From Oceanospirillales bacterium (GTDB lineage Bacteria; Pseudomonadota; Gammaproteobacteria; Xanthomonadales; SZUA-38), in contig QIKT01000183.1 of the NCBI GenBank assembly GCA_003233095.1, positions 8,145-72,144 of the forward strand: a DNA stretch of 64,000 nucleotides, in the 5' to 3' direction. Shown piece by piece: positions 1 to 64,000 of the stretch; positions within the stretch are counted from its first letter, which is position 1, and each line of letters starts with the position of its first letter. Under the pieces are notes generated by a model that saw only the letters and a program-made list of their open reading frames with translations, did not search any database and was not told where the DNA came from. Made by a program: the position numbers and the translations under genes.

Positions 1-25
1 CCCACCGATCCAGAAGGTCCTGTGA

Positions 26-619
26 TCATTCCTCATGCTGCTGTGGAATCAGGCTCTGAATCACGTGTTCGATGTATTCGGAGACCTCCTGCTGACTCAT
101 TCGCAAGGCCTTGAATTGCTGATAATACTGGAGAAAACCCACGTAGGACAGGTAGGTCAGGCGCGCCCGATGGCCCGCCGCGCTGCTGTCCATGCCGAGC
201 TCTTCATAACTGCGAGTCAGAAAACTGACGCGCCGTTCCGAGACTCGCTGCATCACTTCGGCAACAACCGGATGATCGGTGCTGCGAAACAAGGCTGAGA
301 AGATCAGATGGGACTGAATTTCCTTGATGGTCCGGCGAAACAGCAGGCGCAGCTTGCTGGAGGGGTCGCTGAGCATGGCAATGCTTCGCTCAAAGGTCTT
401 GATATCGTTGTCTTCCCAGCGCATGACCGCCGCTTTGATCAGCGCATCCCGGTTGGCGAAGTGCCAATAGAAGCTGCCCTTGGTCACACCCAGATCGCGA
501 GCCAGCGCTTCAACTGCCAATGCCGCAACACCCTGATGAGCAATGGTATTCAGAGCGGCCTGTTCCCAATCCCGCTCAGTGAGCGAACTCTTGTCACTGG
601 CGACCTGTAGCTTGGGCAT
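26..619 (-). CDS. TetR/AcrR family transcriptional regulator
   Basis: 197-aa ORF. N-terminal HTH with a TetR-type signature (ALARDLGVTKGSFYWHFANRDALI). Divergent from fadE, with palindromic sites in the 133-bp spacer. Confidence 0.85.
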   Translation of the reverse strand: MPKLQVASDKSSLTERDWEQAALNTIAHQGVAALAVEALARDLGVTKGSFYWHFANRDALIKAAVMRWEDNDIKTFERSIAMLSDPSSKLRLLFRRTIKEIQSHLIFSALFRSTDHPVVAEVMQRVSERRVSFLTRSYEELGMDSSAAGHRARLTYLSYVGFLQYYQQFKALRMSQQEVSEYIEHVIQSLIPQQHEE

Positions 620-655
620 GGCATCTGGCTCCGAAAATCAACACAATCATTATGA

Positions 656-709
656 CCATACGCATGCGTATTGACAAATTAATTTTTGTCACCATACTAT
701 TGCGTATGG
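656..709 (+). promoter_or_regulatory. Putative fadE promoter overlapped by two operator-like sites
   Basis: Two 18-bp sites of form CCATAC-N6-GTATKG, 36 bp apart. Site 1 at 656-673 contains the perfect 14-bp palindrome ATACGCATGCGTAT (658-671). Site 2 at 692-709 is CCATACTATTGCGTATGG. TTGACA at 671-676 and TACTAT at 695-700 (18-bp spacer) overlap them. Confidence 0.45.
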
Positions 710-752
710 AACTGGCATCAGTCAGAAGAGTCGTTACATTTCAGGAGCAACC

Positions 753-3239
753 ATGACCACCCTATATTTATTGTGCGCCTTGCTCGCCGTCGGACTGGCC
801 AGCGGGTACTTTCGCGTCAGCCTGATGAGATGGACCATTGCTACAGCTGCCACGATTGCACTGTTTATCTTCACAGGATCAGTTGGATGGCTGACAGCCA
901 TTCTGGTCACCGCCGTCTTTGGCGCCAGCGCCTTCGTTCTGAACAGCCAGGCACAGCGTCGTCAGCTGATCACCAGGCCTGTACTGGACATGTACACCAA
1001 GCTGGCGCCCAAGCTGTCCGAGACCGAACAGATTGCCCTGGAAGCAGGGACAGTCGGCTGGGAAGGTGAATTGTTCGCTGGCAAACCAGATTTTAAAATC
1101 CTTCACCGTCTGCCAGAACCCGAGCTGTCTGCTCGCGAGCGGAGCTTCCTGAACGGTCCAGTCGAGACGCTCTGCGGCATGCTGGATGACTGGAAAATCT
1201 CACACGAACTGGCGGACTTGCCTCCAGAAGTCTGGGAGTATCTGAAAACAGAACGCTTTTTCGGTATGATCATCCCAACCGAATATGGTGGACTGAGCTT
1301 CTCGGCTCACGCCCATTCATGCGTCCTGCAAAAAGTCTCCAGCTGCAGTGTGACCGCATTTTCGACCATTGCTGTGCCCAACTCTCTGGGCCCGGCCGAA
1401 CTCTTGCTGCACTACGGCACCGAAGAACAGAAGAATCATTACCTGCCCAGATTGGCCAAGGGTCAAGAGATTCCATGCTTCGGCCTGACCGGTCCAACGG
1501 CAGGCTCCGATGCCACCTCCATACCCGATACCGGTGTGGTCTGCATGGGCATGTATGAGGGCAAGGAAGTTCTTGGACTACGCCTGAACTTTGACAAGCG
1601 ATACATCACTCTGGCGCCGGTTGCTACTGTCATTGGCCTGGCCTTCCAGATGCAAGACCCGGACGGCCTGCTCGGCGACAAGGCAGATATTGGAATTTCG
1701 CTGGCATTGATTCCACGCGATACCGAGGGCGTGGAAATCGGACGCCGACACTTCCCCATGAACAACCCCTTTCAGAACGGCCCCATCCGCGGCAAGGACG
1801 TGTTTCTTCCGATGTCCACACTGATCGGCGGCTCTGACATGGCAGGACAGGGCTGGCGCATGCTGGTCGAAGTCTTGTCGGTGGGCCGCGCCATCTCGCT
1901 GCCATCCTCAGCCGCAGGCGGCATGCGCGCAGTCGCGATGTATACCGGAGCTTATGCGCGCATTCGCAAGCAGTTCAATCTGTCCATCGGTCGTTTCGAA
2001 GGGGTCCAGGAAGCTCTGGCCCGGATTGGTGGATACACTTACGCCGGAACGGCGTTGGCGCGGATGACGGCCGCAGCAGTAGATCGTGGCGAAAAACCAT
2101 CGGTTCCTTCTGCAATTGCCAAATATCACACGACCGAACTAGCCAGAAAATGTGTCACTGACTCGATGGATATTCTTGGCGGCAAAGGCGTCATCATGGG
2201 TCCAAAGAACCTCAGTGGTCGTGGCTATCAAGGCTCGCCGATTGCAATCACGGTCGAGGGTGCCAATATCATGACCCGCAGCCTGATGATCTTCGGCCAA
2301 GGTGCCATCCGCTGCCACCCTTACGTGCTCAAGGAAATGGCTGCCCTGTCCATCGAGGACCGCTCGGAGAGACTCAAGGCCTTTGATTCGGCGCTATTCG
2401 GCCATATCGGCGTGGCCGTCTCGAATGCCTGCCGTTCACTGGTACTCGGACTGACTCGTGGTTCACTCGCACGCGTTCCAGGCAGCAAGGCCACCCGACG
2501 ATACTATCGTGCCATCAATCGCTATAGTGCGGCACTGGGCCTGGCATCGGACATTTCGATGTTGACTCTGGGTGGCAAGCTGAAGTTCAAGGAGCGTCTG
2601 AGTGCACGACTGGGTGATGTACTCAGCCAGCTGTACATCCTCTCCTCTATCCTCAAGCGCTTCGAAGACGATGGCCGACCTGCCTCAGACCTGCCCATGC
2701 TGCATTGGGCCTGCCAGGATGCCACACACAAAATGCAGGAAGCTCTTGACGGGGTCATGAGAAATTTCCCGGTTCGTCCAGTGGCCTGGCTGATGCGAGC
2801 GATGATCTTCCCGATTGGTCGCTGGTATCGTGAACCGGCTGATCGCCTCGGCGCTCAGGTCGCCAATTTGTTACTCAGCCCCAACGAGGCTCGCGATCGC
2901 CTGATCGCATTGACCTTCAAAGCCAACCTGCCCAATTACCATGCCGGTCAGATCGAAGCCGCCCTGCCTGATATCATTCGCGCAGAACCCATCGAACGGA
3001 AACTGCGCAAGGCCGTGATCGCAGGTCAGATCACGCCAGCCGCAGAATCCGCCCATCTGGATGAGGCGGTTCGTCTGAACCTGATCAACGACGATGACCG
3101 CGCGCTGATCGAAAAGACTCGCCATGATGTGGCCAAGATCATTGCCGTGGACGACTTCACTACCGAGGAACTGGCTGCAGGCGAAATCAGCAAACCAGCG
3201 CCAAAGAAGCGTCGCAACAAGACTCGCGAAGCGGCATGA
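753..3239 (+). CDS. fadE: Acyl-CoA dehydrogenase, large FadE type
   Basis: 828-aa ORF with AGGAG 5 nt upstream of the ATG. N-terminal TM helices followed by an acyl-CoA dehydrogenase fold. Size and architecture match E. coli FadE. Confidence 0.9.
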   Translation: MTTLYLLCALLAVGLASGYFRVSLMRWTIATAATIALFIFTGSVGWLTAILVTAVFGASAFVLNSQAQRRQLITRPVLDMYTKLAPKLSETEQIALEAGTVGWEGELFAGKPDFKILHRLPEPELSARERSFLNGPVETLCGMLDDWKISHELADLPPEVWEYLKTERFFGMIIPTEYGGLSFSAHAHSCVLQKVSSCSVTAFSTIAVPNSLGPAELLLHYGTEEQKNHYLPRLAKGQEIPCFGLTGPTAGSDATSIPDTGVVCMGMYEGKEVLGLRLNFDKRYITLAPVATVIGLAFQMQDPDGLLGDKADIGISLALIPRDTEGVEIGRRHFPMNNPFQNGPIRGKDVFLPMSTLIGGSDMAGQGWRMLVEVLSVGRAISLPSSAAGGMRAVAMYTGAYARIRKQFNLSIGRFEGVQEALARIGGYTYAGTALARMTAAAVDRGEKPSVPSAIAKYHTTELARKCVTDSMDILGGKGVIMGPKNLSGRGYQGSPIAITVEGANIMTRSLMIFGQGAIRCHPYVLKEMAALSIEDRSERLKAFDSALFGHIGVAVSNACRSLVLGLTRGSLARVPGSKATRRYYRAINRYSAALGLASDISMLTLGGKLKFKERLSARLGDVLSQLYILSSILKRFEDDGRPASDLPMLHWACQDATHKMQEALDGVMRNFPVRPVAWLMRAMIFPIGRWYREPADRLGAQVANLLLSPNEARDRLIALTFKANLPNYHAGQIEAALPDIIRAEPIERKLRKAVIAGQITPAAESAHLDEAVRLNLINDDDRALIEKTRHDVAKIIAVDDFTTEELAAGEISKPAPKKRRNKTREAA

Positions 3240-3268
3240 ACGACTGAGCTGCATTGTCGAGCCACACC

Positions 3269-3297
3269 AAAAAGGCCGGCATATTGCAGGCCTTTTT
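3269..3297. terminator. Rho-independent terminator, bidirectional-looking
   Basis: AAAAAGGCC-(11 nt loop)-GGCCTTTTT, 30 nt after the fadE stop. There is an A-run on one side and a T-run on the other. Confidence 0.6.
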
Positions 3298-3321
3298 CAT
3301 GGGCACAGCAACAGAGTTCGA

Positions 3322-3491
3322 CCAGGGAGCCTCTGAACAAGTCTCAAGCGAGTTGGATTGAGAAGGGAAATGCATCCGATCAAGGCGCATGAGCTGAGTC
3401 ATAGTGTTGCTATGGCTCGGTTCATGCAACGCCCAGCGGGCGTAGTTCACGCTCAAGACAGCCGATTACGACTTGTTCAGAGGTTCCCTGG
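3322..3491 (-). repeat. Family B palindromic repeat, copy B1 (intact, inverted relative to B3)
   Basis: Termini CCAGGGAGCCTCTGAACAAGTC ... GACTTGTTCAGAGGTTCCCTGG. About 90% identical by eye to the reverse complement of 36353-36521. Internal arms are self-complementary. Confidence 0.8.
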
Positions 3492-3492
3492 G

Positions 3493-4053
3493 TCATCGCA
3501 CACCAAACCAGAGTGGAAGCCTGAGTCCGAGCATCAACTGAGGCTCGCCTCGATCAATCAGGTCATCGAGCGCATCGTCATACAGGGTATAGCGATAGCG
3601 CAGGTCGGCAATCATCTGCAGGCCAGAATCGCCCAGCCCCCAGGAACCACCGATCGCAACGCTCAGTGCCACGTCAGTTGACGACAGTGCATTCAGGTCG
3701 GTTCGAAGCGCCCCAACGCTCATCAGAAAATAGGGATCCCAGAGGGGTTCGCGATTGATCTGCAGCCAATTGAAGCCTATTCCCAACTGCTTCAGATCTT
3801 GATCCTCTGTCAGACTATGCTCATCGCGCCACAGCTCCACTTCCCAGCTCGAGGTCGCATGACGATTGCGGCCCAGCACCAGGCTGACGACAGTTCCCTC
3901 ATCGGTCTCTGGTTGCGATTCCTGCACGGAGATGCCAGCGTTGACGCCCAGATACCAGGGCGCATTGGGCGTATTGTTCTGAGCCTGGCACGGACTGGTC
4001 GAGATCCCTCCCAGCGATGCGGCGATAATGGCCAGTTGCATTCTTGTCATCAT
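3493..4053 (-). CDS. Small outer-membrane beta-barrel protein (porin-family-like)
   Basis: 186 aa from ATG 4053, which forms an ATGA overlap with the upstream stop. Signal peptide MMTRMQLAIIAASLGGISTSPCQA. Alternating beta-strand pattern with aromatic and Gly-rich segments. Confidence 0.65.
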   Translation of the reverse strand: MMTRMQLAIIAASLGGISTSPCQAQNNTPNAPWYLGVNAGISVQESQPETDEGTVVSLVLGRNRHATSSWEVELWRDEHSLTEDQDLKQLGIGFNWLQINREPLWDPYFLMSVGALRTDLNALSSTDVALSVAIGGSWGLGDSGLQMIADLRYRYTLYDDALDDLIDRGEPQLMLGLRLPLWFGVR

Positions 4054-5294
4054 GGATCCTGCTTGTCCTCGAATTCTCGTCCAGTGCGTTGAGCCACCCA
4101 GGCCCACAGACCTGCGACTGGAATGACCAGCAACAGGATCAGCTTGATCGACAGACCGGCTGATGCGTTGAGCAGATGATACAGATGTCCACTCGCCACA
4201 TCACCACCGCGATAAATGACGGTGTCGATGAAATTCTTGCTCTTGAATTTCTGCTCACGGGTCACCCGCGTGTACAGCAGGTCCCTGGCGGGTTTCATCA
4301 GGCCATATTCCCCACCGCGCCGGATGACCTGGGCAATGCCCATGACCAACAGGCTCGGCGACAGACTGAAGGCGATCAATGCCACGACCGTCAGGATCGG
4401 CATCAGGGCCAGTGCCCAGGACACACCACAACGCCTGATCAGCGCGGCGGTCAACACAAACTGCAGCAGGAAAGCGACCACATTGGCACCCAGATTCACC
4501 AGCGAGAAATATTGCCGGGCCTCTGCCTCGCTCGAAGTCATCAGCTCGACGAAATAGATTTCGGCATAGTAAAACACCGTATTCATGATCGGCAGAAACA
4601 CCAGCAGCAGGCCAATTCGTCCCAGATAAGGGGATTTGATCAATTCGGTGGCACCAGCGAAGATCGTGCCGCCAATAGGATTGCCCGCCTGCAGACGTTG
4701 GCCGGGATCAGCAGCCTGAGTGCCAAGCAGACGCATCAGAAACCAGAGTGCGACTGTCAGCATGATCGCGGCCAGCAGCATGATGCCCTGAACGCTGACC
4801 AGTGCGGCCAGCACGCTGGACAATAGTGACCCGGCAATGGCAGCCAGGCTTCCTCCTGCCGCAATCGGCCCGAACAGACGCTTGGCCTGTTCCGCCTGGA
4901 ACAGGTTGGCCATGAAGCTCCAGAATACCGAGACCACAAACAGGTTGAAGACACTTAACCAGACAAAATAGATGCGCCCAGTCCAGACACTGTCCAAACC
5001 ACCTGTGAGCAGCACAACGAAGATCAACAGATTGCTGATGAAAAACAGATAAATGGAGGGCAAAAAGACGCGCTGCGAGAACCGGGACACCAGAAAACCG
5101 AAGATCGGCACCACCACCAGCGTGGCCACGAAAGTGCCAGTGAACAACCAGGGAACCGATTCATACCCACCGGTCACAACCTGACTTTCACGCAGGGGTC
5201 TGAGCAGACTGTAGGCAAACATCAGACTGCCAAAATGTCCCCATGAAAGCAGTACTCTGGACCACTGGTCGCGCGGAATCAGCCGTTCAAGCAA
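4050..5294 (-). CDS. MFS-type transporter with an ATP/ADP-translocase (Tlc/Npt1)-like N-terminal signature
   Basis: 414-aa polytopic ORF with a TTG start. The N-terminus LLRPLRESQVVTGGYESVPWLFTGTFVATL resembles the Tlc-family motif. Substrate unknown. Confidence 0.65.
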   Translation of the reverse strand: MLERLIPRDQWSRVLLSWGHFGSLMFAYSLLRPLRESQVVTGGYESVPWLFTGTFVATLVVVPIFGFLVSRFSQRVFLPSIYLFFISNLLIFVVLLTGGLDSVWTGRIYFVWLSVFNLFVVSVFWSFMANLFQAEQAKRLFGPIAAGGSLAAIAGSLLSSVLAALVSVQGIMLLAAIMLTVALWFLMRLLGTQAADPGQRLQAGNPIGGTIFAGATELIKSPYLGRIGLLLVFLPIMNTVFYYAEIYFVELMTSSEAEARQYFSLVNLGANVVAFLLQFVLTAALIRRCGVSWALALMPILTVVALIAFSLSPSLLVMGIAQVIRRGGEYGLMKPARDLLYTRVTREQKFKSKNFIDTVIYRGGDVASGHLYHLLNASAGLSIKLILLLVIPVAGLWAWVAQRTGREFEDKQDP

Positions 5295-5339
5295 GGCACA
5301 GTTCGCAGCAAGCTGACGGGTATCCAGAATGCGCGATGA

Positions 5340-6425
5340 TTACGCATCGTCCGACTCTTCAGCGAGGGCTGATGGCGGCCTGGACGCCCCCTGACGCATC
5401 ACGGCCTGACCTGGCCTGAGGCGCTCGGCACCTCGAATGATGACTTCATCGCCGACAGCGAGGTCGCCCTCCACGGCGATCAGACTACCCGCAGCCACAC
5501 CTGTGGTCACCACGACCTGCCTGGCGGTGCCATCCTCATTGATGCTAAATACCGAGACCTGACCAGGGCGTAACACCAGCGCATCGCGTGGCACAACCAG
5601 ATGCGAGGTTGACGGTGCGGTTGGCATGGACAAACGGGCGGTCTGGCCCATTTGAAGCGGCGCATCCAGCGAGGCCCTGACTTCAGTCAGGTGGGTTGCT
5701 TCGTCGCCAACCGGCACCACCGAAGTGACCGTCACCCTGAATATCTGGCTCATGCCATTGCCGGTCGTTCGTGCGTCAAGAATCTGCCCTGGTTGAACAA
5801 AGCGCATTAATGACAAGGGCGCTCGGGCAACCAGCTCCAGCCGATCACGATTGGCCAGTCTCAGCAGGTCCGAACCAGACGACACACTCTCTCCTGCTCG
5901 AGCATAGCGCTCGATAATGACGCCAGCAAAGGGCGCTTCAAGGCGACTGCGGCGAATCTGATCCACGACCCGATCGAGACGGGCTCGGGTAGAGCGTGTC
6001 TGTGCCCGAGTCTGGTCCCGATCGGCTCGGGTCTGCTCAAGCAGATTCCTGGCTGCCGCGTTCTTCTCCGACAGCGACGTCAGACGATCAAACTCTTCGC
6101 TGGCGAATCGAGCCCGTGCCTGCAAGCCTTCCAGTTCGGCGGTCAATTCATCACGTTGAAGTTCCAGGCCGATGGAATCGATTTGGGCCATCGAATCGCC
6201 TGCTTCAAACACGGCGCCTATATCGGCAATGCGCTGTAAGCGCCCACTCACCTCAGCGCTGATCCGCGCGTCATCCAGACTCACGGTGGTTGCCGCCACT
6301 TCGGTGACAGGCGTCAGGGTTTCCATTCGAGCCGTGTCGGTCACCACAGTGGGCGGACCGAACTGCGCCTGAGCGTTTCCGGCCAGCATCATCAACAACA
6401 GTACGTTGCAATCAAACCGCTTCAT
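5340..6425 (-). CDS. Efflux RND periplasmic adaptor (MFP/HlyD family)
   Basis: Signal peptide MKRFDCNVLLLMMLAGNAQA, coiled-coil hairpin, beta-barrel domains. GGAGA lies 8 nt upstream of ATG 6425. Overlaps the RND stop by 14 nt. Confidence 0.85.
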   Translation of the reverse strand: MKRFDCNVLLLMMLAGNAQAQFGPPTVVTDTARMETLTPVTEVAATTVSLDDARISAEVSGRLQRIADIGAVFEAGDSMAQIDSIGLELQRDELTAELEGLQARARFASEEFDRLTSLSEKNAAARNLLEQTRADRDQTRAQTRSTRARLDRVVDQIRRSRLEAPFAGVIIERYARAGESVSSGSDLLRLANRDRLELVARAPLSLMRFVQPGQILDARTTGNGMSQIFRVTVTSVVPVGDEATHLTEVRASLDAPLQMGQTARLSMPTAPSTSHLVVPRDALVLRPGQVSVFSINEDGTARQVVVTTGVAAGSLIAVEGDLAVGDEVIIRGAERLRPGQAVMRQGASRPPSALAEESDDA

Positions 6426-9400
6426 GGGGTCGTTCTCCAAGTCGTAACAGGCTGGGCAACAGGATCAGGGTAAACAGCGTCGAGACCAGCATACCACCGA
6501 CAATCACCGCCGCCAGACCTCGATACAGTTCGGTACCCGCGCCAGGGATCAGCATCAGCGGCAGCATGCCGAACAGACTGGTCACGGTGCTCATCAGGAT
6601 CGGTCGCAAACGCAGGCGCATTGCGCTGCGCACGGCTTCGACCCGGCTCATGCCTTCGCGCTCTGCGTCGCGAGCTCGATACACCAGCAGGATGGCATTG
6701 TTGACCACCAGACCCAACAGAATGACAAAACCGATCATCGTCAGCAGGTCCATGCTCTGGCCCGTGCCGGTGCTCTTGAGGAGGACAAAATCAAGCAGTC
6801 TGAGAAACAGCACGCCGCCGACGGTTGCCATCGGCAGAGTCAGGACGACCAACAGGCTGTCCTTGTAGGATTTGAACAGGGCCGAAATCAGCAGATACAG
6901 AATCACGATGGCCAGGGCAAAGGTGCCGGCAAGTGACTTGAGCACCTGATCCAGCGCCTCGGCGGTGCCTCGATAACTCAGTGTCGCACCCTCAGGTAGC
7001 ATCGCCTGTAGTGGCGGCGAGACGTCCTGCTTGAGTGTCTCGATTGCTGATTCCAATGGAATATTTTCAGGCGGCGTGATTTGCAGCGTGATGGTTCGCC
7101 GACGATCAATCCTTCGAATCTGACTGGGGCCCGCAGTGCGCTCCAACTGTGCCAACTCACCCAGGGTATACAGACCGCCATTGGCCGTGGACATGGGCAA
7201 GGCCATCAAATCTTCAGGAGTTTGCCAGGCTTCTGATCGCATGATGACGTCCAGCCGACGATCCCCGTCAAAATACTCGCCGACGAAGGCACCATCCCCC
7301 ATGGCTCGAATCATCATCGCCAGATTGCTGCGATTCCAGCCGGCCTCGGCGATGGCACGATCATCAGGAATCAGACGCAGTTCCGGCTCGGCCAGTTGCA
7401 GACCGGGTATTGGACGAATCTGGGCTCCTGGCAAGGCCTCGGAGATCATCCCGAACGCGGCACCGGCAGCACCAAGAATCGACTCGTATTCTCGGGACTG
7501 GATGTCCAGCTCGATCACTCGACCGCCCTGGCTCCCTCCAAAAATCGGCGCACGGGAGGCAAAGCCGAAAGTATCAGGGAAACCGGGCAGCACCTTGCCA
7601 TTGATTTCACCAAGTAGTGCGTCGACATCTGCCGGGTCGCTCGCGCTGCCCCCAAAAAAACCACCGGTTCCAAAAAAACCAAGAAAATAATTGTTCATTC
7701 GGGGTGAGGCATCTTCTTCCAGGTAGGTCATGAACCGCTGGTCCAGCACCTGCGTCAGTTCTTTCTCTGCGGTATCGACGCCCAGGCCCGGCGCCGTCTG
7801 CAGGAATCCGAAAAAGAAGTTCTGCTTGCCGGTTGGCAGATACTCGGCAGGTGGACGCAGAAACCACATCAGAGCGAGGGGTAGCAGAATCAGGCCGAGA
7901 ATCCACATCCAGCGACCTCTGCGAGATCCAGTCACATCCATGACGACCTGGGTTGTGTTGTGCCACCAGTGCTGGTGATTGTCGACCAATGGCTTGTCGC
8001 CCAACCAGCGCATGGCCGCTGTTGGAATCACTGATATCGCGACCAGCAATGAGGCCACGACGGCCACAGAGATGGTCACCGCCAGATCACCGAACAGCTG
8101 GCCGGCCTCGTCCTGGAGGAAGATCACGGGCATGAAAATCGCCACTGTCGTCGCGGTCGATGCCACTAGGGCACCCCAAACTTGTGAGGTCCCGCGCAGC
8201 GACGACTCCATCGGAGTACGGCCCTGTTCTCTCTGCCGGAAAATGTTTTCCAGCACGACAATGGCAGCGTCAAGCACCATTCCAGTCGCAAAGGCCAAGC
8301 CAGCCAGGGAAATGATATTCAGGGTTCGCCCGGTCAGATCCAGAACAAGAAAGGCGATGCACATACACAGCGGAATCGCCAGTACCACAATCATCGTCGC
8401 GACCACCCGCCGCAGGAACCACCAGAGAATGATCACTGCCAGACAGATGCCAAGTATCAGATTGTTGCGAACCATGCCCACCGACGAATAGATGTAGTCT
8501 GTTTCGTCATAGACCTGGATCAGCGTCAATCCCTGATCCTTGACGACAGTCTCGTTCAACTCGGCAACAACTGCACGGACGTTGTTCATGACCTCCAGAA
8601 CATTGACGCCACTTTCAGGGATCACGTTCATGGCAATGCTTGGGCCGCCATTCTGGCTGATCACGCCACTTCGATCACGCAGCATCAAATCTATTTCGGC
8701 AATATCACCAAGCCGAATCGGTCGATTATCTCGCCACTCCAGAATCAGATCTCCCAGCGACTGGATGTCGTACTTGCCGGCGTATCGGATGGTATACAGA
8801 CGTCGCCCGACTTCCTGGCTACCCGCGGAAACATCCGAATTATTGCCCAATTGCTGGGCAAGCCGAGTCAGATCCAAACCCAGGCTGGCAGCCAGATAAG
8901 CGTCGAAGGTGATGCGGATCTCATACTCGCGACCACCAAAGGCATTGGCCGATGAAATCCCGGAAACCCGCTCCAGCCGGGGGAGCACCGTGTCATCGAC
9001 AAAGTCTTGAAAAGTGGAAATCGGTTGATCATTGCCGGGTTCGGCCAGCAACGCAAACCAGGCGATAGTATTTCCAAATTCATCACCGCCGACACGGACA
9101 AACGGCTCAGTCACATCAACCGGATAACGCTGAACCTGGTTGAGTCGATTGATGACGTCAATCAGCGATTTGCCCATGTCGGTCCCGACGGCAAACTCCA
9201 GCGCGATACTGGCGCTGCCACGGTTTGCTGTCGAGGTCATCTTGACCACACCCGGCATCCCACGCAACACGTCTTCCTGAGGTTCGATCAGCTCCGATTC
9301 GACTTCATTCGGCGCTGCCGCTCGCCAACCGGTAGTAATGGCGATGACTGGCCGCTCGACGTCCGGCGTCAATTGAATGGGCAGACGGGTGAGCGAAATG

Positions 9401-9519
9401 ATCCCGAACAGCACCACCAGGATACAGGCGACTCCCACAGCGACCGGATTTCTGAGGGCTGCGGCCGTCAGTCCGCCTGTGGACGAAATCGATTTTGAAT
9501 CAGTCATGGTGAGCGGCAT
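6412..9519 (-). CDS. Efflux RND permease (AcrB/HAE family)
   Basis: About 1035 aa from ATG 9519 (MPLTMTDSKS...). 12-TM RND architecture with two large periplasmic loops. The track ORF extends a further 29 codons upstream. Confidence 0.9.
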   Translation of the reverse strand: MPLTMTDSKSISSTGGLTAAALRNPVAVGVACILVVLFGIISLTRLPIQLTPDVERPVIAITTGWRAAAPNEVESELIEPQEDVLRGMPGVVKMTSTANRGSASIALEFAVGTDMGKSLIDVINRLNQVQRYPVDVTEPFVRVGGDEFGNTIAWFALLAEPGNDQPISTFQDFVDDTVLPRLERVSGISSANAFGGREYEIRITFDAYLAASLGLDLTRLAQQLGNNSDVSAGSQEVGRRLYTIRYAGKYDIQSLGDLILEWRDNRPIRLGDIAEIDLMLRDRSGVISQNGGPSIAMNVIPESGVNVLEVMNNVRAVVAELNETVVKDQGLTLIQVYDETDYIYSSVGMVRNNLILGICLAVIILWWFLRRVVATMIVVLAIPLCMCIAFLVLDLTGRTLNIISLAGLAFATGMVLDAAIVVLENIFRQREQGRTPMESSLRGTSQVWGALVASTATTVAIFMPVIFLQDEAGQLFGDLAVTISVAVVASLLVAISVIPTAAMRWLGDKPLVDNHQHWWHNTTQVVMDVTGSRRGRWMWILGLILLPLALMWFLRPPAEYLPTGKQNFFFGFLQTAPGLGVDTAEKELTQVLDQRFMTYLEEDASPRMNNYFLGFFGTGGFFGGSASDPADVDALLGEINGKVLPGFPDTFGFASRAPIFGGSQGGRVIELDIQSREYESILGAAGAAFGMISEALPGAQIRPIPGLQLAEPELRLIPDDRAIAEAGWNRSNLAMMIRAMGDGAFVGEYFDGDRRLDVIMRSEAWQTPEDLMALPMSTANGGLYTLGELAQLERTAGPSQIRRIDRRRTITLQITPPENIPLESAIETLKQDVSPPLQAMLPEGATLSYRGTAEALDQVLKSLAGTFALAIVILYLLISALFKSYKDSLLVVLTLPMATVGGVLFLRLLDFVLLKSTGTGQSMDLLTMIGFVILLGLVVNNAILLVYRARDAEREGMSRVEAVRSAMRLRLRPILMSTVTSLFGMLPLMLIPGAGTELYRGLAAVIVGGMLVSTLFTLILLPSLLRLGERPHEAV

Positions 9520-9644
9520 TGTAGCGAATGATCCTCTGCTGCGACACAGATCATATGGCCTGCTCATCAAATCCTCTGTCGAACGGTGTGATCTGCTTGC
9601 CAGCATTGGCTATACTTGCGTATTGCTTACCAGGGAGTTTGTCC

Positions 9645-11546
9645 ATGACCCATCGTCAGAATTTCGTCTACTCAGATCTCGTCACACGCTGCCTGAAACC
9701 GGTTGCAGCACTATGTCTGATTCCGCTGTTGGCCGCCTGCCAACCCGCTTCCGATTCGTCATCATCAGCTGACATGTCAACCGAACCGGACAGCACACCC
9801 ACTATGGCCTCAACAGCAACGCCGACTGCAGAGCAGGCTGATCAGTTCATTAACACGGCAGAAAAAGAGCTGTCAGCACTGGCCATCGACGCCACCCGGG
9901 CCGCCTGGATTCAGAACAACTTCATTACCTACGATTCCAACCAGATCGCCGCCAGGACCGCCGAGCTGTACACCGCGACCGCTGTCGGCTTTGCTTCGAA
10001 CGCTGCTCAGTTCAATGCCCTGGATCTGGATGATGACGTGCGTCGCAAGCTCAACAAGCTGAAAACCTCACTGACGCTGCCTGCGCCTCAGGATCAGGCC
10101 AAGACCAGCGAACTGGCTACCATCGCCAGCGAGCTGTCCTCGCTGTATGGCCAGGGCGAATACTGCCGCGACTCAGGTGAATGCTGGAGCCTGGGGCAAA
10201 TGACCGAACAGCTGGCCAATGCTCGCAATGCCGAACTGCTGGAAGAAATCTGGGTCGGCTGGCGCGGCGTCTCTCCACCCATGCGTCAGCAGTATCAACG
10301 CATGGTCGAGATCGCCAACGAGGGCGCTGTCGACCTGGGCTATAACGATGTCGGGGAACTGTGGCGATCGTCCTATGACATGGACCCGAATGAATTCGCC
10401 GGTGAAATGGACCGTCTCTGGGGGCAGGTCAAGCCGCTCTATGACGCCCTGCACTGCCATGTGCGAGCCGGCTTGAATGACCATTATGGCGATGAAATCG
10501 TCCCTGCCAACGGACCGATACCAGCTCACCTTCTTGGCAACATGTGGGCGCAGTCCTGGGGCAACATCTACCCGCTGGTCGCGCCAGAAGATGCCGACCC
10601 CGGCTATGACCTGACCCAGCAGATTCTCGACAGCGGCATGAGCGAAATCGACATGGTCCGCAGTGCCGAAGGCTTTTTCACCTCGCTCGGTTTCGACGCC
10701 CTGCCAGAGACATTCTGGGACCGCTCGCTATTCGTCAAACCGGCTGATCGCGATGTCGTCTGTCACGCCAGCGCCTGGGATGTTGATCAGGTGGACGATC
10801 TTCGTATCAAGATGTGCATCCAGAAAAACGGCGAAGACTTCTCCACCATCCATCACGAACTGGGCCACAACTTCTACCAGCGCGCTTACAACACGCAACC
10901 CTTTCTGTTCCAGGAATCGGCCAATGATGGTTTCCACGAAGCCATCGGTGACACCATTGCCCTGTCAGTCACACCGAAGTATCTTAAGCAGATTGGTCTG
11001 ATCGAAGAGATTCCGGACGCCTCCAAAGATATCGGCCTGCTGCTCAATATGGCGCTGGAGAAGATCGCCTTCGTACCGTTTGGTCTGATGGTCGACAAGT
11101 GGCGCTGGCAGGTCTTCAGCGGTGAGACTGCCCCTGGCGACTACAACGCCGACTGGTGGGCCTTGCGCACCCAATACCAGGGCATCGTGCCACCGGTACC
11201 ACGTTCGGAGTCCGACTTTGACCCGGGCGCCAAGTATCACATCCCCGGTAATACGCCTTACTCTCGTTATTTCCTCGCGCACATTTTGCAGTTTCAGTTC
11301 CACAAGGCGCTGTGCGAGATTGCCGGTAACACCGAACCACTTCACCGTTGTTCGATTTATGGCAATGCCGAAGCCGGGCGTCGTCTGAACGCCATGTTGG
11401 AGATGGGTTCATCGCAGCCCTGGCCGGACGCGATGGAAACCCTGACCGGCACCCGCAACATGGACGCCAGTGCGATCATGGACTACTTCGCGCCACTGAA
11501 AACCTGGCTCGATGAGCAAAACCGGGGACGGGAGTGTGGTTGGTAA
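9645..11546 (+). CDS. Peptidyl-dipeptidase, M2 (angiotensin-converting-enzyme-like) family lipoprotein
   Basis: HHELGHNFY zinc motif plus a downstream EAIGD. GGGAG lies 7 nt upstream of ATG 9645. Lipobox LIPLLAAC. About 630 aa, like the Xanthomonas ACE homologue. Confidence 0.85.
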   Translation: MTHRQNFVYSDLVTRCLKPVAALCLIPLLAACQPASDSSSSADMSTEPDSTPTMASTATPTAEQADQFINTAEKELSALAIDATRAAWIQNNFITYDSNQIAARTAELYTATAVGFASNAAQFNALDLDDDVRRKLNKLKTSLTLPAPQDQAKTSELATIASELSSLYGQGEYCRDSGECWSLGQMTEQLANARNAELLEEIWVGWRGVSPPMRQQYQRMVEIANEGAVDLGYNDVGELWRSSYDMDPNEFAGEMDRLWGQVKPLYDALHCHVRAGLNDHYGDEIVPANGPIPAHLLGNMWAQSWGNIYPLVAPEDADPGYDLTQQILDSGMSEIDMVRSAEGFFTSLGFDALPETFWDRSLFVKPADRDVVCHASAWDVDQVDDLRIKMCIQKNGEDFSTIHHELGHNFYQRAYNTQPFLFQESANDGFHEAIGDTIALSVTPKYLKQIGLIEEIPDASKDIGLLLNMALEKIAFVPFGLMVDKWRWQVFSGETAPGDYNADWWALRTQYQGIVPPVPRSESDFDPGAKYHIPGNTPYSRYFLAHILQFQFHKALCEIAGNTEPLHRCSIYGNAEAGRRLNAMLEMGSSQPWPDAMETLTGTRNMDASAIMDYFAPLKTWLDEQNRGRECGW

Positions 11547-11556
11547 ACCTGCTCTG

Positions 11557-11586
11557 AGCACTGACCGGTGAAGGCCGGTCAGTGCT
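11557..11586. terminator. Bidirectional hairpin terminator
   Basis: AGCACTGACCGG-(6 nt)-CCGGTCAGTGCT perfect 12-bp stem followed by TTT. It sits between the convergent M2 peptidase stop (11546) and the small-ORF stop (11597). Confidence 0.65.
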
Positions 11587-11596
11587 TTCGGTCGTA

Positions 11597-11743
11597 TCAA
11601 ATACCCTTAACGACCGCCTCTTTGGCCTGACGGATATGACGCAGTGCATCCGCGCGATGCCCGCCCTTGTCGGTCGAAGCCCGCTCAAGTTGTCGCTCCG
11701 CTGCTTCCGGTGTTGTGAGTCGAAGCACCGTCTTTTCTCTCAT
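11597..11743 (-). CDS. Hypothetical small helical protein (48 aa), not in the ORF track
   Basis: AGGAG 8 nt upstream of the ATG. Translation: MREKTVLRLTTPEAAERQLERASTDKGGHRADALRHIRQAKEAVVKGI. Ends 10 nt before the terminator hairpin and starts 60 nt downstream of the 239-aa gene. Confidence 0.35.
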   Translation of the reverse strand: MREKTVLRLTTPEAAERQLERASTDKGGHRADALRHIRQAKEAVVKGI

Positions 11744-11802
11744 GGATCAAACTCCTGTAGCTGTACTCAAACAACGAGCCACGCTGGTCCAGGTTGGCAG
11801 GA

Positions 11803-12522
11803 CTACTTCCAGCCGCACGCTACGATCGACAGCAGTAACTTGCACCGAACCTTGATGCCCTGAGCCGTTGTAAATCCAAACTCCGGGGTGATCTTGTCCC
11901 AGTTGCGCTGCACCGCACCGGTAAACCCTGACGGATAGAAGCGGATATTCAGTTCGCCATCGGCCAACGGCAATCGGGGCAAGTTGGATGACAAGACATC
12001 CTCGGCGGTCAGGCTGATCATGCGCGAAATCGGCAGCGTCGTCTCAAAGGGCTCGATTGCATGCAGGAATTCAAAATCAGGCTCGTTCAGACTGTATTGG
12101 TTCAATGAGCCGAGAATCTGGGCGCTGCTGATCACCGGCGCGTTGAGTCGAATAGACGCCGCGGGCTGGACTGACTGATCCGACACGGGTGCTGATGTGG
12201 GTTCTTCCAGAGGCAGCTGAACGGGTGAGGCATCCTGTGCGGCTGGCGCCAATTCCTCAGCAATGGGTGCCTCCTCAATTGGCGATTCTGGCTGGATGAT
12301 CGACTCACTCACCGGCTCTGCAATGACGTCCTCTGGCAATGGTCGAGGAGGCGCCACTGTCTCCAGCTGTACCTGCAACGATATCTCTTGTGACAAGCGA
12401 CCGACAATCTGTTTGAAATCAATCTGATCAATCAACAGGCACAGCAGAGCCAGACTGAGGATAAACAGACCGGTCAGTCGTTGGTGATCAGAGGGCATCA
12501 TGTGTCGGAAGCTGGCGTCCAT
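11803..12522 (-). CDS. Hypothetical membrane-anchored protein (TM, then acidic/proline-rich linker, then globular C-terminal domain)
   Basis: 239-aa ORF. N-terminal TM segment LTGLFILSLALLCLLI, a P/E-rich spacer, and a C-terminal domain of about 110 aa in no family I recognise. Confidence 0.5.
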   Translation of the reverse strand: MDASFRHMMPSDHQRLTGLFILSLALLCLLIDQIDFKQIVGRLSQEISLQVQLETVAPPRPLPEDVIAEPVSESIIQPESPIEEAPIAEELAPAAQDASPVQLPLEEPTSAPVSDQSVQPAASIRLNAPVISSAQILGSLNQYSLNEPDFEFLHAIEPFETTLPISRMISLTAEDVLSSNLPRLPLADGELNIRFYPSGFTGAVQRNWDKITPEFGFTTAQGIKVRCKLLLSIVACGWK

Positions 12523-12547
12523 CGGCGTTGGTGAGTGACTACATGTT

Positions 12548-12580
12548 CAGGGAGCCTCTGAACAAATCGATCAGGCTACC
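12548..12580 (+). repeat. Solo terminus/fragment of family B repeat
   Basis: TCAGGGAGCCTCTGAACAAATCGATCAGGCT matches the B left terminus and first arm bases. Similarity then decays. Confidence 0.45.
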
Positions 12581-12889
12581 GCAACATCAGGGTTCGGATC
12601 GAATGCCGGATGTCATCCTGTCACTGAAGGCGAGCATTCTATTGCGTCTGACCGCGTATCTCTCGGTCAAACAGCCCCCGGATATTCACTCAGAATAACT
12701 AGTCGAGGATTAAAATTACGTTCTGAATGCATTAAATACGGTCGCCTGATCTGCGAGATGAATCCGGCCTTGTAGTTGCTGCGTAAATCATGCAGCATCA
12801 TGCGCAGCAGCAGCCCCGTGCAGGACACCCTGATTGCACGTTCATCAGTCAGGTCATTTTCAGAGGGATCGAAGAGACTTCAGCACACC

Positions 12890-14482
12890 ATGTACGACTA
12901 CATCATTATTGGCGCCGGATCGGCAGGCTGCGTTCTGGCCAACCGGCTCAGCGAGAACCCGTCCAATCGCATTCTCTTGCTCGAAGCGGGAGGCCGTGAC
13001 TGGCACCCATTCATTCATATGCCTGCTGGTCTGGCTCGGCTCGCCTCCAACAAGCGCATCAACTGGAATTATTATACCCAGCCTGAGCCAGCGCTGAACA
13101 ATCGTCGCCTTTACTGGCCCAGAGGCAAGGTGCTGGGCGGATCCAGTTCTATCAACGCCATGTGCTACGCCCGTGGCCACCGACTGGATTATGATTTCTG
13201 GGCAGAATCCGGCAACACAGGCTGGAGCTATCAGGACGTTCTGCCATATTTTCGAAAATCGGAGAACCAGACTCGCGGTGAGTCTCGTTATCACGGCGAA
13301 GGCGGTCCACTTAACGTTCAGGACCTGAGGTATCACAACCTGCTCTCTGACGTGTTTCTCGAAGCAACAGCCGAACTGGGCTATCCGCAGAACAACGACT
13401 TCAACGGCGCCGCACAGCGTGGATTCGGTTTTTACCAGGTCACCCAGATCAACTCTCGACGCTGCAGCACCGCCGTTGGTTATCTGAACAGCGTTCGCAA
13501 ACGCCCTAACCTGGAGATCCGCACCGGCGCCATGGTTCGCAGCCTCATCCTGGATGGACAACAGGTCACCGGAGTCAATTACTCACACGGTAAGCAGACT
13601 CATCGTGTGCATGCCAGCGCCGAGGTCATTCTCAGTGGTGGGGCGATCAATTCGCCACAGATTCTGATGCAATCCGGGATTGGTCCGGGAGACTCCCTGA
13701 CTGAGGCCGGTATCCAGGTCAAACATGAGCTGCCAGGTATCGGTCAGAACCTGCAGGATCATCTGGATATCTGCACGCTGTACGAATGCACCCAGGACAT
13801 CACCTATGACCGGCTCAACGAGATCACTGCTGGACTCAAGTATCTGTTTCTTCGTGACGGTCCTGCGACCTCCAATATCGCTGAAGCCGGTGGATTCATG
13901 GTGTCCTCGATCTCCGAGGACGAACGCCCAGACATCCAGTTTCATTTCGTACCAGCGCTGCTTGACGATCATGGACGAAATCGTCTGCCCGGAAACGGCA
14001 TGACCATGCACTGCTGCCCCTTACGACCCAAGTCCAGGGGACACATCCGACTGGATCCAGCGCAGCCCGATGGCGCTCCGCTGATCCATGCCAACTATCT
14101 GGATCATCCCTATGACCTGGACCTGATGGTTGAGTCGCATGAGGTGTGTGATCGCATCTTTCAGACCGACGCCTTCAAGCCCTATCGAGGCAACAGGATC
14201 ATTCCTGGACTCGAGACCAACAGCCGCGAACAAAAAGTCGAATACATCCGGGCGAAGGCAGAAACCATCTACCATCCGGTCGGCACCTGCAAGATGGGTC
14301 AGGACGACCTGTCAGTCGTGGATCATGAGCTGCGAGTACATGGCCTGAAAGGATTGCGGGTTGTCGATGCCTCGGTGATGCCGACACTGGTCTCTGGCAA
14401 CACCAACGCACCGACCATCATGATTGCCGAGAAGGCCGCTGACCTTATCCTCGGCCTGCAGGCCGAGGCCATGGCGTCCTGA
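12890..14482 (+). CDS. GMC family oxidoreductase (choline/alcohol dehydrogenase-like)
   Basis: MYDYIIIGAGSAGCVLANRLSE FAD-binding N-terminus and GMC signatures throughout. The track ORF carries a 38-codon TTG-initiated extension that I do not accept. Confidence 0.9.
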   Translation: MYDYIIIGAGSAGCVLANRLSENPSNRILLLEAGGRDWHPFIHMPAGLARLASNKRINWNYYTQPEPALNNRRLYWPRGKVLGGSSSINAMCYARGHRLDYDFWAESGNTGWSYQDVLPYFRKSENQTRGESRYHGEGGPLNVQDLRYHNLLSDVFLEATAELGYPQNNDFNGAAQRGFGFYQVTQINSRRCSTAVGYLNSVRKRPNLEIRTGAMVRSLILDGQQVTGVNYSHGKQTHRVHASAEVILSGGAINSPQILMQSGIGPGDSLTEAGIQVKHELPGIGQNLQDHLDICTLYECTQDITYDRLNEITAGLKYLFLRDGPATSNIAEAGGFMVSSISEDERPDIQFHFVPALLDDHGRNRLPGNGMTMHCCPLRPKSRGHIRLDPAQPDGAPLIHANYLDHPYDLDLMVESHEVCDRIFQTDAFKPYRGNRIIPGLETNSREQKVEYIRAKAETIYHPVGTCKMGQDDLSVVDHELRVHGLKGLRVVDASVMPTLVSGNTNAPTIMIAEKAADLILGLQAEAMAS

Positions 14483-14493
14483 GTCAGCCCCGG

Positions 14494-14651
14494 CAGCCTG
14501 TCGGGCTTAACATGATCGACTGCGGAAAATCCGAGTTTGGCCAGATTTCCGGATCTTTTTCGTAACATAGCGGTGCTATTCGCCTCAAAAGATCCAAAAA
14601 TCTGACTCAAATCGGCTTTCCCTCGTGACGACCCGTTAAGTCCGACAGGCT
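14494..14651 (-). repeat. Family A palindromic repeat, copy A1 (inverted relative to A2)
   Basis: 158 bp, about 90% identical by eye to the reverse complement of 17027-17184. Termini CAGCCTGTCGGGCTTAAC ... GTTAAGTCCGACAGGCT. Fills the gap between the convergent GMC and TlpA-like stops. Confidence 0.85.
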
Positions 14652-14652
14652 C

Positions 14653-15939
14653 CTAGTTGCCAGACTGAGAGCTGACAATCAGCTCAACTTGTTCGCGTAA
14701 CTCGCTCACCAACTGATCGAAGTAGACGCCGGTACCGGGCCCGGCAAAGCCTGAATGAATACTGACCACGTCATGATTGGCATCGAGAAAAATCGAGGTC
14801 GGATAGGCGACTACCTTGTCCAGGAAACCCAGCGCTGCTGCAGCATCAGACTTGTCGGTAGTGCCAGCCAGCAGCAGTGGGTAATCAATTCCGTGACGAT
14901 CTCTGAATTCAGCAATCTGCCGACGATCACGCTCGACATCCCCGGTGTATTCAAACGCCAATCCAATGATTTCAAGCCCCTGGGGGTGATAACGACGGTA
15001 CATGTCCGCCAGAACCGGGGCCTCGTCGTTGCAGTTCGGACACCAGCTTCCAAACAGGTTGACCAGCACAGGCTTTCCTGCAAACCGTTCATCGCCCAGG
15101 CTCACCAGCTTGCCTTCCAGGTCGTCAAAACTGAAATCAATGCGCTGATCTTCTGTGGTGATTTTGACCATGGACCAGGCATCTGGAAGAATATCGCTGA
15201 CATCCCGGGTTGATTCTCCCACCCAGGTGGCGTGATACGTATCGCGAGACCAGAAATCGCCATTCAATCGACCGGCATCATCCACAGACGCCTGAAACAG
15301 GAACGCATGAGCGCCATCGAAGGTCGACAGTCTCAGAGTTCTGCCGGTCACATCGCCAGACAGAAATCGATAGTCTCCGGTCGGGGTCATGAACGTCCCT
15401 CGCAGACTCTGTCCGTCCTGTTCAAACAGCCCAACCGCAGGCTCCGTGCCATCCTCATCGGTAAAGCTAACTTCCCAATTCCCGTCAACCCTGACCGGTT
15501 CCTGGCCCGCACTGGCTCCAGCCAGCGGCAAGAAACGTACCGGTGTTCCGCGGGTAGCATTAAAGGCCATGAGCGTGTCTTCATCGGCTGCGGTCTTGCG
15601 CCACTGACCTCGCATGACCGAACGATCTTCGGACAGCTCGGCCGTGATCTCCGAATCGAACCAGCTGAATGCCAGTACAATCCGATCCGCATCAAGCTGT
15701 ACATCACTGAACGGCGTCAGTTCATCACCGTTCACGATCACGCCACGATAGCCGTCTTCTGTTTCATGCAGTTCGAATACGAATGGCAATTCGCCACCGT
15801 CGGACGTCAGCACACCTCGCCATTGCCCGGTGATGGTTGTGCTGGCGGCATCGGGAGCTGGCTCGGCATCCTGATCCGACTGGCAGCCGACGAGCAGAAG
15901 GCTTGCAATGAGACAGAGCTTCCATCTTTTAGTGATCAC
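14653..15939 (-). CDS. TlpA/redoxin-family thiol:disulfide oxidoreductase lipoprotein with a duplicated N-terminal domain
   Basis: GTG start with GGGAG 9 nt upstream. Lipobox LLLVGC. C-terminal thioredoxin fold with a WCPNC active site. Two N-terminal modules of about 95 aa are similar to each other. Confidence 0.8.
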   Translation of the reverse strand: MITKRWKLCLIASLLLVGCQSDQDAEPAPDAASTTITGQWRGVLTSDGGELPFVFELHETEDGYRGVIVNGDELTPFSDVQLDADRIVLAFSWFDSEITAELSEDRSVMRGQWRKTAADEDTLMAFNATRGTPVRFLPLAGASAGQEPVRVDGNWEVSFTDEDGTEPAVGLFEQDGQSLRGTFMTPTGDYRFLSGDVTGRTLRLSTFDGAHAFLFQASVDDAGRLNGDFWSRDTYHATWVGESTRDVSDILPDAWSMVKITTEDQRIDFSFDDLEGKLVSLGDERFAGKPVLVNLFGSWCPNCNDEAPVLADMYRRYHPQGLEIIGLAFEYTGDVERDRRQIAEFRDRHGIDYPLLLAGTTDKSDAAAALGFLDKVVAYPTSIFLDANHDVVSIHSGFAGPGTGVYFDQLVSELREQVELIVSSQSGN

Positions 15940-16082
15940 AATTGTTGACTCCCGTTTCGTAAAGGCGGTGGCTCAGAACATGGTCCTGTTATGGTGCCAA
16001 CCCTGAGTAATGAGGACTGAACACTGGATTTCCAGTCATCAGAGACTATGATAGCCGTAAGATCACTCTGGATGATAGCGAC

Positions 16083-16865
16083 ATGAAACGATTCGCCCTG
16101 GCAGTCTTTGCGACGACACTGATTCTTGATGCACATGCCGAAACATTCGATGTCTCGGTGACCAGCAACCGCTTTACCCCAAATAATTTGACCATTTCAG
16201 TCGGAGACACGGTCCGCTGGACCAACAATGGCGGTTTTCACGATGTGGTCGAGGACAACGCCGCCTTCTCCTCCGGCTCTCCTGCGGGACCTGGCTGGGT
16301 GTTTGAAAGAACCTTCCAGAGCGAAGCTGAAATTCTCTACCACTGCACGGTTCACAGTGCACCCGGACGCCCCATCAATACATCCATGAATGGCCGCATC
16401 AACGTGGTCGCATCCAATGGTTTTGTCATCAACCAGGGCATTTCTGGCGCCTGGTTGAATGCCGATACAGAGGGTCAGGGTTTTCTGTTCGACGTCGACC
16501 CGGACAGCAATTTTCTGTTCGCAGCGTGGTTTACCTATCAGAGTGACGCAACCGCAGTACGAGTCGGCAGTGACGGTCAGCGCTGGCTGACTATTCAGGG
16601 CACCTATGATGGCCCCGGAGGCAGCTTGCCTATCTCCTCGACCAGCGGCGGCAGCTTCAATGCTGCAACTACCACCAACACGGTCCAGGTCGGCACGGCC
16701 ACGATCGAATTCACCGACTGCAGCAATGGCACGATCAGCTACGACCTGACTGACGAAGCCTTGACTGGCAGCATTGCCATCACCCGTCTGCTGCCGACCA
16801 CCAGCGCACTGTGTGAACAACTGAGTTCAGCCTCGGCGTCGTCGTCAGTGGTGGTTCAGAATTAG
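16083..16865 (+). CDS. Cupredoxin (plastocyanin-like) domain protein with an extra C-terminal domain
   Basis: Signal peptide present. Candidate type-1 copper ligands are FHDV ... YHCTVH ... SMNGRINV. The C-terminal domain of about 150 aa (GISGAWLNADTEGQGFLFDV...) has unknown function. Confidence 0.75.
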   Translation: MKRFALAVFATTLILDAHAETFDVSVTSNRFTPNNLTISVGDTVRWTNNGGFHDVVEDNAAFSSGSPAGPGWVFERTFQSEAEILYHCTVHSAPGRPINTSMNGRINVVASNGFVINQGISGAWLNADTEGQGFLFDVDPDSNFLFAAWFTYQSDATAVRVGSDGQRWLTIQGTYDGPGGSLPISSTSGGSFNAATTTNTVQVGTATIEFTDCSNGTISYDLTDEALTGSIAITRLLPTTSALCEQLSSASASSSVVVQN

Positions 16866-17026
16866 ACGCCTCTGAACCAGTACGGGCGCCGGTCGACTGA
16901 GGTGGCAAATACGCCCAATCAGTGCGCAGGAACTGGCGCATAGCTGAGCTATGACTCAGCTCTTGCTACACACAGAGGGCATGTTCGACACTCAAAACAA
17001 CCACTCATGGTTCAGAGCTTCCCCAG
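16866..17026 (+). repeat. Family B repeat, degenerate copy B2
   Basis: Starts directly after the cupredoxin stop. GCCTCTGAACCAGT ... AATACGCCC ... GCGCATAGCTGAGCTATGACTCAGCTC ... GGTTCAGAGCTTCCCCAG is colinear with B3 but more diverged. Confidence 0.55.
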
Positions 17027-17184
17027 CAGCCTGTCGGACTTGACGGGTGGTCACGAGGAAAAGTCGATTTGAGTCAGATGTTTCGATCTTTTGAGGCGAA
17101 TAGCACTGCCAGGCAACGAAAAAGATCCGGAAATCTGGCCAAACTCGGATTTTCCGCAGTCGATCATGTTAAGTCCGACAGGCT
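17027..17184 (+). repeat. Family A palindromic repeat, copy A2
   Basis: Termini CAGCCTGTCGGACTTGAC ... GTTAAGTCCGACAGGCT. Flanked on both sides by CCCCAG (17021-17026 and 17185-17190). Abuts B2. Confidence 0.85.
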
Positions 17185-17393
17185 CCCCAGAAAAACTTCG
17201 CCGTCACGGTCACATGACCCGATAGCTGGACTCTGCTTGTATCTTCAGGATCATCACAGGCCAATCCAATTGCCAGTGGTCCATAGTGATCGCGAAGGCC
17301 CTGGGAAATCTGCCGCTGCATCCACACCGGTCGCGTTCTGGACGAATCACATCAACGAGCTAACCTGCTGCTTGAGGCGGGCCACCAGCTCCA

Positions 17394-19403
17394 TCAGACC
17401 GTGATACTGGGAGGCATTGGACAATGAATGGACGCACAGATGGCGCGTATCAATTCCACCTCTTCCAAAGAGATGTTGTGATCATGGCGCACGCACTTGA
17501 GCATGCCATCAATCACGGTCGCCTTGTACATCACGTCCAGTCTATCGATTCGGTCCAACGCCTCTTCCAGAGACTTCACCCAATACTCCGGAAACTGATA
17601 AGGGATGACATTATTGGCGTAGATGTCACTGAATCCCTGATGATAGGCCGGCAGGATATCCTCAACGTCACTATGTCCCAGGCCAGCAATCACAGCCATC
17701 AGGACCGCGATATCTTTGTTGACCTGATACAACGACAATCCGGATTGTCGTCGTGCCGAACGAGCTGGATACATCGACTCGTTCAGATAGGCGGTAATCA
17801 GCTTGGAGAGGGCAAATTCGAACACCGTCACCTTGCCATCAATACGAATCAGACGCGCGATCAAGCCCAGGGTCACTTGCAGCTCACGGGCTGGACGACG
17901 CTTCAGAGTCGGGCAGGCAATTTCGATCAGAGGCAGGCGCTGCAGAGGCTTGAGCGAATCAATCTGCGGCATCAGTTCAGTGATCTGAGTGGCTCGGTAA
18001 GGTGTCATGGTTGAGCCCACCAGCTGCAACTGCTTGTCACGAGTTGATCTGTCCTGATCAATCAGTAACGCCAGGACCAGGTTGACCGCCTGATGTACCG
18101 AGTGTGCCTGTGACACCAGTGCTTCTGGCAACGAGCTAATCAACTCTTCGGCGTAATCCACATGATCCCATGTCAGCGTCCCCACGTGATCGCTATCGAT
18201 ATCAGCGTGGGACGGTGAAGGTCTCGATTCAGCGGTTTGTTGTTGCCCTGTATCAGCCACCTGGGCCACTGCAGCCATGCCGGCAGCGAGGTTTTGTTGA
18301 CCAAAGATGATGTCTGTCGGAAATCTGGATTCTTTCCGCTCCTTCTTTGGTGGTTCGGATTCAAGTGGAGGGGGGCTACTCTGCATCTGCTGTGCAATGA
18401 GTTTCAGTTCGGATGGTTGGAATGCCGGCAACACTTTCTTGATTCGCTCGATGATCGGAGGATGAGTGGAAAACATGCTGTTGAGCCCGGAAGCAAACAG
18501 CATGTGACTGACTTCCTGGGCATCCACCGCTTCCAGGGTTCCATGCTGGGAATGAGCTGCAATCTTCTTAAGTGCCCCACCAATGCCTTCTGGTTCACGG
18601 GTGAACTGGACTGCAGACGCATCGGCCAGATACTCACGCTGTCGCGAGACTGCCGACTGGATGAGACGGCCGAAGAACAGGCCAATCGACCCGATCACCA
18701 GCAACCCCACACCGACCATCACAATCCCCCCGCCATCCTTGCGGCTGGATCTGGAATATCGAATCGAAGAAATGATTTGTCGACCGACCAGAGCAATCAT
18801 GAAGATGCCGAATAGCGCACCCATCAATCGAATATTGAGGCGCATGTCACCGTTGAAGATATGGCTGAACTCGTGCGCAATCACGCCTTGAAGTTCGGCC
18901 CGGGTGAGTGTTTCCAAAGCACCACGGGAGACCGCGACAGCGGCATCACCCGGCGTATATCCCGCCGCAAAGGCATTGATGCCCGATTCCTTCTCGAGCA
19001 CATAAATCTCCGGTACAGAGACGCCAGAGGCAATCGCAATTTCTTCGACCACATTACGCAACTGTTTGCGTTTCGGGGTTGTCACGTCTCCCGGCACCAA
19101 TGTCCCACCCATGGCTCGGGCCACTGCACCGCCTCCACCAGATGCCAGCGTCGTGACCTTGTAGAGCATCGCACAGACAATGACGGCCAGAACGATCACT
19201 GACGACGTGATGATCAGCCCCATCTGATCCTTGAGCCAGTCGGGGCCGACAGGTTCATCGGTCATCTGCGAATTGCTGTAGCCAAACACGGCCAGAATCA
19301 GCAAATCCACAGCAATAATGATACACACCACTGCCAGTACAAACAGCGCTATGAGAAGTTTGGTGTGTTTTTGGGCACGATCCTGCTGCTCGAAAAAATT
19401 CAT
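17394..19403 (-). CDS. M48 family metallopeptidase (HtpX-like) with a long C-terminal TerB-like extension
   Basis: From ATG 19403 (MNFFEQQDRAQKH...). TM helices, an HEFSHIFNGD zinc motif, and an extra ~330 aa C-terminal region with DGKVTVFEFAL and ISLEEVELIRAI segments. Confidence 0.85.
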   Translation of the reverse strand: MNFFEQQDRAQKHTKLLIALFVLAVVCIIIAVDLLILAVFGYSNSQMTDEPVGPDWLKDQMGLIITSSVIVLAVIVCAMLYKVTTLASGGGGAVARAMGGTLVPGDVTTPKRKQLRNVVEEIAIASGVSVPEIYVLEKESGINAFAAGYTPGDAAVAVSRGALETLTRAELQGVIAHEFSHIFNGDMRLNIRLMGALFGIFMIALVGRQIISSIRYSRSSRKDGGGIVMVGVGLLVIGSIGLFFGRLIQSAVSRQREYLADASAVQFTREPEGIGGALKKIAAHSQHGTLEAVDAQEVSHMLFASGLNSMFSTHPPIIERIKKVLPAFQPSELKLIAQQMQSSPPPLESEPPKKERKESRFPTDIIFGQQNLAAGMAAVAQVADTGQQQTAESRPSPSHADIDSDHVGTLTWDHVDYAEELISSLPEALVSQAHSVHQAVNLVLALLIDQDRSTRDKQLQLVGSTMTPYRATQITELMPQIDSLKPLQRLPLIEIACPTLKRRPARELQVTLGLIARLIRIDGKVTVFEFALSKLITAYLNESMYPARSARRQSGLSLYQVNKDIAVLMAVIAGLGHSDVEDILPAYHQGFSDIYANNVIPYQFPEYWVKSLEEALDRIDRLDVMYKATVIDGMLKCVRHDHNISLEEVELIRAICASIHCPMPPSITV

Positions 19404-19497
19404 GGCACGGTCCCCTGCATGATTCTCAAAGCCTGCCACGCAGTGCAACAGACTGCGCGCAGGTCAATCGTTTCAGAGTGTTGCAAAGAGCCTGCAA

Positions 19498-20079
19498 TCA
19501 GAAGGACACCTCAGGGGCATCGCGACTGACGTTCTCTTCCATTTCCAGCAACTCGGCCTGATCAAAATTGAACGAGGATGCCAGCAGATTGCTTGGGAAG
19601 GTCTCGACTACGTCGTTGTAGCCGGTCACCGCATCATTGAACGCCTGCCTTGCAAAGGCGACCTTGTTTTCTGTCGAGGTCAGCTCTTCAGACAGCTGCA
19701 TCATGTTTTCATTGGCCTTCAGATCCGGATAAGACTCTGACAGGGCAAACATCCGGCCCAGAGCGCCACTGAGGCCCTGCTCGGCGTTGGCCAACTGCTT
19801 CATCGCCTCGGGATCACCGGGATTGGCCGAGGCGGTCTTCAGGCCTGAGACTGCCTGATTCCGCGCCGTGATGACCGCTTCGAGCGTCTCTTTCTCATGC
19901 TTCATGTAGCCCTTGGCTGTTTCGACCAGATTTGGAATCAGATCGTGCCTCCGAGTGAGTTGCACATCAATCTGTGCGAACGCGTTCTTGTAGCGGTTCC
20001 GCTTGGTCACCAGCGAGTTGTACAACGAGACCGCAAAGATAATTGCGACGATGATCAAACCTAGAAAAATCCATTCCAT
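19498..20079 (-). CDS. lemA: LemA family protein
   Basis: GAGGAG 7 nt upstream of ATG 20079 (MEWIFLGLIIVAIIF...). Single N-terminal TM helix plus the LemA helical domain. Immediately upstream of the M48 gene. Confidence 0.9.
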   Translation of the reverse strand: MEWIFLGLIIVAIIFAVSLYNSLVTKRNRYKNAFAQIDVQLTRRHDLIPNLVETAKGYMKHEKETLEAVITARNQAVSGLKTASANPGDPEAMKQLANAEQGLSGALGRMFALSESYPDLKANENMMQLSEELTSTENKVAFARQAFNDAVTGYNDVVETFPSNLLASSFNFDQAELLEMEENVSRDAPEVSF

Positions 20080-20166
20080 TGATTCACTCCTCAAACGATG
20101 TAGGACAGTCGTTCAGACTACCTGAAGCGGGGCGAGTCGTCATGTGGCATTCGCCCCGGTCTGACC

Positions 20167-21078
20167 TCAGTGACTGCGTGGCTTGTCAGCCATTTGCTCG
20201 GGACTGTTAAAGATGAAAGTCACAATCTGATCGGCCTTGATAAACGCCTGGCCGTTCTTCTCATCCAGTGCCGCAGTCGGTTTGATCGCGATGGTCTCCT
20301 CCAGCGATTTACCCTGTGCCTTCAGTGCCAACACCGAATCGCGGAGCGTGACAAGCAGGTCACGATAGGCGATCAGTCCAGCGCGATCGGTCAATGGACC
20401 GTGACCTGGTATGACCTTGGTGGTGTCATTTGCCAGCATCAAGCCCTTGTTGACCGCATCAATCAGGCCATGAATTCCGCCACCGCTATCCACATCAATA
20501 AACGGGTAACCAATATTGAAAAAGACATCGCCCATATGCAGCACATTGGCCTTGCTGAAATGAATGATGGCATCACCGTCGGTATGTGCATGCGGCGTGT
20601 GAATGGCGCTGACATCATCACCATTGAGCCTGAGTGTGACCCGATCGTTGAAGGTCAGCACCGGCAGTGCCGCATCAGGTGCCGCGGGTACTTCGCGACC
20701 AAAGAACGCCATGACCTGATCGGTACTCATGCGCTGATGCACGTTGTCATGGGCCACGATCACAGCGCCACTGTTGCCGAAATTCTCATTGCCGCCAGTA
20801 TGATCACCATGCCAATGCGTGTTGATGACAAAGCGAATCTCACCGTCGGTCAGTTCCTTCACTGCTGCCATGATCTTATCGCTCAGCGGTGCGTACTGAT
20901 CATCAATCAGAAACGCGCCATCCTCACCGAAAGACAATCCGATATTACCGCCGCTCCCCTGCAACATGTATATGCCTTCGGCGACCTGTTCGGAACGAAT
21001 GGTCACGCTGGAGAAGTCCTGTTGCGCCTGCGCGACACCTGTCAGCAGCAGACTGCCTGCGATCAATGATTTGAGCAT
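20167..21078 (-). CDS. MBL-fold metallo-hydrolase, secreted
   Basis: Signal peptide MLKSLIAGSLLLTGVAQA. HWHGDHTGG motif. The track ORF has a 41-codon upstream extension that I do not accept. Confidence 0.85.
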   Translation of the reverse strand: MLKSLIAGSLLLTGVAQAQQDFSSVTIRSEQVAEGIYMLQGSGGNIGLSFGEDGAFLIDDQYAPLSDKIMAAVKELTDGEIRFVINTHWHGDHTGGNENFGNSGAVIVAHDNVHQRMSTDQVMAFFGREVPAAPDAALPVLTFNDRVTLRLNGDDVSAIHTPHAHTDGDAIIHFSKANVLHMGDVFFNIGYPFIDVDSGGGIHGLIDAVNKGLMLANDTTKVIPGHGPLTDRAGLIAYRDLLVTLRDSVLALKAQGKSLEETIAIKPTAALDEKNGQAFIKADQIVTFIFNSPEQMADKPRSH

Positions 21079-21199
21079 GGTGATTCTCTCATCCGGATTA
21101 ATAACCAGCGCGAATGATACCACGAGCGACCGTGAATCGATTTGGCAATCTTCCTGGAGACACCGCATAATGGCTGCTGATCCTGTAGAGGCTGTACCC

Positions 21200-22516
21200 A
21201 TGTCCGATACTCATCCGCTCGGTTCCAAACTGACTATTCAGATCGTCATCGCAATGTTCGCCGGACTGGTCGTGGGAACGATGATTCAGTATTTGTCGTC
21301 TGACCAAGGCTTTCTGCAAACGACGGTGGTCGCAGAATTTCTGAAAACCATCGGCACGATGTTTATCAGTCTTCTGAAAATGCTGATGGTACCGGTCGTG
21401 CTGGTCACTCTGGTCTGCGGTACTGCCTCGCTGACCGAACCGTCCAAACTGGGACGAATCGGCGGCAAGACCATCCTCCTGTATCTGGGCACTACCGGTA
21501 TCGCCATTACCCTGGCACTGTTCTTTGCCACACTTTTTTCAGTAGGTGTCGGGGTGGAAGCACCCATGGAAGCATTCGACCCCAAGGTCGGCAAGTCGAT
21601 CAGCGAAGTCTTTGCCGCCATGATCCCCTCCAACCCGGTCAAGGCCATGGCCGAAGGTGAAATGCTGCCGCTGATCATCTTTGCCATCCTGATTGGTCTG
21701 TCGATCACCTTCAGCGGACGCAGGGGCGAAACAGTTCGAAATCTGTTCGAATCGATGAACGCGGTGGTCATGCAGTTGGTCATCCTGGTCATGCGCATTG
21801 CCCCGATCGGCATTTTCGCGCTGATGGCTGTGCTGGCGGCAACCCTGGGCTTCGACAAGATCAAGAGCGTTGGCGAGTACTTTCTGACCGTGGTTCTGGT
21901 CCTGGTCATTCACGGCGCGGTCGTTTATCCAACCTTGCTGAAGACCCTCACCGGGCTGAGCCCGATGATCTTTTTCAGCAAAATGCGAACTGCAATGACC
22001 TTCGCCTTCACCACCTCCTCGTCGAATGCAACGCTGCCTGTGACGCTTCGGACAGTCGAAAAACGCCTGGGTGCGGGCAACTCAACCTCGTCCTTTACCG
22101 TCCCTCTGGGCGCCACTATCAACATGGATGGCACCGCCATCATGCAGGGCGTGGCCACGGTATTCATTGCCAATTTTTACGGGCACGATCTGACTATTGT
22201 TCAGCTCGCCACCGTAGCCCTGATGGCTGTGCTGGCATCCATCGGCGCTGCTGGCGTTCCAAGTGTGGGTCTGGTGCTGCTCGGCACCGTATTGGCGCAG
22301 GTCGGACTACCCATCGAAGGCATTGGCCTGATCATCGGTGTCGACCGTCTGCTTGACATGCTGCGAACGGTGGTGAACATCACAGGAGATGCTACCGTCA
22401 CCTGCATCGTAGCCAAGAGCGAGGGCGACCTGGATATTGAGGTGTTCAACGATCCAGAAGCCGGAACTGTAGACAATCCGGAGCCGGACGATGATCCGCG
22501 CCCCGCGACCGGCTGA
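21200..22516 (+). CDS. Dicarboxylate/amino acid:cation symporter (DAACS, GltP-like)
   Basis: Polytopic ORF with DAACS motifs (SSSNATLPVTL, VPLGATINMDGTA, DRLLDMLRTVVNITGD). Start taken at ATG 21200. Confidence 0.9.
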   Translation: MSDTHPLGSKLTIQIVIAMFAGLVVGTMIQYLSSDQGFLQTTVVAEFLKTIGTMFISLLKMLMVPVVLVTLVCGTASLTEPSKLGRIGGKTILLYLGTTGIAITLALFFATLFSVGVGVEAPMEAFDPKVGKSISEVFAAMIPSNPVKAMAEGEMLPLIIFAILIGLSITFSGRRGETVRNLFESMNAVVMQLVILVMRIAPIGIFALMAVLAATLGFDKIKSVGEYFLTVVLVLVIHGAVVYPTLLKTLTGLSPMIFFSKMRTAMTFAFTTSSSNATLPVTLRTVEKRLGAGNSTSSFTVPLGATINMDGTAIMQGVATVFIANFYGHDLTIVQLATVALMAVLASIGAAGVPSVGLVLLGTVLAQVGLPIEGIGLIIGVDRLLDMLRTVVNITGDATVTCIVAKSEGDLDIEVFNDPEAGTVDNPEPDDDPRPATG

Positions 22517-22545
22517 TCACGGTAGCGTAATCATTGACAGGGTGG

Positions 22546-23133
22546 TCAGTTGGCCGTGGAGGCTGAACCTCGGCTGAAACTCAGATCAAATTCCACAAAG
22601 ACCTCGTGACCAATCAATGAAGGGTCTGCCCAGTCACCTTCGCCAATTGCAAAGTCGGACCGATCGACCTCGGCATCACCGGTCATTCTGGCGCGCCCTG
22701 TGACAGACAAGTCGCCGCCTGCTTGTTGCTCCCATCCAAAGTCGATTCGAACCGGCTGAGTAATGCCTTTCAGCGTCAGGCTTCCTGTTGCGGCCCACCC
22801 GCCTGTTGATAGCAACTCAAAACCGGTCGCCTGATAGATCGCCTCGGGATGCTCACTGAAACTGAACCACTCGTCTGTGGCCAGCGTCTCATCACGCTCT
22901 TCATTGTCAGTGTTGATCGATGTGGCATCGATGGTCACGGTCAGAGATGCCGAGCCAAGGTCATCAGGGTCTAACAGCAGAGCGACATCAAACTCATCGA
23001 ACCGACCACTGAAGCCGCCGCCATCGTAGTTGGCGGTGAAGGTCAGAGTGCTGGCTTCTGACTGCATGTTCCAGGCGAAAGGATGATCGGCGACATAGGC
23101 TGAAAACAGCATCATGGCAAGGACTGGACTCAT
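22546..23133 (-). CDS. YceI family periplasmic protein
   Basis: 195-aa YceI-like lipocalin fold. Its start overlaps the cytochrome b561 stop by 4 nt. Confidence 0.85.
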   Translation of the reverse strand: MSPVLAMMLFSAYVADHPFAWNMQSEASTLTFTANYDGGGFSGRFDEFDVALLLDPDDLGSASLTVTIDATSINTDNEERDETLATDEWFSFSEHPEAIYQATGFELLSTGGWAATGSLTLKGITQPVRIDFGWEQQAGGDLSVTGRARMTGDAEVDRSDFAIGEGDWADPSLIGHEVFVEFDLSFSRGSASTAN

Positions 23134-23702
23134 GCGTGTGGCTCCTGGAATGAGGTGGGGGATCGTGACGACAGCATGCGTCTGAGCGTCGCATCCTTTC
23201 GAATAAAGTGGTGGTGCAAGGCAGCAGCAACATGAATGACAATCAGCCCAATGAACACCCAGGCAGTCACTTCATGAACCAGCATGGCATCTGACTTCAT
23301 TGCTGAGACCGCAGCAAACGGGTCCGGAATCTGAAACAGACCAAACCAGGACATCGGAACATTGGCTGCCGAATTGACCACCCAGCCGCTGACTGGCATC
23401 ACGACCATGCACAGATACAGCAATTCGTGAGTGAACCGCGCAGACCACTGCTGCCATCGAGGCATCTGATCGTCTGCCGCCGGTCGCGTTGACAGCAGAC
23501 GCCACAACAGTCGCAGTAACACCAGGGCCAGCAGGGTGATCCCAATCGACTTGTGCACCATCAGTGCCCGCAGCTTGTCAGGCGACAGGCTCATCGAGCC
23601 CACCCACTTGCCAAATGTCAGGTTGCCAATAATGCCTATCGCCATCAGCCAGTGAAGGTATCTGGTCAGCAGATGCCAATGAGACGACGCGGTCTTGATC
23701 AT
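23130..23702 (-). CDS. Cytochrome b561 family protein
   Basis: 190 aa with four TM helices and conserved His residues (LHWLMAIGI..., MVHKSIGIT..., HEVTAWVFIGLIVIHVAAALHHH). Confidence 0.85.
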   Translation of the reverse strand: MIKTASSHWHLLTRYLHWLMAIGIIGNLTFGKWVGSMSLSPDKLRALMVHKSIGITLLALVLLRLLWRLLSTRPAADDQMPRWQQWSARFTHELLYLCMVVMPVSGWVVNSAANVPMSWFGLFQIPDPFAAVSAMKSDAMLVHEVTAWVFIGLIVIHVAAALHHHFIRKDATLRRMLSSRSPTSFQEPHA

Positions 23703-24281
23703 CTACTCGACCATTCGCACCACTTCGGTACTGATTCGAATTTCGACTTCGTCCGAGACTGCTGGCAGATACGCGCTGACGCCGAAGTCGGAGCGATTGA
23801 TCGTGGTGACGGCGCTGAACCCGGCAATGTAATCACTCTTGAATGGGTGCTTACCGATCTTGTTGATCGTCACATCCAGCGTCACAGATCGGGTGACTCC
23901 ACGGATGCTCAAATCTCCCATGACCATTAGACGATCTGCCGTCGTACCCACCGTCACTTCTGTACTGGCAAACCTGATATCCGGAAACTGATCGGCGAAC
24001 AGAAACTCTTCCTGTCGCACATGTTCTTCTTTGGGCTCGTGATTCATGTCCAGTGAGGTGACCGGGATTCGGACATTGACCGTTGAGTTTTCAGGTGCAT
24101 TCTCGTCGTAGGTCATCGATCCCTCGAAGGCATTGAAGCGTCCAAGTGTGGTGGAAAAGCCCAGATGATCAATGGTGAACCAGATCTCGGTGTGCGAATC
24201 ATCGAACGTATACTTGGCAGACTCAGCCATCACTGATGCGCCGGGAAGGCACAGAGCCAAAAACAGGGGTAGTCCTTTCAT
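23703..24281 (-). CDS. YceI family periplasmic protein
   Basis: 192 aa with signal peptide MKGLPLFLALCLPGASVMA and a YceI-like domain. Directly abuts cytochrome b561. Confidence 0.85.
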   Translation of the reverse strand: MKGLPLFLALCLPGASVMAESAKYTFDDSHTEIWFTIDHLGFSTTLGRFNAFEGSMTYDENAPENSTVNVRIPVTSLDMNHEPKEEHVRQEEFLFADQFPDIRFASTEVTVGTTADRLMVMGDLSIRGVTRSVTLDVTINKIGKHPFKSDYIAGFSAVTTINRSDFGVSAYLPAVSDEVEIRISTEVVRMVE

Positions 24282-24370
24282 TTGAAATCCTCATAGGTTG
24301 GATACGCGGTACAATGACCATACTGTCCACTGATCAACGTCGCGTCAACACACGTGCGGGTCTGCCATTC

Positions 24371-25276
24371 ATGAATCATCGTCTGCCTTCACTAAATCTT
24401 CTGCAATCATTCGAGCGAGCAGCCCATCACCGCAGCTTCAAGCTGGCCGCCGAAGAATTGCATGTCACCCCGTCTGCAATCAGCCACCAGATTCGCAAAC
24501 TCGAAGATGAGCTGGGCATCGCCCTGTTCGAACGTCTGACCCGCGAAATACGACTGACGCCAGCCGGAAGAGACTACTTTCAGGAAATTCATCGGGTCTT
24601 CGCACGGTTGAAGACCGGCACCGAACGGCTGCATGACAAGTTTGGCCAGAAACGACTGCGACTGCATGTCACTCCGTTCTTTGCCAGTGAACTGCTCGTA
24701 CCGCTGCTACCCGACTATCAGGCACTGCATCCCGATACTGCCCTGAACCTGGAATCGTCGTTCGGGCGCAGCTATGCACATCCCGAGGACGTGGATGTCT
24801 CGATCATGTTCGGACGAGGCTCCTGGCCCTGCCTGCATTCTCGAAGACTGATGACCTTGAGAATGGCCGTAGTCTGTTCTGAAACGTTGGCCAGCAGCAT
24901 TCGACCGGGACACTATGAAGACGTCTATCTGCACCCGTTGATCGACTTTGCCTTCAAACAAAACATCTGGCAAGACTGGGCTCGTATCAAGCAGATCGCG
25001 CCACCGGCCGCCAAACAGCAGTTGACGCTCGACAGCATGCATTCAGCCCTGATGGCCGCAGAGCGCGGCCAGGGCATCACCATGGCACCGATGCCGATCG
25101 CAGCCAACTGGATCGAACGTAGCTCACTCATCAACCTGTTTGAAGAAACGGTTGAAGCGGTTGATCATTTCTATGTTGTCACCCGCCAGGACGATCGATT
25201 GCGTCCGAAAATAAAGGGCTTCATCGATTGGCTATACTCCGTGATCGAAGACCCCTACTCCGTTCAATTACAATAA
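24371..25276 (+). CDS. LysR family transcriptional regulator (GcvA-like)
   Basis: From ATG 24371. HTH region LPSLNLLQSFERAAHHRSFKLAAEELHVTPSAISHQIRKLE. Divergent from the YceI operon. Confidence 0.85.
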   Translation: MNHRLPSLNLLQSFERAAHHRSFKLAAEELHVTPSAISHQIRKLEDELGIALFERLTREIRLTPAGRDYFQEIHRVFARLKTGTERLHDKFGQKRLRLHVTPFFASELLVPLLPDYQALHPDTALNLESSFGRSYAHPEDVDVSIMFGRGSWPCLHSRRLMTLRMAVVCSETLASSIRPGHYEDVYLHPLIDFAFKQNIWQDWARIKQIAPPAAKQQLTLDSMHSALMAAERGQGITMAPMPIAANWIERSSLINLFEETVEAVDHFYVVTRQDDRLRPKIKGFIDWLYSVIEDPYSVQLQ

Positions 25277-25554
25277 CAGATGAGTAATATTCACCTGTAG
25301 ATTCGCAATTATCGTTTGTCACCAAGCGGCCACATGCCTATCATGCAATCGTTCCGGAACACTTCCCACCCAGAAGATCCGTCAGATAAAAGAATTCATA
25401 GACTGGCAGTTCCGGCACACACAAACTGGTTGTATTCAAAGCGTATCCGGCACCTCTCCCCCTCCCTCATCGCCTGATACGCTTTATTTTTGCCTGCGAT
25501 TTCTGCTCCATAGAGGCAGAAGCCGGGCGATAGGTGCCCGACTTCGACCTTTTC

Positions 25555-26406
25555 CTAAGGAGCCTTTTTAACTGGCTCGCCGTCTTCCGGCACGCCAGGC
25601 TGTGCAATGTGGACGTCCATCTGTGGATACGGGATGGAAATATTTGCCTCATCCAGAGCCAGCTTGACCTGTTCGCGCAGGTCGCAGAAAGTTCCAAAAT
25701 ACTCAGCTGTCTCACACCAGGGTCTGGCGGCAATATTGACACTGCTATCGCCCAGCTCGAGGACACCATAGAAAGGCTCCGGGTCGCTCAGGACTTTGTC
25801 ATGAGCTTCGACCACGCGCTGGATGATCTGCTTGGCTTCACCAATGTTGTCGTCATAGCCAATCCCGATGACCAGATCAATCCGCCGTGTGTCGTTGGCC
25901 GAGTAGTTGGTAATCGGAGAAGAGATAATGTCGCCATTGGCCACAATGATCTTGCGATTGTCCGGTGTGCGCATCCAGGTATTGAAAATAGTGATCTGCA
26001 GTACCGTTCCTGCCACCCCGGCAGCCTCCACAAAATCCCCCTTGTCGAAGGGCCTGAAGATGATCATCATCACGCCCGCTGCAAAGTTCTTCAGAGAATC
26101 CTGCAATGCCAGGCCAATTGCCAGACCGGCGGCGCCCAACAAGGCCACCAGTGACGTCGTATTGATGCCCAGGCGACTCAAGGCTGCGACCACCACAATC
26201 AGCAACAACAGTGCGCTCAAAATTGAGGTCAGGAAACTGATCAGAATTTCATCCATATCGGCCCGATTCATGGCCTTTCGCAGCAGGCGAATCATGATCG
26301 AAGCGACCCATCGGCCAATGATGTAAATGGCGGCAGCCTGAAGCAGGCGAATCGACCAGGGCATCAGATACAGACTGATAATCTCTTGGATATCCGGAAA
26401 TTCCAT
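25555..26406 (-). CDS. Mechanosensitive ion channel (MscS family)
   Basis: From ATG 26406. Three TM helices plus an MscS beta-domain (GDFVEAAGVAGTVLQITIFNTWMRTPDNRKIIVANG). Confidence 0.85.
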   Translation of the reverse strand: MEFPDIQEIISLYLMPWSIRLLQAAAIYIIGRWVASIMIRLLRKAMNRADMDEILISFLTSILSALLLLIVVVAALSRLGINTTSLVALLGAAGLAIGLALQDSLKNFAAGVMMIIFRPFDKGDFVEAAGVAGTVLQITIFNTWMRTPDNRKIIVANGDIISSPITNYSANDTRRIDLVIGIGYDDNIGEAKQIIQRVVEAHDKVLSDPEPFYGVLELGDSSVNIAARPWCETAEYFGTFCDLREQVKLALDEANISIPYPQMDVHIAQPGVPEDGEPVKKAP

Positions 26407-26501
26407 ATTTGTAACCTCTGTTGTTTTATACTGTACAGCAGTCACATGCCGCTTTGCGACTCCATCAGCCAGCAGCATTCAAACGACAGGACTAACCGCG
26501 A

Positions 26502-27440
26502 ATGCGGCAGCCCTCAACCGCCGAGCAATACGGCACACTTCAGGATATCGACATGACTGAGAAGAATGGCCATCATCCTCAAAGCGTGGCAACAGATCAA
26601 GCCCAGTGGCAACACTATGATCACGCCCGTCAGAGCCTTCAGGCTGGCCAGGCCGATCAGGCGCTGGCCTCGGTGAATGAAGCCTTGTCCATTGACCCGA
26701 ATTTTTCCCCAGCGCTCGAACTGGCTGGCGTTCTGGCATGTCAGCAACAGGATTTCGAGACCGGAATTTCGCACTTCAAAACGCTGACCAGCGCCGAGCC
26801 CGAATCGGCGCCTGCCTGGTTCAACCTGGGTAACGCACTGGCCAGCTCCGGCGATGAAGCGGCGGCTATCGAGCCTTTGCGCAAAGCAGTTGAATTGAAG
26901 CCTGATTACTACAAACCTGCCGTCATTCTTGCTCAGGCGCTATACGCCACCGGCGAGCATTCCGAAGCAATAGACCAGCTCGAACATGTGATTCATCATG
27001 ACCCGGACAATGTCATGGCATTGAATACGCTGTCGACGCTACTGGCTCGATTGGAAAACTTCGAGGCCGCCATCCCGCATATCCAACATGCTGCAAGCCT
27101 GCAACCACGGGTGACCGAACTGCAGGCCAATCTCGGTATGATTCAGCTTCGCGCCGGCAATATTATGCCTGCCCAGGAGGCGTTTCTGACCGCGCTGTCA
27201 ATCAATCACCGCGATATCGAATCCCGGTTCGGACTCGGTGCTATTGCTCGACTGAAGACACACCATGGTGAAGCCGCCGACCATTTTCGAAAGGTCATTA
27301 AGTGGGCTCCAAACCACCTCTCGGCGATGCACAACCTGATCGAATGCCTGCGAGAAAGCGGCAGTGCTCAGGAAGCGGATCAATATCTGACTCAAGCACG
27401 CCAGCAGTGGCCCGACGATGATCGACTTGCCCGTCTGTAA
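26502..27440 (+). CDS. Tetratricopeptide-repeat protein
   Basis: Multiple TPR units (e.g. AWFNLGNALASSGDEAAAIEPLRKAVELKPDY). The start is uncertain; ATG 26553 is an alternative. Confidence 0.7.
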   Translation: MRQPSTAEQYGTLQDIDMTEKNGHHPQSVATDQAQWQHYDHARQSLQAGQADQALASVNEALSIDPNFSPALELAGVLACQQQDFETGISHFKTLTSAEPESAPAWFNLGNALASSGDEAAAIEPLRKAVELKPDYYKPAVILAQALYATGEHSEAIDQLEHVIHHDPDNVMALNTLSTLLARLENFEAAIPHIQHAASLQPRVTELQANLGMIQLRAGNIMPAQEAFLTALSINHRDIESRFGLGAIARLKTHHGEAADHFRKVIKWAPNHLSAMHNLIECLRESGSAQEADQYLTQARQQWPDDDRLARL

Positions 27441-27481
27441 ACCGACTCTACCCATCAATGCATCGAACACAGGATGACGTC

Positions 27482-29188
27482 ATGACCTTACGATTTCTTA
27501 TTGCATTACTGTTGCTGGCCGGCCTGATGGCCTGCCAATCAGATGATCCGACTGCGCCCGAAGCCTCAGCCACGTCAGAATCGAGTGGCCAAGCCATCAC
27601 CGAACCAGCTGTCGAAGTGGCTGCTGAACTGGCGGCGATTCGACCTGAGGCCTATGCCAGCGTGAAATTGACGGCTGATCTGGGTGCATTTGACGACCGT
27701 CAGCGGCAAATGCTGGGCATTCTGATCGAAGCAGCCAAGGTCATGGACGGTCTGTTCTGGGAGCAGGCTTACGGCAGTGCAGAGGGATTGATGTCCGAGC
27801 TGAGCGATGAGCGTGCGCGAGAATTTGCCAGGATCAACTATGGTCCCTGGGATCGCCTGGACAACAATCGTCCGTTCATTGCCGGCATCGGAGACAAGCC
27901 AGCCGGTGCCCGCTTTTACCCCGCAGACATGAGTAAAGAGGAATTTGAAGCCTCCGCACTGTCTGACAAGGCCGATCTATATACCATCATCGAACGCGAT
28001 GATTCGGGTGAATTGATCAGCAAGCCATACAGCACGGTCTGGCCCGAGCAACTGAACAAGGCAGCCGAGCTGCTCAGACAAGCGGCTGACCTGGCCTCCC
28101 ATGAGGGATTTGCTAACTACCTCAGACTGCGTGCCGATGCCTTGCTGAGCGACGACTATTTCGCCAGCGACCTTGCCTGGATGTCGAATAAGAGCAACCC
28201 GATCGAACTAATCATCGGCCCCATCGAAACCTACGAAGATCAGCTGTTTGGCTACAAAGCGGCATTCGAGGCCTATGTGCTGATCAAGGACCAGGCCTGG
28301 AGTGATCGACTGCAGCGATTCTCAGCCATGCTACCTGCGCTGCAAGAAGGACTGCCGGTAGAAGCGCCCTACAAAGCAGAAGTTCCGGGCAGCGATGCCG
28401 ACCTGAATGCCTATGATGTCATCTACTATGCCGGTGACTGCAATGCCGGCTCCAAGACCATCGCGATCAATCTGCCCAATGATGAACGTGTTCAACTGCA
28501 GCGAGGCACACGCCGACTTCAGCTGAAGAATGCCATGCGCGCCAAATTTGACCAGATTCTGCTACCGCTGGCCGATCAGCTGATTGCTGCCGATCAGCGT
28601 CAGCACATCACCTTCGATGCGTTCTTCGCCAACACCATGTTCCACGAAGTCGCACATGGACTCGGCATCAAGAACACCCTTGATGGCTCAGGCACGGTAC
28701 GTTCGGCTCTGAAGGAGACTGCATCGGCGCTCGAAGAAGGCAAAGCCGACATTCTTGGCCTGTACATGATTACCGAGTTGCACCGTCAGGGCGAGCTTGC
28801 AGATGCCGCACTTGAGGACAACTATGTCACCTTTCTGGCCGGTATTTTCCGCTCGGTTCGCTTTGGCGCTTCATCGGCACATGGCCGCGCCAACATGGTT
28901 CGATTTAACTTCTTCCGCGATCGCGGTGCCTTCAGCCTGGATGAGGCCACCGGCACCTATCGGGTCGACTTCAACAACATGGATCGAGCCATAAGCGAGC
29001 TATCCCGTCTGATCCTGATGATTCAGGGTGATGGTGATTATGATGCTGCACGAACACTGCTGGATGATAAAGGTCGAATCGACGCCCCATTGCAGCAAGC
29101 GCTGGACCGTTTGTCCGATGCCAACATTCCGGTTGATATCGTCTTCGAGCAGGGCGTGGACGTGCTGGGCCTGAATACTCAGAACTAG
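27482..29188 (+). CDS. DPP3-like (M49-related) zinc peptidase/hydrolase lipoprotein
   Basis: Lipobox LLLAGLMAC. MFHEVAHGLG and ALEEGKADILG motifs resemble the two zinc motifs of dipeptidyl-peptidase III. Confidence 0.7.
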   Translation: MTLRFLIALLLLAGLMACQSDDPTAPEASATSESSGQAITEPAVEVAAELAAIRPEAYASVKLTADLGAFDDRQRQMLGILIEAAKVMDGLFWEQAYGSAEGLMSELSDERAREFARINYGPWDRLDNNRPFIAGIGDKPAGARFYPADMSKEEFEASALSDKADLYTIIERDDSGELISKPYSTVWPEQLNKAAELLRQAADLASHEGFANYLRLRADALLSDDYFASDLAWMSNKSNPIELIIGPIETYEDQLFGYKAAFEAYVLIKDQAWSDRLQRFSAMLPALQEGLPVEAPYKAEVPGSDADLNAYDVIYYAGDCNAGSKTIAINLPNDERVQLQRGTRRLQLKNAMRAKFDQILLPLADQLIAADQRQHITFDAFFANTMFHEVAHGLGIKNTLDGSGTVRSALKETASALEEGKADILGLYMITELHRQGELADAALEDNYVTFLAGIFRSVRFGASSAHGRANMVRFNFFRDRGAFSLDEATGTYRVDFNNMDRAISELSRLILMIQGDGDYDAARTLLDDKGRIDAPLQQALDRLSDANIPVDIVFEQGVDVLGLNTQN

Positions 29189-29379
29189 TCAGCGAAACCC
29201 ATGCATGAACCCCTTCGTCGTCAAGAGGGGCTCATGCGCTGACAAACCTGGGCTTGCCAACATTCCCAGGCAATTGATTTTATTGCATTAATTTTTCAGT
29301 TCATGATTACTCATCAACCAGTCATGCTTGCCCTGGCAGGCTCGACTATGCTCTCACGACATGCCAAAGAGAGAGAATC

Positions 29380-29811
29380 ATGCGCCTGATCCAAGCCACC
29401 CTCGCACTGCTGCTTCTGGTGGCCTGCAATAGCATGGCTGCCACCATTACCGTCACCACACTGTCTGATAGTGGTTCGCAGAGCGACGGAAGCTGCAGTC
29501 TGCGGGAGGCCATCACGGCCGCCTCTCAGAATAGTGCCATCGATACCTGCAACGCAGGCCAGGACAGTGATGATCTGATCCTGATTGACCCACTACTGAT
29601 CTCCAGCGATCCCACTCTGTTTCGAATTGACTTGACGGCCCCTCTGTTGCCAGGTGGTGGCAATCTGACGATTGAAGGCCCGGCAGACCAACGACTGATC
29701 ATCAGCGGTGACGAACCAGTGCAGATCATGCGGGTCGACATGCAGCCGGCCGTTTCAAGGCCTGAACCCAGTCATTTCGGGGGCTGGCGAAGACCACGAA
29801 ATCGGGATTGA
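29380..29811 (+). pseudogene. Truncated CSLREA N-terminal-domain protein gene (5' remnant)
   Basis: Signal/lipobox LLLLVAC, then GSCSLREAITAAS and NLTIEGPADQRLIISG. These are typical of the N-terminus of very large repetitive exoproteins. Similarity ends near 29740, and the ORF then runs antisense into cysQ. Confidence 0.55.
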
Positions 29812-30547
29812 GCAAGGAGTTCTTGGTGTTGTATCGACGGGGTGAAAAGTCTGTCTTGCAGACCTGACCGCCTGCCGCGTTGACAATGCAGTGCGCTGCG
29901 GCCGAATCCCATTCGGAGGTCGGACCCAGCCTGAGATACAGATCGGCCTTGCCCATGGCGACATAACAAAACTTCAGTGAGCTGCCCAGACTGATCAACT
30001 CATGATCAGGCAATGCTTCAAGGAACGAGCGCATTCGGTCGCTGACATGCGAGCGCGAGCCGGCAATGACCAGGGTCGGCTCAGCCTCCTTGCACTGGAT
30101 CGTCCGCGGGGGTTCGCTCGCTGATTGATACCACGCCGATCCGCCAGCCATCGCATAGAACAACTCACCGGTGACCGGCGCAAGGATGACACCCATCACC
30201 GGTTCGTGCTGATCGATCAGGGCAATGTTGACCGTAAATTCGCCATTGCGCTTGATGAATTCGCGAGTACCGTCCAGCGGATCGATCAGCCAATATCGAG
30301 ACCATTGCTGCCGCTCAGAAAATGGAATCGAATCGGATTCTTCGGATAACACCGGAATATCCGGGGTCAGGGCCCTCAGTGAATCGACAATGTGATGATG
30401 CGAGGCCATATCCGCCGCTGTCAGCGGTGATTCATCCTGTTTGGTGTCCACTTCGAAATCGCGTTCATAGACCGTCAGGATGCGTCGTCCCGCTTCGCGG
30501 GCAATGTCGATCACGTGTAGCAGACAATCCATCGGTTCAGAACTCAT
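29726..30547 (-). CDS. cysQ: 3'(2'),5'-bisphosphate nucleotidase
   Basis: IMPase fold with CysQ-type motifs (SPLTAADMASH, WLIDPLDGTREF, WDSAAAHCIV). ATG 30547 overlaps the upstream stop by 11 nt. Confidence 0.8.
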   Translation of the reverse strand: MSSEPMDCLLHVIDIAREAGRRILTVYERDFEVDTKQDESPLTAADMASHHHIVDSLRALTPDIPVLSEESDSIPFSERQQWSRYWLIDPLDGTREFIKRNGEFTVNIALIDQHEPVMGVILAPVTGELFYAMAGGSAWYQSASEPPRTIQCKEAEPTLVIAGSRSHVSDRMRSFLEALPDHELISLGSSLKFCYVAMGKADLYLRLGPTSEWDSAAAHCIVNAAGGQVCKTDFSPRRYNTKNSLLNPDFVVFASPRNDWVQALKRPAACRPA

Positions 30548-31337
30548 GCAAACTCTCCAGAACCTGATCGTGCAAATGGCCATTGGTCGCCAGAATGCTT
30601 CGGGTCGACAGGCTGACAGGCTTGCCTTGAAGATCGGTCATGCGTCCACCGGCGGCCTGCACGGCAACACACAGGGCAGCAATATCCAGAATATTCAGGT
30701 CCGACTCGATGACGATGTCCAACTGCCCACTGGCAAGCATATGATAATGACAGTAATCGCCGTAACCTCGCGTCTTGTTGACCTGCCCGATCAGTCGGCC
30801 ATAGGACTGCCACATCGGTGACGCGGCCAGTGACGCGATATTGCCACTCGACAACACGGCTTGGTCCAAAGATGACACGACCGAACAACGCACTGCGGCC
30901 CCATTAAGAGTCACCTGGGTCAGTTCAGGACTGTGGATGGCCAGACATCGTTCACCAGCCAGTGGCGCATTGGAGACTCCGAGCACAAGTCTGCCCGATG
31001 CCATCAGTGCAATCTGGGTTGAGAAATACACACTGCCACGAACAAAACTCTTTGTGCCATCGATCGGATCGACCAGCCATTGCAATGGCGCGTCCTGATT
31101 GGCGCGGCCACTCTCCTCACCGTACCAGCCATGATCGGGGCATTGCTCTTCAATCATCTGCCTGATGCAGTGTTCAGCAGCAATATCGGCATTAGTCACT
31201 GGCGTTAGATCAGATTTTTGATGCACTTCGAAGCGTCCGTGAAAATGCTCCAGAATGATGCGTTCTGCGGCAATCACCGCTGTCTCTGCGAGACTCAGGT
31301 AAGTCTTCAGTTGCTCGCGGTCAGGGGTGGGGTTCAT
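30537..31337 (-). CDS. Inositol monophosphatase family protein (SuhB/HisN-like)
   Basis: 266 aa with WLVDPIDGTKSFVRG and the other IMPase motifs. Its start forms an ATGA overlap with the gspN stop. Confidence 0.85.
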   Translation of the reverse strand: MNPTPDREQLKTYLSLAETAVIAAERIILEHFHGRFEVHQKSDLTPVTNADIAAEHCIRQMIEEQCPDHGWYGEESGRANQDAPLQWLVDPIDGTKSFVRGSVYFSTQIALMASGRLVLGVSNAPLAGERCLAIHSPELTQVTLNGAAVRCSVVSSLDQAVLSSGNIASLAASPMWQSYGRLIGQVNKTRGYGDYCHYHMLASGQLDIVIESDLNILDIAALCVAVQAAGGRMTDLQGKPVSLSTRSILATNGHLHDQVLESLHEF

Positions 31338-32110
31338 GTGTCAAGATCATGGATTGAGAGTAGCGGGCCACGAATTGACACATGCGTCAAACCAACCTTG
31401 TCACTGGGCCCAAAAAGTGCCAGTGACTGCTCCAGTACGGCGTCAGGATAGCGGGGTTTCATGGCCAGTGTGACCCGATATTCACTCTCGCTCAGAGTGA
31501 CGTCTCCGATCACTTCAAGCAACCCGCCCAAATCATTGATCTGACCCCGAATGCCTTTTTCATCGGTCGTCCAGCGAGTCTGGATCGATCCGAGACTGAC
31601 GCTGGAATCGACACGAATGCTGGCATCTCTCCAGGTGGCTTCGCCGTCGATCGAGACCAACATGCCATTCTCATCCAGCCACAGCTGCTGGATGTCAAAC
31701 TCGACCTCACCGCCCAGAACCACACCGGGTTGCTGCAGTATATGCTGGATCCAGCGACTGCCAGCGCGTCCTCTCAAGTCGCTGATGTGTGTTGCCGATG
31801 AGAACAGCGACCGCTGTAGTCGGGCCGAACCACTTTGCACGCTGTGACTGACGGTCAGCGCCAGATCGGCTTTCAGCATCAGCAGCGAACCCACATCGAG
31901 TTGCCATTGCACGTCACCAACAGGCACACCGTCAATGCTCAAACCAATCACTTCACCGGCGAGCAAAGTGCCTTCTATCGATGTCCATTGTGAGGGCGTG
32001 GGCAGCAACTGCGACAAGGCGCGGCTGGCTGGATACTTCCACAGCAGCATGCCGGCAAAAATCACGACACCCAGCAGCAGCAAAACGGTCCATTTGAGGA
32101 CACGAAGCAT
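31334..32110 (-). CDS. gspN: Type II secretion system protein N
   Basis: 258 aa with an N-terminal TM segment. Called from its position after gspM and GspN-like length and pattern. Confidence 0.7.
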   Translation of the reverse strand: MLRVLKWTVLLLLGVVIFAGMLLWKYPASRALSQLLPTPSQWTSIEGTLLAGEVIGLSIDGVPVGDVQWQLDVGSLLMLKADLALTVSHSVQSGSARLQRSLFSSATHISDLRGRAGSRWIQHILQQPGVVLGGEVEFDIQQLWLDENGMLVSIDGEATWRDASIRVDSSVSLGSIQTRWTTDEKGIRGQINDLGGLLEVIGDVTLSESEYRVTLAMKPRYPDAVLEQSLALFGPSDKVGLTHVSIRGPLLSIHDLDT

Positions 32111-32112
32111 AC

Positions 32113-32616
32113 TCAGCGCTCGCTCAACAGCAATCGAGCATCGACCAGACCGGGCAGGTCCAACTGACTGACATCGGCTTCAAGAGCGACAATCCCGTAC
32201 TCGGTGGAAAGGTCTTGTAACCACTGGACCATCGCATCGAAATTCGCCTGATCCATCCAGATTCTGACCCGCGTCGAGCCATCCGGTTCACCGCGACGGA
32301 AAGCATCGGCAAGGTTGGCTGTTCGCGCACTGGACTCGACCAGCGCCAGCATCGATTGATTGCCGCGCTGCGCTCTGGCCATAACCGAGGTTGCCGGAGT
32401 TGTGCTGAGTGCCGATTGCGCCGTTTTCATCCAGACCAAATCGGACTGTGCGGTCTCCAGTGCCGACGCGGTGACCACCTGCTTCAAGGCGATCGGCCGC
32501 CAGACCCATAACCAGACCAGAAAAATGACCAGCACCAGCAGCATCATCAACAGCAAGTGTCGCTCGCGCGCCTGAAGTCCTTGCCACCACACTGAGAGAC
32601 CTCCTGAACGACTCAT
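32113..32616 (-). CDS. gspM: Type II secretion system protein M
   Basis: 167 aa, single TM segment (HLLLMMLLVLVIFLVWLWVW) and a periplasmic ferredoxin-like domain. ATGA overlap with gspL. Confidence 0.8.
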   Translation of the reverse strand: MSRSGGLSVWWQGLQARERHLLLMMLLVLVIFLVWLWVWRPIALKQVVTASALETAQSDLVWMKTAQSALSTTPATSVMARAQRGNQSMLALVESSARTANLADAFRRGEPDGSTRVRIWMDQANFDAMVQWLQDLSTEYGIVALEADVSQLDLPGLVDARLLLSER

Positions 32617-33824
32617 ATTCGACGCACCCGCATTTCAACCACAGCCTGACTGGATTGGGTGACTGCCGAGTCAATGTTCACGCCGATCGTTCCCATATCT
32701 TCCAGCGACTGCTGCAGTTTATCAATGCTGGCCAGGTCCGGTGCGGTCAGACTCAGCACCAATTGCTGCTGCCTGAATGACACACCTGTCAATGTGACTG
32801 AACGATCCTCAGCCAACGCAGGGCCAACCAACGACAGCATGCTCAGGAAAGTATCGCCAGCGTCTGTACCCTGACGTGATTCAAATGCTTGTTGCATCTG
32901 TTCGCGAGGGAAACGCACTTCGGTAATCTCGGGAAAGCTGCGCTTGATGATGGCCAGTTGCTCCTCTCGCGTTTGAGTCAAGGCATCCTCCTGGTCAGAC
33001 AGAGTTATCCAGCGAGTCGAGAGAACCACTAGTGCACTGAGCAACAGAGTTGCCGCTGCACATGTCCACAGTCTGACCCCCTTGTGCAAGCGCTCAGGCG
33101 TCTGAGTCAGTCCACCTGACATCAGGTTCAATCGGCTGGGTGAGCTCTGAACTCCGGCGAACAGATCGACCAGACCCGGCGAAGGCGCGTTGTCTTGAAC
33201 CGATTGGCCGGCGGCACTGAGCGCTGTGGTCATCAATCGACATGATGACTGCGTCTGATCAGAGTGGCCGACCGGATACAGATGCACGACCGAGTGATCA
33301 ACCTGCATGGCACACACGATCAGCGCTTCATCAAGGCCCATCACGAAACCCCGAGTTCTGGATGTACGAACCAGAACACGCTTGCCTTCAATCGCAATGC
33401 TGATCGATTGATCCGAATCGGGAAGACACATCATGTCCGGTCGCACCTGTCTGATCGACAGATCAAGCTTGCTGATCAGATCTTGCCAGACGCGCATCTG
33501 TGACTTCGAAGTCGCCGCGACCTGATGATGAGCCGAGTCGATGCGCTCGCCCAACGAGAAATGATAGTGATCAATCTCTTCGGCCAGTTGCTCTTCGACC
33601 GCGAAAGGCATGGCCTGGCGAAGCCGGCCTTGATTGCTTCCAGGGAGCGACGCGTCCAGCAAGACCACTTGCTCACCTGGCACAATGACATCGATTGACG
33701 AATAGCTTCGGCCACGCAGTCGTAACGATTGGACATCGGCAAAACCCGATTCCTGCTCGTCAAACCAGCACAGCGCAGACTCGTCGTCAGTCGCGTTCAG
33801 ATAGATACTCAGGAGTTTACTCAT
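32613..33824 (-). CDS. gspL: Type II secretion system protein L
   Basis: From ATG 33824 (MSKLLSIYLN...), an 8-nt overlap with the gspK stop. Cytoplasmic actin-like domain, a TM segment, then a periplasmic domain. Confidence 0.8.
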   Translation of the reverse strand: MSKLLSIYLNATDDESALCWFDEQESGFADVQSLRLRGRSYSSIDVIVPGEQVVLLDASLPGSNQGRLRQAMPFAVEEQLAEEIDHYHFSLGERIDSAHHQVAATSKSQMRVWQDLISKLDLSIRQVRPDMMCLPDSDQSISIAIEGKRVLVRTSRTRGFVMGLDEALIVCAMQVDHSVVHLYPVGHSDQTQSSCRLMTTALSAAGQSVQDNAPSPGLVDLFAGVQSSPSRLNLMSGGLTQTPERLHKGVRLWTCAAATLLLSALVVLSTRWITLSDQEDALTQTREEQLAIIKRSFPEITEVRFPREQMQQAFESRQGTDAGDTFLSMLSLVGPALAEDRSVTLTGVSFRQQQLVLSLTAPDLASIDKLQQSLEDMGTIGVNIDSAVTQSSQAVVEMRVRRI

Positions 33825-34764
33825 AGTGTCCGCGAAGTCGTCCGATGACTTGAAACGAGGTCGTCGTCTGCTCAATCAGTGAGGCATAATGCTGCACCTG
33901 CTGATCAATTTCAATGGCACCGCTGGCCAGAAAATAGCGGCTGTCGACTCCAACACTGCCGATCAGCTGTGTCCAGGCGACATCCTTCAGTTCGGGCTGC
34001 TCGAAGAACTCGCTCAAATTGCGATATTCTGCCTGCCCATTCTGATACAAACGTTCGGCCAGTTGCGGCGTGATCTGCTCGAGAATTGACCGCAGTACCT
34101 CGGGCGTCGCCGTATTGATGTTGAGCAGGCTTGGCGACTCTGGTGCGGGCAATGCCGCCACGTGAGGCCTCAGTGTCTGGTATACCGTCTCATCCACACC
34201 TCGTATCAGACGCAATTCACTGACCTGGACAAAAGGACGGTTGGCCGCTCGATAGGGTGGACTCTGGCGCAGATAGGCTGGATCCTCAGCACCGGATTGT
34301 TCGGCGATCCGATCAGTATCCTGCCAATCAAGCACCGCTGCACCAACCGCAGGATCAATCTGCAAGATCTCCAGAAGGCGTTCGAAGCGTTCGATCTGAA
34401 CGGTCTGCTGGCGGTTGCCTGCGAACAGGTTATTCAGATTGAAACGTCCATCCAGATCAATCATTCGACCTGTCAAGCGCCCTTCTGGAAGCTCGATGGG
34501 CGGAGCCCCCTGGGCCCAGATTTCTCGGCGTGAATCGAGCAGCCCGGTCTCCTGGTGATCGTCAGTCAGAATACTGATGCCCCAGGCCTCCAGCCCGTAA
34601 CTGTACTGATCAGTCTGCAGCATGCGCTTGAGTGCGGCAGTTCGTTGTATATCAAGCTGCAGATCCAGGCTCATCGATGTCACCAGAATACTGACCACGG
34701 CAACCACCAACAAGACGGTGACCAACGCCACACCCTCGCAGCGACACGGTGGCTGGTTGTTCAT
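33817..34764 (-). CDS. gspK: Type II secretion minor pseudopilin K
   Basis: 315 aa. N-terminal GVALVTVLLVVAVVSIL and GspK helix-hairpin-helix-like repeats. Confidence 0.85.
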   Translation of the reverse strand: MNNQPPCRCEGVALVTVLLVVAVVSILVTSMSLDLQLDIQRTAALKRMLQTDQYSYGLEAWGISILTDDHQETGLLDSRREIWAQGAPPIELPEGRLTGRMIDLDGRFNLNNLFAGNRQQTVQIERFERLLEILQIDPAVGAAVLDWQDTDRIAEQSGAEDPAYLRQSPPYRAANRPFVQVSELRLIRGVDETVYQTLRPHVAALPAPESPSLLNINTATPEVLRSILEQITPQLAERLYQNGQAEYRNLSEFFEQPELKDVAWTQLIGSVGVDSRYFLASGAIEIDQQVQHYASLIEQTTTSFQVIGRLRGHYE

Positions 34765-35399
34765 GATGTGGGCACTCCGATGGGACGGTCCGGTGCCGGC
34801 AGCGCGGTCAGTGGCAACAACCTGGACAGATCACCCAGCGAGGTGACACTGAGGTTCAGCTCGATGGCCCTGGGCCATCTGAGCAGGCGCTGTTGCGGAT
34901 CGGTTTGCCCAGGTGGTGGCCACTGACTCTGCCACTGGCGATCCTCATCCAGGAAACGCAGACTCATGCGCTGCACATCGTCCAACAACACGTCATCAAT
35001 CGGTTGACTGCCGGGCGTGCGATCGAGAACCGGCCAGCGCCGACGAATCAATTGATTGTTCTGCAGCCGATATTCGACCCGCTGCAGCGTCTGAGTGCGC
35101 GCCCAGGCCGCATCACGCCCCTGCTGCAAGGTGATCGCAACTGACTGTCGTCCACCTGACAAGGCAGGTTGATCATCACCCAATTGATCCCGGACCGGTC
35201 TGGGGACAGCATGACGCACATCCCGATCCAGTAATCCCAAGGCAAATTGTGCTGCCACCAGATCCTGAGAACTCTTTTCCAACGCCTCCTGGCTGAGCGT
35301 CATGTTCTGCAACCCCAGAATCGCCATCACGCTGACCGTGGCAAACAGGCCGATGGCAACCAGCAACTCGATCAGTGTAAAACCATGCTGCTGTTTCAT
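34761..35399 (-). CDS. gspJ: Type II secretion minor pseudopilin J
   Basis: MKQQHG|FTLIELLVAIGLF prepilin-type N-terminus. 212 aa. Confidence 0.85.
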   Translation of the reverse strand: MKQQHGFTLIELLVAIGLFATVSVMAILGLQNMTLSQEALEKSSQDLVAAQFALGLLDRDVRHAVPRPVRDQLGDDQPALSGGRQSVAITLQQGRDAAWARTQTLQRVEYRLQNNQLIRRRWPVLDRTPGSQPIDDVLLDDVQRMSLRFLDEDRQWQSQWPPPGQTDPQQRLLRWPRAIELNLSVTSLGDLSRLLPLTALPAPDRPIGVPTS

Positions 35400-35806
35400 T
35401 CGCCTGGTGTCCCTGCGAACGAGGTCAAACGGCTGACCGCCTGGGACCGTGCTGCATCAGAAAATACCGCAATTTCCAGGCGTCTGATTGACTCAACTGC
35501 GGTATTACTGACCTCCAGCTCCCAGTACCATAATGAGGTACCCATGGTTGATTGACCGGTTCGAAGTCCGGTCGGAGGCAACACCGGTTCAAGCCGGACT
35601 GATTCGATGGCATTGCTCGCCACCCATAGTGCCATGGTCGGTTGGTGCAACTGCGAGCGGGCGCTGGCGTTCTCCATCCCAACCTTGATCATGCCAGACA
35701 AGGCCAGCGCAAGAACCAGCAATGCAACCAGTACTTCGATCAGACTGAACCCTGCTGCCGATCTGATACAGATGGGTGCCCGCGTCTGTCTCATGAATTG
35801 GCTCAT
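35396..35806 (-). CDS. gspI: Type II secretion minor pseudopilin I
   Basis: ...SAAG|FSLIEVLVALLVLA prepilin-type N-terminus. The leader is unusually long unless ATG 35794 is the start. Confidence 0.8.
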   Translation of the reverse strand: MSQFMRQTRAPICIRSAAGFSLIEVLVALLVLALALSGMIKVGMENASARSQLHQPTMALWVASNAIESVRLEPVLPPTGLRTGQSTMGTSLWYWELEVSNTAVESIRRLEIAVFSDAARSQAVSRLTSFAGTPGE

Positions 35807-36276
35807 GGCCCTTGATCAGTCACAGCATCGATCGATAACTGTCCATCAAGTGTGCCACGCAGTATTCTCTGCCGTCCCTGATCCCGAAGCGATAAAACGA
35901 AAGGCGACATTTCGCCACTGGCCACACAGATGACACGCGGAACCACTTCTTCACCCGGAGTAGAACGTTGTTCCAGCTGAAGTGAAGCGGTCACGCCGTC
36001 GGGGAATTGACGAGGCCGGTAGACTCGACTGTTCTCGATAGGCCACCACTGCTGCCCGTCAAATCGCTCGAACAGATAACCCTGTTCCTCGATCTGCAGA
36101 GCGCGAGGGATCGCATCAAGCATCGCCGCATCGCACTGTATGTCGATCAATGCTTGCAGGCGACTGGCTTCGCGCTCAAGAACCCACTCAGGGTCGGAGG
36201 TGTTGATACTGAGAACGACCGCTGTGGCCATGACCGCAATGATCACAACGACCAGCAGCACTTCGATCAGGGTCAT
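35803..36276 (-). CDS. gspH: Type II secretion minor pseudopilin H (start codon unresolved)
   Basis: Mature-type N-terminus G|MTLIEVLLVVVIIAV at 36276 and a GspH-like body. The track ORF (35803-36603) stays open 109 codons further upstream through the A/B composite repeat. There is no ATG, GTG or TTG in 36277-36297. Confidence 0.7.
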   Translation of the reverse strand: MTLIEVLLVVVIIAVMATAVVLSINTSDPEWVLEREASRLQALIDIQCDAAMLDAIPRALQIEEQGYLFERFDGQQWWPIENSRVYRPRQFPDGVTASLQLEQRSTPGEEVVPRVICVASGEMSPFVLSLRDQGRQRILRGTLDGQLSIDAVTDQGP

Positions 36277-36297
36277 CCCCTGTTCTGATCGTCCTGG

Positions 36298-36621
36298 CAG
36301 CCTGTCGGACTTGACGAGTCGTAGCGAGGAGGAGTCAATTTGAGTCAGATTTCTAGAGAGCCTCTGAACAAGTCGTGATCGGCTGTCTTGAGCGTGAAAC
36401 ACGCCCGCTCGGCGTTGCATGAGCTGAGCCATAGCACCACTATGATTCAGCTCATGCGCCTTAATCGGACGCATTTCCCTTCTCAATCCAACTCGCCCAG
36501 ACTTGTTCAGAAGCTCCCTAGATCTTTTGAGGCGAATAGCACTGCGATTTAACGAAACAGACCGGGGAGTCTGGCCAAACCTGGATTTTCCACAGTAGAT
36601 CATGTTAAGTCCGACAAGCTG
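36298..36621 (+). repeat. Family A repeat, copy A3, interrupted by a nested B copy
   Basis: A arms at 36298-36352 and 36522-36621 are colinear with A2. Termini CAGCCTGTCGGACTTGAC ... GTTAAGTCCGACAAGCTG. Lies between gspG and gspH. Confidence 0.85.
36353..36521 (+). repeat. Family B repeat, copy B3, nested inside A3
   Basis: CTAGAGAGCCTCTGAACAAGTC ... GACTTGTTCAGAAGCTCCCTAG, full length. It splits the A sequence GATTTC|GATCTTTTGAGG. Confidence 0.85.
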
Positions 36622-36632
36622 CTCGACCGAGA

Positions 36633-37073
36633 TCAGGATCCCCAGTTACCAATGTCAGCATTGAGTCCTTCGCCTCCAGGCTGACTATCTGCACCATAGG
36701 AAAAGACATCGATGGCCGAATGAACACCTGGGTTCAGGTATTGGTAATCATTGCCCCATGGATCTTTTTCCAGACGTTTGACATAGCCACCTTGCTGCCA
36801 TTGTCTGGGCACGGGATTGGTGCCGGGCCGATTGATCAGCGCATTGAGTGATTGCTGTGAAGAGGGATAAAAACCACTGTGCAACTTATAGATTTCCAGT
36901 GCTTTTTCGAAGGTCTGAATGTCGGCTCGTGCCTTGCTGATCCTGGCTTCATCGGCCTGACCAACCAGCGACAGGGTGACAGTGGTCGCAAGAATGGCGA
37001 GAATGACAATGACCACCAGAATTTCGATGATGGTAAAGCCTTGTTGATGCGTGCCGGAGCCTGGATGCTTCAT
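36633..37073 (-). CDS. gspG: Type II secretion major pseudopilin G
   Basis: From ATG 37073: MKHPGSGTHQQG|FTIIEILVVIVILAILA. Conserved GspG body (DPWGNDYQY, GADSQPGGEG). Confidence 0.9.
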   Translation of the reverse strand: MKHPGSGTHQQGFTIIEILVVIVILAILATTVTLSLVGQADEARISKARADIQTFEKALEIYKLHSGFYPSSQQSLNALINRPGTNPVPRQWQQGGYVKRLEKDPWGNDYQYLNPGVHSAIDVFSYGADSQPGGEGLNADIGNWGS

Positions 37074-37202
37074 GATGAACACCTTAACAGATTCAATCGA
37101 TCGGGATGTTACGCTGGACCCATGATCAGGCCGCATTACAATAGCCTGCCAATGTCTTTTTGACACCAACCGATGGGTGATTCAGACCCACAAGTATACG
37201 TG

Positions 37203-38558
37203 ATGCAAGCAATGAATAATAAAACATTATCCGAACGTGACCTCAAGGTGCTCTGGCACCCCTGCACACAGATGCAGGATCATGAAAGCATGCAACTGAT
37301 CCCTATCCGATCAGCCAAGGGGGCGTATCTGACCGACTATGATGACCGCGTTTACCTGGATGCCATCAGCTCATGGTGGGTCAATATCTTTGGTCATCAA
37401 AATCCAACAATCAATGCTGCCATCATCGATCAACTGCAAAAGCTCGAACACGTCATTCTGGCTGGATTTTCACATGAGCCTGCGATCGAACTGGCCGAAC
37501 GTCTGGTTCAGCTGACGCCTCCCGGGCTGGACAAGGTGTTCTATGCGGACAATGGATCTTCAGCCATCGAGGTGGCAATGAAGATGAGTTTTCACTATTG
37601 GCAGAACACCGGTCATCCGAAAAGGACCCGGTATATCAATCTGTCCAACAGCTATCATGGTGAAACCATCGGCGCTCTGGCGGTCGGGGATGTGGCCTTG
37701 TACAAGGAAACCTACGAGCCGCTGTTGCTGAAGCCCATTACAGTGCCATCACCGGACTGCTATCTTCGCGAGGAGGGCGTGGACTGGGAACAACATAGCC
37801 GTCAGATGTTCGAGCACATGGAGCAGACTCTGGCAAAACACAGTGGCGAAGTCTGCGCTGTGATCATCGAACCACTGGTCCAATGCGCTGGCAACATGCG
37901 CATGTACCATCCGGTTTACCTGGAATTGTTGTCCGATGCCTGCAAACGGCACAATGTGCACCTCATTGCCGATGAAGTCGCTGTCGGCTTTGCCCGCACC
38001 GGAACGCTGTTCGCCTGTGAGCAGGCCAATATCAGTCCTGATTTCATGTGCCTGTCCAAGGGGTTGACTGGCGGCTATCTGCCATTGTCGGCCGTACTGA
38101 CATCCAACCAGGTCTATGAGGCCTTCTACGATCGCTATGAAAATCTGACCGCATTTTTGCACTCACACAGCTATACCGGCAATGCCCTGGCCTGTCGAAC
38201 AGCGGTGGCTGTTCTGGATATATTCGAACAGCAGCCGGTTCTGGAGACCAATGCCCTGACGGCCGCGCACATGGCACGACGCCTGTCCGAGCTTGAAGAT
38301 CATCCACATGTCGGTGACATTCGTCAAACCGGCATGATTGCCGCCTTCGAAATGGTCCCGGACCGGCGCAGCAAAACGCCCTACCCCTGGCAGGAGCGTC
38401 GAGGCATGCGGGTCTATCGGCATGCCCTGGACGCAGGAATACTGCTGCGACCGCTGGCGAATACCATCTATTTCATGCCGCCGTATATCCTCTCCGAACA
38501 CGAGATTGATCGAATGATGGATGTGGCGATTTCAGGGTTGAACCATGCAGTATCATAA
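37203..38558 (+). CDS. bioA: Adenosylmethionine-8-amino-7-oxononanoate aminotransferase
   Basis: Class III aminotransferase with BioA-type motifs (LWHPCTQM, SSWWVNIFGH, LSKGLTGGYLPLSA). Confidence 0.85.
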   Translation: MQAMNNKTLSERDLKVLWHPCTQMQDHESMQLIPIRSAKGAYLTDYDDRVYLDAISSWWVNIFGHQNPTINAAIIDQLQKLEHVILAGFSHEPAIELAERLVQLTPPGLDKVFYADNGSSAIEVAMKMSFHYWQNTGHPKRTRYINLSNSYHGETIGALAVGDVALYKETYEPLLLKPITVPSPDCYLREEGVDWEQHSRQMFEHMEQTLAKHSGEVCAVIIEPLVQCAGNMRMYHPVYLELLSDACKRHNVHLIADEVAVGFARTGTLFACEQANISPDFMCLSKGLTGGYLPLSAVLTSNQVYEAFYDRYENLTAFLHSHSYTGNALACRTAVAVLDIFEQQPVLETNALTAAHMARRLSELEDHPHVGDIRQTGMIAAFEMVPDRRSKTPYPWQERRGMRVYRHALDAGILLRPLANTIYFMPPYILSEHEIDRMMDVAISGLNHAVS

Positions 38559-39279
38559 ACATCGATTTTATCTCGGGGTGGGGCTGACTCCTGGAATGAT
38601 GATCGATGCGCCAGATTCTCTGACACACCACATCGGGCGCGTACTGAGGCTTGAGCAAGGTGCGCAGATTCGCCTTTTCGACGGGCACGGGCACGAACAT
38701 CTGGCCGAAATCACTCAGATCAGCAGAAAACGCGTGAGTCTGATCATTGGCGACCCATTGATCGAAGAGCCCCTGCCTATTCTGTCGCTGGATCTGATTC
38801 AGGCCGTCACTCGGGGTGAGCGAATGGACTACACGGTTCAAAAAGCCACCGAACTGGGCATTGAACGTATCGTGCTGATCGAGACCGAGCGCTGTCAGAT
38901 TCGTTATCGAGGACCACGTCTGGAGAAGAAAATGGCTCACTGGCGACAGATAATAATCTCGGCCTGTGAGCAGAGTGGACGTTGCCGAGTACCAGAGCTG
39001 CTAGCTCCGATCAGCCTGTCCGATTATCTGAGCCAATCAAGCGAAACTCTGCGACTGCTGTGCTGCCCCGAAGCGAGTGAATCTCTGAGCACGCTTGTGG
39101 TGAAGCCGAGCGCCGTAGAATTTCTGATTGGGCCGGAGGGTGGTCTGACGGATGAGGAAATCGAACAGGCCAGTGATGCAGGCATGACTCGGGTGCTGAT
39201 GGGGCCGAGAATTCTGCGCACAGAAACGGCCGGTCCTGCGGCACTGGTCGCCTGTCAGTTGCTCTGGGGAGATATGTAA
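38545..39279 (+). CDS. rsmE: 16S rRNA (uracil1498-N3)-methyltransferase
   Basis: 244 aa. RsmE pattern (HRFYL..., HIGRVLRL, C-terminal LIGPEGGLTDEE ... LGPRILRTETA). Overlaps bioA by 14 nt. Confidence 0.85.
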   Translation: MQYHKHRFYLGVGLTPGMMIDAPDSLTHHIGRVLRLEQGAQIRLFDGHGHEHLAEITQISRKRVSLIIGDPLIEEPLPILSLDLIQAVTRGERMDYTVQKATELGIERIVLIETERCQIRYRGPRLEKKMAHWRQIIISACEQSGRCRVPELLAPISLSDYLSQSSETLRLLCCPEASESLSTLVVKPSAVEFLIGPEGGLTDEEIEQASDAGMTRVLMGPRILRTETAGPAALVACQLLWGDM

Positions 39280-39321
39280 GTCAGATTCGAGCGGTTCTCG
39301 ATTGATACGTACAACCGTAGA

Positions 39322-39786
39322 TCAGGCGCCAATCACCTCGGCCAATCGACTTTCGATGGCTTCCATATCCGGCACAAACGCCTCTTCATCATTCACATTG
39401 ACACCATAGCTGGCCCCATCGGGAAGTTCATGCTGATCACCGGCGAGCAGGATGTTTTCATCCGTCAAGGTGATGAGTCTTGGAAAACCTTGTGTCAGTA
39501 CCGCCACATACGGCATTTTCTGGTGACCGCCAAGCGCCTTGACGATCGCAATCTTGGCTCCATCGGTACTCTCCTTGGCAGACCTTCCCGATAGTTGGGC
39601 AAATGAAAACAAGGGCACATTCCAACCTCGCCACTCGATCAGTCCGTAGATCCACTCAGGCACATCTTCCAGAGGTTTTGGATTTGAAAAGGTAATCACC
39701 TCCGAGATCGTTGCATTGGGCAACAACAGTTTGACGGCAGTCGCCGGGATCATCAAACCTCGAATATCAGCTGCTAAGTGTGCCAT
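39322..39786 (-). CDS. chpC: CheW-like coupling protein of the Chp system
   Basis: 154-aa CheW domain. Last gene of the pil-chp cluster; overlaps chpB by 20 nt. Confidence 0.75.
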   Translation of the reverse strand: MAHLAADIRGLMIPATAVKLLLPNATISEVITFSNPKPLEDVPEWIYGLIEWRGWNVPLFSFAQLSGRSAKESTDGAKIAIVKALGGHQKMPYVAVLTQGFPRLITLTDENILLAGDQHELPDGASYGVNVNDEEAFVPDMEAIESRLAEVIGA

Positions 39787-40747
39787 TTTTGATAGATTCC
39801 TGTTGACTCAAGTAATGGCGCTGACTGAACCGGCCAGCCAGCGCATCGGGTGTGCCTATGAAGGAGGTTTCCTTCTGTGCGTGAACCCCGTCGACCATGG
39901 AGCTGACAACACAGCTGGAGGACTCCTGTATCCATATCTCGCCCCCCTTATCAGCCACCTGTTGGGCTGCCGCCACACCATCGGTGGACATTCCGCTGAA
40001 GATCATCATGTTCAGTTGTCCGGAAAACGACTGGCCCAAGGCATCCACCGTGTCATCAATGCACGGTGTAAAGCGGGACACCTGATCGCACTTGCTAAAG
40101 GAACATTGCCCCATGCGATCTGCTTCGAACCGCTGTGATCCGGGAATCACGTGAACGACCCCAGGACGTATCAGGTCACCTTGCTGCACCAGACGGACCG
40201 GCAGTGCGCACACTTGATCCAACTGCCTGACAAGCTGCCTGACAAATTCCACGCCAATATGTTGCACTAGGACCAGTGCTTCATTGACCGGACCAGACAA
40301 GCCAGATAGAAACTGTCGCAATGCTTCTGGGCCACCGATGGATGCTGCCAATACCCATATTGACAGTCCGGGTCGGCTCAGTGCCTGTGTGCCCATAATG
40401 ACTGGTGTATCTCGGTAGCACATGATCTGATCGACCAGGCCATCGGTCTGCCGCCAGAACGCTTGTCGTTCGGCGGTCAGATCTAATGCTTCGATCATCA
40501 TGACCGGCAGGCTTGTGGACCACTCTGTCAGCTGCTGGCGAAGCTCAGGATCGAATTCTTTCTCATCCTGACAGACCAGCAAGAAATCGTGATCGGCAAC
40601 CTCAACTTCCCTCAACTGATCAGGCCGAATCGCAACGGTAGCAAGACCCCGCTCAGACAATGCTTCTGCCAGCCTTGCAAGGTCGCCCGACGCTCGCCCG
40701 ACCAGCAGCGTTGTGCGCATCAAAGCTGTATCAGGATTGCTCTGCAA
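39767..40747 (-). CDS. chpB: CheB-like protein-glutamate methylesterase with a degenerate receiver domain
   Basis: C-terminal CheB catalytic domain (AASIGGPEAL, VQHI, GMSTDG). The N-terminal ~120 aa is receiver-like but lacks the acidic pocket. TTG start at 40747; ATG 40720 is an alternative. Confidence 0.8.
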   Translation of the reverse strand: MQSNPDTALMRTTLLVGRASGDLARLAEALSERGLATVAIRPDQLREVEVADHDFLLVCQDEKEFDPELRQQLTEWSTSLPVMMIEALDLTAERQAFWRQTDGLVDQIMCYRDTPVIMGTQALSRPGLSIWVLAASIGGPEALRQFLSGLSGPVNEALVLVQHIGVEFVRQLVRQLDQVCALPVRLVQQGDLIRPGVVHVIPGSQRFEADRMGQCSFSKCDQVSRFTPCIDDTVDALGQSFSGQLNMMIFSGMSTDGVAAAQQVADKGGEIWIQESSSCVVSSMVDGVHAQKETSFIGTPDALAGRFSQRHYLSQQESIKNGTLSS

Positions 40748-43700
40748 CGTTCTGCTTCAGGAGTTCCTGGACATTGGCCAACAACTCTGGCTCCTGATAG
40801 GGTTTGCCCAGATACCGTTCCACACCGATTTCCATGGCTCGATCACGGTGCTTGGCACCGGTTCGCGAGGTAATCATGATGATCGGAATATTGCGCAATC
40901 TTGGATCATTTTTCATGTGCGTGGCCAACTCATACCCATCCATGCGTGGCATTTCGATATCCAGCAGCATCAGATCGGGAATAGTGTCCTGCAATTGCTC
41001 CAGTGCATCGACTCCGTCTTTCGCTGTGATTACATCCATGTCATACCGCTGCAGGACTCGCGTGGTAACCCGTCGCATGGTGATCGAGTCATCCACCACC
41101 ATGATGTTTGGCTGCACATCATCTGGAACATCGACCATTGCCAGCTCTTCAATGGAATCGTTTTCGAAGCGGTGAGCCGCTGCATTTCTGATCAACGGGC
41201 TCAGGTCAAGAATCATGACCACGCTGCCGTCACCCAGAATAGTGGCGCCGAAGATCCCCGGAATACTGCTCACCTGCGGACCGACGGACTTGACCACGAT
41301 TTCACGGTTGCCCAGCACCTCGTCAATCCGGATGGCCGCTCGCTGGTCTCCAGCTCTTGCCATCAGCAATGGCCACATGTCCACGTCGGTGGGCAATTTG
41401 GATTCCAGACCCAACAGTCCGGATAACTCGGTCATCTGGTACTCTTCGCCGGTGTATTCGTAGATCATGTCACCGGTTTCGTTGCGCAGTTCGATGTCCT
41501 TGCGTCGGATCCGGGACACACCCAGGATACTGGTCAGAGGGATGGCAAACTGGTTTTCGCCGATTTTCACCATGATCGCCTGAGCCACCGCCAGAGTGAA
41601 TGGCAACCGCACTTCGAACTCCGAACCCAATCCCTTCTCTGAGGTAATCTCGAGAGATCCGCCCAACTGCTTGATTTCGTTGTTGACCACGTCCAGACCC
41701 ACTCCACGTCCAGCAATTTTCGAGACGCTCTCGGCAGTACTGAACCCGGACTCGATAATGAATCCATATAGGTCACGCTTGCCCAGCTGAGCATCTTCGG
41801 TCAGCAATCCGGCTTCAATGGCTTTAGTGCGAATGGCCTCATGGTCAATACCCGCACCATCATCGGAAATTCGAATCAGGACTTCGGTCGCTTCCCTGCT
41901 GACTTCGATCAGCACGATGCCTTCTTCGTTCTTGTCCCTGGCCAGCCGTTCCTCGGGGGTTTCAAGACCGTGCGCGATGGCATTGCGAACCATGTGCTCC
42001 AGAGGCGCTGTGATGCGCTCCAGAACGGTTCGGTCCATCTCACCGTGAGCTCCCACGACCTGCAGTCGGGCCTTCTTGCCCAATTCCTGACAGGTTTGCC
42101 TGAGAATTCGCCTGAGACGAGGGACCAGTGAATCAAATGGAACCATGCGGGTCCGCATGAGACCTTCCTGAAGATCGGAGTTGACTCGTGACTGTTGCAA
42201 CAACAGTGTTTCTGACTGTCGAGTCAGGTCATCCATCATGCCCTGCAGACTCACCAAGTCAGAGACTGACTCGGCCAATGCTCGTGAGAGCTGCTGCAGC
42301 GTTGAAAAGCGGTCCATTTCCAGTGGGTCAAAATCTGCCGAAGACTCATCTGTCTCTCGCTGGAAGCGCGACAGAATCTGGGCTTCGGTTTCCATTTCCA
42401 GCTTTCTGAGCTGATCACGGAGACGATTGACCGTCACATCAAATTCCACCAGGTTGAACCGGAACGTTCCAATCTGCTGCTCCAGGCGCGTTCGGTAAAT
42501 ACTGACCTCACCGGCATAGTTGACCAGATTGTCCAGCAGGTCCGAACGGACCCGGATCAGTTCGCGTGCTGACTGAACCGCCGGTTGGGGTGCCGCTTTG
42601 TCCTGTTCGTCGAGCTGTGTCGACTTCTCACTGATAGGAATAAATTTGGGTGAATCAGCCGGTTTGATTTGCTTGAGCTTAGGCTTGGACTTGGACTTGG
42701 ACTTGGACTTGTCCTTTTGACTGACTTGCTGTGCTACCGCTTCGCTGGCATCCGCTTCTATCGTCTCACCCCGAATCAGTCGTTCGATATACGAGGCAAC
42801 TTCTCGGCCAGTCGGAATCGGTGCACGTTCCTGGATACTGCTGAGCATCTGATGAAGCCGATCAAAGGCATGCTCAAGCACATCGATGACCTCACCTGTC
42901 GGCGTCGCCTGCTCGTTTGTGATCTTCTCAAACAGAGATTCAACAGCATGGCTCAAATCGCCAACCGGCGAGAAGCCAGCCATTCGTGCGCCACCCTTGA
43001 GTGTATGAAGATCACGCTGAAGGGCCTTGACGGGCTCCTGATCTTCCAGGTCTTCACGCCAAGTGGCCATCAAATGGTCAGAGCTGTCCAGAATTTCGGT
43101 GCCTTCCTGAAGGAAGATATCGAGGAGTTCGTCATCAATATCGTTCAGATCTGTGAAGGCGATCGTGGATTCATCGGTCAGCGCACTGGCGACTGCCGAG
43201 GAACGGCCTACAACTGTCGCAGCTTCGGTTTCGGTTTCGGTTTCGGTTTCGGTTTCATCGAGAAACTCATCGAATTCCGAGAAACCTTCATCGTCCAGAG
43301 CAAATATTTCGACGTTTTCTGCTTCTGCTTCTGCTTCTGCTTCTGCTTCTGCTTCTGCTTCTGCTTCTGCTTCTGCTTCTACTTCTACTTCTACTTCTAC
43401 TTCTACTTCTACTTCTACTTCTACTTCTACTTCTACTTCTACTTCTACTTCTACTTCTACTTCTACTGCTTTTGTATCGTCTTCCTCGACTGCATCAACG
43501 AAATCTGCAAATTCCGAGAACTCTTCATCATCGAGCGCAAAGGCATCGGCATCATCAGCATCAGACCCTGCCGACAACTCGACGCCTGACATTGGCTCCG
43601 CTAGATCGGTCTCAGCAGCAACGCTGTCCAGGCTGTCTGTTGAGGTGTCATCATCAAACTCCAGGATGAAATCCTGATCGTCCAACTCGTCGAACACCAG

Positions 43701-46700
43701 GGCGATCTTGTCGCTTTCACCCGTTGCGACCTCATCAAAGCTCGACGCATCGGCCTGCTCGGTAACGATTTCGCCCGTTTCCTCATGCTTCCTTTCATCA
43801 AACAGCTGATGCAAGTTGGTGGTCTCGGGCAGTTCATCCCTAAGACTGCACAACGATCCGCTGATTTCAGAAGTATTCGGATACACGGGCTCAGCTTCTG
43901 AAAGCTGATCGACAAAGAGCTTGACGGTTCGCGCACTCTCTCGAATGGCTGCCAGGCCAGTTTCATCCGGAGAATGATGGCCCAGGCGCAAGCGCTTCAC
44001 ATAGCCCTCAAGTGGGCCAGTCACCGCTGAAAGACTGGGCAAGTCGACCATCGCAATCGCACCATTAAGCGTATGAACTGCCCTTAGCAGGGATTCTGAC
44101 GCTTCCGGAATCGGGTGTGACTGATCGGCATCATCCAGATAGGCATTCACGACCGATAGGTGGTTACTGACCTCACCTCTGAGGATATCCAGGAGTACCT
44201 GGTCAATCACAGTCGTTTGCTGATCTCTGGGTGGCTCAGGTTGTGCCGTTTCAACAGCGTCATCCTGGTCATCTGTCTTCAGTGAAACGGGTTCTTCGGT
44301 GATGTCTTCTGTGGCCTCGTCCTGCTGATTTTCGAGCTCATTAACAGGGCCGTCACCTTCCATCATCTCCTCAGTAACATCATCCGACTCGAGACCCAGG
44401 TCGTCCAGCGAGAGCTCATTCAGATCAAAGACATCCGACTCTTCGACAGCCTCATCAGTGGTCTCCAGATCAGGCTCGTCGATTGATGCCTCAAGGCCCA
44501 GTTCAAATTCGTCAACGGCCTCTGTGGACAGAAGATCAGACTCCATGTCAATCTCGAGTTCAGGCAGTTCGTTTTCGAGGGTCAACTCGGACGATTCTTC
44601 CGTGGCATCCGTCTCATCCTCCAGCAGATTGTCAGTATCGACAAATGCGGTCAGATCAAAGTCAGCCAATTCATCAGACCTGTCGCTCTCGGCATCGTCC
44701 TCAAGAGGCTCGAGGCTCAGGTTAATCTCATCATCGTCCGGCTCGGTAACATTGGAGACATCGGATTCCGGCACTTCGGCCTCCATCTCGAGATCGATCT
44801 CCAGTTCATTGCTGTCATCAAGCAGCTCCAGCGTCAGTTCACCCTCCGCGCCTTGTAGCGGTTCGAGTGTCAATTCACTGGCTGAATCATCAACCGTTTT
44901 ATCGACCTTGGTGGAGTCGCTGTGAGCAGTTTCCTGCGACGCATCGTCCAGAGACAGCTCCAGATCAATCGAGCCCTCGCGATCCTCGGATGTGATCGTC
45001 GAGTCACCTTCGGTAACAGATGACTGTGCATCGTCCACTGTTGCTTCGGTCAGATCTTCGAAACTGAGCAGCTCATCGGCTTCTTCATCCTCATCGACAA
45101 GGCTCAACTCCCATTCAGGCTCAACCGAATCCTCAGTTGTGGTCTCGACGCTTGAAACATCCGCGGATGTTTCACTGGTCTCATCCATGCTAAAGTCATC
45201 GTTGTCAAAGGTGATGGCACCTTCAGCCAGGGAAATCTCGTCTTCGCTGCCTGTTGTGTCTCTATCATCCAGGGCCGCTTCAAGCTCTTCCAGGTCCAGC
45301 CCCATCAGATTATCGATTGATGTGTCACCAGCATCGGCATCTGGAGCAAGCTCTTCGGAGACCGTCTCTTCGATAATCGCTTCTGCTTCGGGCTCCATTT
45401 CAGAGGCGGTATCAGCAGGCTTCAGCCAGGCTTCGGTTCCAGAAGCCACGCTTTCTGCAACCAGCTTGATCCCTTCAATATCCGCATCAGGGAGCCCTTC
45501 ACCTTTCACATTGGCGAGCAATTGAGGCAAGACGGAGACCGAATCCTTGAGTACCGACACCAGCGCATCACTGGCGTTAATCGATTTGTCCAGCACTCGG
45601 TTCAACATGTTTTCCAGCTGCCAGCTGAAGTTTCCGAGCGTCTGAGCACCGACCAGCCGTCCACTGCCCTTGAGCGTATGGAAAGACCGCCGAATGGTTG
45701 TCAGGGTTTCGAGATCGCTGGGGTCCTGATGCCACTGGGGAACCAGTTGGCGCAAATTGTCGAGCTCTTCTTCTACTTCCTCGATGAATATTTCTCTGAT
45801 TTCATCATCAACATCGCCACCGATATCTGCCGCAGATTCCTGCTTGACCGGATCACCACTGAGATAATTGCGTCCGTCAACCAGACCTGCAGACATCGCT
45901 TCATGATCAGCTGCGGACTGTCGTTCCATCTGCGCTGAGGATGTATCTGGCAAAATGGCCGGTTGATCACCCGCTGCAGGCAGCTCCTGGGTATCTGCTT
46001 GGGAGCTTGTCGCTTGAGCTGAATCGAGGTCCTGGGTAGTCGCAGCCTCCTCGACTGGTTCGTCCTGGAAATCGTCGTTCTGCTCCAGAGTATCGAGATG
46101 ACTTTGACGACTCAATGGATCCAGATAGCCCAGTTTGTCCAGGCTGGATCTGGCCACCTCAAGAATACGAGTTCGTCCAGGGCGGCGTTCGCGAACCGCT
46201 TCAAGATAGTATTCCAGGCTGGCGACTGCGTCGGCCAGCGTATCGAGTTGCACTGCATCCGGAAGAGAATCCTGAGCCAGCAACTCAACTTGTGTATAGG
46301 CAGACACCCCTTCAAGCAGATCAACTGCTTCGTCCAGATCAAGCATTTTCAGAGCGCCAGAAATTTCATCAAGCAGATGAGGTGTTTGGCGAATGAGTGC
46401 CTTGTTGGCTGGCGCATCGATGAAGTCAACGACACATTGTTTCATTTTCTGAAGGTTGGTAGAGGCTTCCTTCATCAGGGCATTGAGAATCTTTTGCACT
46501 TCGCTTGCAGGCAGATCAATGCCATGGCCTTCGCCTTCAGCGTCGTTGCTTTCGATACCAATCTGTGACAAATCATCATCAATCGATGATTCGACGAAAA
46601 TCAGTGACCCGGCGATATCAAGTAGCGCCGACTCCGTAACTGGACGTTCCCCGCGCCCCAACTCGGCCAGCAGTTCACGCTGTTCCTGAATCGACTTGGA

Positions 46701-47822
46701 AGATGATTCCAGTCCCAACATCTTGAAGGTATCGGCAACGCTGTCGAGCGCCTGGATCTGGTCATCGAATGATTCATCACGAATCTCGACTTTTCTGACT
46801 CGGAGATCAAGGTTGTCCTTGACTCGCAACAGGTCGTCCCTGATTGCTTCGGAGACGGTCTCAAGCAGCTCCCTGTTGCGACCCTTCATTGCACCTTGGG
46901 CGTGCTCAAGCTCGGTGATATCCGGCAACAGTTCGCGCAGCTGATACCATTCCCTCAGCTGATCCACACTTGAAGTACCCAGATCGGCATGCGCAGCATA
47001 ATACAGCAGGCTACGAACCAACTGATGAGGCGGATCTTCTGCGATTTGAACTTCACCGATCAGTGCCAGCCGCTTGATCGAGCCATCGACTCGCCCATAG
47101 AGCTTTTTCAGCGAGTTATCGACCACGACGTTGTCATCGATGACGCCCTGAAGAATCGCTTCGGATACCCACCATAATCGACGCATTTCTACTTCTGATG
47201 ACAGCTCGCACAATTTGTCGCAGATCAGTCGAAGCGTGTTGATTTCCTTTCGACTCTCTGCTGACCCGCTGAACCAATTGAGCAGACAGGCCTCAAAACG
47301 CTTGCGCAGCTTGGCCGCCGCGGCTCTGAGAGTTCGATCGTCGAGCGGTTTCGACAGCCCCTTGACCGAATCGGGCAATGGGATTGAAATATCGGGGGTG
47401 AACAACGCTGCCTCGGTCAACAACTTGGCCTGTCTGGACGACCTCAGATCATTGAGAAGTGGCAGCAGAACCACCGGAATATCCCGGAAACCGCCTTGCA
47501 GTCGTTCCAGATAATCAGGCAACTGTACAATACCGCGCATCAGGGCATTGTAGGCTGAATCTCGATCGCCTATGTCCTCGTCAGCGAGGGCACTGGCCAC
47601 TTTCTCCATCTCCTCGACCACCATCGCAGCGCCATACAGTTCGACCATGCGCAGCGTGCCCTGAACCTGATGCAGGTAGGTGACACAGAACTGCATCTGG
47701 CTGGTGTCGGAGGTATCTTCGACGTACATCTCCAGAGCCTGTCGGGCCTGTTTTAGAATGTCGTCGAGCTCCTGCTTGACCCAGTTGAGAGTCGTGAAGT
47801 CGATGTCGTTATGTAGTCTCAT
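40731..47822 (-). CDS. chpA: Hybrid histidine kinase ChpA (multi-Hpt CheA homologue with C-terminal receiver)
   Basis: 2363 aa. Several Hpt-type modules, three with HTLKG/HTLNG. Also a CheA dimerisation and HATPase core, a CheW-like domain and a C-terminal REC domain (IMVVDDS...DIEMPRMDG). ATGA overlap with pilK. Confidence 0.9.
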   Translation of the reverse strand: MRLHNDIDFTTLNWVKQELDDILKQARQALEMYVEDTSDTSQMQFCVTYLHQVQGTLRMVELYGAAMVVEEMEKVASALADEDIGDRDSAYNALMRGIVQLPDYLERLQGGFRDIPVVLLPLLNDLRSSRQAKLLTEAALFTPDISIPLPDSVKGLSKPLDDRTLRAAAAKLRKRFEACLLNWFSGSAESRKEINTLRLICDKLCELSSEVEMRRLWWVSEAILQGVIDDNVVVDNSLKKLYGRVDGSIKRLALIGEVQIAEDPPHQLVRSLLYYAAHADLGTSSVDQLREWYQLRELLPDITELEHAQGAMKGRNRELLETVSEAIRDDLLRVKDNLDLRVRKVEIRDESFDDQIQALDSVADTFKMLGLESSSKSIQEQRELLAELGRGERPVTESALLDIAGSLIFVESSIDDDLSQIGIESNDAEGEGHGIDLPASEVQKILNALMKEASTNLQKMKQCVVDFIDAPANKALIRQTPHLLDEISGALKMLDLDEAVDLLEGVSAYTQVELLAQDSLPDAVQLDTLADAVASLEYYLEAVRERRPGRTRILEVARSSLDKLGYLDPLSRQSHLDTLEQNDDFQDEPVEEAATTQDLDSAQATSSQADTQELPAAGDQPAILPDTSSAQMERQSAADHEAMSAGLVDGRNYLSGDPVKQESAADIGGDVDDEIREIFIEEVEEELDNLRQLVPQWHQDPSDLETLTTIRRSFHTLKGSGRLVGAQTLGNFSWQLENMLNRVLDKSINASDALVSVLKDSVSVLPQLLANVKGEGLPDADIEGIKLVAESVASGTEAWLKPADTASEMEPEAEAIIEETVSEELAPDADAGDTSIDNLMGLDLEELEAALDDRDTTGSEDEISLAEGAITFDNDDFSMDETSETSADVSSVETTTEDSVEPEWELSLVDEDEEADELLSFEDLTEATVDDAQSSVTEGDSTITSEDREGSIDLELSLDDASQETAHSDSTKVDKTVDDSASELTLEPLQGAEGELTLELLDDSNELEIDLEMEAEVPESDVSNVTEPDDDEINLSLEPLEDDAESDRSDELADFDLTAFVDTDNLLEDETDATEESSELTLENELPELEIDMESDLLSTEAVDEFELGLEASIDEPDLETTDEAVEESDVFDLNELSLDDLGLESDDVTEEMMEGDGPVNELENQQDEATEDITEEPVSLKTDDQDDAVETAQPEPPRDQQTTVIDQVLLDILRGEVSNHLSVVNAYLDDADQSHPIPEASESLLRAVHTLNGAIAMVDLPSLSAVTGPLEGYVKRLRLGHHSPDETGLAAIRESARTVKLFVDQLSEAEPVYPNTSEISGSLCSLRDELPETTNLHQLFDERKHEETGEIVTEQADASSFDEVATGESDKIALVFDELDDQDFILEFDDDTSTDSLDSVAAETDLAEPMSGVELSAGSDADDADAFALDDEEFSEFADFVDAVEEDDTKAVEVEVEVEVEVEVEVEVEVEVEVEVEVEVEAEAEAEAEAEAEAEAEAEAENVEIFALDDEGFSEFDEFLDETETETETETEAATVVGRSSAVASALTDESTIAFTDLNDIDDELLDIFLQEGTEILDSSDHLMATWREDLEDQEPVKALQRDLHTLKGGARMAGFSPVGDLSHAVESLFEKITNEQATPTGEVIDVLEHAFDRLHQMLSSIQERAPIPTGREVASYIERLIRGETIEADASEAVAQQVSQKDKSKSKSKSKPKLKQIKPADSPKFIPISEKSTQLDEQDKAAPQPAVQSARELIRVRSDLLDNLVNYAGEVSIYRTRLEQQIGTFRFNLVEFDVTVNRLRDQLRKLEMETEAQILSRFQRETDESSADFDPLEMDRFSTLQQLSRALAESVSDLVSLQGMMDDLTRQSETLLLQQSRVNSDLQEGLMRTRMVPFDSLVPRLRRILRQTCQELGKKARLQVVGAHGEMDRTVLERITAPLEHMVRNAIAHGLETPEERLARDKNEEGIVLIEVSREATEVLIRISDDGAGIDHEAIRTKAIEAGLLTEDAQLGKRDLYGFIIESGFSTAESVSKIAGRGVGLDVVNNEIKQLGGSLEITSEKGLGSEFEVRLPFTLAVAQAIMVKIGENQFAIPLTSILGVSRIRRKDIELRNETGDMIYEYTGEEYQMTELSGLLGLESKLPTDVDMWPLLMARAGDQRAAIRIDEVLGNREIVVKSVGPQVSSIPGIFGATILGDGSVVMILDLSPLIRNAAAHRFENDSIEELAMVDVPDDVQPNIMVVDDSITMRRVTTRVLQRYDMDVITAKDGVDALEQLQDTIPDLMLLDIEMPRMDGYELATHMKNDPRLRNIPIIMITSRTGAKHRDRAMEIGVERYLGKPYQEPELLANVQELLKQNVAEQS
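42684..42707 (-). repeat. In-frame hexanucleotide repeat (CTTGGA)4 in chpA
   Basis: Perfect tandem array. Encodes KSKSKSKS on the coding strand. Confidence 0.9.
43226..43255 (-). repeat. In-frame hexanucleotide repeat (CGGTTT)5 in chpA
   Basis: Perfect tandem array. Encodes (ET)5. Confidence 0.9.
43321..43464 (-). repeat. In-frame hexanucleotide arrays (GCTTCT)10 and (ACTTCT)14 in chpA
   Basis: 144 bp of uninterrupted 6-bp units. The two arrays differ at one unit position. Together they encode (EV)14(EA)10. Confidence 0.95.
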
Positions 47823-48736
47823 GCGTCTGTTTCCCCGGCCAGGCGTTGAAAGGCCAAAGTTCGATGGTGTTTCACCAATGTCATCAATGGGTGAGTCCAG
47901 TGTGGAATCTCCCCCGGTGCCAAGACCAGATACCCGCCGGGTCGCAGAAATCGAACCATGTGGTGCAAGATTTCCTGCCGTTTGAGCATCGAGAAATAGA
48001 TCAGTATGTTATGGCAAAATATCAGTTCAAGCTGCTGGATCGGAAATGATCTGATATCCATCAGGTTAACCGCCGCGAATCCCGTTCGCCCAGTGATCTG
48101 TGCAGTAATCTCGAATTGCCCGTCATCTCGCTCCTGGCAGAAACGACTCCGATACTGTTCTGGGACTTCCAGAATTCGTTCCAGTCCGTAGACCCCGGCG
48201 CGTGCCGTTTTCAGAGAAGGCTGACTGACGTCTGTCCCCGTAACGCCAAAATGAAACGGCCTGACTTGCGACTGACTGATCTGTCCCAGCATCATGGCCA
48301 GACTGTAGGCTTCTTCACCGGTCGAGCAGCCCACGCTCCAGGCGTGAAAAGCATGCTCATGATGTCCCTGCCTCAATCCATTCAGATAGTCGGGAACAAT
48401 TCGATCCCTGACCAGCTCATACGACGGCAGATGCCGATAAAAATGAGTTTCGTGTACGGTCAGTCGATCGACCAGTACAGCCCACTCGACCGCTGCCAGA
48501 GGCCCCTCTTGCAGCGACTCGAGATATTCAAGAGGGTCGCTGAGACCAATTTCTCTCATTCGCTGACGAATCTTCGATTCCAGGAATTGTCGCCGTGGCT
48601 CCGTCACCAGGACGCCGGTTCGCTGTTCCAGCAGCGAAGCCCATTGCTGATAGCTTGAATCGTCCAGACCCTGTTGCGCATCGCTTTTCACATTTGCGAA
48701 TCCGTTGACCGAATGCGTGCGCTTCAGGGAGTCCAT
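47819..48736 (-). CDS. pilK: CheR-type protein-glutamate O-methyltransferase
   Basis: 305 aa. CheR N-terminal helical domain plus a SAM-binding fold (WSVGCSTGEEAYSLAM). Position between pilJ and chpA. Confidence 0.85.
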   Translation of the reverse strand: MDSLKRTHSVNGFANVKSDAQQGLDDSSYQQWASLLEQRTGVLVTEPRRQFLESKIRQRMREIGLSDPLEYLESLQEGPLAAVEWAVLVDRLTVHETHFYRHLPSYELVRDRIVPDYLNGLRQGHHEHAFHAWSVGCSTGEEAYSLAMMLGQISQSQVRPFHFGVTGTDVSQPSLKTARAGVYGLERILEVPEQYRSRFCQERDDGQFEITAQITGRTGFAAVNLMDIRSFPIQQLELIFCHNILIYFSMLKRQEILHHMVRFLRPGGYLVLAPGEIPHWTHPLMTLVKHHRTLAFQRLAGETDA

Positions 48737-48747
48737 TACCGGTTACA

Positions 48748-50787
48748 TCAAGCAGGCAGCTTGAAGTCAGCAACCGAACGCCTGAGTTCCGTCGCCAGAT
48801 CAGCAAGGTGACCAATGCTTTCGGCTGTCTGAGAGGTACCGGCAGAGGTCTGGGTGGTAATTTCCTGAATCACGTTCATGGTGCCTGAAATATTGGTCGC
48901 CGCAGCTGACTGCTGCCTTGACGCTTCTGAAATGTTCTGAATCAGGTCAGCCAAGTCGTTTGATACCTTCTCGATTTCGCCCAGCGCCTCACCCGCATCC
49001 TCTGCCAGCTGTGCTCCGCTGACTACTTCCGAGGTCGTCTGCTCCATGGAGGAGACCGCTTCGTTGGTATCGGCCTGAATCGTTTGTACCAGTGTTTCAA
49101 TTCGCTTGGTCGCGTTCGATGCACGTTCCGCCAGTCGCTGTACTTCATCGGCAACTACCGCGAAGCCTCGACCCGCCTCACCCGCCGACGAGGCCTGGAT
49201 CGCAGCGTTCAACGCCAGAATGTTTGTTTGTTCAGCAATGTCGTTAATCAGTTCAACGATGTCACCAATTTCCTGGGAGCTTTCACCCAGTCGTTTGATT
49301 CGTTTGGATGTTTCCTGAATCTGCTCGCGAATGTTGTCCATTCCCTCAATGGTCTGCCGGACCACGTTCGCGCCCTTGGCAGCAATGGATACTGATCGTT
49401 GCGCAACATCTGCCGACTCGGACGAGTTTTTCGAGACCTCGTCAATCGAGACTGCAATCTCGTTGATCGCCGCCGATGCCGACGTAATCTGCTGCGCCTG
49501 ATGCTCAGAGGCCTCGGCAAGGTGCATCGCCGTTGCCTGCGTTTCCTGCGCCGCTGCAGAGACCTGAACAGCGGTATCGTTAATCGTGGTCACCAGTGAA
49601 CGCAGCGCCTCGATCGCAAAATTGATCGAGTCAGCGATTGCACCGGTAATATCCTCGGTGACGGTCGCGGTCACGGTCAGATCCCCATCAGCGAGCGATC
49701 CCATCTCATCCAGCAATCTCAGAATAGCTTCCTGATTTCTCTGGTTGAGGTTCTGCGTTTCCCGATAACGGCGCGCTCTGTTTCTCATCGCCAAGAAGGC
49801 GACAATGGCAAACAGTGTGATGGTGGCACCAATCAGGCCCAGACCCAGCCTGACCGATGGAAACAGGCGATCAGTTGACACGAAGTTGTTGTAACTGGCC
49901 TGCAGTTCGGAGGCGTTATCAACCATTTCATCAGCGTTGTAGGTGATGTTGTCCGCTGCATCCTGCACGTCTGCCAGAGTTTGTGAATTATCCAGAATAA
50001 ACGTACTGTCGCCTCTGATGTCAGTGAAAATCGTGAACAGCCCACCGAGTAGTTCAGCCGCTTCTGGGTTGGTAATCTCCCGTATGTCTTCATCCGGATT
50101 ACCGTTGAGCAAGTTTTCCAGCATGTCACCCAAAATGACGATATCCCGACTGAAGGTGTCGGCCGCTGTTCTGGCATTCAGGCCGCCCTGAAGAATCTCG
50201 TTCAGATTTCTCAGTAGCCGCCCGGCAATCGCAATGTGGCTGGTAGCAACATAGACCTCTCTGGACCTGGCATTGATGTCCAGCAGAACCTGAGCCACCT
50301 CATCCAGACCACCGGTCAACTGAGAGACACTGGTATTCAGAGATCGCGCGGTTTCGTCCAGAGGCTGTATCTGCTCGGACTTCGTCAGAATTGTATCGAC
50401 GTCCGCATTGATTTCGTCAAACTTCTTTTGCAATCTGTCGAAGGCTTGCAGGATATTCTCATTGTTGTAGAGCGCGACCATATCCTGCTCGGGGTTGCCT
50501 TCACTGAGCGAGCTCATCTTGTTGCGGATGATCTGCCGGGTGTCTCGAAGCTTGTCGAAGTGCTCAACGCTCCCGGAAGCAGCCTGGGTAGCATAGGTCG
50601 CAATTCTCAGCGTGGCCTCCTTGATATCACTGACCGTGGTGATGTGCTTGGTCTGCTGATTGTTGTCTTCGGCCAGCTGGAAGAAGTTGAACACCGACCC
50701 AAGAAATGCGACCACGGCAACGATTGCCACCAGCAAGACAAACGTACTCGACTCCCTAGTTTGGATACTACCTGCTGTTGAACTCAT
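48748..50787 (-). CDS. pilJ: Methyl-accepting chemotaxis protein of the Pil-Chp system
   Basis: 679 aa. TM segment, large periplasmic domain, second TM segment, HAMP, then the highly conserved MCP signalling domain (EQTNILALNAAIQASSAGEAGRGFAVVADEVQRLAERA). Confidence 0.9.
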   Translation of the reverse strand: MSSTAGSIQTRESSTFVLLVAIVAVVAFLGSVFNFFQLAEDNNQQTKHITTVSDIKEATLRIATYATQAASGSVEHFDKLRDTRQIIRNKMSSLSEGNPEQDMVALYNNENILQAFDRLQKKFDEINADVDTILTKSEQIQPLDETARSLNTSVSQLTGGLDEVAQVLLDINARSREVYVATSHIAIAGRLLRNLNEILQGGLNARTAADTFSRDIVILGDMLENLLNGNPDEDIREITNPEAAELLGGLFTIFTDIRGDSTFILDNSQTLADVQDAADNITYNADEMVDNASELQASYNNFVSTDRLFPSVRLGLGLIGATITLFAIVAFLAMRNRARRYRETQNLNQRNQEAILRLLDEMGSLADGDLTVTATVTEDITGAIADSINFAIEALRSLVTTINDTAVQVSAAAQETQATAMHLAEASEHQAQQITSASAAINEIAVSIDEVSKNSSESADVAQRSVSIAAKGANVVRQTIEGMDNIREQIQETSKRIKRLGESSQEIGDIVELINDIAEQTNILALNAAIQASSAGEAGRGFAVVADEVQRLAERASNATKRIETLVQTIQADTNEAVSSMEQTTSEVVSGAQLAEDAGEALGEIEKVSNDLADLIQNISEASRQQSAAATNISGTMNVIQEITTQTSAGTSQTAESIGHLADLATELRRSVADFKLPA

Positions 50788-50805
50788 AACTGACTACCCT
50801 ATGTT

Positions 50806-51408
50806 CTAAGACTGTTCTGTTTCTGAAACGTCGACTGCCGCTGGCATCATGGACGAAGTCCTGATGGCCGCTTGCAGAAAGTTGGGATCGTTGATCAGAC
50901 GCTGAAAATCGATGACGCCCCAATATTCGTCATTTTTCTGATATTCCTTGATAATTAAGCGTTCCATCGCATGATCAACGTAATGATTTTCCTCGGATTC
51001 ATCATCAGGCTCGAAGCGGCGCTGACCGACGACTTCGTCAACCAGCAGACCCACCACCGATCCGGGTTGGCGCACCACAATGGCGCGGCTGGCGCGGTTG
51101 ACCAGGGACGGCTTGTCGGTCAGGAAGGCACGAAGATCGATAAATGCGATGAGGTTACCACGCACGTTGGCAATGCCCATCATCCAGTGCTTCGCCCCTG
51201 GCACCCGAGTCACGTCCTGCATGTGCAGGATTTCCACAATTTCATGAATCTGACAGATCAGATTGGCATCCATCAACCGAAAGGCAATGCCGGACCAGAC
51301 GCCGTCAGCCATCATCTGTTGAGGCCGCGCTACCGCATGGACCAGGCTCCGCCTCTCGTAATCCCGAAGCATTTGGAACGGCGTCTGTGTCTGCGGTTCA
51401 GCTGGCAT
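50806..51408 (-). CDS. pilI: CheW-like coupling protein
   Basis: 200-aa CheW domain. Overlaps pilH by 11 nt. Confidence 0.8.
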   Translation of the reverse strand: MPAEPQTQTPFQMLRDYERRSLVHAVARPQQMMADGVWSGIAFRLMDANLICQIHEIVEILHMQDVTRVPGAKHWMMGIANVRGNLIAFIDLRAFLTDKPSLVNRASRAIVVRQPGSVVGLLVDEVVGQRRFEPDDESEENHYVDHAMERLIIKEYQKNDEYWGVIDFQRLINDPNFLQAAIRTSSMMPAAVDVSETEQS

Positions 51409-51778
51409 GATGATCCTGGCTCAATTGGTCATTGATCTTTTTCAGCAGCACGCCATCCTTGACCGGCTTGGTCACAAAATCCCTGGCCCCCTGACGCAGA
51501 CTCCAGACCCGATCGGTTTCCATGTTTTTGGTGGTGATCACGATGACCGGAATGTGGTTGGTGCTGTCTGTCTTGGATAGTTTGCGCGTCGCCTGAAAAC
51601 CATTCATGCCTGGCATGATCACGTCCATCAGGATCAGGTCCGGCTGCCAGTCGATTGCCTTGTTGATGCCAGTCTCTGCATCTTCAGCTGATTCGACCTC
51701 AAAGCCACGACTGCTGAGCATCTGGGTGTAGATGTGAACGTCCGTGGGAGAGTCATCAATGATGAGGATTTTCGGCAT
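51398..51778 (-). CDS. pilH: CheY-like single-domain response regulator
   Basis: 126 aa. ILIIDDS...LILMDVIMPGMNG...VTKP receiver motifs. Confidence 0.9.
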   Translation of the reverse strand: MPKILIIDDSPTDVHIYTQMLSSRGFEVESAEDAETGINKAIDWQPDLILMDVIMPGMNGFQATRKLSKTDSTNHIPVIVITTKNMETDRVWSLRQGARDFVTKPVKDGVLLKKINDQLSQDHHAS

Positions 51779-51810
51779 GTCGATTGAACCGAGCGGACCG
51801 CAAGCGGTCG

Positions 51811-52242
51811 TCAGTGAGACCCTCCATCACTGGCCGCCGCTGAACGAGTCTCCACATGTTCATCAATGGCACCCAACAGCTCATCCCGGGTGAAGGGCTT
51901 GGTCAGATATTGCTCAGAGCCCACGATGCGACCCCTGGCCTTGTCGAACAGGCCATCCTTGCTCGACAACATGATGACTGGTGTCGATTTGAAGATGCTG
52001 TTGTTCTTGATCAATGCGCAAGTCTGATAGCCGTCAAGTCGCGGCATCATGATATCGACAAAGATGATGTCGGGCTTGTGATCAGCAATCTTGGCGAGGG
52101 CTTCAAAGCCATCGTTCGCCGTGATCACATCACAACCTTCTTTTTTCAGCAGTGTCTCAGCTGTGCGTCGAATGGTTTTGCTGTCGTCAATCACCAAAAC
52201 CTTGAGGCCATCAATAGATCCAGCGTCCACAGTCACTCCCAC
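51811..52242 (-). CDS. pilG: CheY-like response regulator PilG
   Basis: Very close to P. aeruginosa PilG as I remember it (KVLVIDDSKTIRRTAETLLKKEGCDVITA...IIFVDIMMPRLDGYQTCALIKNN). GTG start at 52242. An alternative GTG at 52230 is preceded by GGGAG. Confidence 0.9.
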   Translation of the reverse strand: MGVTVDAGSIDGLKVLVIDDSKTIRRTAETLLKKEGCDVITANDGFEALAKIADHKPDIIFVDIMMPRLDGYQTCALIKNNSIFKSTPVIMLSSKDGLFDKARGRIVGSEQYLTKPFTRDELLGAIDEHVETRSAAASDGGSH

Positions 52243-52578
52243 GAAGTCATTAAGAGGAATTCTCCATACTCACAGTCTGTTTACCTAATGATCATGTGTT
52301 CTGTCAAGTTTTTTACCTAAGTCATTACAAGTTCAGTAAAAAACCGGAGAGTACACAGTCTGCATTCTGACAAGCTCCCCTGACAAATTGGTACAGATTG
52401 CGAATTGAAGATTGTACTCTTTTGCTATATCAATGCCATCCGATTGGAAAATTGTTACAAACTGACACAATCAAAAGCCCGCACAAAGCCCGTCGGGCGA
52501 CCGGCATGCAGACACTTGATTGGCCTGCCGGTGTATAATCCTGCGCTGACCAGAAATGCCCGACTAGCGGAGATCACC

Positions 52579-53526
52579 ATGCCCCTGGATATTGGAATGC
52601 TGATGGACCCCATCAGCGCTATCAACATCAAGAAAGACTCGAGCTTCGCGATGCTGCTCGAATGTCAGCGGCGCGGGCATCGGCTGCATCTGATGTCCGG
52701 GAACGACTTATGGTCGACCGGAAAGACCGCCATGGGACGGCTGACACTAACCACCGTGCACGATGACCCTTCGGACTGGTTCAACAGCACTGGCCAGTCG
52801 ATCGGCGCGCTATCGGAGCTTGACGTCATCCTGATGCGCAAGGACCCTCCGTTCGACATGCAGTACATCAATGACACCTATCTGCTGGAATTAGCAGAGG
52901 CCACAGGAACGCTGATAGTCAATTGCCCTCAGGCTCTCCGGGACATGAATGAAAAGGCCTATATTGCACATTTCCCTCAGTGCATCCCCGAAACCATGAT
53001 GGCCCGCGACCCGAAGGTCCTGAGAGAATTCATTCAGTCGGTGGGACAGGCCGTGGTCAAACCGCTTGATGGGATGGGCGGCAAATCGATTTTCAGAGTC
53101 AATGCTTCAGATCCCAATCTGAACGTGATTCTTGAAACGGTCAGCCATGACGGCCAGGAGACGATCATGGCACAGGCCTACGTCGAAGAAATCACCGCTG
53201 GCGACAAGCGGATTCTGATCGTCAACGGTGAGGCCGTGCCTTACGCTCTGGCCCGGATACCATCGGACCAGGACTTCAGAGGAAACCTGGCCAAAGGCGG
53301 ACGCGGAGAAGGGGTTCAGTTGAGCGAGCGCGACCTCTGGATTGCCGACCAGGTCGGCCCCAGCCTGAAAGCCGCTGGTGTCCTGTTTGCAGGCATTGAT
53401 GTCATCGGCGAATACCTCACCGAGATCAATGTCACCAGCCCGACCTGTATTCGTGAACTGGATCAGATTTTTGATCTGAATATCGCTGGACAACTGATGG
53501 ATAGTATTGAATCATCGATCGGATGA
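52579..53526 (+). CDS. gshB: Glutathione synthetase
   Basis: From ATG 52579 (MPLDIGMLMDPISAINIKKDSSFAMLLE...). ATP-grasp GshB motifs. The track ORF has a 58-codon upstream extension that I do not accept. Confidence 0.9.
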   Translation: MPLDIGMLMDPISAINIKKDSSFAMLLECQRRGHRLHLMSGNDLWSTGKTAMGRLTLTTVHDDPSDWFNSTGQSIGALSELDVILMRKDPPFDMQYINDTYLLELAEATGTLIVNCPQALRDMNEKAYIAHFPQCIPETMMARDPKVLREFIQSVGQAVVKPLDGMGGKSIFRVNASDPNLNVILETVSHDGQETIMAQAYVEEITAGDKRILIVNGEAVPYALARIPSDQDFRGNLAKGGRGEGVQLSERDLWIADQVGPSLKAAGVLFAGIDVIGEYLTEINVTSPTCIRELDQIFDLNIAGQLMDSIESSIG

Positions 53527-54395
53527 CTGACAGCCCGTCCATATCCAGCTCTGACCGCCTCAGTGTCACGCTGGTGTTTGCCATTCTGTTTCTGGCCGTG
53601 TTGATCTTCGGTGTCAGTTTTACCTATCAGGATCCTACCGACCCCGATCAGTTGCAGTCGATGGAAATCATTCTGGTTCAGCAGCGCAGCGAAGAAGCGC
53701 CCGAGGATGCTGATTATCTGGCGTCAGTCTCTCAGCAGGGTGGCGGAACGGTGAGCGAAAAAGCCCGCCCCACCAGTCCAGTCAGTGGCCCAGTGCCCAA
53801 ACTGGAACAGGGCGAGTCTCCCGTCACTCGGCCGAACACCACACCCAAACCAACCGTTCAAACGCCAACCAAAGTCATGACTCAGGCGGTCTCCGTGCGC
53901 AAGGAAGAACGGATCAAACCAACGACTGAAACCCCGGAACTGCCTAGCCCGACCGCTGAGGAATTACTGCAGCGCAGTCGTGAGATGGCTCGCCTGGAAG
54001 CTGAAATCGACAAGGATCTGAAAGCCTACGCCTCACGACCTCGCAATGCTTATGTCGATGCCAGCACCAGGGAATATGTGTACGCCGGTTATCTGCACAA
54101 CTGGACCCAGAAAGTCGAGCGTCATTCCACACTGAATTTCCCTGCCGAAATATCTCGTCGCCGACTTGAAGGAGAAGTCACTGTCACCGCAGTCATCAAT
54201 CGCAGTGGACACGTTGAGAAGACCGAGATTCGCAATCCATCCAAGCACAAGATCCTGAATGAATCGGCCATCAAGCTCATCTACAGCGCGGCTCCATACG
54301 GACCCTTTCCCGAGTCATTCAGAGACAAGATCGATCAGTTGTTCATCACCCGAACCTGGCGCTTTCTCCCCAACAACGTCATTGAATACGACTGA
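53523..54395 (+). CDS. TonB-family protein (TonB C-terminal domain), tonB3-like by position
   Basis: N-terminal TM segment, a Pro/Thr-rich spacer, and a C-terminal TonB domain (YPAEISRRRLEGEVTVTAVINRSGHV...). ATGA overlap with gshB. Confidence 0.75.
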   Translation: MTDSPSISSSDRLSVTLVFAILFLAVLIFGVSFTYQDPTDPDQLQSMEIILVQQRSEEAPEDADYLASVSQQGGGTVSEKARPTSPVSGPVPKLEQGESPVTRPNTTPKPTVQTPTKVMTQAVSVRKEERIKPTTETPELPSPTAEELLQRSREMARLEAEIDKDLKAYASRPRNAYVDASTREYVYAGYLHNWTQKVERHSTLNFPAEISRRRLEGEVTVTAVINRSGHVEKTEIRNPSKHKILNESAIKLIYSAAPYGPFPESFRDKIDQLFITRTWRFLPNNVIEYD

Positions 54396-54450
54396 GCGGT
54401 CCTCATCAGCTAATGGTTACAGTCTGTGGCAGTTGTTGTAAACTGGCAGC

Positions 54451-55014
54451 ATGACAACGAGCCCCTATCTGAACAATCAACTGCTGATTGCGATGCCGGG
54501 ACTGAAAGACCCGGACTTCGAACGCAGCGTCACCTATATTTGCCATCACAACGAAGCTGGCGCGATGGGGATTACCATCAATCGTCAGTCAGATTTGCCG
54601 GTTGCCTCAATTCTTGATCAGCTTCATATCGAACAATATGAGCAGATATGGGCCAGCGAACAGGTGATGATCGGCGGACCCATTCAACAGGACCGCGGCT
54701 TTGTATTGCATAGCATGGGCAACGAGTGGAATTCATCCTATCCGGTCTCCGAACAGATCACGCTGACGACTTCACGGGATATTCTCGAAGCCATCGCTGC
54801 ACAACAACAGCGAGATCAGAGTCTCCTCGCGCTCGGCTATTCAGGCTGGGGACCGGGACAACTGGAAGAGGAGATCATGCAGAACAGCTGGCTCAATGCA
54901 CCGGTTGACCCTTCCATACTTTTCAGCTGCCCGATTGGACACCGATGGGACATGGCTGCATCGATGCTCGGCGTGGACATCAACACCCTGACCAGCCCGG
55001 TCGGGCATGCCTGA
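54451..55014 (+). CDS. yqgE: YqgE/AlgH family protein
   Basis: 187 aa. LLIAMPGLKDPDFERSVTYICHHNEAGAMGITINR is characteristic of this family. Confidence 0.9.
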   Translation: MTTSPYLNNQLLIAMPGLKDPDFERSVTYICHHNEAGAMGITINRQSDLPVASILDQLHIEQYEQIWASEQVMIGGPIQQDRGFVLHSMGNEWNSSYPVSEQITLTTSRDILEAIAAQQQRDQSLLALGYSGWGPGQLEEEIMQNSWLNAPVDPSILFSCPIGHRWDMAASMLGVDINTLTSPVGHA

Positions 55015-55468
55015 CTCAGCCACGACGCCCTCTTCAACCGCAAACGGGGTCTATCTGTGTTTTGATTTTGGGCTTCGCAAGACGGGTGTTGCCGTCGGCC
55101 AGGCCATCACTCGCACGGCATCACCTGTTGGCCTGATCGAATACCCGCACAGCCAGATCAACTATGATGCCATCTCGGCACTGGTTACAGAATGGTGCCC
55201 TGACGCCCTGATCGTCGGCCTGCCATTGACAGAGGACGGATTGCCTCAGCCAATGACCGAACAGGCAAGGACATTCGGCGCCGCACTGGAGCAGCGCTTC
55301 AGTCTTGCTGTACACTTCGCCGACGAGCGATTCACCTCACGAACAGCACGAGATCTACACCGTCAACGGCGCCAGGCCGGCACGGCCAGACGTCGCGATG
55401 CTGGCAAGGAAGATGCCGTGGCTGCACAAATCATTCTGGAGAACTGGCTGCACGATGAAGCTCCCTGA
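55007..55468 (+). CDS. ruvX: Holliday junction resolvase-like nuclease RuvX (YqgF)
   Basis: 153 aa. FDFGLRKTGVAVG ... DERFTS motifs. Overlaps yqgE by 8 nt. Confidence 0.85.
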   Translation: MPDSATTPSSTANGVYLCFDFGLRKTGVAVGQAITRTASPVGLIEYPHSQINYDAISALVTEWCPDALIVGLPLTEDGLPQPMTEQARTFGAALEQRFSLAVHFADERFTSRTARDLHRQRRQAGTARRRDAGKEDAVAAQIILENWLHDEAP

Positions 55469-55970
55469 CGCCGAAGACTGTGTCCTGCAACTGCAGCAGC
55501 AGATTCAACTCACCATTGATGATGGTCAGATGCACGACCCGGTGCTGATCGGCATCCACACCGGAGGATTCTGGGTGGCCGAACGGTTGGCCTCGGGGCT
55601 GTCGCTGGCAACTCCCGGATCGGTTGATATTGGTTTTCATCGCGACGATCACCATGCGCCGATGGCCCGTGAAGATGCCCCCAGACAAGTTCAGCCGTCC
55701 GATATCCGACACGACCTGGAGGGCCGCGAAGTCATCCTGGTAGACGACGTCCTTCACACAGGACGCACCATTCGCGCCGCCATCAATCTGTTGTTTGAAT
55801 ATGGCAGACCAGACTGTGTCCGACTGGCCGTACTGATGAGTCGAGCGGGCCGTCAACTGCCCATCGCACCAGACTGGTGCGCGGTCACCCTGGATGAGTC
55901 ATTCACAGACCGAATCAAGCTCAGCGGCCCTGAGCCGATGAGCTGGCAGAGTCACTCTCATGTCGCCTAG
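55455..55970 (+). CDS. pyrR: Bifunctional pyrimidine operon regulator / uracil phosphoribosyltransferase
   Basis: From ATG 55455. PRTase motif [17 protein letters not shown]. Confidence 0.85.
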
Positions 55971-56910
55971 ACAGAGCCCTTCCGATACAGGTCGACTCGC
56001 ACACTTCATCACCATTGATGGACTCAAGCGCGACACGCTGGTTCGCATCCTGGACACCGCCGACACCTTCCAGACTGCGTCTGACCGACAAGTCCGCAAG
56101 TTTCCGACTCTGCGTGGCAAGACCATCGTCAACCTTTTCTTCGAGAACAGTACCCGTACGCTGACCACCTTCGAGCTGGCTGCCACCCGATTATCTGCGG
56201 ACGTGGTCAACCTGAAACTGGACCATTCCAGCACCCAAAAAGGTGAGACGCTGCTGGACACCCTGCGGACCCTTGAGGCAATGCACTGCGATCTGTTCAT
56301 TGTTCGCCACAGCGATAGCGGCGCGGCGCATTTTATTGCCAGTCATGTCGGTGACGAAGTCTCGGTACTCAATGCCGGAGACGGACAGCATGCCCACCCC
56401 ACTCAGGCAATGCTGGACTGCTATACGATTCGCCGCCATCGACCTGACCTGGAAAACCTCAGAGTTCTGATCGTCGGAGATATCCTGCACTCGCGCGTCG
56501 CGCGATCCCAGATCATGGCTCTGAACACACTGGGCGTGCGCAGCCTCAGCGTGCTGGCGCCGCCCACCCTGCTGCCCAGTGCGATTCATGCTCTGGGCGT
56601 TGATGTGGCTGACAATCTGGACGAGGCCGTAGTCGACAAGGATGTGATTATCATGCTTCGGGTCCAATATGAACGCATGCGAGAGGTTCATGTCCCTGGA
56701 CCTGAAGAGTATCGCCGGCAATATGGTCTGACCGAAGAGCGACTGGCTCGCGCCAACCCGGGCTGTCTGGTCATGCATCCTGGCCCGATCAATCGCCAGG
56801 TGGAGATCGATTCAAGTGTGGCTGATGGCCCGCAGTCGGTCATTCTGGAACAAGTCGGCAATGGGGTCGCCATTCGCATGGCGATCCTGTCCATGATGCT
56901 GAGCTCATGA
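55960..56910 (+). CDS. pyrB: Aspartate carbamoyltransferase catalytic subunit
   Basis: 316 aa. [12 protein letters not shown] and HPGP motifs. Confidence 0.9.
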
Positions 56911-58160
56911 TGAACAACACTCACCTGATCAATATCCAGATGCCCTGGTCAACGTCGACGCAAGAGGTCCTGGCACTTGACTCAAAAGGGACGGTCATCG
57001 ACCAGCCGCGCGCCGACTCAGACACTATTGACGGCAAGGGGCTGACGCTATTGCCTGGCATGATCGACCTTTCTGAATGGCTTGGTCACAGCGATTACCG
57101 CCCGCAAGGCTATCCAGACGAGGAATTGGCCGCTGCAGTACGATGTGGGTTCAGCCGAGTATGCGTCGCACCAGATTCAGCGCACCTCAGCATGCAGACC
57201 CAAGATCGCGATCATTCAGAACAGGCCATGCCCCATCTGATTCAGGTCGGCGAAATGACGGCGGACCTTGCCTCGCAGACGCTGGCCGACTACAACCTGA
57301 TGGCCCAGAACGGGCTGTCTCACCTGGGCAACGGCGCCTGCAATCCTGACGATCAGCGTCTGATGCTGTCGGCATTCAAGGTCGCCCAGGCAAACGGCAT
57401 GACCATGCACTGCATGGCACAGGACAATGACCTGTCCGCCGACGGCTGCGCCCATGATGGCCGGCTGGCAGCTCGCCTCGGACTCAGGCCCATCCCGGTG
57501 GTAGCCGAGACGCTGGAGTTGGCGCGAATCATTGCCCTGGTCGAACAAACAGGCTGTTCGGTGCACCTTCGTGAACTGACCTCCGCAGCAGGCCTCAGGC
57601 TGGTAGAGCAGGCGAAACGCTCAGGGCTGCCGATCACTGCCGATACCACCATGGTGCATCTGTTTCTGTCTGAACAGAATTTGTCCGGATTCAACGCCAG
57701 CTGCCACGTGCTGCCGCCCTTGCGATCGACCGAAGATCGTGATGCTCTGATCGATGGGCTCAAAAGCGGTCTGATTGATGCCATCAGCAGCGGCCATCAA
57801 CCACTCAATCGGGACGCCAAGCTGGCCCCATTCCCGTCCACCGAACCGGGCATGTCAACCATCGATGTCTTTCTGGCACTCGGGTTGCGCCTGGTTCACG
57901 ACGAACACATCGAGCTCGCGCGTCTGGTCGAGCTAACGGTCACCCAACCGGCACATATCCTCAAACTGGATCAGGTCGGACTCAGTGACGGATGTCAGGG
58001 CGATTTCATGCTGATCGACCCGTACCAGGAATGGCAATACAGCGGCGAGGCAGGCCACAGCGGATCACCACACAGTGGTTTTGAGGGCTGGCGCTTCACA
58101 GGGCGAATCAAGGCAACATGGATCAACGGTCAACCGGTATATCAGGCCGATTCAGACTAA
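56907..58160 (+). CDS. pyrC': Dihydroorotase-like, probably non-catalytic ATCase partner
   Basis: 417-aa amidohydrolase fold. The N-terminal HxH metal motif is replaced ([10 protein letters not shown]) and the SDHAP-type motif reads SSGHQP. ATGA overlap with pyrB. Confidence 0.75.
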
Positions 58161-58202
58161 CAACGATCCTTCCGTAGCGCCATGACTCGTAGTCACGCTG
58201 TT

Positions 58203-58380
58203 CCAGGGAGCCTCTGAACAAGTCGTGATCGACTGTCTTGAGCATGAAATACGCCCGCTCGGCGTTGCATGAGCTGAGCCATAGCACCGCTATTTAACGA
58301 ACAAGATCGGGGCATTTGGCCACACTCGGGTTTTGTGCAGTAGATCACCTCAAGTCCGACAGGCTGTTAGAGGTCCCTGG
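58203..58380 (+). repeat. Hybrid repeat: B left arm, shared core, A right arm, B right terminus
   Basis: 58203-58288 matches the B3 left arm through GAGCCATAGCACC. 58289-58366 matches the A3 right arm, ending AAGTCCGACAGGCTG. 58367-58380 (TTAGAGGTCCCTGG) resembles the B right end. Confidence 0.8.
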
Positions 58381-58387
58381 TATCGGA

Positions 58388-59527
58388 TCACAACATGCCG
58401 TTGTCTTCGTCCGAATCAACCAGTCCGATGTCGCTCATTCCCTGAGACAGAGCATTGGCATCGCCGCCCTGGCTGAGCTTGATTCTGAGACGAACTTCGT
58501 TGGCCGAATCGGCGTGACGCAACGCATCTTCGTAGGATATTTCGCCGGCCTGATACAGTTCGAACAGGGCCTGATCGAAGGTCTTCATGCCCTGATTGAC
58601 CGATTCCTTCATCAGATCCTTCATCATGTGAATCTCACCCTTGCGGATCAGTTCAGACATCAATGGCGTATTGAGCAGAATTTCGACGGCGGCTCGGCGA
58701 CCTTTGCCATCGGGCGTGGGGATCAGCTGCTGCGCTACCACGCCGCGCAGGTTCAGCGACAAATCCATCAGCAACTGGGATCGACGGTCCTCGGGAAAAA
58801 AGTGGATGATTCGATCCATGGCCTGGTTAGCGTTGTTGGCGTGCAGCGTCGCCAGACACAGGTGACCGGTTTCGGAGAAAGAGATCGCGTGTTCCATCGT
58901 CTCACGGGTTCGAATCTCACCGATCATGATCACGTCTGGCGCTTGTCGCAGCGTGTTTCTCAGAGCAACCTCGAACGATTCAGTGTCCAGGCCGACTTCC
59001 CGCTGGGTGATGATGCAGGACTCGTGCTTGTGGACGAATTCAATCGGGTCCTCAATGGTAATGATGTGACCGGTTGAATTCAGATTGCGGTATCCAATCA
59101 GCGCCGCCAGCGACGTCGATTTACCCGTACCGGTGGCACCCACAAAAATAATGATACCCCGCTTGGTCATGGACAGGCTCTTCAGGATCGGCGGCAAATT
59201 GAGGCTCTCGACCGAGGGTATTTTGCCCTCAATCCGACGCAAGACCATCCCGACGTGATTGCGCTGATAAAAGGCACTGACACGAAATCGGCCGATGCCC
59301 TTGACGCCGATGGCGAAGTTGCATTCGTGGTGGCGTTCGAACTCCTCACGCTGACTGGGCGTCATGATACCAAGCACCAGATCCCGCGATTCCCCGGGCG
59401 TCAGAGGATTCTGCGCAATGGGTTGGATCCGACCATGCACCTTCATGGCCACCGGCATCCCGACCGTGACAAACAGGTCGGAGGCTTTCTTGTGAGCCAT
59501 CAATTTAAGAAATGAGTTGAATTCCAT
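58388..59527 (-). CDS. pilU: Type IV pilus retraction ATPase PilU
   Basis: 379 aa. Walker A GATGTGKST. PilT/PilU family, with a PilU-type N-terminus MEFNSFLKLMAHKKASDLF. Confidence 0.9.
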   Translation of the reverse strand: MEFNSFLKLMAHKKASDLFVTVGMPVAMKVHGRIQPIAQNPLTPGESRDLVLGIMTPSQREEFERHHECNFAIGVKGIGRFRVSAFYQRNHVGMVLRRIEGKIPSVESLNLPPILKSLSMTKRGIIIFVGATGTGKSTSLAALIGYRNLNSTGHIITIEDPIEFVHKHESCIITQREVGLDTESFEVALRNTLRQAPDVIMIGEIRTRETMEHAISFSETGHLCLATLHANNANQAMDRIIHFFPEDRRSQLLMDLSLNLRGVVAQQLIPTPDGKGRRAAVEILLNTPLMSELIRKGEIHMMKDLMKESVNQGMKTFDQALFELYQAGEISYEDALRHADSANEVRLRIKLSQGGDANALSQGMSDIGLVDSDEDNGML

Positions 59528-59536
59528 GATCCTGTC

Positions 59537-60574
59537 CTATGCAAACAAGCGTTTGTCGACTGCTCTGGAGGCGGCGACTTTGCGCGTCACAATCCCGCTG
59601 TTCACCAGATCCAGCAAACACTGATCCAGCGTCTGCATACCAAAGTTCTGTCCAGTCTGGATCGACGAATACATCTGGGCGATCTTGTCTTCCCGAATCA
59701 AGTTTCTGACCGCAGGGACGCCGACCATGATTTCATGTGCCGCCACTCGGCCACCACCGGTCCGCTTGAGCAGCATTTGGGCAATGACGGCACGCAGCGA
59801 TTCAGACAGCATGGACCGAACCATTGGTTTCTCTCCTGCTGGGAACACGTCGATGATCCGGTCGATCGTTTTCGCCGCCGAGCTAGTGTGCAGCGTGCCG
59901 AAAACCAGGTGACCGGTCTCCGCAGCAGTCAGCGCCAACCGGATGGTTTCCAGGTCTCGCAGTTCGCCCACTAGAATATAATCTGGATCTTCCCGCAGTG
60001 CCGATCGCAGCGCCTCGGTAAATCCGTGGGTATCACGATGCACTTCGCGCTGGTTAACCAGACATTTGTTGGAGGTGTGAACAAATTCTATCGGATCCTC
60101 CATGGTCAGAATGTGACCGTGTTCTGTCTTGTTGATATGGTCGACCATCGCCGCAAGTGTAGTGGACTTGCCCGATCCAGTCGGCCCAGTCACCAGAATC
60201 AGACCGCGCACTACATCGATGATCTCGCGGAATACCGGTGGACACTTCAGATCTTCCAGTGACAGGATTTCCGAGGGGATGGTTCTGAAGACCCCGCCAG
60301 AGCCACGGTTGTGGTTGAAGGCATTGACTCGAAAGCGTGCCAGCCCGGGAATCTCGAATGAGAAATCCACTTCCAGAAACTCTTCGTAATCCTTTCGCTG
60401 CTTGTCACTCATGATGTCGTAGATCAACGCATGCAGCGTTTTCTGATCCAGCGCTGGCACGTTGATCCGACGAATGTCGCCGTCGACACGGATCATCGGT
60501 GGCAGACCAGCGGACAAGTGCAAATCCGATGCGTTGTTCTTGACCGAAAACGCGAGTAGTTCAGCGATATCCAT
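59537..60574 (-). CDS. pilT: Type IV pilus retraction ATPase PilT
   Basis: From ATG 60574 (MDIAELLAFSVKNNASDLHLSAG...). Walker A GPTGSGKST. The track ORF carries a 30-codon TTG-initiated extension. Confidence 0.9.
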   Translation of the reverse strand: MDIAELLAFSVKNNASDLHLSAGLPPMIRVDGDIRRINVPALDQKTLHALIYDIMSDKQRKDYEEFLEVDFSFEIPGLARFRVNAFNHNRGSGGVFRTIPSEILSLEDLKCPPVFREIIDVVRGLILVTGPTGSGKSTTLAAMVDHINKTEHGHILTMEDPIEFVHTSNKCLVNQREVHRDTHGFTEALRSALREDPDYILVGELRDLETIRLALTAAETGHLVFGTLHTSSAAKTIDRIIDVFPAGEKPMVRSMLSESLRAVIAQMLLKRTGGGRVAAHEIMVGVPAVRNLIREDKIAQMYSSIQTGQNFGMQTLDQCLLDLVNSGIVTRKVAASRAVDKRLFA

Positions 60575-60716
60575 ACGGGTTCCCCTGGAGGATTGGGTTG
60601 TCTGGCTGGGCCACCTGGGCCTGTTAGATTGCAGCCACCAGGCCTGCGCCATATCCCGGTGCAAAGCGGCCGCTTGCGTTACAATACGTCATGCGAATCA
60701 GCGATGCAAAAAATCC

Positions 60717-61424
60717 ATGAGCATAGAAGCTGCCCAGTCCTCCGATCCGATTGTGCAACGTTACCAGCGACTTGCAGCACGCATTGAATTGGCTATTGAG
60801 GACACCGGTTGCGCCGCTGGATCGGTTCGTCTGTTGGCGGTCAGCAAGCGACATCCGGCCGAGTCGGTGCGCAGTCTCGCCAGGCAGGGACTGACCCGCT
60901 TTGGAGAGAATTATCTGTCCGAGGCACTGGAGAAAATGACCTTGCTCGGGGAGCTGGATCTTGAGTGGCATTTCATCGGCCCGCTGCAGTCCAACAAAAC
61001 CCGCGATATCAGCACTCACTTTGATTGGGTGCAGAGTGTGGATCGCACCAAGTTGGTCACCCGTCTGAACGATCAGCGACCCACTCATTTGCCACCCTTG
61101 AATGTGCTGATGCAGGTCAATCTGGCCGGTGAAGCCCGGAAAGCGGGCGCATCACTGGACGATGTCCCGTCACTGGCCTCACAGATTTCCGACAGCGAAC
61201 GCTTGAGTCTGCGTGGTCTGATGATGATTCCGCCGCTGGTTGATGATCCTCGAGACAATCGTGCCTGGTATCGTCAGGCCCGAACATTGTTTGACCAACT
61301 GGCCAACAGTCATCCCGCCATGGACACCTTGTCAATGGGCATGAGCGGCGATCTGGAAGTCGCCATTGATGAAGGCAGCACCATGATCCGGGTTGGAACC
61401 GACCTGTTCGGCCCCAGATTATGA
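60717..61424 (+). CDS. yggS: YggS family pyridoxal-phosphate homeostasis protein
   Basis: From ATG 60717. LLAVSKRHP (the PLP lysine) and a C-terminal MGMSGDLEVAIDEGSTMIRVGTDLFG. Confidence 0.9.
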   Translation: MSIEAAQSSDPIVQRYQRLAARIELAIEDTGCAAGSVRLLAVSKRHPAESVRSLARQGLTRFGENYLSEALEKMTLLGELDLEWHFIGPLQSNKTRDISTHFDWVQSVDRTKLVTRLNDQRPTHLPPLNVLMQVNLAGEARKAGASLDDVPSLASQISDSERLSLRGLMMIPPLVDDPRDNRAWYRQARTLFDQLANSHPAMDTLSMGMSGDLEVAIDEGSTMIRVGTDLFGPRL

Positions 61425-61449
61425 TCAGACCGACAGGAAACGACACACC

Positions 61450-62001
61450 ATGAGTTATCTTCAAAACGCCGGCTTTTACCTGATCAGCGTGCTATTCGGG
61501 ATCGTGGTCGTCCTGTTCCTGCTCAGAGTGATCATGCAGCTGGGACGAGTGAATTACTATAACCCTGTCGCCCAGATGATTTTGAAGCTGACCAACCCCA
61601 TACTGATGCCCATCAGCAAGATCATTCCGCGATGGGGGCGGTTGGACCTCTCTGCCCTGATGATTGCCTGGCTGGTCAACACTCTGAAATATTTTCTGAT
61701 CACGCCAATTCAGGCGCCTGCAATTCTCGCCATTGGCCTGGTCACGCTGCTTGATATGGCCATTCTGATACTGATGGTGGCGCTGTTCATTCAGGTCATT
61801 TTCAGCTGGATATCGCCCCGGCAACAACACCCCGTTCAAGTGGTTGCCCAGCAACTCTGCCAGCCGATCATTGCACCGCTTCAGCGCATCATCCCATCAT
61901 TCGGTGGCCTGGATTTTTCGGTCCTCGCCGCCATGCTCGCCCTTCAGCTGGCTCGGATGCTGATTGTTGCTCCATTGCTGGATACCGCCGTCAGACTCTG
62001 A
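61450..62001 (+). CDS. yggT: YggT family membrane protein
   Basis: From ATG 61450. Duplicated YggT membrane repeats. Confidence 0.85.
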   Translation: MSYLQNAGFYLISVLFGIVVVLFLLRVIMQLGRVNYYNPVAQMILKLTNPILMPISKIIPRWGRLDLSALMIAWLVNTLKYFLITPIQAPAILAIGLVTLLDMAILILMVALFIQVIFSWISPRQQHPVQVVAQQLCQPIIAPLQRIIPSFGGLDFSVLAAMLALQLARMLIVAPLLDTAVRL

Positions 62002-62129
62002 GCTGACTGAGGATTCAGGCCCTGCGTCCGGTCTTCTTCAACGCGACCCTCTTGCTGGCGAGCCTCCTGCGGTCTGGTGGTATAGACTGAACATGAAACA
62101 GCGGATGAGGACAGCCGACATGAAACAAC

Positions 62130-62563
62130 TGAATACCGCCCTACTGATACTCTGTATGTTGTGGCTCCTGCCAGTCCAGGCCGAGCAGTCTGTGCGAAGT
62201 GGAGAGTACGAAATTCATTACAACGCCATCACCACCAACCAGTTGACTGCCATGGTCGCCAGCCACTACGGGATCAGTCGATCCAGTACCCAGGCGATGT
62301 TGAATGTGACCGTGCTGAAAAAAGCATCAGACGACGACCTTGGCACCGCCGTGAGCGCAGAGGTGGCCGTGACCTCACGTAATCTGACCGGTCAGATGCA
62401 GGCAATTGACATGCGCAAGATCGAAGAGCAGGACGCCATCTACTACATCGGACTGAAGAAGGTGCGCAACCTCGAGACCCTTCATTACCAGATCACGGTC
62501 ACCGCCGATGAGATGAACGAACCAATCACTATCAAGTACACGACTCAGTTTTATACCGATTGA
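62130..62563 (+). CDS. DUF4426 domain protein, secreted
   Basis: Signal peptide MKQLNTALLILCMLWLLPVQA, then SGEYEIHYNAITTNQL...MLNVTVLKK, which is typical of DUF4426. ATG 62103 is an alternative start. Confidence 0.75.
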
Positions 62564-63196
62564 CGGCGAGATGAGATGATCTGCCCCTGATCATCCAGTG
62601 GTGGATAGTCCAGGCCTCGCTGCTGATAATGCCGACTGGCTCGCGGATGCAACCATTCGAACAGCGTGCTGCGATATCGCTTAGCGTCCAGCCGCGAGCT
62701 CTCGTACAAGCCTGCCGACAGTCGCTGGCGTGGGCCTCGAACAGAATCAGTGCACAGGCCACCGAGACATTCAGGGACTCGACCATCCCCTGCATGGGAA
62801 TGGTAATACCCTGATCCGCCTCAGCCCATCGCGCTCATTACCCGGTATCAGTGCCGTTGGCCGGCAGTAATCCACCTGCCTGAAATCGATACTGCCCTTG
62901 CCGACATCGGCTGCCAGAACCTGCACGCCGGACTGGCGAAGATAAGCAATCCCATCGGAGAGACTCCGATGACACTGAATGCCGACCCATTTGTGTGCGC
63001 CACGAGCGGTGTGACTGATCAGCGGCATCCCATCGATATTAGCAACCGCATGTGCCTCGAAAACACCCACCGCATCACAGCTGCGAATCACGGCTGAAAG
63101 ATTGTGTGATTTGTGGAAGCATTCCATCATCACCGTTAGATCCGGTTATCTGAGTGACAATTTCTCGCAGATCAGGGCGTGGCGTTCTGGTGTCAT
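62551..63196 (-). pseudogene. trmH: tRNA (Gm18) 2'-O-methyltransferase TrmH, inactivated (1 nonsense, 2 frameshifts)
   Basis: Three frames reconstruct a full-length TrmH-like protein: MTPERHALICEKLSLR*PDLTVMMECFHKSHNLSAVIRSCDAVGV ... PGNERDG/(fs)/AEADQGITIPMQGMVESLNVSVACALILFEA/(fs)/RQRLSAGLYE...DYPPLDDQGQII. TAA at 63146-63148; frameshifts near 62826 and 62730. Confidence 0.8.
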
Positions 63197-63211
63197 TGCA
63201 GGCTCTCCAAT

Positions 63212-64000
63212 TCAGCCTCTGTTACTGGGGGCTGTCTGAGTGATTTGTCTGATCAGAACCTTCAGGCCATCCGTCGGGCGCAGCCATGGGGTCTGCCAGC
63301 CTTGCTGGTGAGCGTGTCGCTGATGCAATTGTTCAAGGGCAGCCTCGCCAGCCTCACGGCTCGGATAGACACCTTGACTCAATCCGAACAGCGTCCGGTC
63401 GGCGGCCATGAAACGAAACCGGATCAACTCACCAGCCAAATCATGGATTTGAATGTAATCCTGCAAACGCTGCGCCGAGCTCATGACCGTCAGCTGCAGC
63501 GTAAATGACGCCGGTTTGGTGCTCATCAGTCTCCGCTCTCCGACGCCGAAGACATCGAGCGAGTCTTCGGGCATCAATACCATCGGGTCGGTGAGCGCTG
63601 CTGAATCATTGACTACAGACTCTGCAACGGCACTGTTTGCACGGGCTTTTTCAGCGATTGGCTGAGAGAGAGGCGCTGGTTCAAGCGCTTCTGGACTGTC
63701 CTGTATCACGATCGCAGAATCATTCTGACCACTCAGACCAGCCAGTAACTGGCGCGCTTGCAGATGACCTTTGTCTGCCGCCAGCGAGAACCAATCCAAG
63801 GCCTGCTCGCGACTCTGCGGCACACCACGGCCATAGGCATACTGAACCCCCAGGTTATAAGCTGCTTTCGGCAGACCCTGCTCGGCGGCCTTGCGCCACC
63901 AATGAACCGCCTGCTGATCGTCCTGCCAGACACCCAAACCTCGCTGGTATGCATTGCCCAGATTGTACTGGGCATCAGCGTGGCCCAGATCTGCTGCTCG
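63212..64000 (-). CDS. Sel1-repeat protein with C-terminal SPOR domain (5' end beyond the window)
   Basis: The reading frame is open to the window edge. Sel1 repeats (AQYNLGNAYQRGLGV, AAYNLGVQYAYGRGV), a linker, then a SPOR-like C-terminus (FTLQLTVMSSAQRLQDYIQ...GVYPSREAGEAALEQL). Confidence 0.75.
   Translation of the reverse strand, partial: RAADLGHADAQYNLGNAYQRGLGVWQDDQQAVHWWRKAAEQGLPKAAYNLGVQYAYGRGVPQSREQALDWFSLAADKGHLQARQLLAGLSGQNDSAIVIQDSPEALEPAPLSQPIAEKARANSAVAESVVNDSAALTDPMVLMPEDSLDVFGVGERRLMSTKPASFTLQLTVMSSAQRLQDYIQIHDLAGELIRFRFMAADRTLFGLSQGVYPSREAGEAALEQLHQRHAHQQGWQTPWLRPTDGLKVLIRQITQTAPSNRG

Follow-up and report, generated by a model that had tools for sequence, protein, structure and literature searches.

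The systems closest to the repeats described here are ISs of the IS5 and IS1182 families and the MITEs derived from them. MITEPsy1 of Pseudomonas syringae, a MITE derived from the IS5 family (ISPsy2), was trapped experimentally and has a CTAG or YTAA 4-nt duplication (PMC3189936), and the flanks of IS5 are CTAA or CTAG (PMC11677980). In the IS1182 family, ISPse1 is 1653 bp long with an IR of 16/16 and a DR of 4 bp (PMC3281130); in Methanosarcina acetivorans, MITEs derived from IS1182 measure 160–169 nt, with a DR of 4 (PMC3852290). ERIC/IRU, YPAL and Correia elements are often co-transcribed with their neighbours as long RNA hairpins that can be processed by RNases (PMC10969869).

Two repeat families, A and B, in the 64-kb stretch of DNA analysed here as a whole (the window) are very probably MITEs, that is, hairpin-shaped units of ~157–162 bp that share with autonomous ISs just the terminal inverted repeats and insert at CTAG-like sites. 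A first-pass annotation had described two palindromic families of ~160 bp, and all the copies it listed are present. Their termini and common tip occur far more often than in dinucleotide-preserving shuffles: the A terminus (≤2 mismatches) has 8 matches in the window versus 0.39 expected, the B terminus (≤3 mismatches) 7 versus 0.13, and the tip (≤2 mismatches) 7 versus 0.95, and none of the shuffles reached any of these observed counts. The elements proper are 157–162 nt long and non-coding.

Family A has a complete copy with IS1182-type termini on the minus strand at 14494–14652 (A1), flanked by CCGG (14490–14493) and CTAG (14653–14656), and another complete copy, 91% identical, on the plus strand at 17027–17185 (A2), with CCAG on its left and (C)CCAG on its right. 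A third, A3 (36298–36621, plus strand, flanks CTGG and CTCG), is 82–83% identical to A1 and A2 and is split into 36298–36356 and 36518/36522–36621 by B3, a family-B MITE nested in it on the plus strand (36357–36517) and bracketed by copies of CTAG at 36353–36356 and 36518–36521. B3 shares 89% identity with B1 (3326–3487, minus strand), a family-B MITE that is complete, with GGAGCCTCTGAACAAGTC / GACTTGTTCAGAGGTTCC as its IS5-type termini, and whose flanks, CCAG at 3322–3325 and CTGG at 3488–3491, are read as a decayed target duplication. B2 (16866–17022, plus strand) is an old, diverged B-type MITE, just 54–56% identical to B1 and B3 and still recognised by nhmmer (E = 3e-40); TTAG (16862–16865) stands on its left and CCAG (17023–17026), common to B2 and A2, on its right. 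A solo B-type left end (GGAGCCTCTGAACAAATCG...) is found on the plus strand at 12551–12580, in a divergent promoter region and with TCAG just before it. Finally, a chimeric element on the plus strand (58203–58380), referred to as the hybrid, starts with a CCAG flank and a B left arm (58207–58293, with 94% identity to B3 over 93 nt) ending in the shared tip ATAGCACCGCTAT (58281–58293), and continues with an A right arm to 58366, TTAG (58367–58370), a 6-nt remnant of a B right end, AGGTCC (58371–58376), and a CTGG flank (58377–58380). The copies are thus where they had been placed, except that the outermost CCAG, CTGG and CTAG are target-site duplications and not B termini.

By its ends (C/G-AGCCTGTCGGACTTRAC), family A is classed as a non-autonomous MITE carrying IS1182-family terminal inverted repeats. 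Across the genomes scanned, the A terminus was found at no fewer than 102 loci; among the matches listed, these belong to Alpha-, Beta- and Gammaproteobacteria, Acidobacteriota, Balneolaceae and Bacillota, and many lie ~100–140 nt from contig ends. A second terminal repeat (≤2 mismatches) stands 1.48–1.66 kb away in 14 of the 32 A ends that adjoin an ORF of >250 aa, again among the matches listed. ORFs from four such IS1182-sized loci encode 435–470 aa and start with MS(N/H)FR, and the protein of one locus (L083) scores 348.8 bits against the NCBIfam model NF033551 IS1182 (cutoff 270), with domains DUF772 and DDE_Tnp_1; the A-terminus loci therefore include complete elements of 1.5–1.66 kb that encode a genuine IS1182 transposase. 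Family B likewise appears to be a non-autonomous MITE, its terminal repeats (GGAGCCTCTGAACAAGTC) being those of the IS5 group of the IS5 family. Its terminus occurs at 120 or more loci in the metagenome scan, one of which (L118, 230–1419) is a complete 1.19-kb IS5, TTAG-GGAGCCTCTGAACAAGTC...TTGTTCAGAGCTTCC-TTAG, with an ORF of 316 aa scoring 348 bits on NF033581 IS5 (cutoff 140). The search for ISs with matching termini, proposed earlier, has hence yielded complete elements for both families, and the kinship supposed between A and B is supported, their termini being those of IS1182 and IS5, two sister families of transposases. The window itself gave no tblastn match to an IS1182 transposase over its 64 kb, in agreement with the non-autonomous, MITE-like nature already suggested, and A and B would be moved in trans by matching DDE transposases located, now or formerly, elsewhere in the genome.

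Both families duplicate a 4-bp YTAR target, mostly CTAG. Among the matches listed, CTAG precedes 86 of 105 A-type ends; of 18 IS-sized A-type pairs, 15 have CTAG/CTAG and one has TTAA/TTAA, and B-type pairs are CTAG/CTAG (13), TTAG/TTAG (5), CTAA/CTAA (1) and TTAA/TTAA (1). In the window, the CTAG on either side of B3 is a 4-bp target-site duplication, since A copies without an insert show precisely 4 nt at the insertion point. Most flanks in the window are imperfect direct repeats (CCGG/CTAG, CCAG/CTGG, CTGG/CTCG and TTAG/CCAG), and the duplications other than that of B3 can be read through decay, in which most flanking CTAGs would have turned in this lineage into CCAG, CTGG or CCGG, every change being a T-to-C transition on one of the two strands. 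Such decay would match a genome-wide deficit of CTAG, and very-short-patch-type repair may be behind it; CTAG is present 18 times in the window, where base composition would predict 244 occurrences and a Markov model 41, and CCAG and CTGG are in excess.

In a sister species, syntenic at ~80% nucleotide identity (~20% diverged), the sites of B1, A1, B2 and the hybrid are empty, which speaks for mobility. The B1 site (L233) is a precise empty site with a single CCGG at that position, and the left TTAG of B2 is orthologous to a CTAG (L228, 6031–6034) that holds both convergent stop codons, with no element. The orthologous GMC/TlpA spacer at the A1 site (L228) is only 14 nt long and the pilU/pyrC' spacer at the hybrid site (L223) is 63 nt and element-free; these two of the four empty sites are short, non-alignable spacers and are not base-precise. 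No A or B copies were seen in the relatives' loci scanned (L223–L232). The B2–A2 pair has taken the place of 1.1 kb in a SpoIIE-type gene, with the breakpoint of this deletion at the outer end of A2. The gene, which encodes a SpoIIE/PP2C phosphatase, is intact (430 aa) in relatives L228 and L232, and a remnant of it (the first ~60 codons) persists on the minus strand at 17195–17393, with tblastn identity of 77.6% over 49 aa at 17363–17217 and a blastn homology block that stops at 17195. That nine pieces are seen in a single 64-kb window, three of them clustered within 5 kb, might evoke local duplications or gene-conversion products confined to the region, a reading to which practically no credence is given, because family A has copies at 88–90% identity in MAGs of other Lysobacterales, of Wenzhouxiangellaceae and of Gammaproteobacteria, and a counterpart at 76% on a Pseudomonas plasmid, the two termini are spread over hundreds of unrelated contigs, and the target-site duplications and orthologous empty sites also speak against it. 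Local duplication is refuted by this occurrence of both termini and of family A in other genomes, and the family is dispersed, as had been claimed.

According to the proposed mechanism, insertion would take place at YTAR tetranucleotides, mostly CTAG, with duplication of those 4 bp. Each insertion would double the target, and because two target copies are then available, new insertions would land beside or inside old ones. Three arrangements would result: the nested A3/B3, the B2–A2 tandem with one shared 4-mer, and A within a B terminal repeat. In the hybrid, such an insertion of A in the B terminal repeat would have been followed by a deletion running from one of the two directly repeated tips to the other. 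A ends had been described as abutting B-terminus-like sequence; in two of the three cases this is the shared CTAG-derived 4-bp duplication (CCAG/CTGG) and no B end, and insertion of A into a B end holds for the hybrid only, at T(C/T)AG. The mosaic is explained by the YTAR target common to both families, without any specific affinity of A for B, so that the BIME-like mosaic once suggested is abandoned, the arrangement not being REP/BIME-like. Since their identities are just 82–91%, the copies are old, and their activity has probably ceased.

Five of the six loci lie, as first noted, within a few nucleotides of a stop codon (0–11 nt). The CTAG flanking A1 at 14653–14656 is the source of the TAG stop codon of the minus-strand TlpA-like gene, and the cupredoxin-like gene has its stop codon within the left TTAG of B2. 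Folding with RNA parameters gives strong hairpins for A1, A2, B1 and B3 (MFE −57 to −97 kcal/mol, z −5.6 to −9.7), with values of −84.5 kcal/mol (z −9.7) for A1, −73.9 (z −7.9) for A2, −90.7 (z −9.7) for B1 and −96.9 (z −9.6) for B3; the B2 hairpin is weak (z −3.3 and −3.9), and the hybrid has no single-hairpin fold (z −0.8 and −1.9). The copies could accordingly be viewed as host-selected regulatory RNA hairpins, REP/BIME- or ERIC-like, acting as terminators, 3′ stabilisers or intercistronic processing sites and kept at gene ends by selection. Very stable hairpins (z −6 to −10), stem covariation across families, the closeness of five of the six loci to a stop codon and the position of four between convergent genes would fit this, as would the effects that Correia and ERIC have, via RNase III and RNase E, on transcripts (review PMC10969869). 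The convergent placement does not extend to the A3/B3 composite, which lies inside a minus-strand T2SS pseudopilin operon and separates gspG (T2SSG) from the minor pseudopilin gene that comes next, a place where differential expression is plausible. However, no T-run follows any of the element hairpins, which for want of U-tracts are not intrinsic terminators, contrary to the bidirectional terminator role once proposed, and upstream of B1 fadE already possesses a terminator-like hairpin, which is kept in relatives. The flanking genes do not require the copies, since the orthologous spacers of the sister species lack them; moreover, copies stand in either orientation, one is in a promoter region and one is a non-folding chimera, the one-strand excess of G-U pairs is weak (6:3 to 8:1), and Rfam gave no match for the elements at E up to 10. 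Nor does adjacency to stop codons betray such a role: the YTAR target contains TAG/TAA and is rare in a CTAG-depleted genome, and in-gene insertions would have been purged, leaving survivors that overlap or adjoin stop codons in short spacers. Outside the MITEs, 19 of 83 YTAR sites in the window are intergenic or on a stop codon, 7 of these 19 on stop codons. Selection as regulatory hairpins is thus judged improbable, and with IS-derived MITEs as the preferred reading, any effects on neighbouring transcripts, through RNA hairpins at 3′ ends or in the spacer next to gspG, would be a putative by-product, a side effect as 3′ mRNA stabiliser or RNase target being possible.

A covarying hairpin with an invariant ATAGC...GCTAT tip is common to ~157-nt elements of both terminus types in many lineages. 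Stem covariation and an invariant tip are superfluous to a plain cut-and-paste terminal-repeat model and hint at a further constraint. It is conceivable, though rather unlikely, that the ~157-nt hairpin is itself the functional unit, recognised in folded form (ssDNA or RNA) by a transposase domain or a host factor, A and B being one ancient element with termini adapted to two transposase families. A central ATAG-N3-8-CTAT is present in 27 of 32 distinct elements of 154–160 nt, whichever the terminus type, versus 1 of 40 at other sizes; the tip stem is never changed on both sides, while covariation marks the remaining helices (paired cells 91% versus 69% in shuffles, covariation score 0.66 versus 0.27); the loop varies from 2 to 5 nt, which would suit hairpin recognition better than a duplex dimer site; and the CATG adjoining the right terminal repeat is also shared. 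However, A-type and B-type elements have no detectable similarity in their inner arms (z about 0), so that common descent is no more than a possibility, palindromic MITEs can stay symmetric without selection on folding through their mode of origin or arm-to-arm conversion, the sampled elements are related by descent so that the counts are not independent, and protein recognition of the tip is conjecture.

Compared with known systems, A and B belong to established kinds, IS1182- and IS5-type MITEs. Like B, MITEPsy1 is non-coding with 18-nt IS5-type terminal repeats (GGAAGGTCTGAAAAAGCC / GTATCCTCTGAAAAAGCC versus GGAGCCTCTGAACAAGTC), is mobilised in trans with a 4-nt CTAG or YTAA duplication, and has relatives reported as widespread (PMC3189936). 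It is 100 nt long, whereas B measures ~160 nt and has a long imperfect hairpin, the ATAGC...GCTAT tip and a different internal sequence; its mobility was trapped by experiment, while that of B is deduced from comparative data. The complete 1.5–1.66-kb IS1182 elements found here have a terminus identical over 20 nt to that of A, and IS1182 systems resemble A in the 4-bp duplication and in a MITE size of about 160 nt; A differs in being non-coding, with an internal sequence unrelated to the recovered ISs apart from a weak resemblance to the left end of L059. The M. acetivorans MITEs have a different partner IS and are likened to A by description, not by sequence. ERIC/IRU, YPAL and Correia (NEMIS), from enterobacteria and Neisseria, are, like A and B, imperfect palindromic intergenic MITEs of 100–170 bp. 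These have unrelated termini and a TA duplication, unlike A and B with their YTAR duplication and IS5/IS1182 terminal repeats. REP/BIME of E. coli and Pseudomonas are also clustered, mosaic, intergenic palindromic repeats at gene 3′ ends, but REPs are 20–40-nt units depending on RAYT (Y1) transposases, without terminal-repeat/duplication architecture, whereas the A/B mosaics consist of complete DDE-type MITEs nested or adjacent at a shared target. Finally, in the BOX/RUP/SPRITE elements of Streptococcus pneumoniae, which differ in sequence, host and transposase family, distinct MITE families bunch and insert into each other as A and B do (PMC10969869).

[quoted passage not shown] All copies named in the first-pass annotation were recovered by coordinate reading, repeat detection, MAFFT alignment and nhmmer, giving nine pieces of A or B elements in the window. 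Family A is represented by A1 (14494-14652, inverted), A2 (17027-17185) and the interrupted A3 (36298-36621), and family B by B1 (3326-3487, inverted), the much diverged B2 (16866-17022), B3 (36357-36517) and a solo end (12551-12580). The chimeric element, or hybrid (58203-58380), is made of a B left arm, the hairpin tip common to both families, an A right arm, TTAG, a 6-nt remnant of the B right end and CTGG. Elements of both families measure 157-162 nt in the window and are non-coding, as befits short MITEs, the ORFs running across them being spurious. The identity of 85-90% first estimated by eye holds for B1 and B3 (89%), spreads to 82-91% among the A pairs (91% for A1 versus A2, 82-83% for A3 versus either) and fails for B2, which is only 54-56% identical to B1 and B3. 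The A terminus, the B terminus and the tip occur 8, 7 and 7 times in the window, versus 0.39, 0.13 and 0.95 occurrences expected from dinucleotide-preserving shuffles, none of which equalled the observed counts. Likewise, the description of every unit as an imperfect hairpin is appropriate for A1, A2, B1 and B3, whose hairpins are long (z from -5.6 to -9.7), applies weakly to B2 and does not extend to the hybrid. No tRNA or tmRNA is present in the window. A repeat of another sort, a long perfect hexanucleotide tandem array in which (TTCTGC)n switches to (TTCTAC)n, occupies positions 43281-43511 inside a 2363-aa ORF (40731..47822, minus strand). Translated, it gives a giant protein an acidic repeat of dipeptide type, and the tract may be prone to slippage.

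The parentage of the two families is given by their termini. A genome scan with the A terminus (AGCCTGTCGGACTTRACRNG) retrieved at least 102 loci, which among the matches listed span Defluviicoccus, Acetobacterales, Rhodopila, Pseudolabrys, Sulfuricella, Vogesella, Lysobacterales, Wenzhouxiangellaceae, Marinobacterium, Parendozoicomonas, Balneolaceae and one Bacillota MAG. Nearly all of the listed matches have CTAG in front of them, and in many the distance to a contig end is ~100-140 nt, which together are the signature of insertion-sequence ends. Where a listed end adjoins an ORF of >250 aa, a second, inverted A terminus is found 1.48-1.66 kb away in 14 of 32 cases, and the ORFs from four such loci encode proteins of 435-470 aa starting with MS(N/H)FR. 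The protein of locus L083 scores 348.8 bits on the NCBIfam model NF033551 ‘IS1182 family transposase’ (cutoff 270) and has DUF772 and DDE_Tnp_1 as Pfam domains. Complete IS1182 elements end in a sequence identical to the A terminus. Another candidate parental end, L075, was discarded, being only a 31-nt remnant adjoining a large gene. A metagenome scan with the B terminus (AGRGAGCCTCTGAACAAGTC) gave at least 120 loci; among the matches listed, most are short elements with inverted repeats, 39-359 nt long and most often 157 nt. A complete element of 1.19 kb occurs at L118 (230-1419), with the structure TTAG-GGAGCCTCTGAACAAGTC...TTGTTCAGAGCTTCC-TTAG. Its end is identical to the B terminus, and its 316-aa ORF reaches 348 bits with the IS5 family transposase model NF033581 (cutoff 140) and 120 bits with the IS1182 model. 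An IS-sized B-type pair in L167 (976 nt) has no transposase-like ORF inside and probably represents two separate ends. Judged by these sequence identities, family A carries ends of IS1182 type and family B ends of IS5 type (IS5 group). The terminal repeats of A and B also resemble each other, which fits the fact that the IS5 and IS1182 transposase families are related. The window itself is devoid of transposase, as had been noted, with no IS1182 similarity by tblastn and no IS5-like ORF seen among its ORFs. A literature search for the terminus strings returned a single match, an unrelated Geobacter primer.

Two loci of the A-type scan deserve mention in their own right. In an Acidiferrales MAG, an IS1182-type element flanked by TTAA/TTAA (L059, 269-1855) resembles the right arm of family A in its left end, over the first ~60 nt (AACATGA..CGGAAAA..CCGGATC; an alignment of 92 columns has 57 matches), and could, on this likeness, be related to the IS that gave rise to family A. 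In a Beijerinckiaceae MAG (L011, 961-1062), two identical IS1182-type ends in direct orientation, 82 nt apart and each preceded by CCTAGC, look like an IS end that was partially duplicated in tandem.

Both families insert at a 4-bp target, YTAR, which is mostly CTAG and is duplicated upon insertion. Among the matches listed, CTAG directly precedes 86 of 105 A-type ends, the IS-sized A-type pairs are flanked by CTAG/CTAG in 15 of 18 cases and by TTAA/TTAA in one, and the B-type flank pairs are CTAG/CTAG (13), TTAG/TTAG (5), CTAA/CTAA (1) and TTAA/TTAA (1). Since non-palindromic 4-mers occur here as direct repeats, the 4-mer is a duplication and no part of the inverted repeat. Direct proof of the 4-bp target-site duplication comes from the window, where B3 lies within A3: intact A copies read CAGATTT-NNNN-ATCTTTT, with NNNN being TTGG, TTCG or CCCG, and A3 reads CAGATTT-CTAG-[B3]-CTAG-ATCTTTT, so that B3 is bracketed by CTAG where intact copies have four nucleotides. 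Published data agree with this duplication: ISPse1 of the IS1182 family (1653 bp) has a 4-bp direct repeat (PMC3281130), as do known IS1182-derived MITEs of 160-169 nt (PMC3852290), the IS5-derived MITEPsy1, trapped experimentally, generates a CTAG/YTAA 4-nt duplication (PMC3189936) and IS5 is flanked by CTAA or CTAG (PMC11677980). Most other element flanks in the window have decayed from a perfect duplication. The decayed forms CCAG, CTGG and CCGG, together with the CCGG of a relative at the empty B1 site, lie on a T-to-C path from CTAG on either strand. CTAG itself is found 18 times in the window (244 expected from composition, 41 from a Markov model), three of these being MITE flanks, and CCAG (588) and CTGG (503) are over-represented. 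A bias of the very-short-patch-repair type would be a plausible cause of the CCAG/CTGG flanks, and the depletion of CTAG is compatible with it.

The proximity of the elements to stop codons follows from the target, because YTAR contains TAG or TAA. The stop codon of TlpA is the TAG within the CTAG flanking A1, and the TTAG flanking B2 contains that of the cupredoxin gene. Apart from those in MITEs, the window has 83 YTAR sites, of which 64 are coding, 12 intergenic and seven on stop codons; insertions at the 64 coding sites would be purged. The same holds for the contacts between families. It had been proposed that A ends repeatedly abut B-terminus-like sequence, and this is correct for the hybrid; elsewhere the CCAG/CTGG concerned is a decayed 4-bp duplication common to both families. 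Three juxtapositions are real, namely B3 nested in A3 at CTAG, the B2-A2 tandem with one CCAG in common, and the hybrid, in which TTAG and then the last 6 nt of the B terminal repeat come after the A right end. The order in the hybrid indicates that A inserted at T(C/T)AG inside GTTCAGAGG of a B end, after which a deletion between two directly repeated tips (ATAGCACCRCTAT) would yield B-left, tip, A-right, TTAG and B-end. All three arise from the common YTAR target, since each insertion doubles it, and this target-site logic replaces the idea that A is targeted to B ends. The result is a simple rule for why such elements gather at stop codons and beside each other where a genome is poor in CTAG. 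In Streptococcus pneumoniae, different MITE families are known to cluster and nest (PMC10969869).

The best protein matches of the window are in Lysobacterales/Xanthomonadales-like MAGs, and a syntenic sister species from Logan assemblies (~80% nucleotide identity) lacks the elements at every comparable site. At the B1 site, the relative reads ...CAA-CCGG-GTCATCGCAC and the window ...CGA-CCAG[B1]CTGG-GTCATCGCAC. The GMC/TlpA spacer holding A1 is 14 nt long in the relative versus 170 nt in the window, and the pilU/pyrC' spacer holding the hybrid 63 nt versus 227 nt. At the B2 site, the SpoIIE-type and cupredoxin-type genes of the relative converge on a single CTAG, in which both have their stop codon; at precisely this point the window shows TTAG and then B2. 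The relatives' scanned loci L223-L232 contain neither A nor B copies, and A copies 88-90% identical to A1 exist in other gammaproteobacterial MAGs. Among PLSDB plasmids, family B has no match and family A has one (75.7% over 144 nt; NZ_CP034782.1, 140983-141125, Pseudomonas sp. MPC6), unannotated and on a conjugative plasmid, which might allow the family to spread horizontally. The proposed dispersed family is thus borne out by copies in other MAGs, by the loci retrieved elsewhere with either terminus and by the empty orthologous sites; the first two rule out local duplication. Short non-coding units, termini of autonomous IS, target-site duplication and dispersed copies with presence/absence polymorphism make the initial reading as non-autonomous MITEs the right one. 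With copies 82-91% identical, the elements are best read as selfish MITEs that are now probably inactive.

One insertion locus has also lost a gene. The B2-A2 pair stands in place of 1.1 kb of a SpoIIE/PP2C-type phosphatase gene that is intact in two relatives (L228, 4742-6034; L232, 7758-9050) and of which about 60 N-terminal codons remain in the window (17195-17393). This 1.1-kb deletion has its breakpoint at A2's outer end, where the window reads CTGG and the relative CTGC. It could have arisen by an adjacent deletion that the element caused or by recombination of one A copy with another.

A role of the hairpins as bidirectional terminators, suggested initially, is contradicted by their surroundings. 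No T-run follows a whole-element hairpin on either strand, so these hairpins are not intrinsic terminators; the one weak terminator-like site is internal, in A3 only, and no such site coincides with a whole-element hairpin. Upstream of B1, fadE has a terminator-like hairpin of its own with a T-run (AAAAGGCCGGCATATTGCAGGCCTTTTT, 3270-3299), missed by our simple terminator scan and kept in relatives L233 and L236. Judging from the empty sites, the sister species can dispense with the elements. The A3/B3 composite (324 nt) takes up the entire spacer from gspG (T2SSG) to the following pseudopilin gene, whose product begins with MTLIEVLLVVVI, in a T2SS operon (36276-36633), so that the ORF at 35803..36603 (minus strand) is an artefact running into the MITE. 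The composite would be transcribed as a large hairpin, with a conceivable effect on relative expression; any effect on transcripts would be a possible by-product. The case for strand-specific selection on RNA is not compelling, the G-U versus A-C asymmetry of the arms being modest (6:3, 7:3, 7:3, 8:1) and mixed in other families. Nor did the Rfam comparison called for earlier reveal a catalogued RNA family: with Rfam 15, none reaches the gathering threshold over the window, and only noise appears around the copies at E up to 10.

The sole aspect of wider interest is a covarying hairpin shared by elements bearing the ends of two transposase families. In a survey of short elements recovered by terminus alone, for both terminus types, a central ATAG-N3-8-CTAT is found among the matches listed in 27 of the 32 distinct elements measuring 154-160 nt, whichever their terminus, and in just one of the 40 with other lengths. 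An alignment of 23 elements gives a consensus hairpin of 39 pairs, with compensatory changes in 31; 91% of pair cells are paired versus 69% in shuffles (0/500 as high), and the covariation score is 0.66 versus 0.27 in shuffles and 0.07-0.18 in slid controls. Only in the tip helix are two-sided changes absent; the length of its loop varies. A CATG beside the right terminal repeat is also common to the ~157-nt elements. Alignment scores against shuffles detect no similarity between A-type and B-type inner arms (z about 0), so that termini, CATG, length, tip and hairpin are all that speak for a single superfamily. The likeness may be one of convergent architecture. Alternatively, one ancient MITE lineage under hairpin constraint may serve two related transposase families. 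It seems unlikely that the ~157-nt elements of both terminus types, which come from many lineages and habitats, form one ancient hairpin-MITE superfamily acting as a folded single strand (hairpin or cruciform) with a recognized tip. In such a superfamily, stems would evolve by compensatory change and the ATAGC/GCTAT tip stem would stay invariant in sequence around a loop of variable length; the N-terminal domain of DUF772 type that transposases of the IS5 and IS1182 families have in common would be a candidate recognizer, as would a host factor. If true, this would mean an unrecognized requirement for MITE mobilization in the IS5/IS1182 families, or else an RNA-level role, and a functional requirement would bear on how very short elements are recognized and moved. 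No published description of a shared ~157-nt hairpin with invariant tip was found in a literature search. A second size class of B-type (IS5-terminus) elements, of 258-288 nt, was seen in metagenomes (L106, L121, L128, L144, L156 and L180) with a different conserved GC-rich centre (GCCCCGNAGGGC); from these sequences, every size class seems to have its own tip.

The value of these results is mainly one of annotation: the intergenic palindromes of an uncultured Lysobacterales-like genome are explained as IS5/IS1182-derived MITEs with exact boundaries, a YTAR target and its duplication, and they mark lineage-specific insertions plus the 1.1-kb gene deletion. Membership in the REP/BIME class is rejected, because REP/BIME are 20-40-nt units without terminal-repeat/duplication architecture and rely on a RAYT transposase, whereas A and B are units of ~160 nt with IS-type terminal repeats and duplications. 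The Correia, ERIC and YPAL families have family-specific termini and a TA duplication. As described in the literature, these families differ from A and B, which have a 4-bp YTAR duplication and IS5/IS1182 termini.
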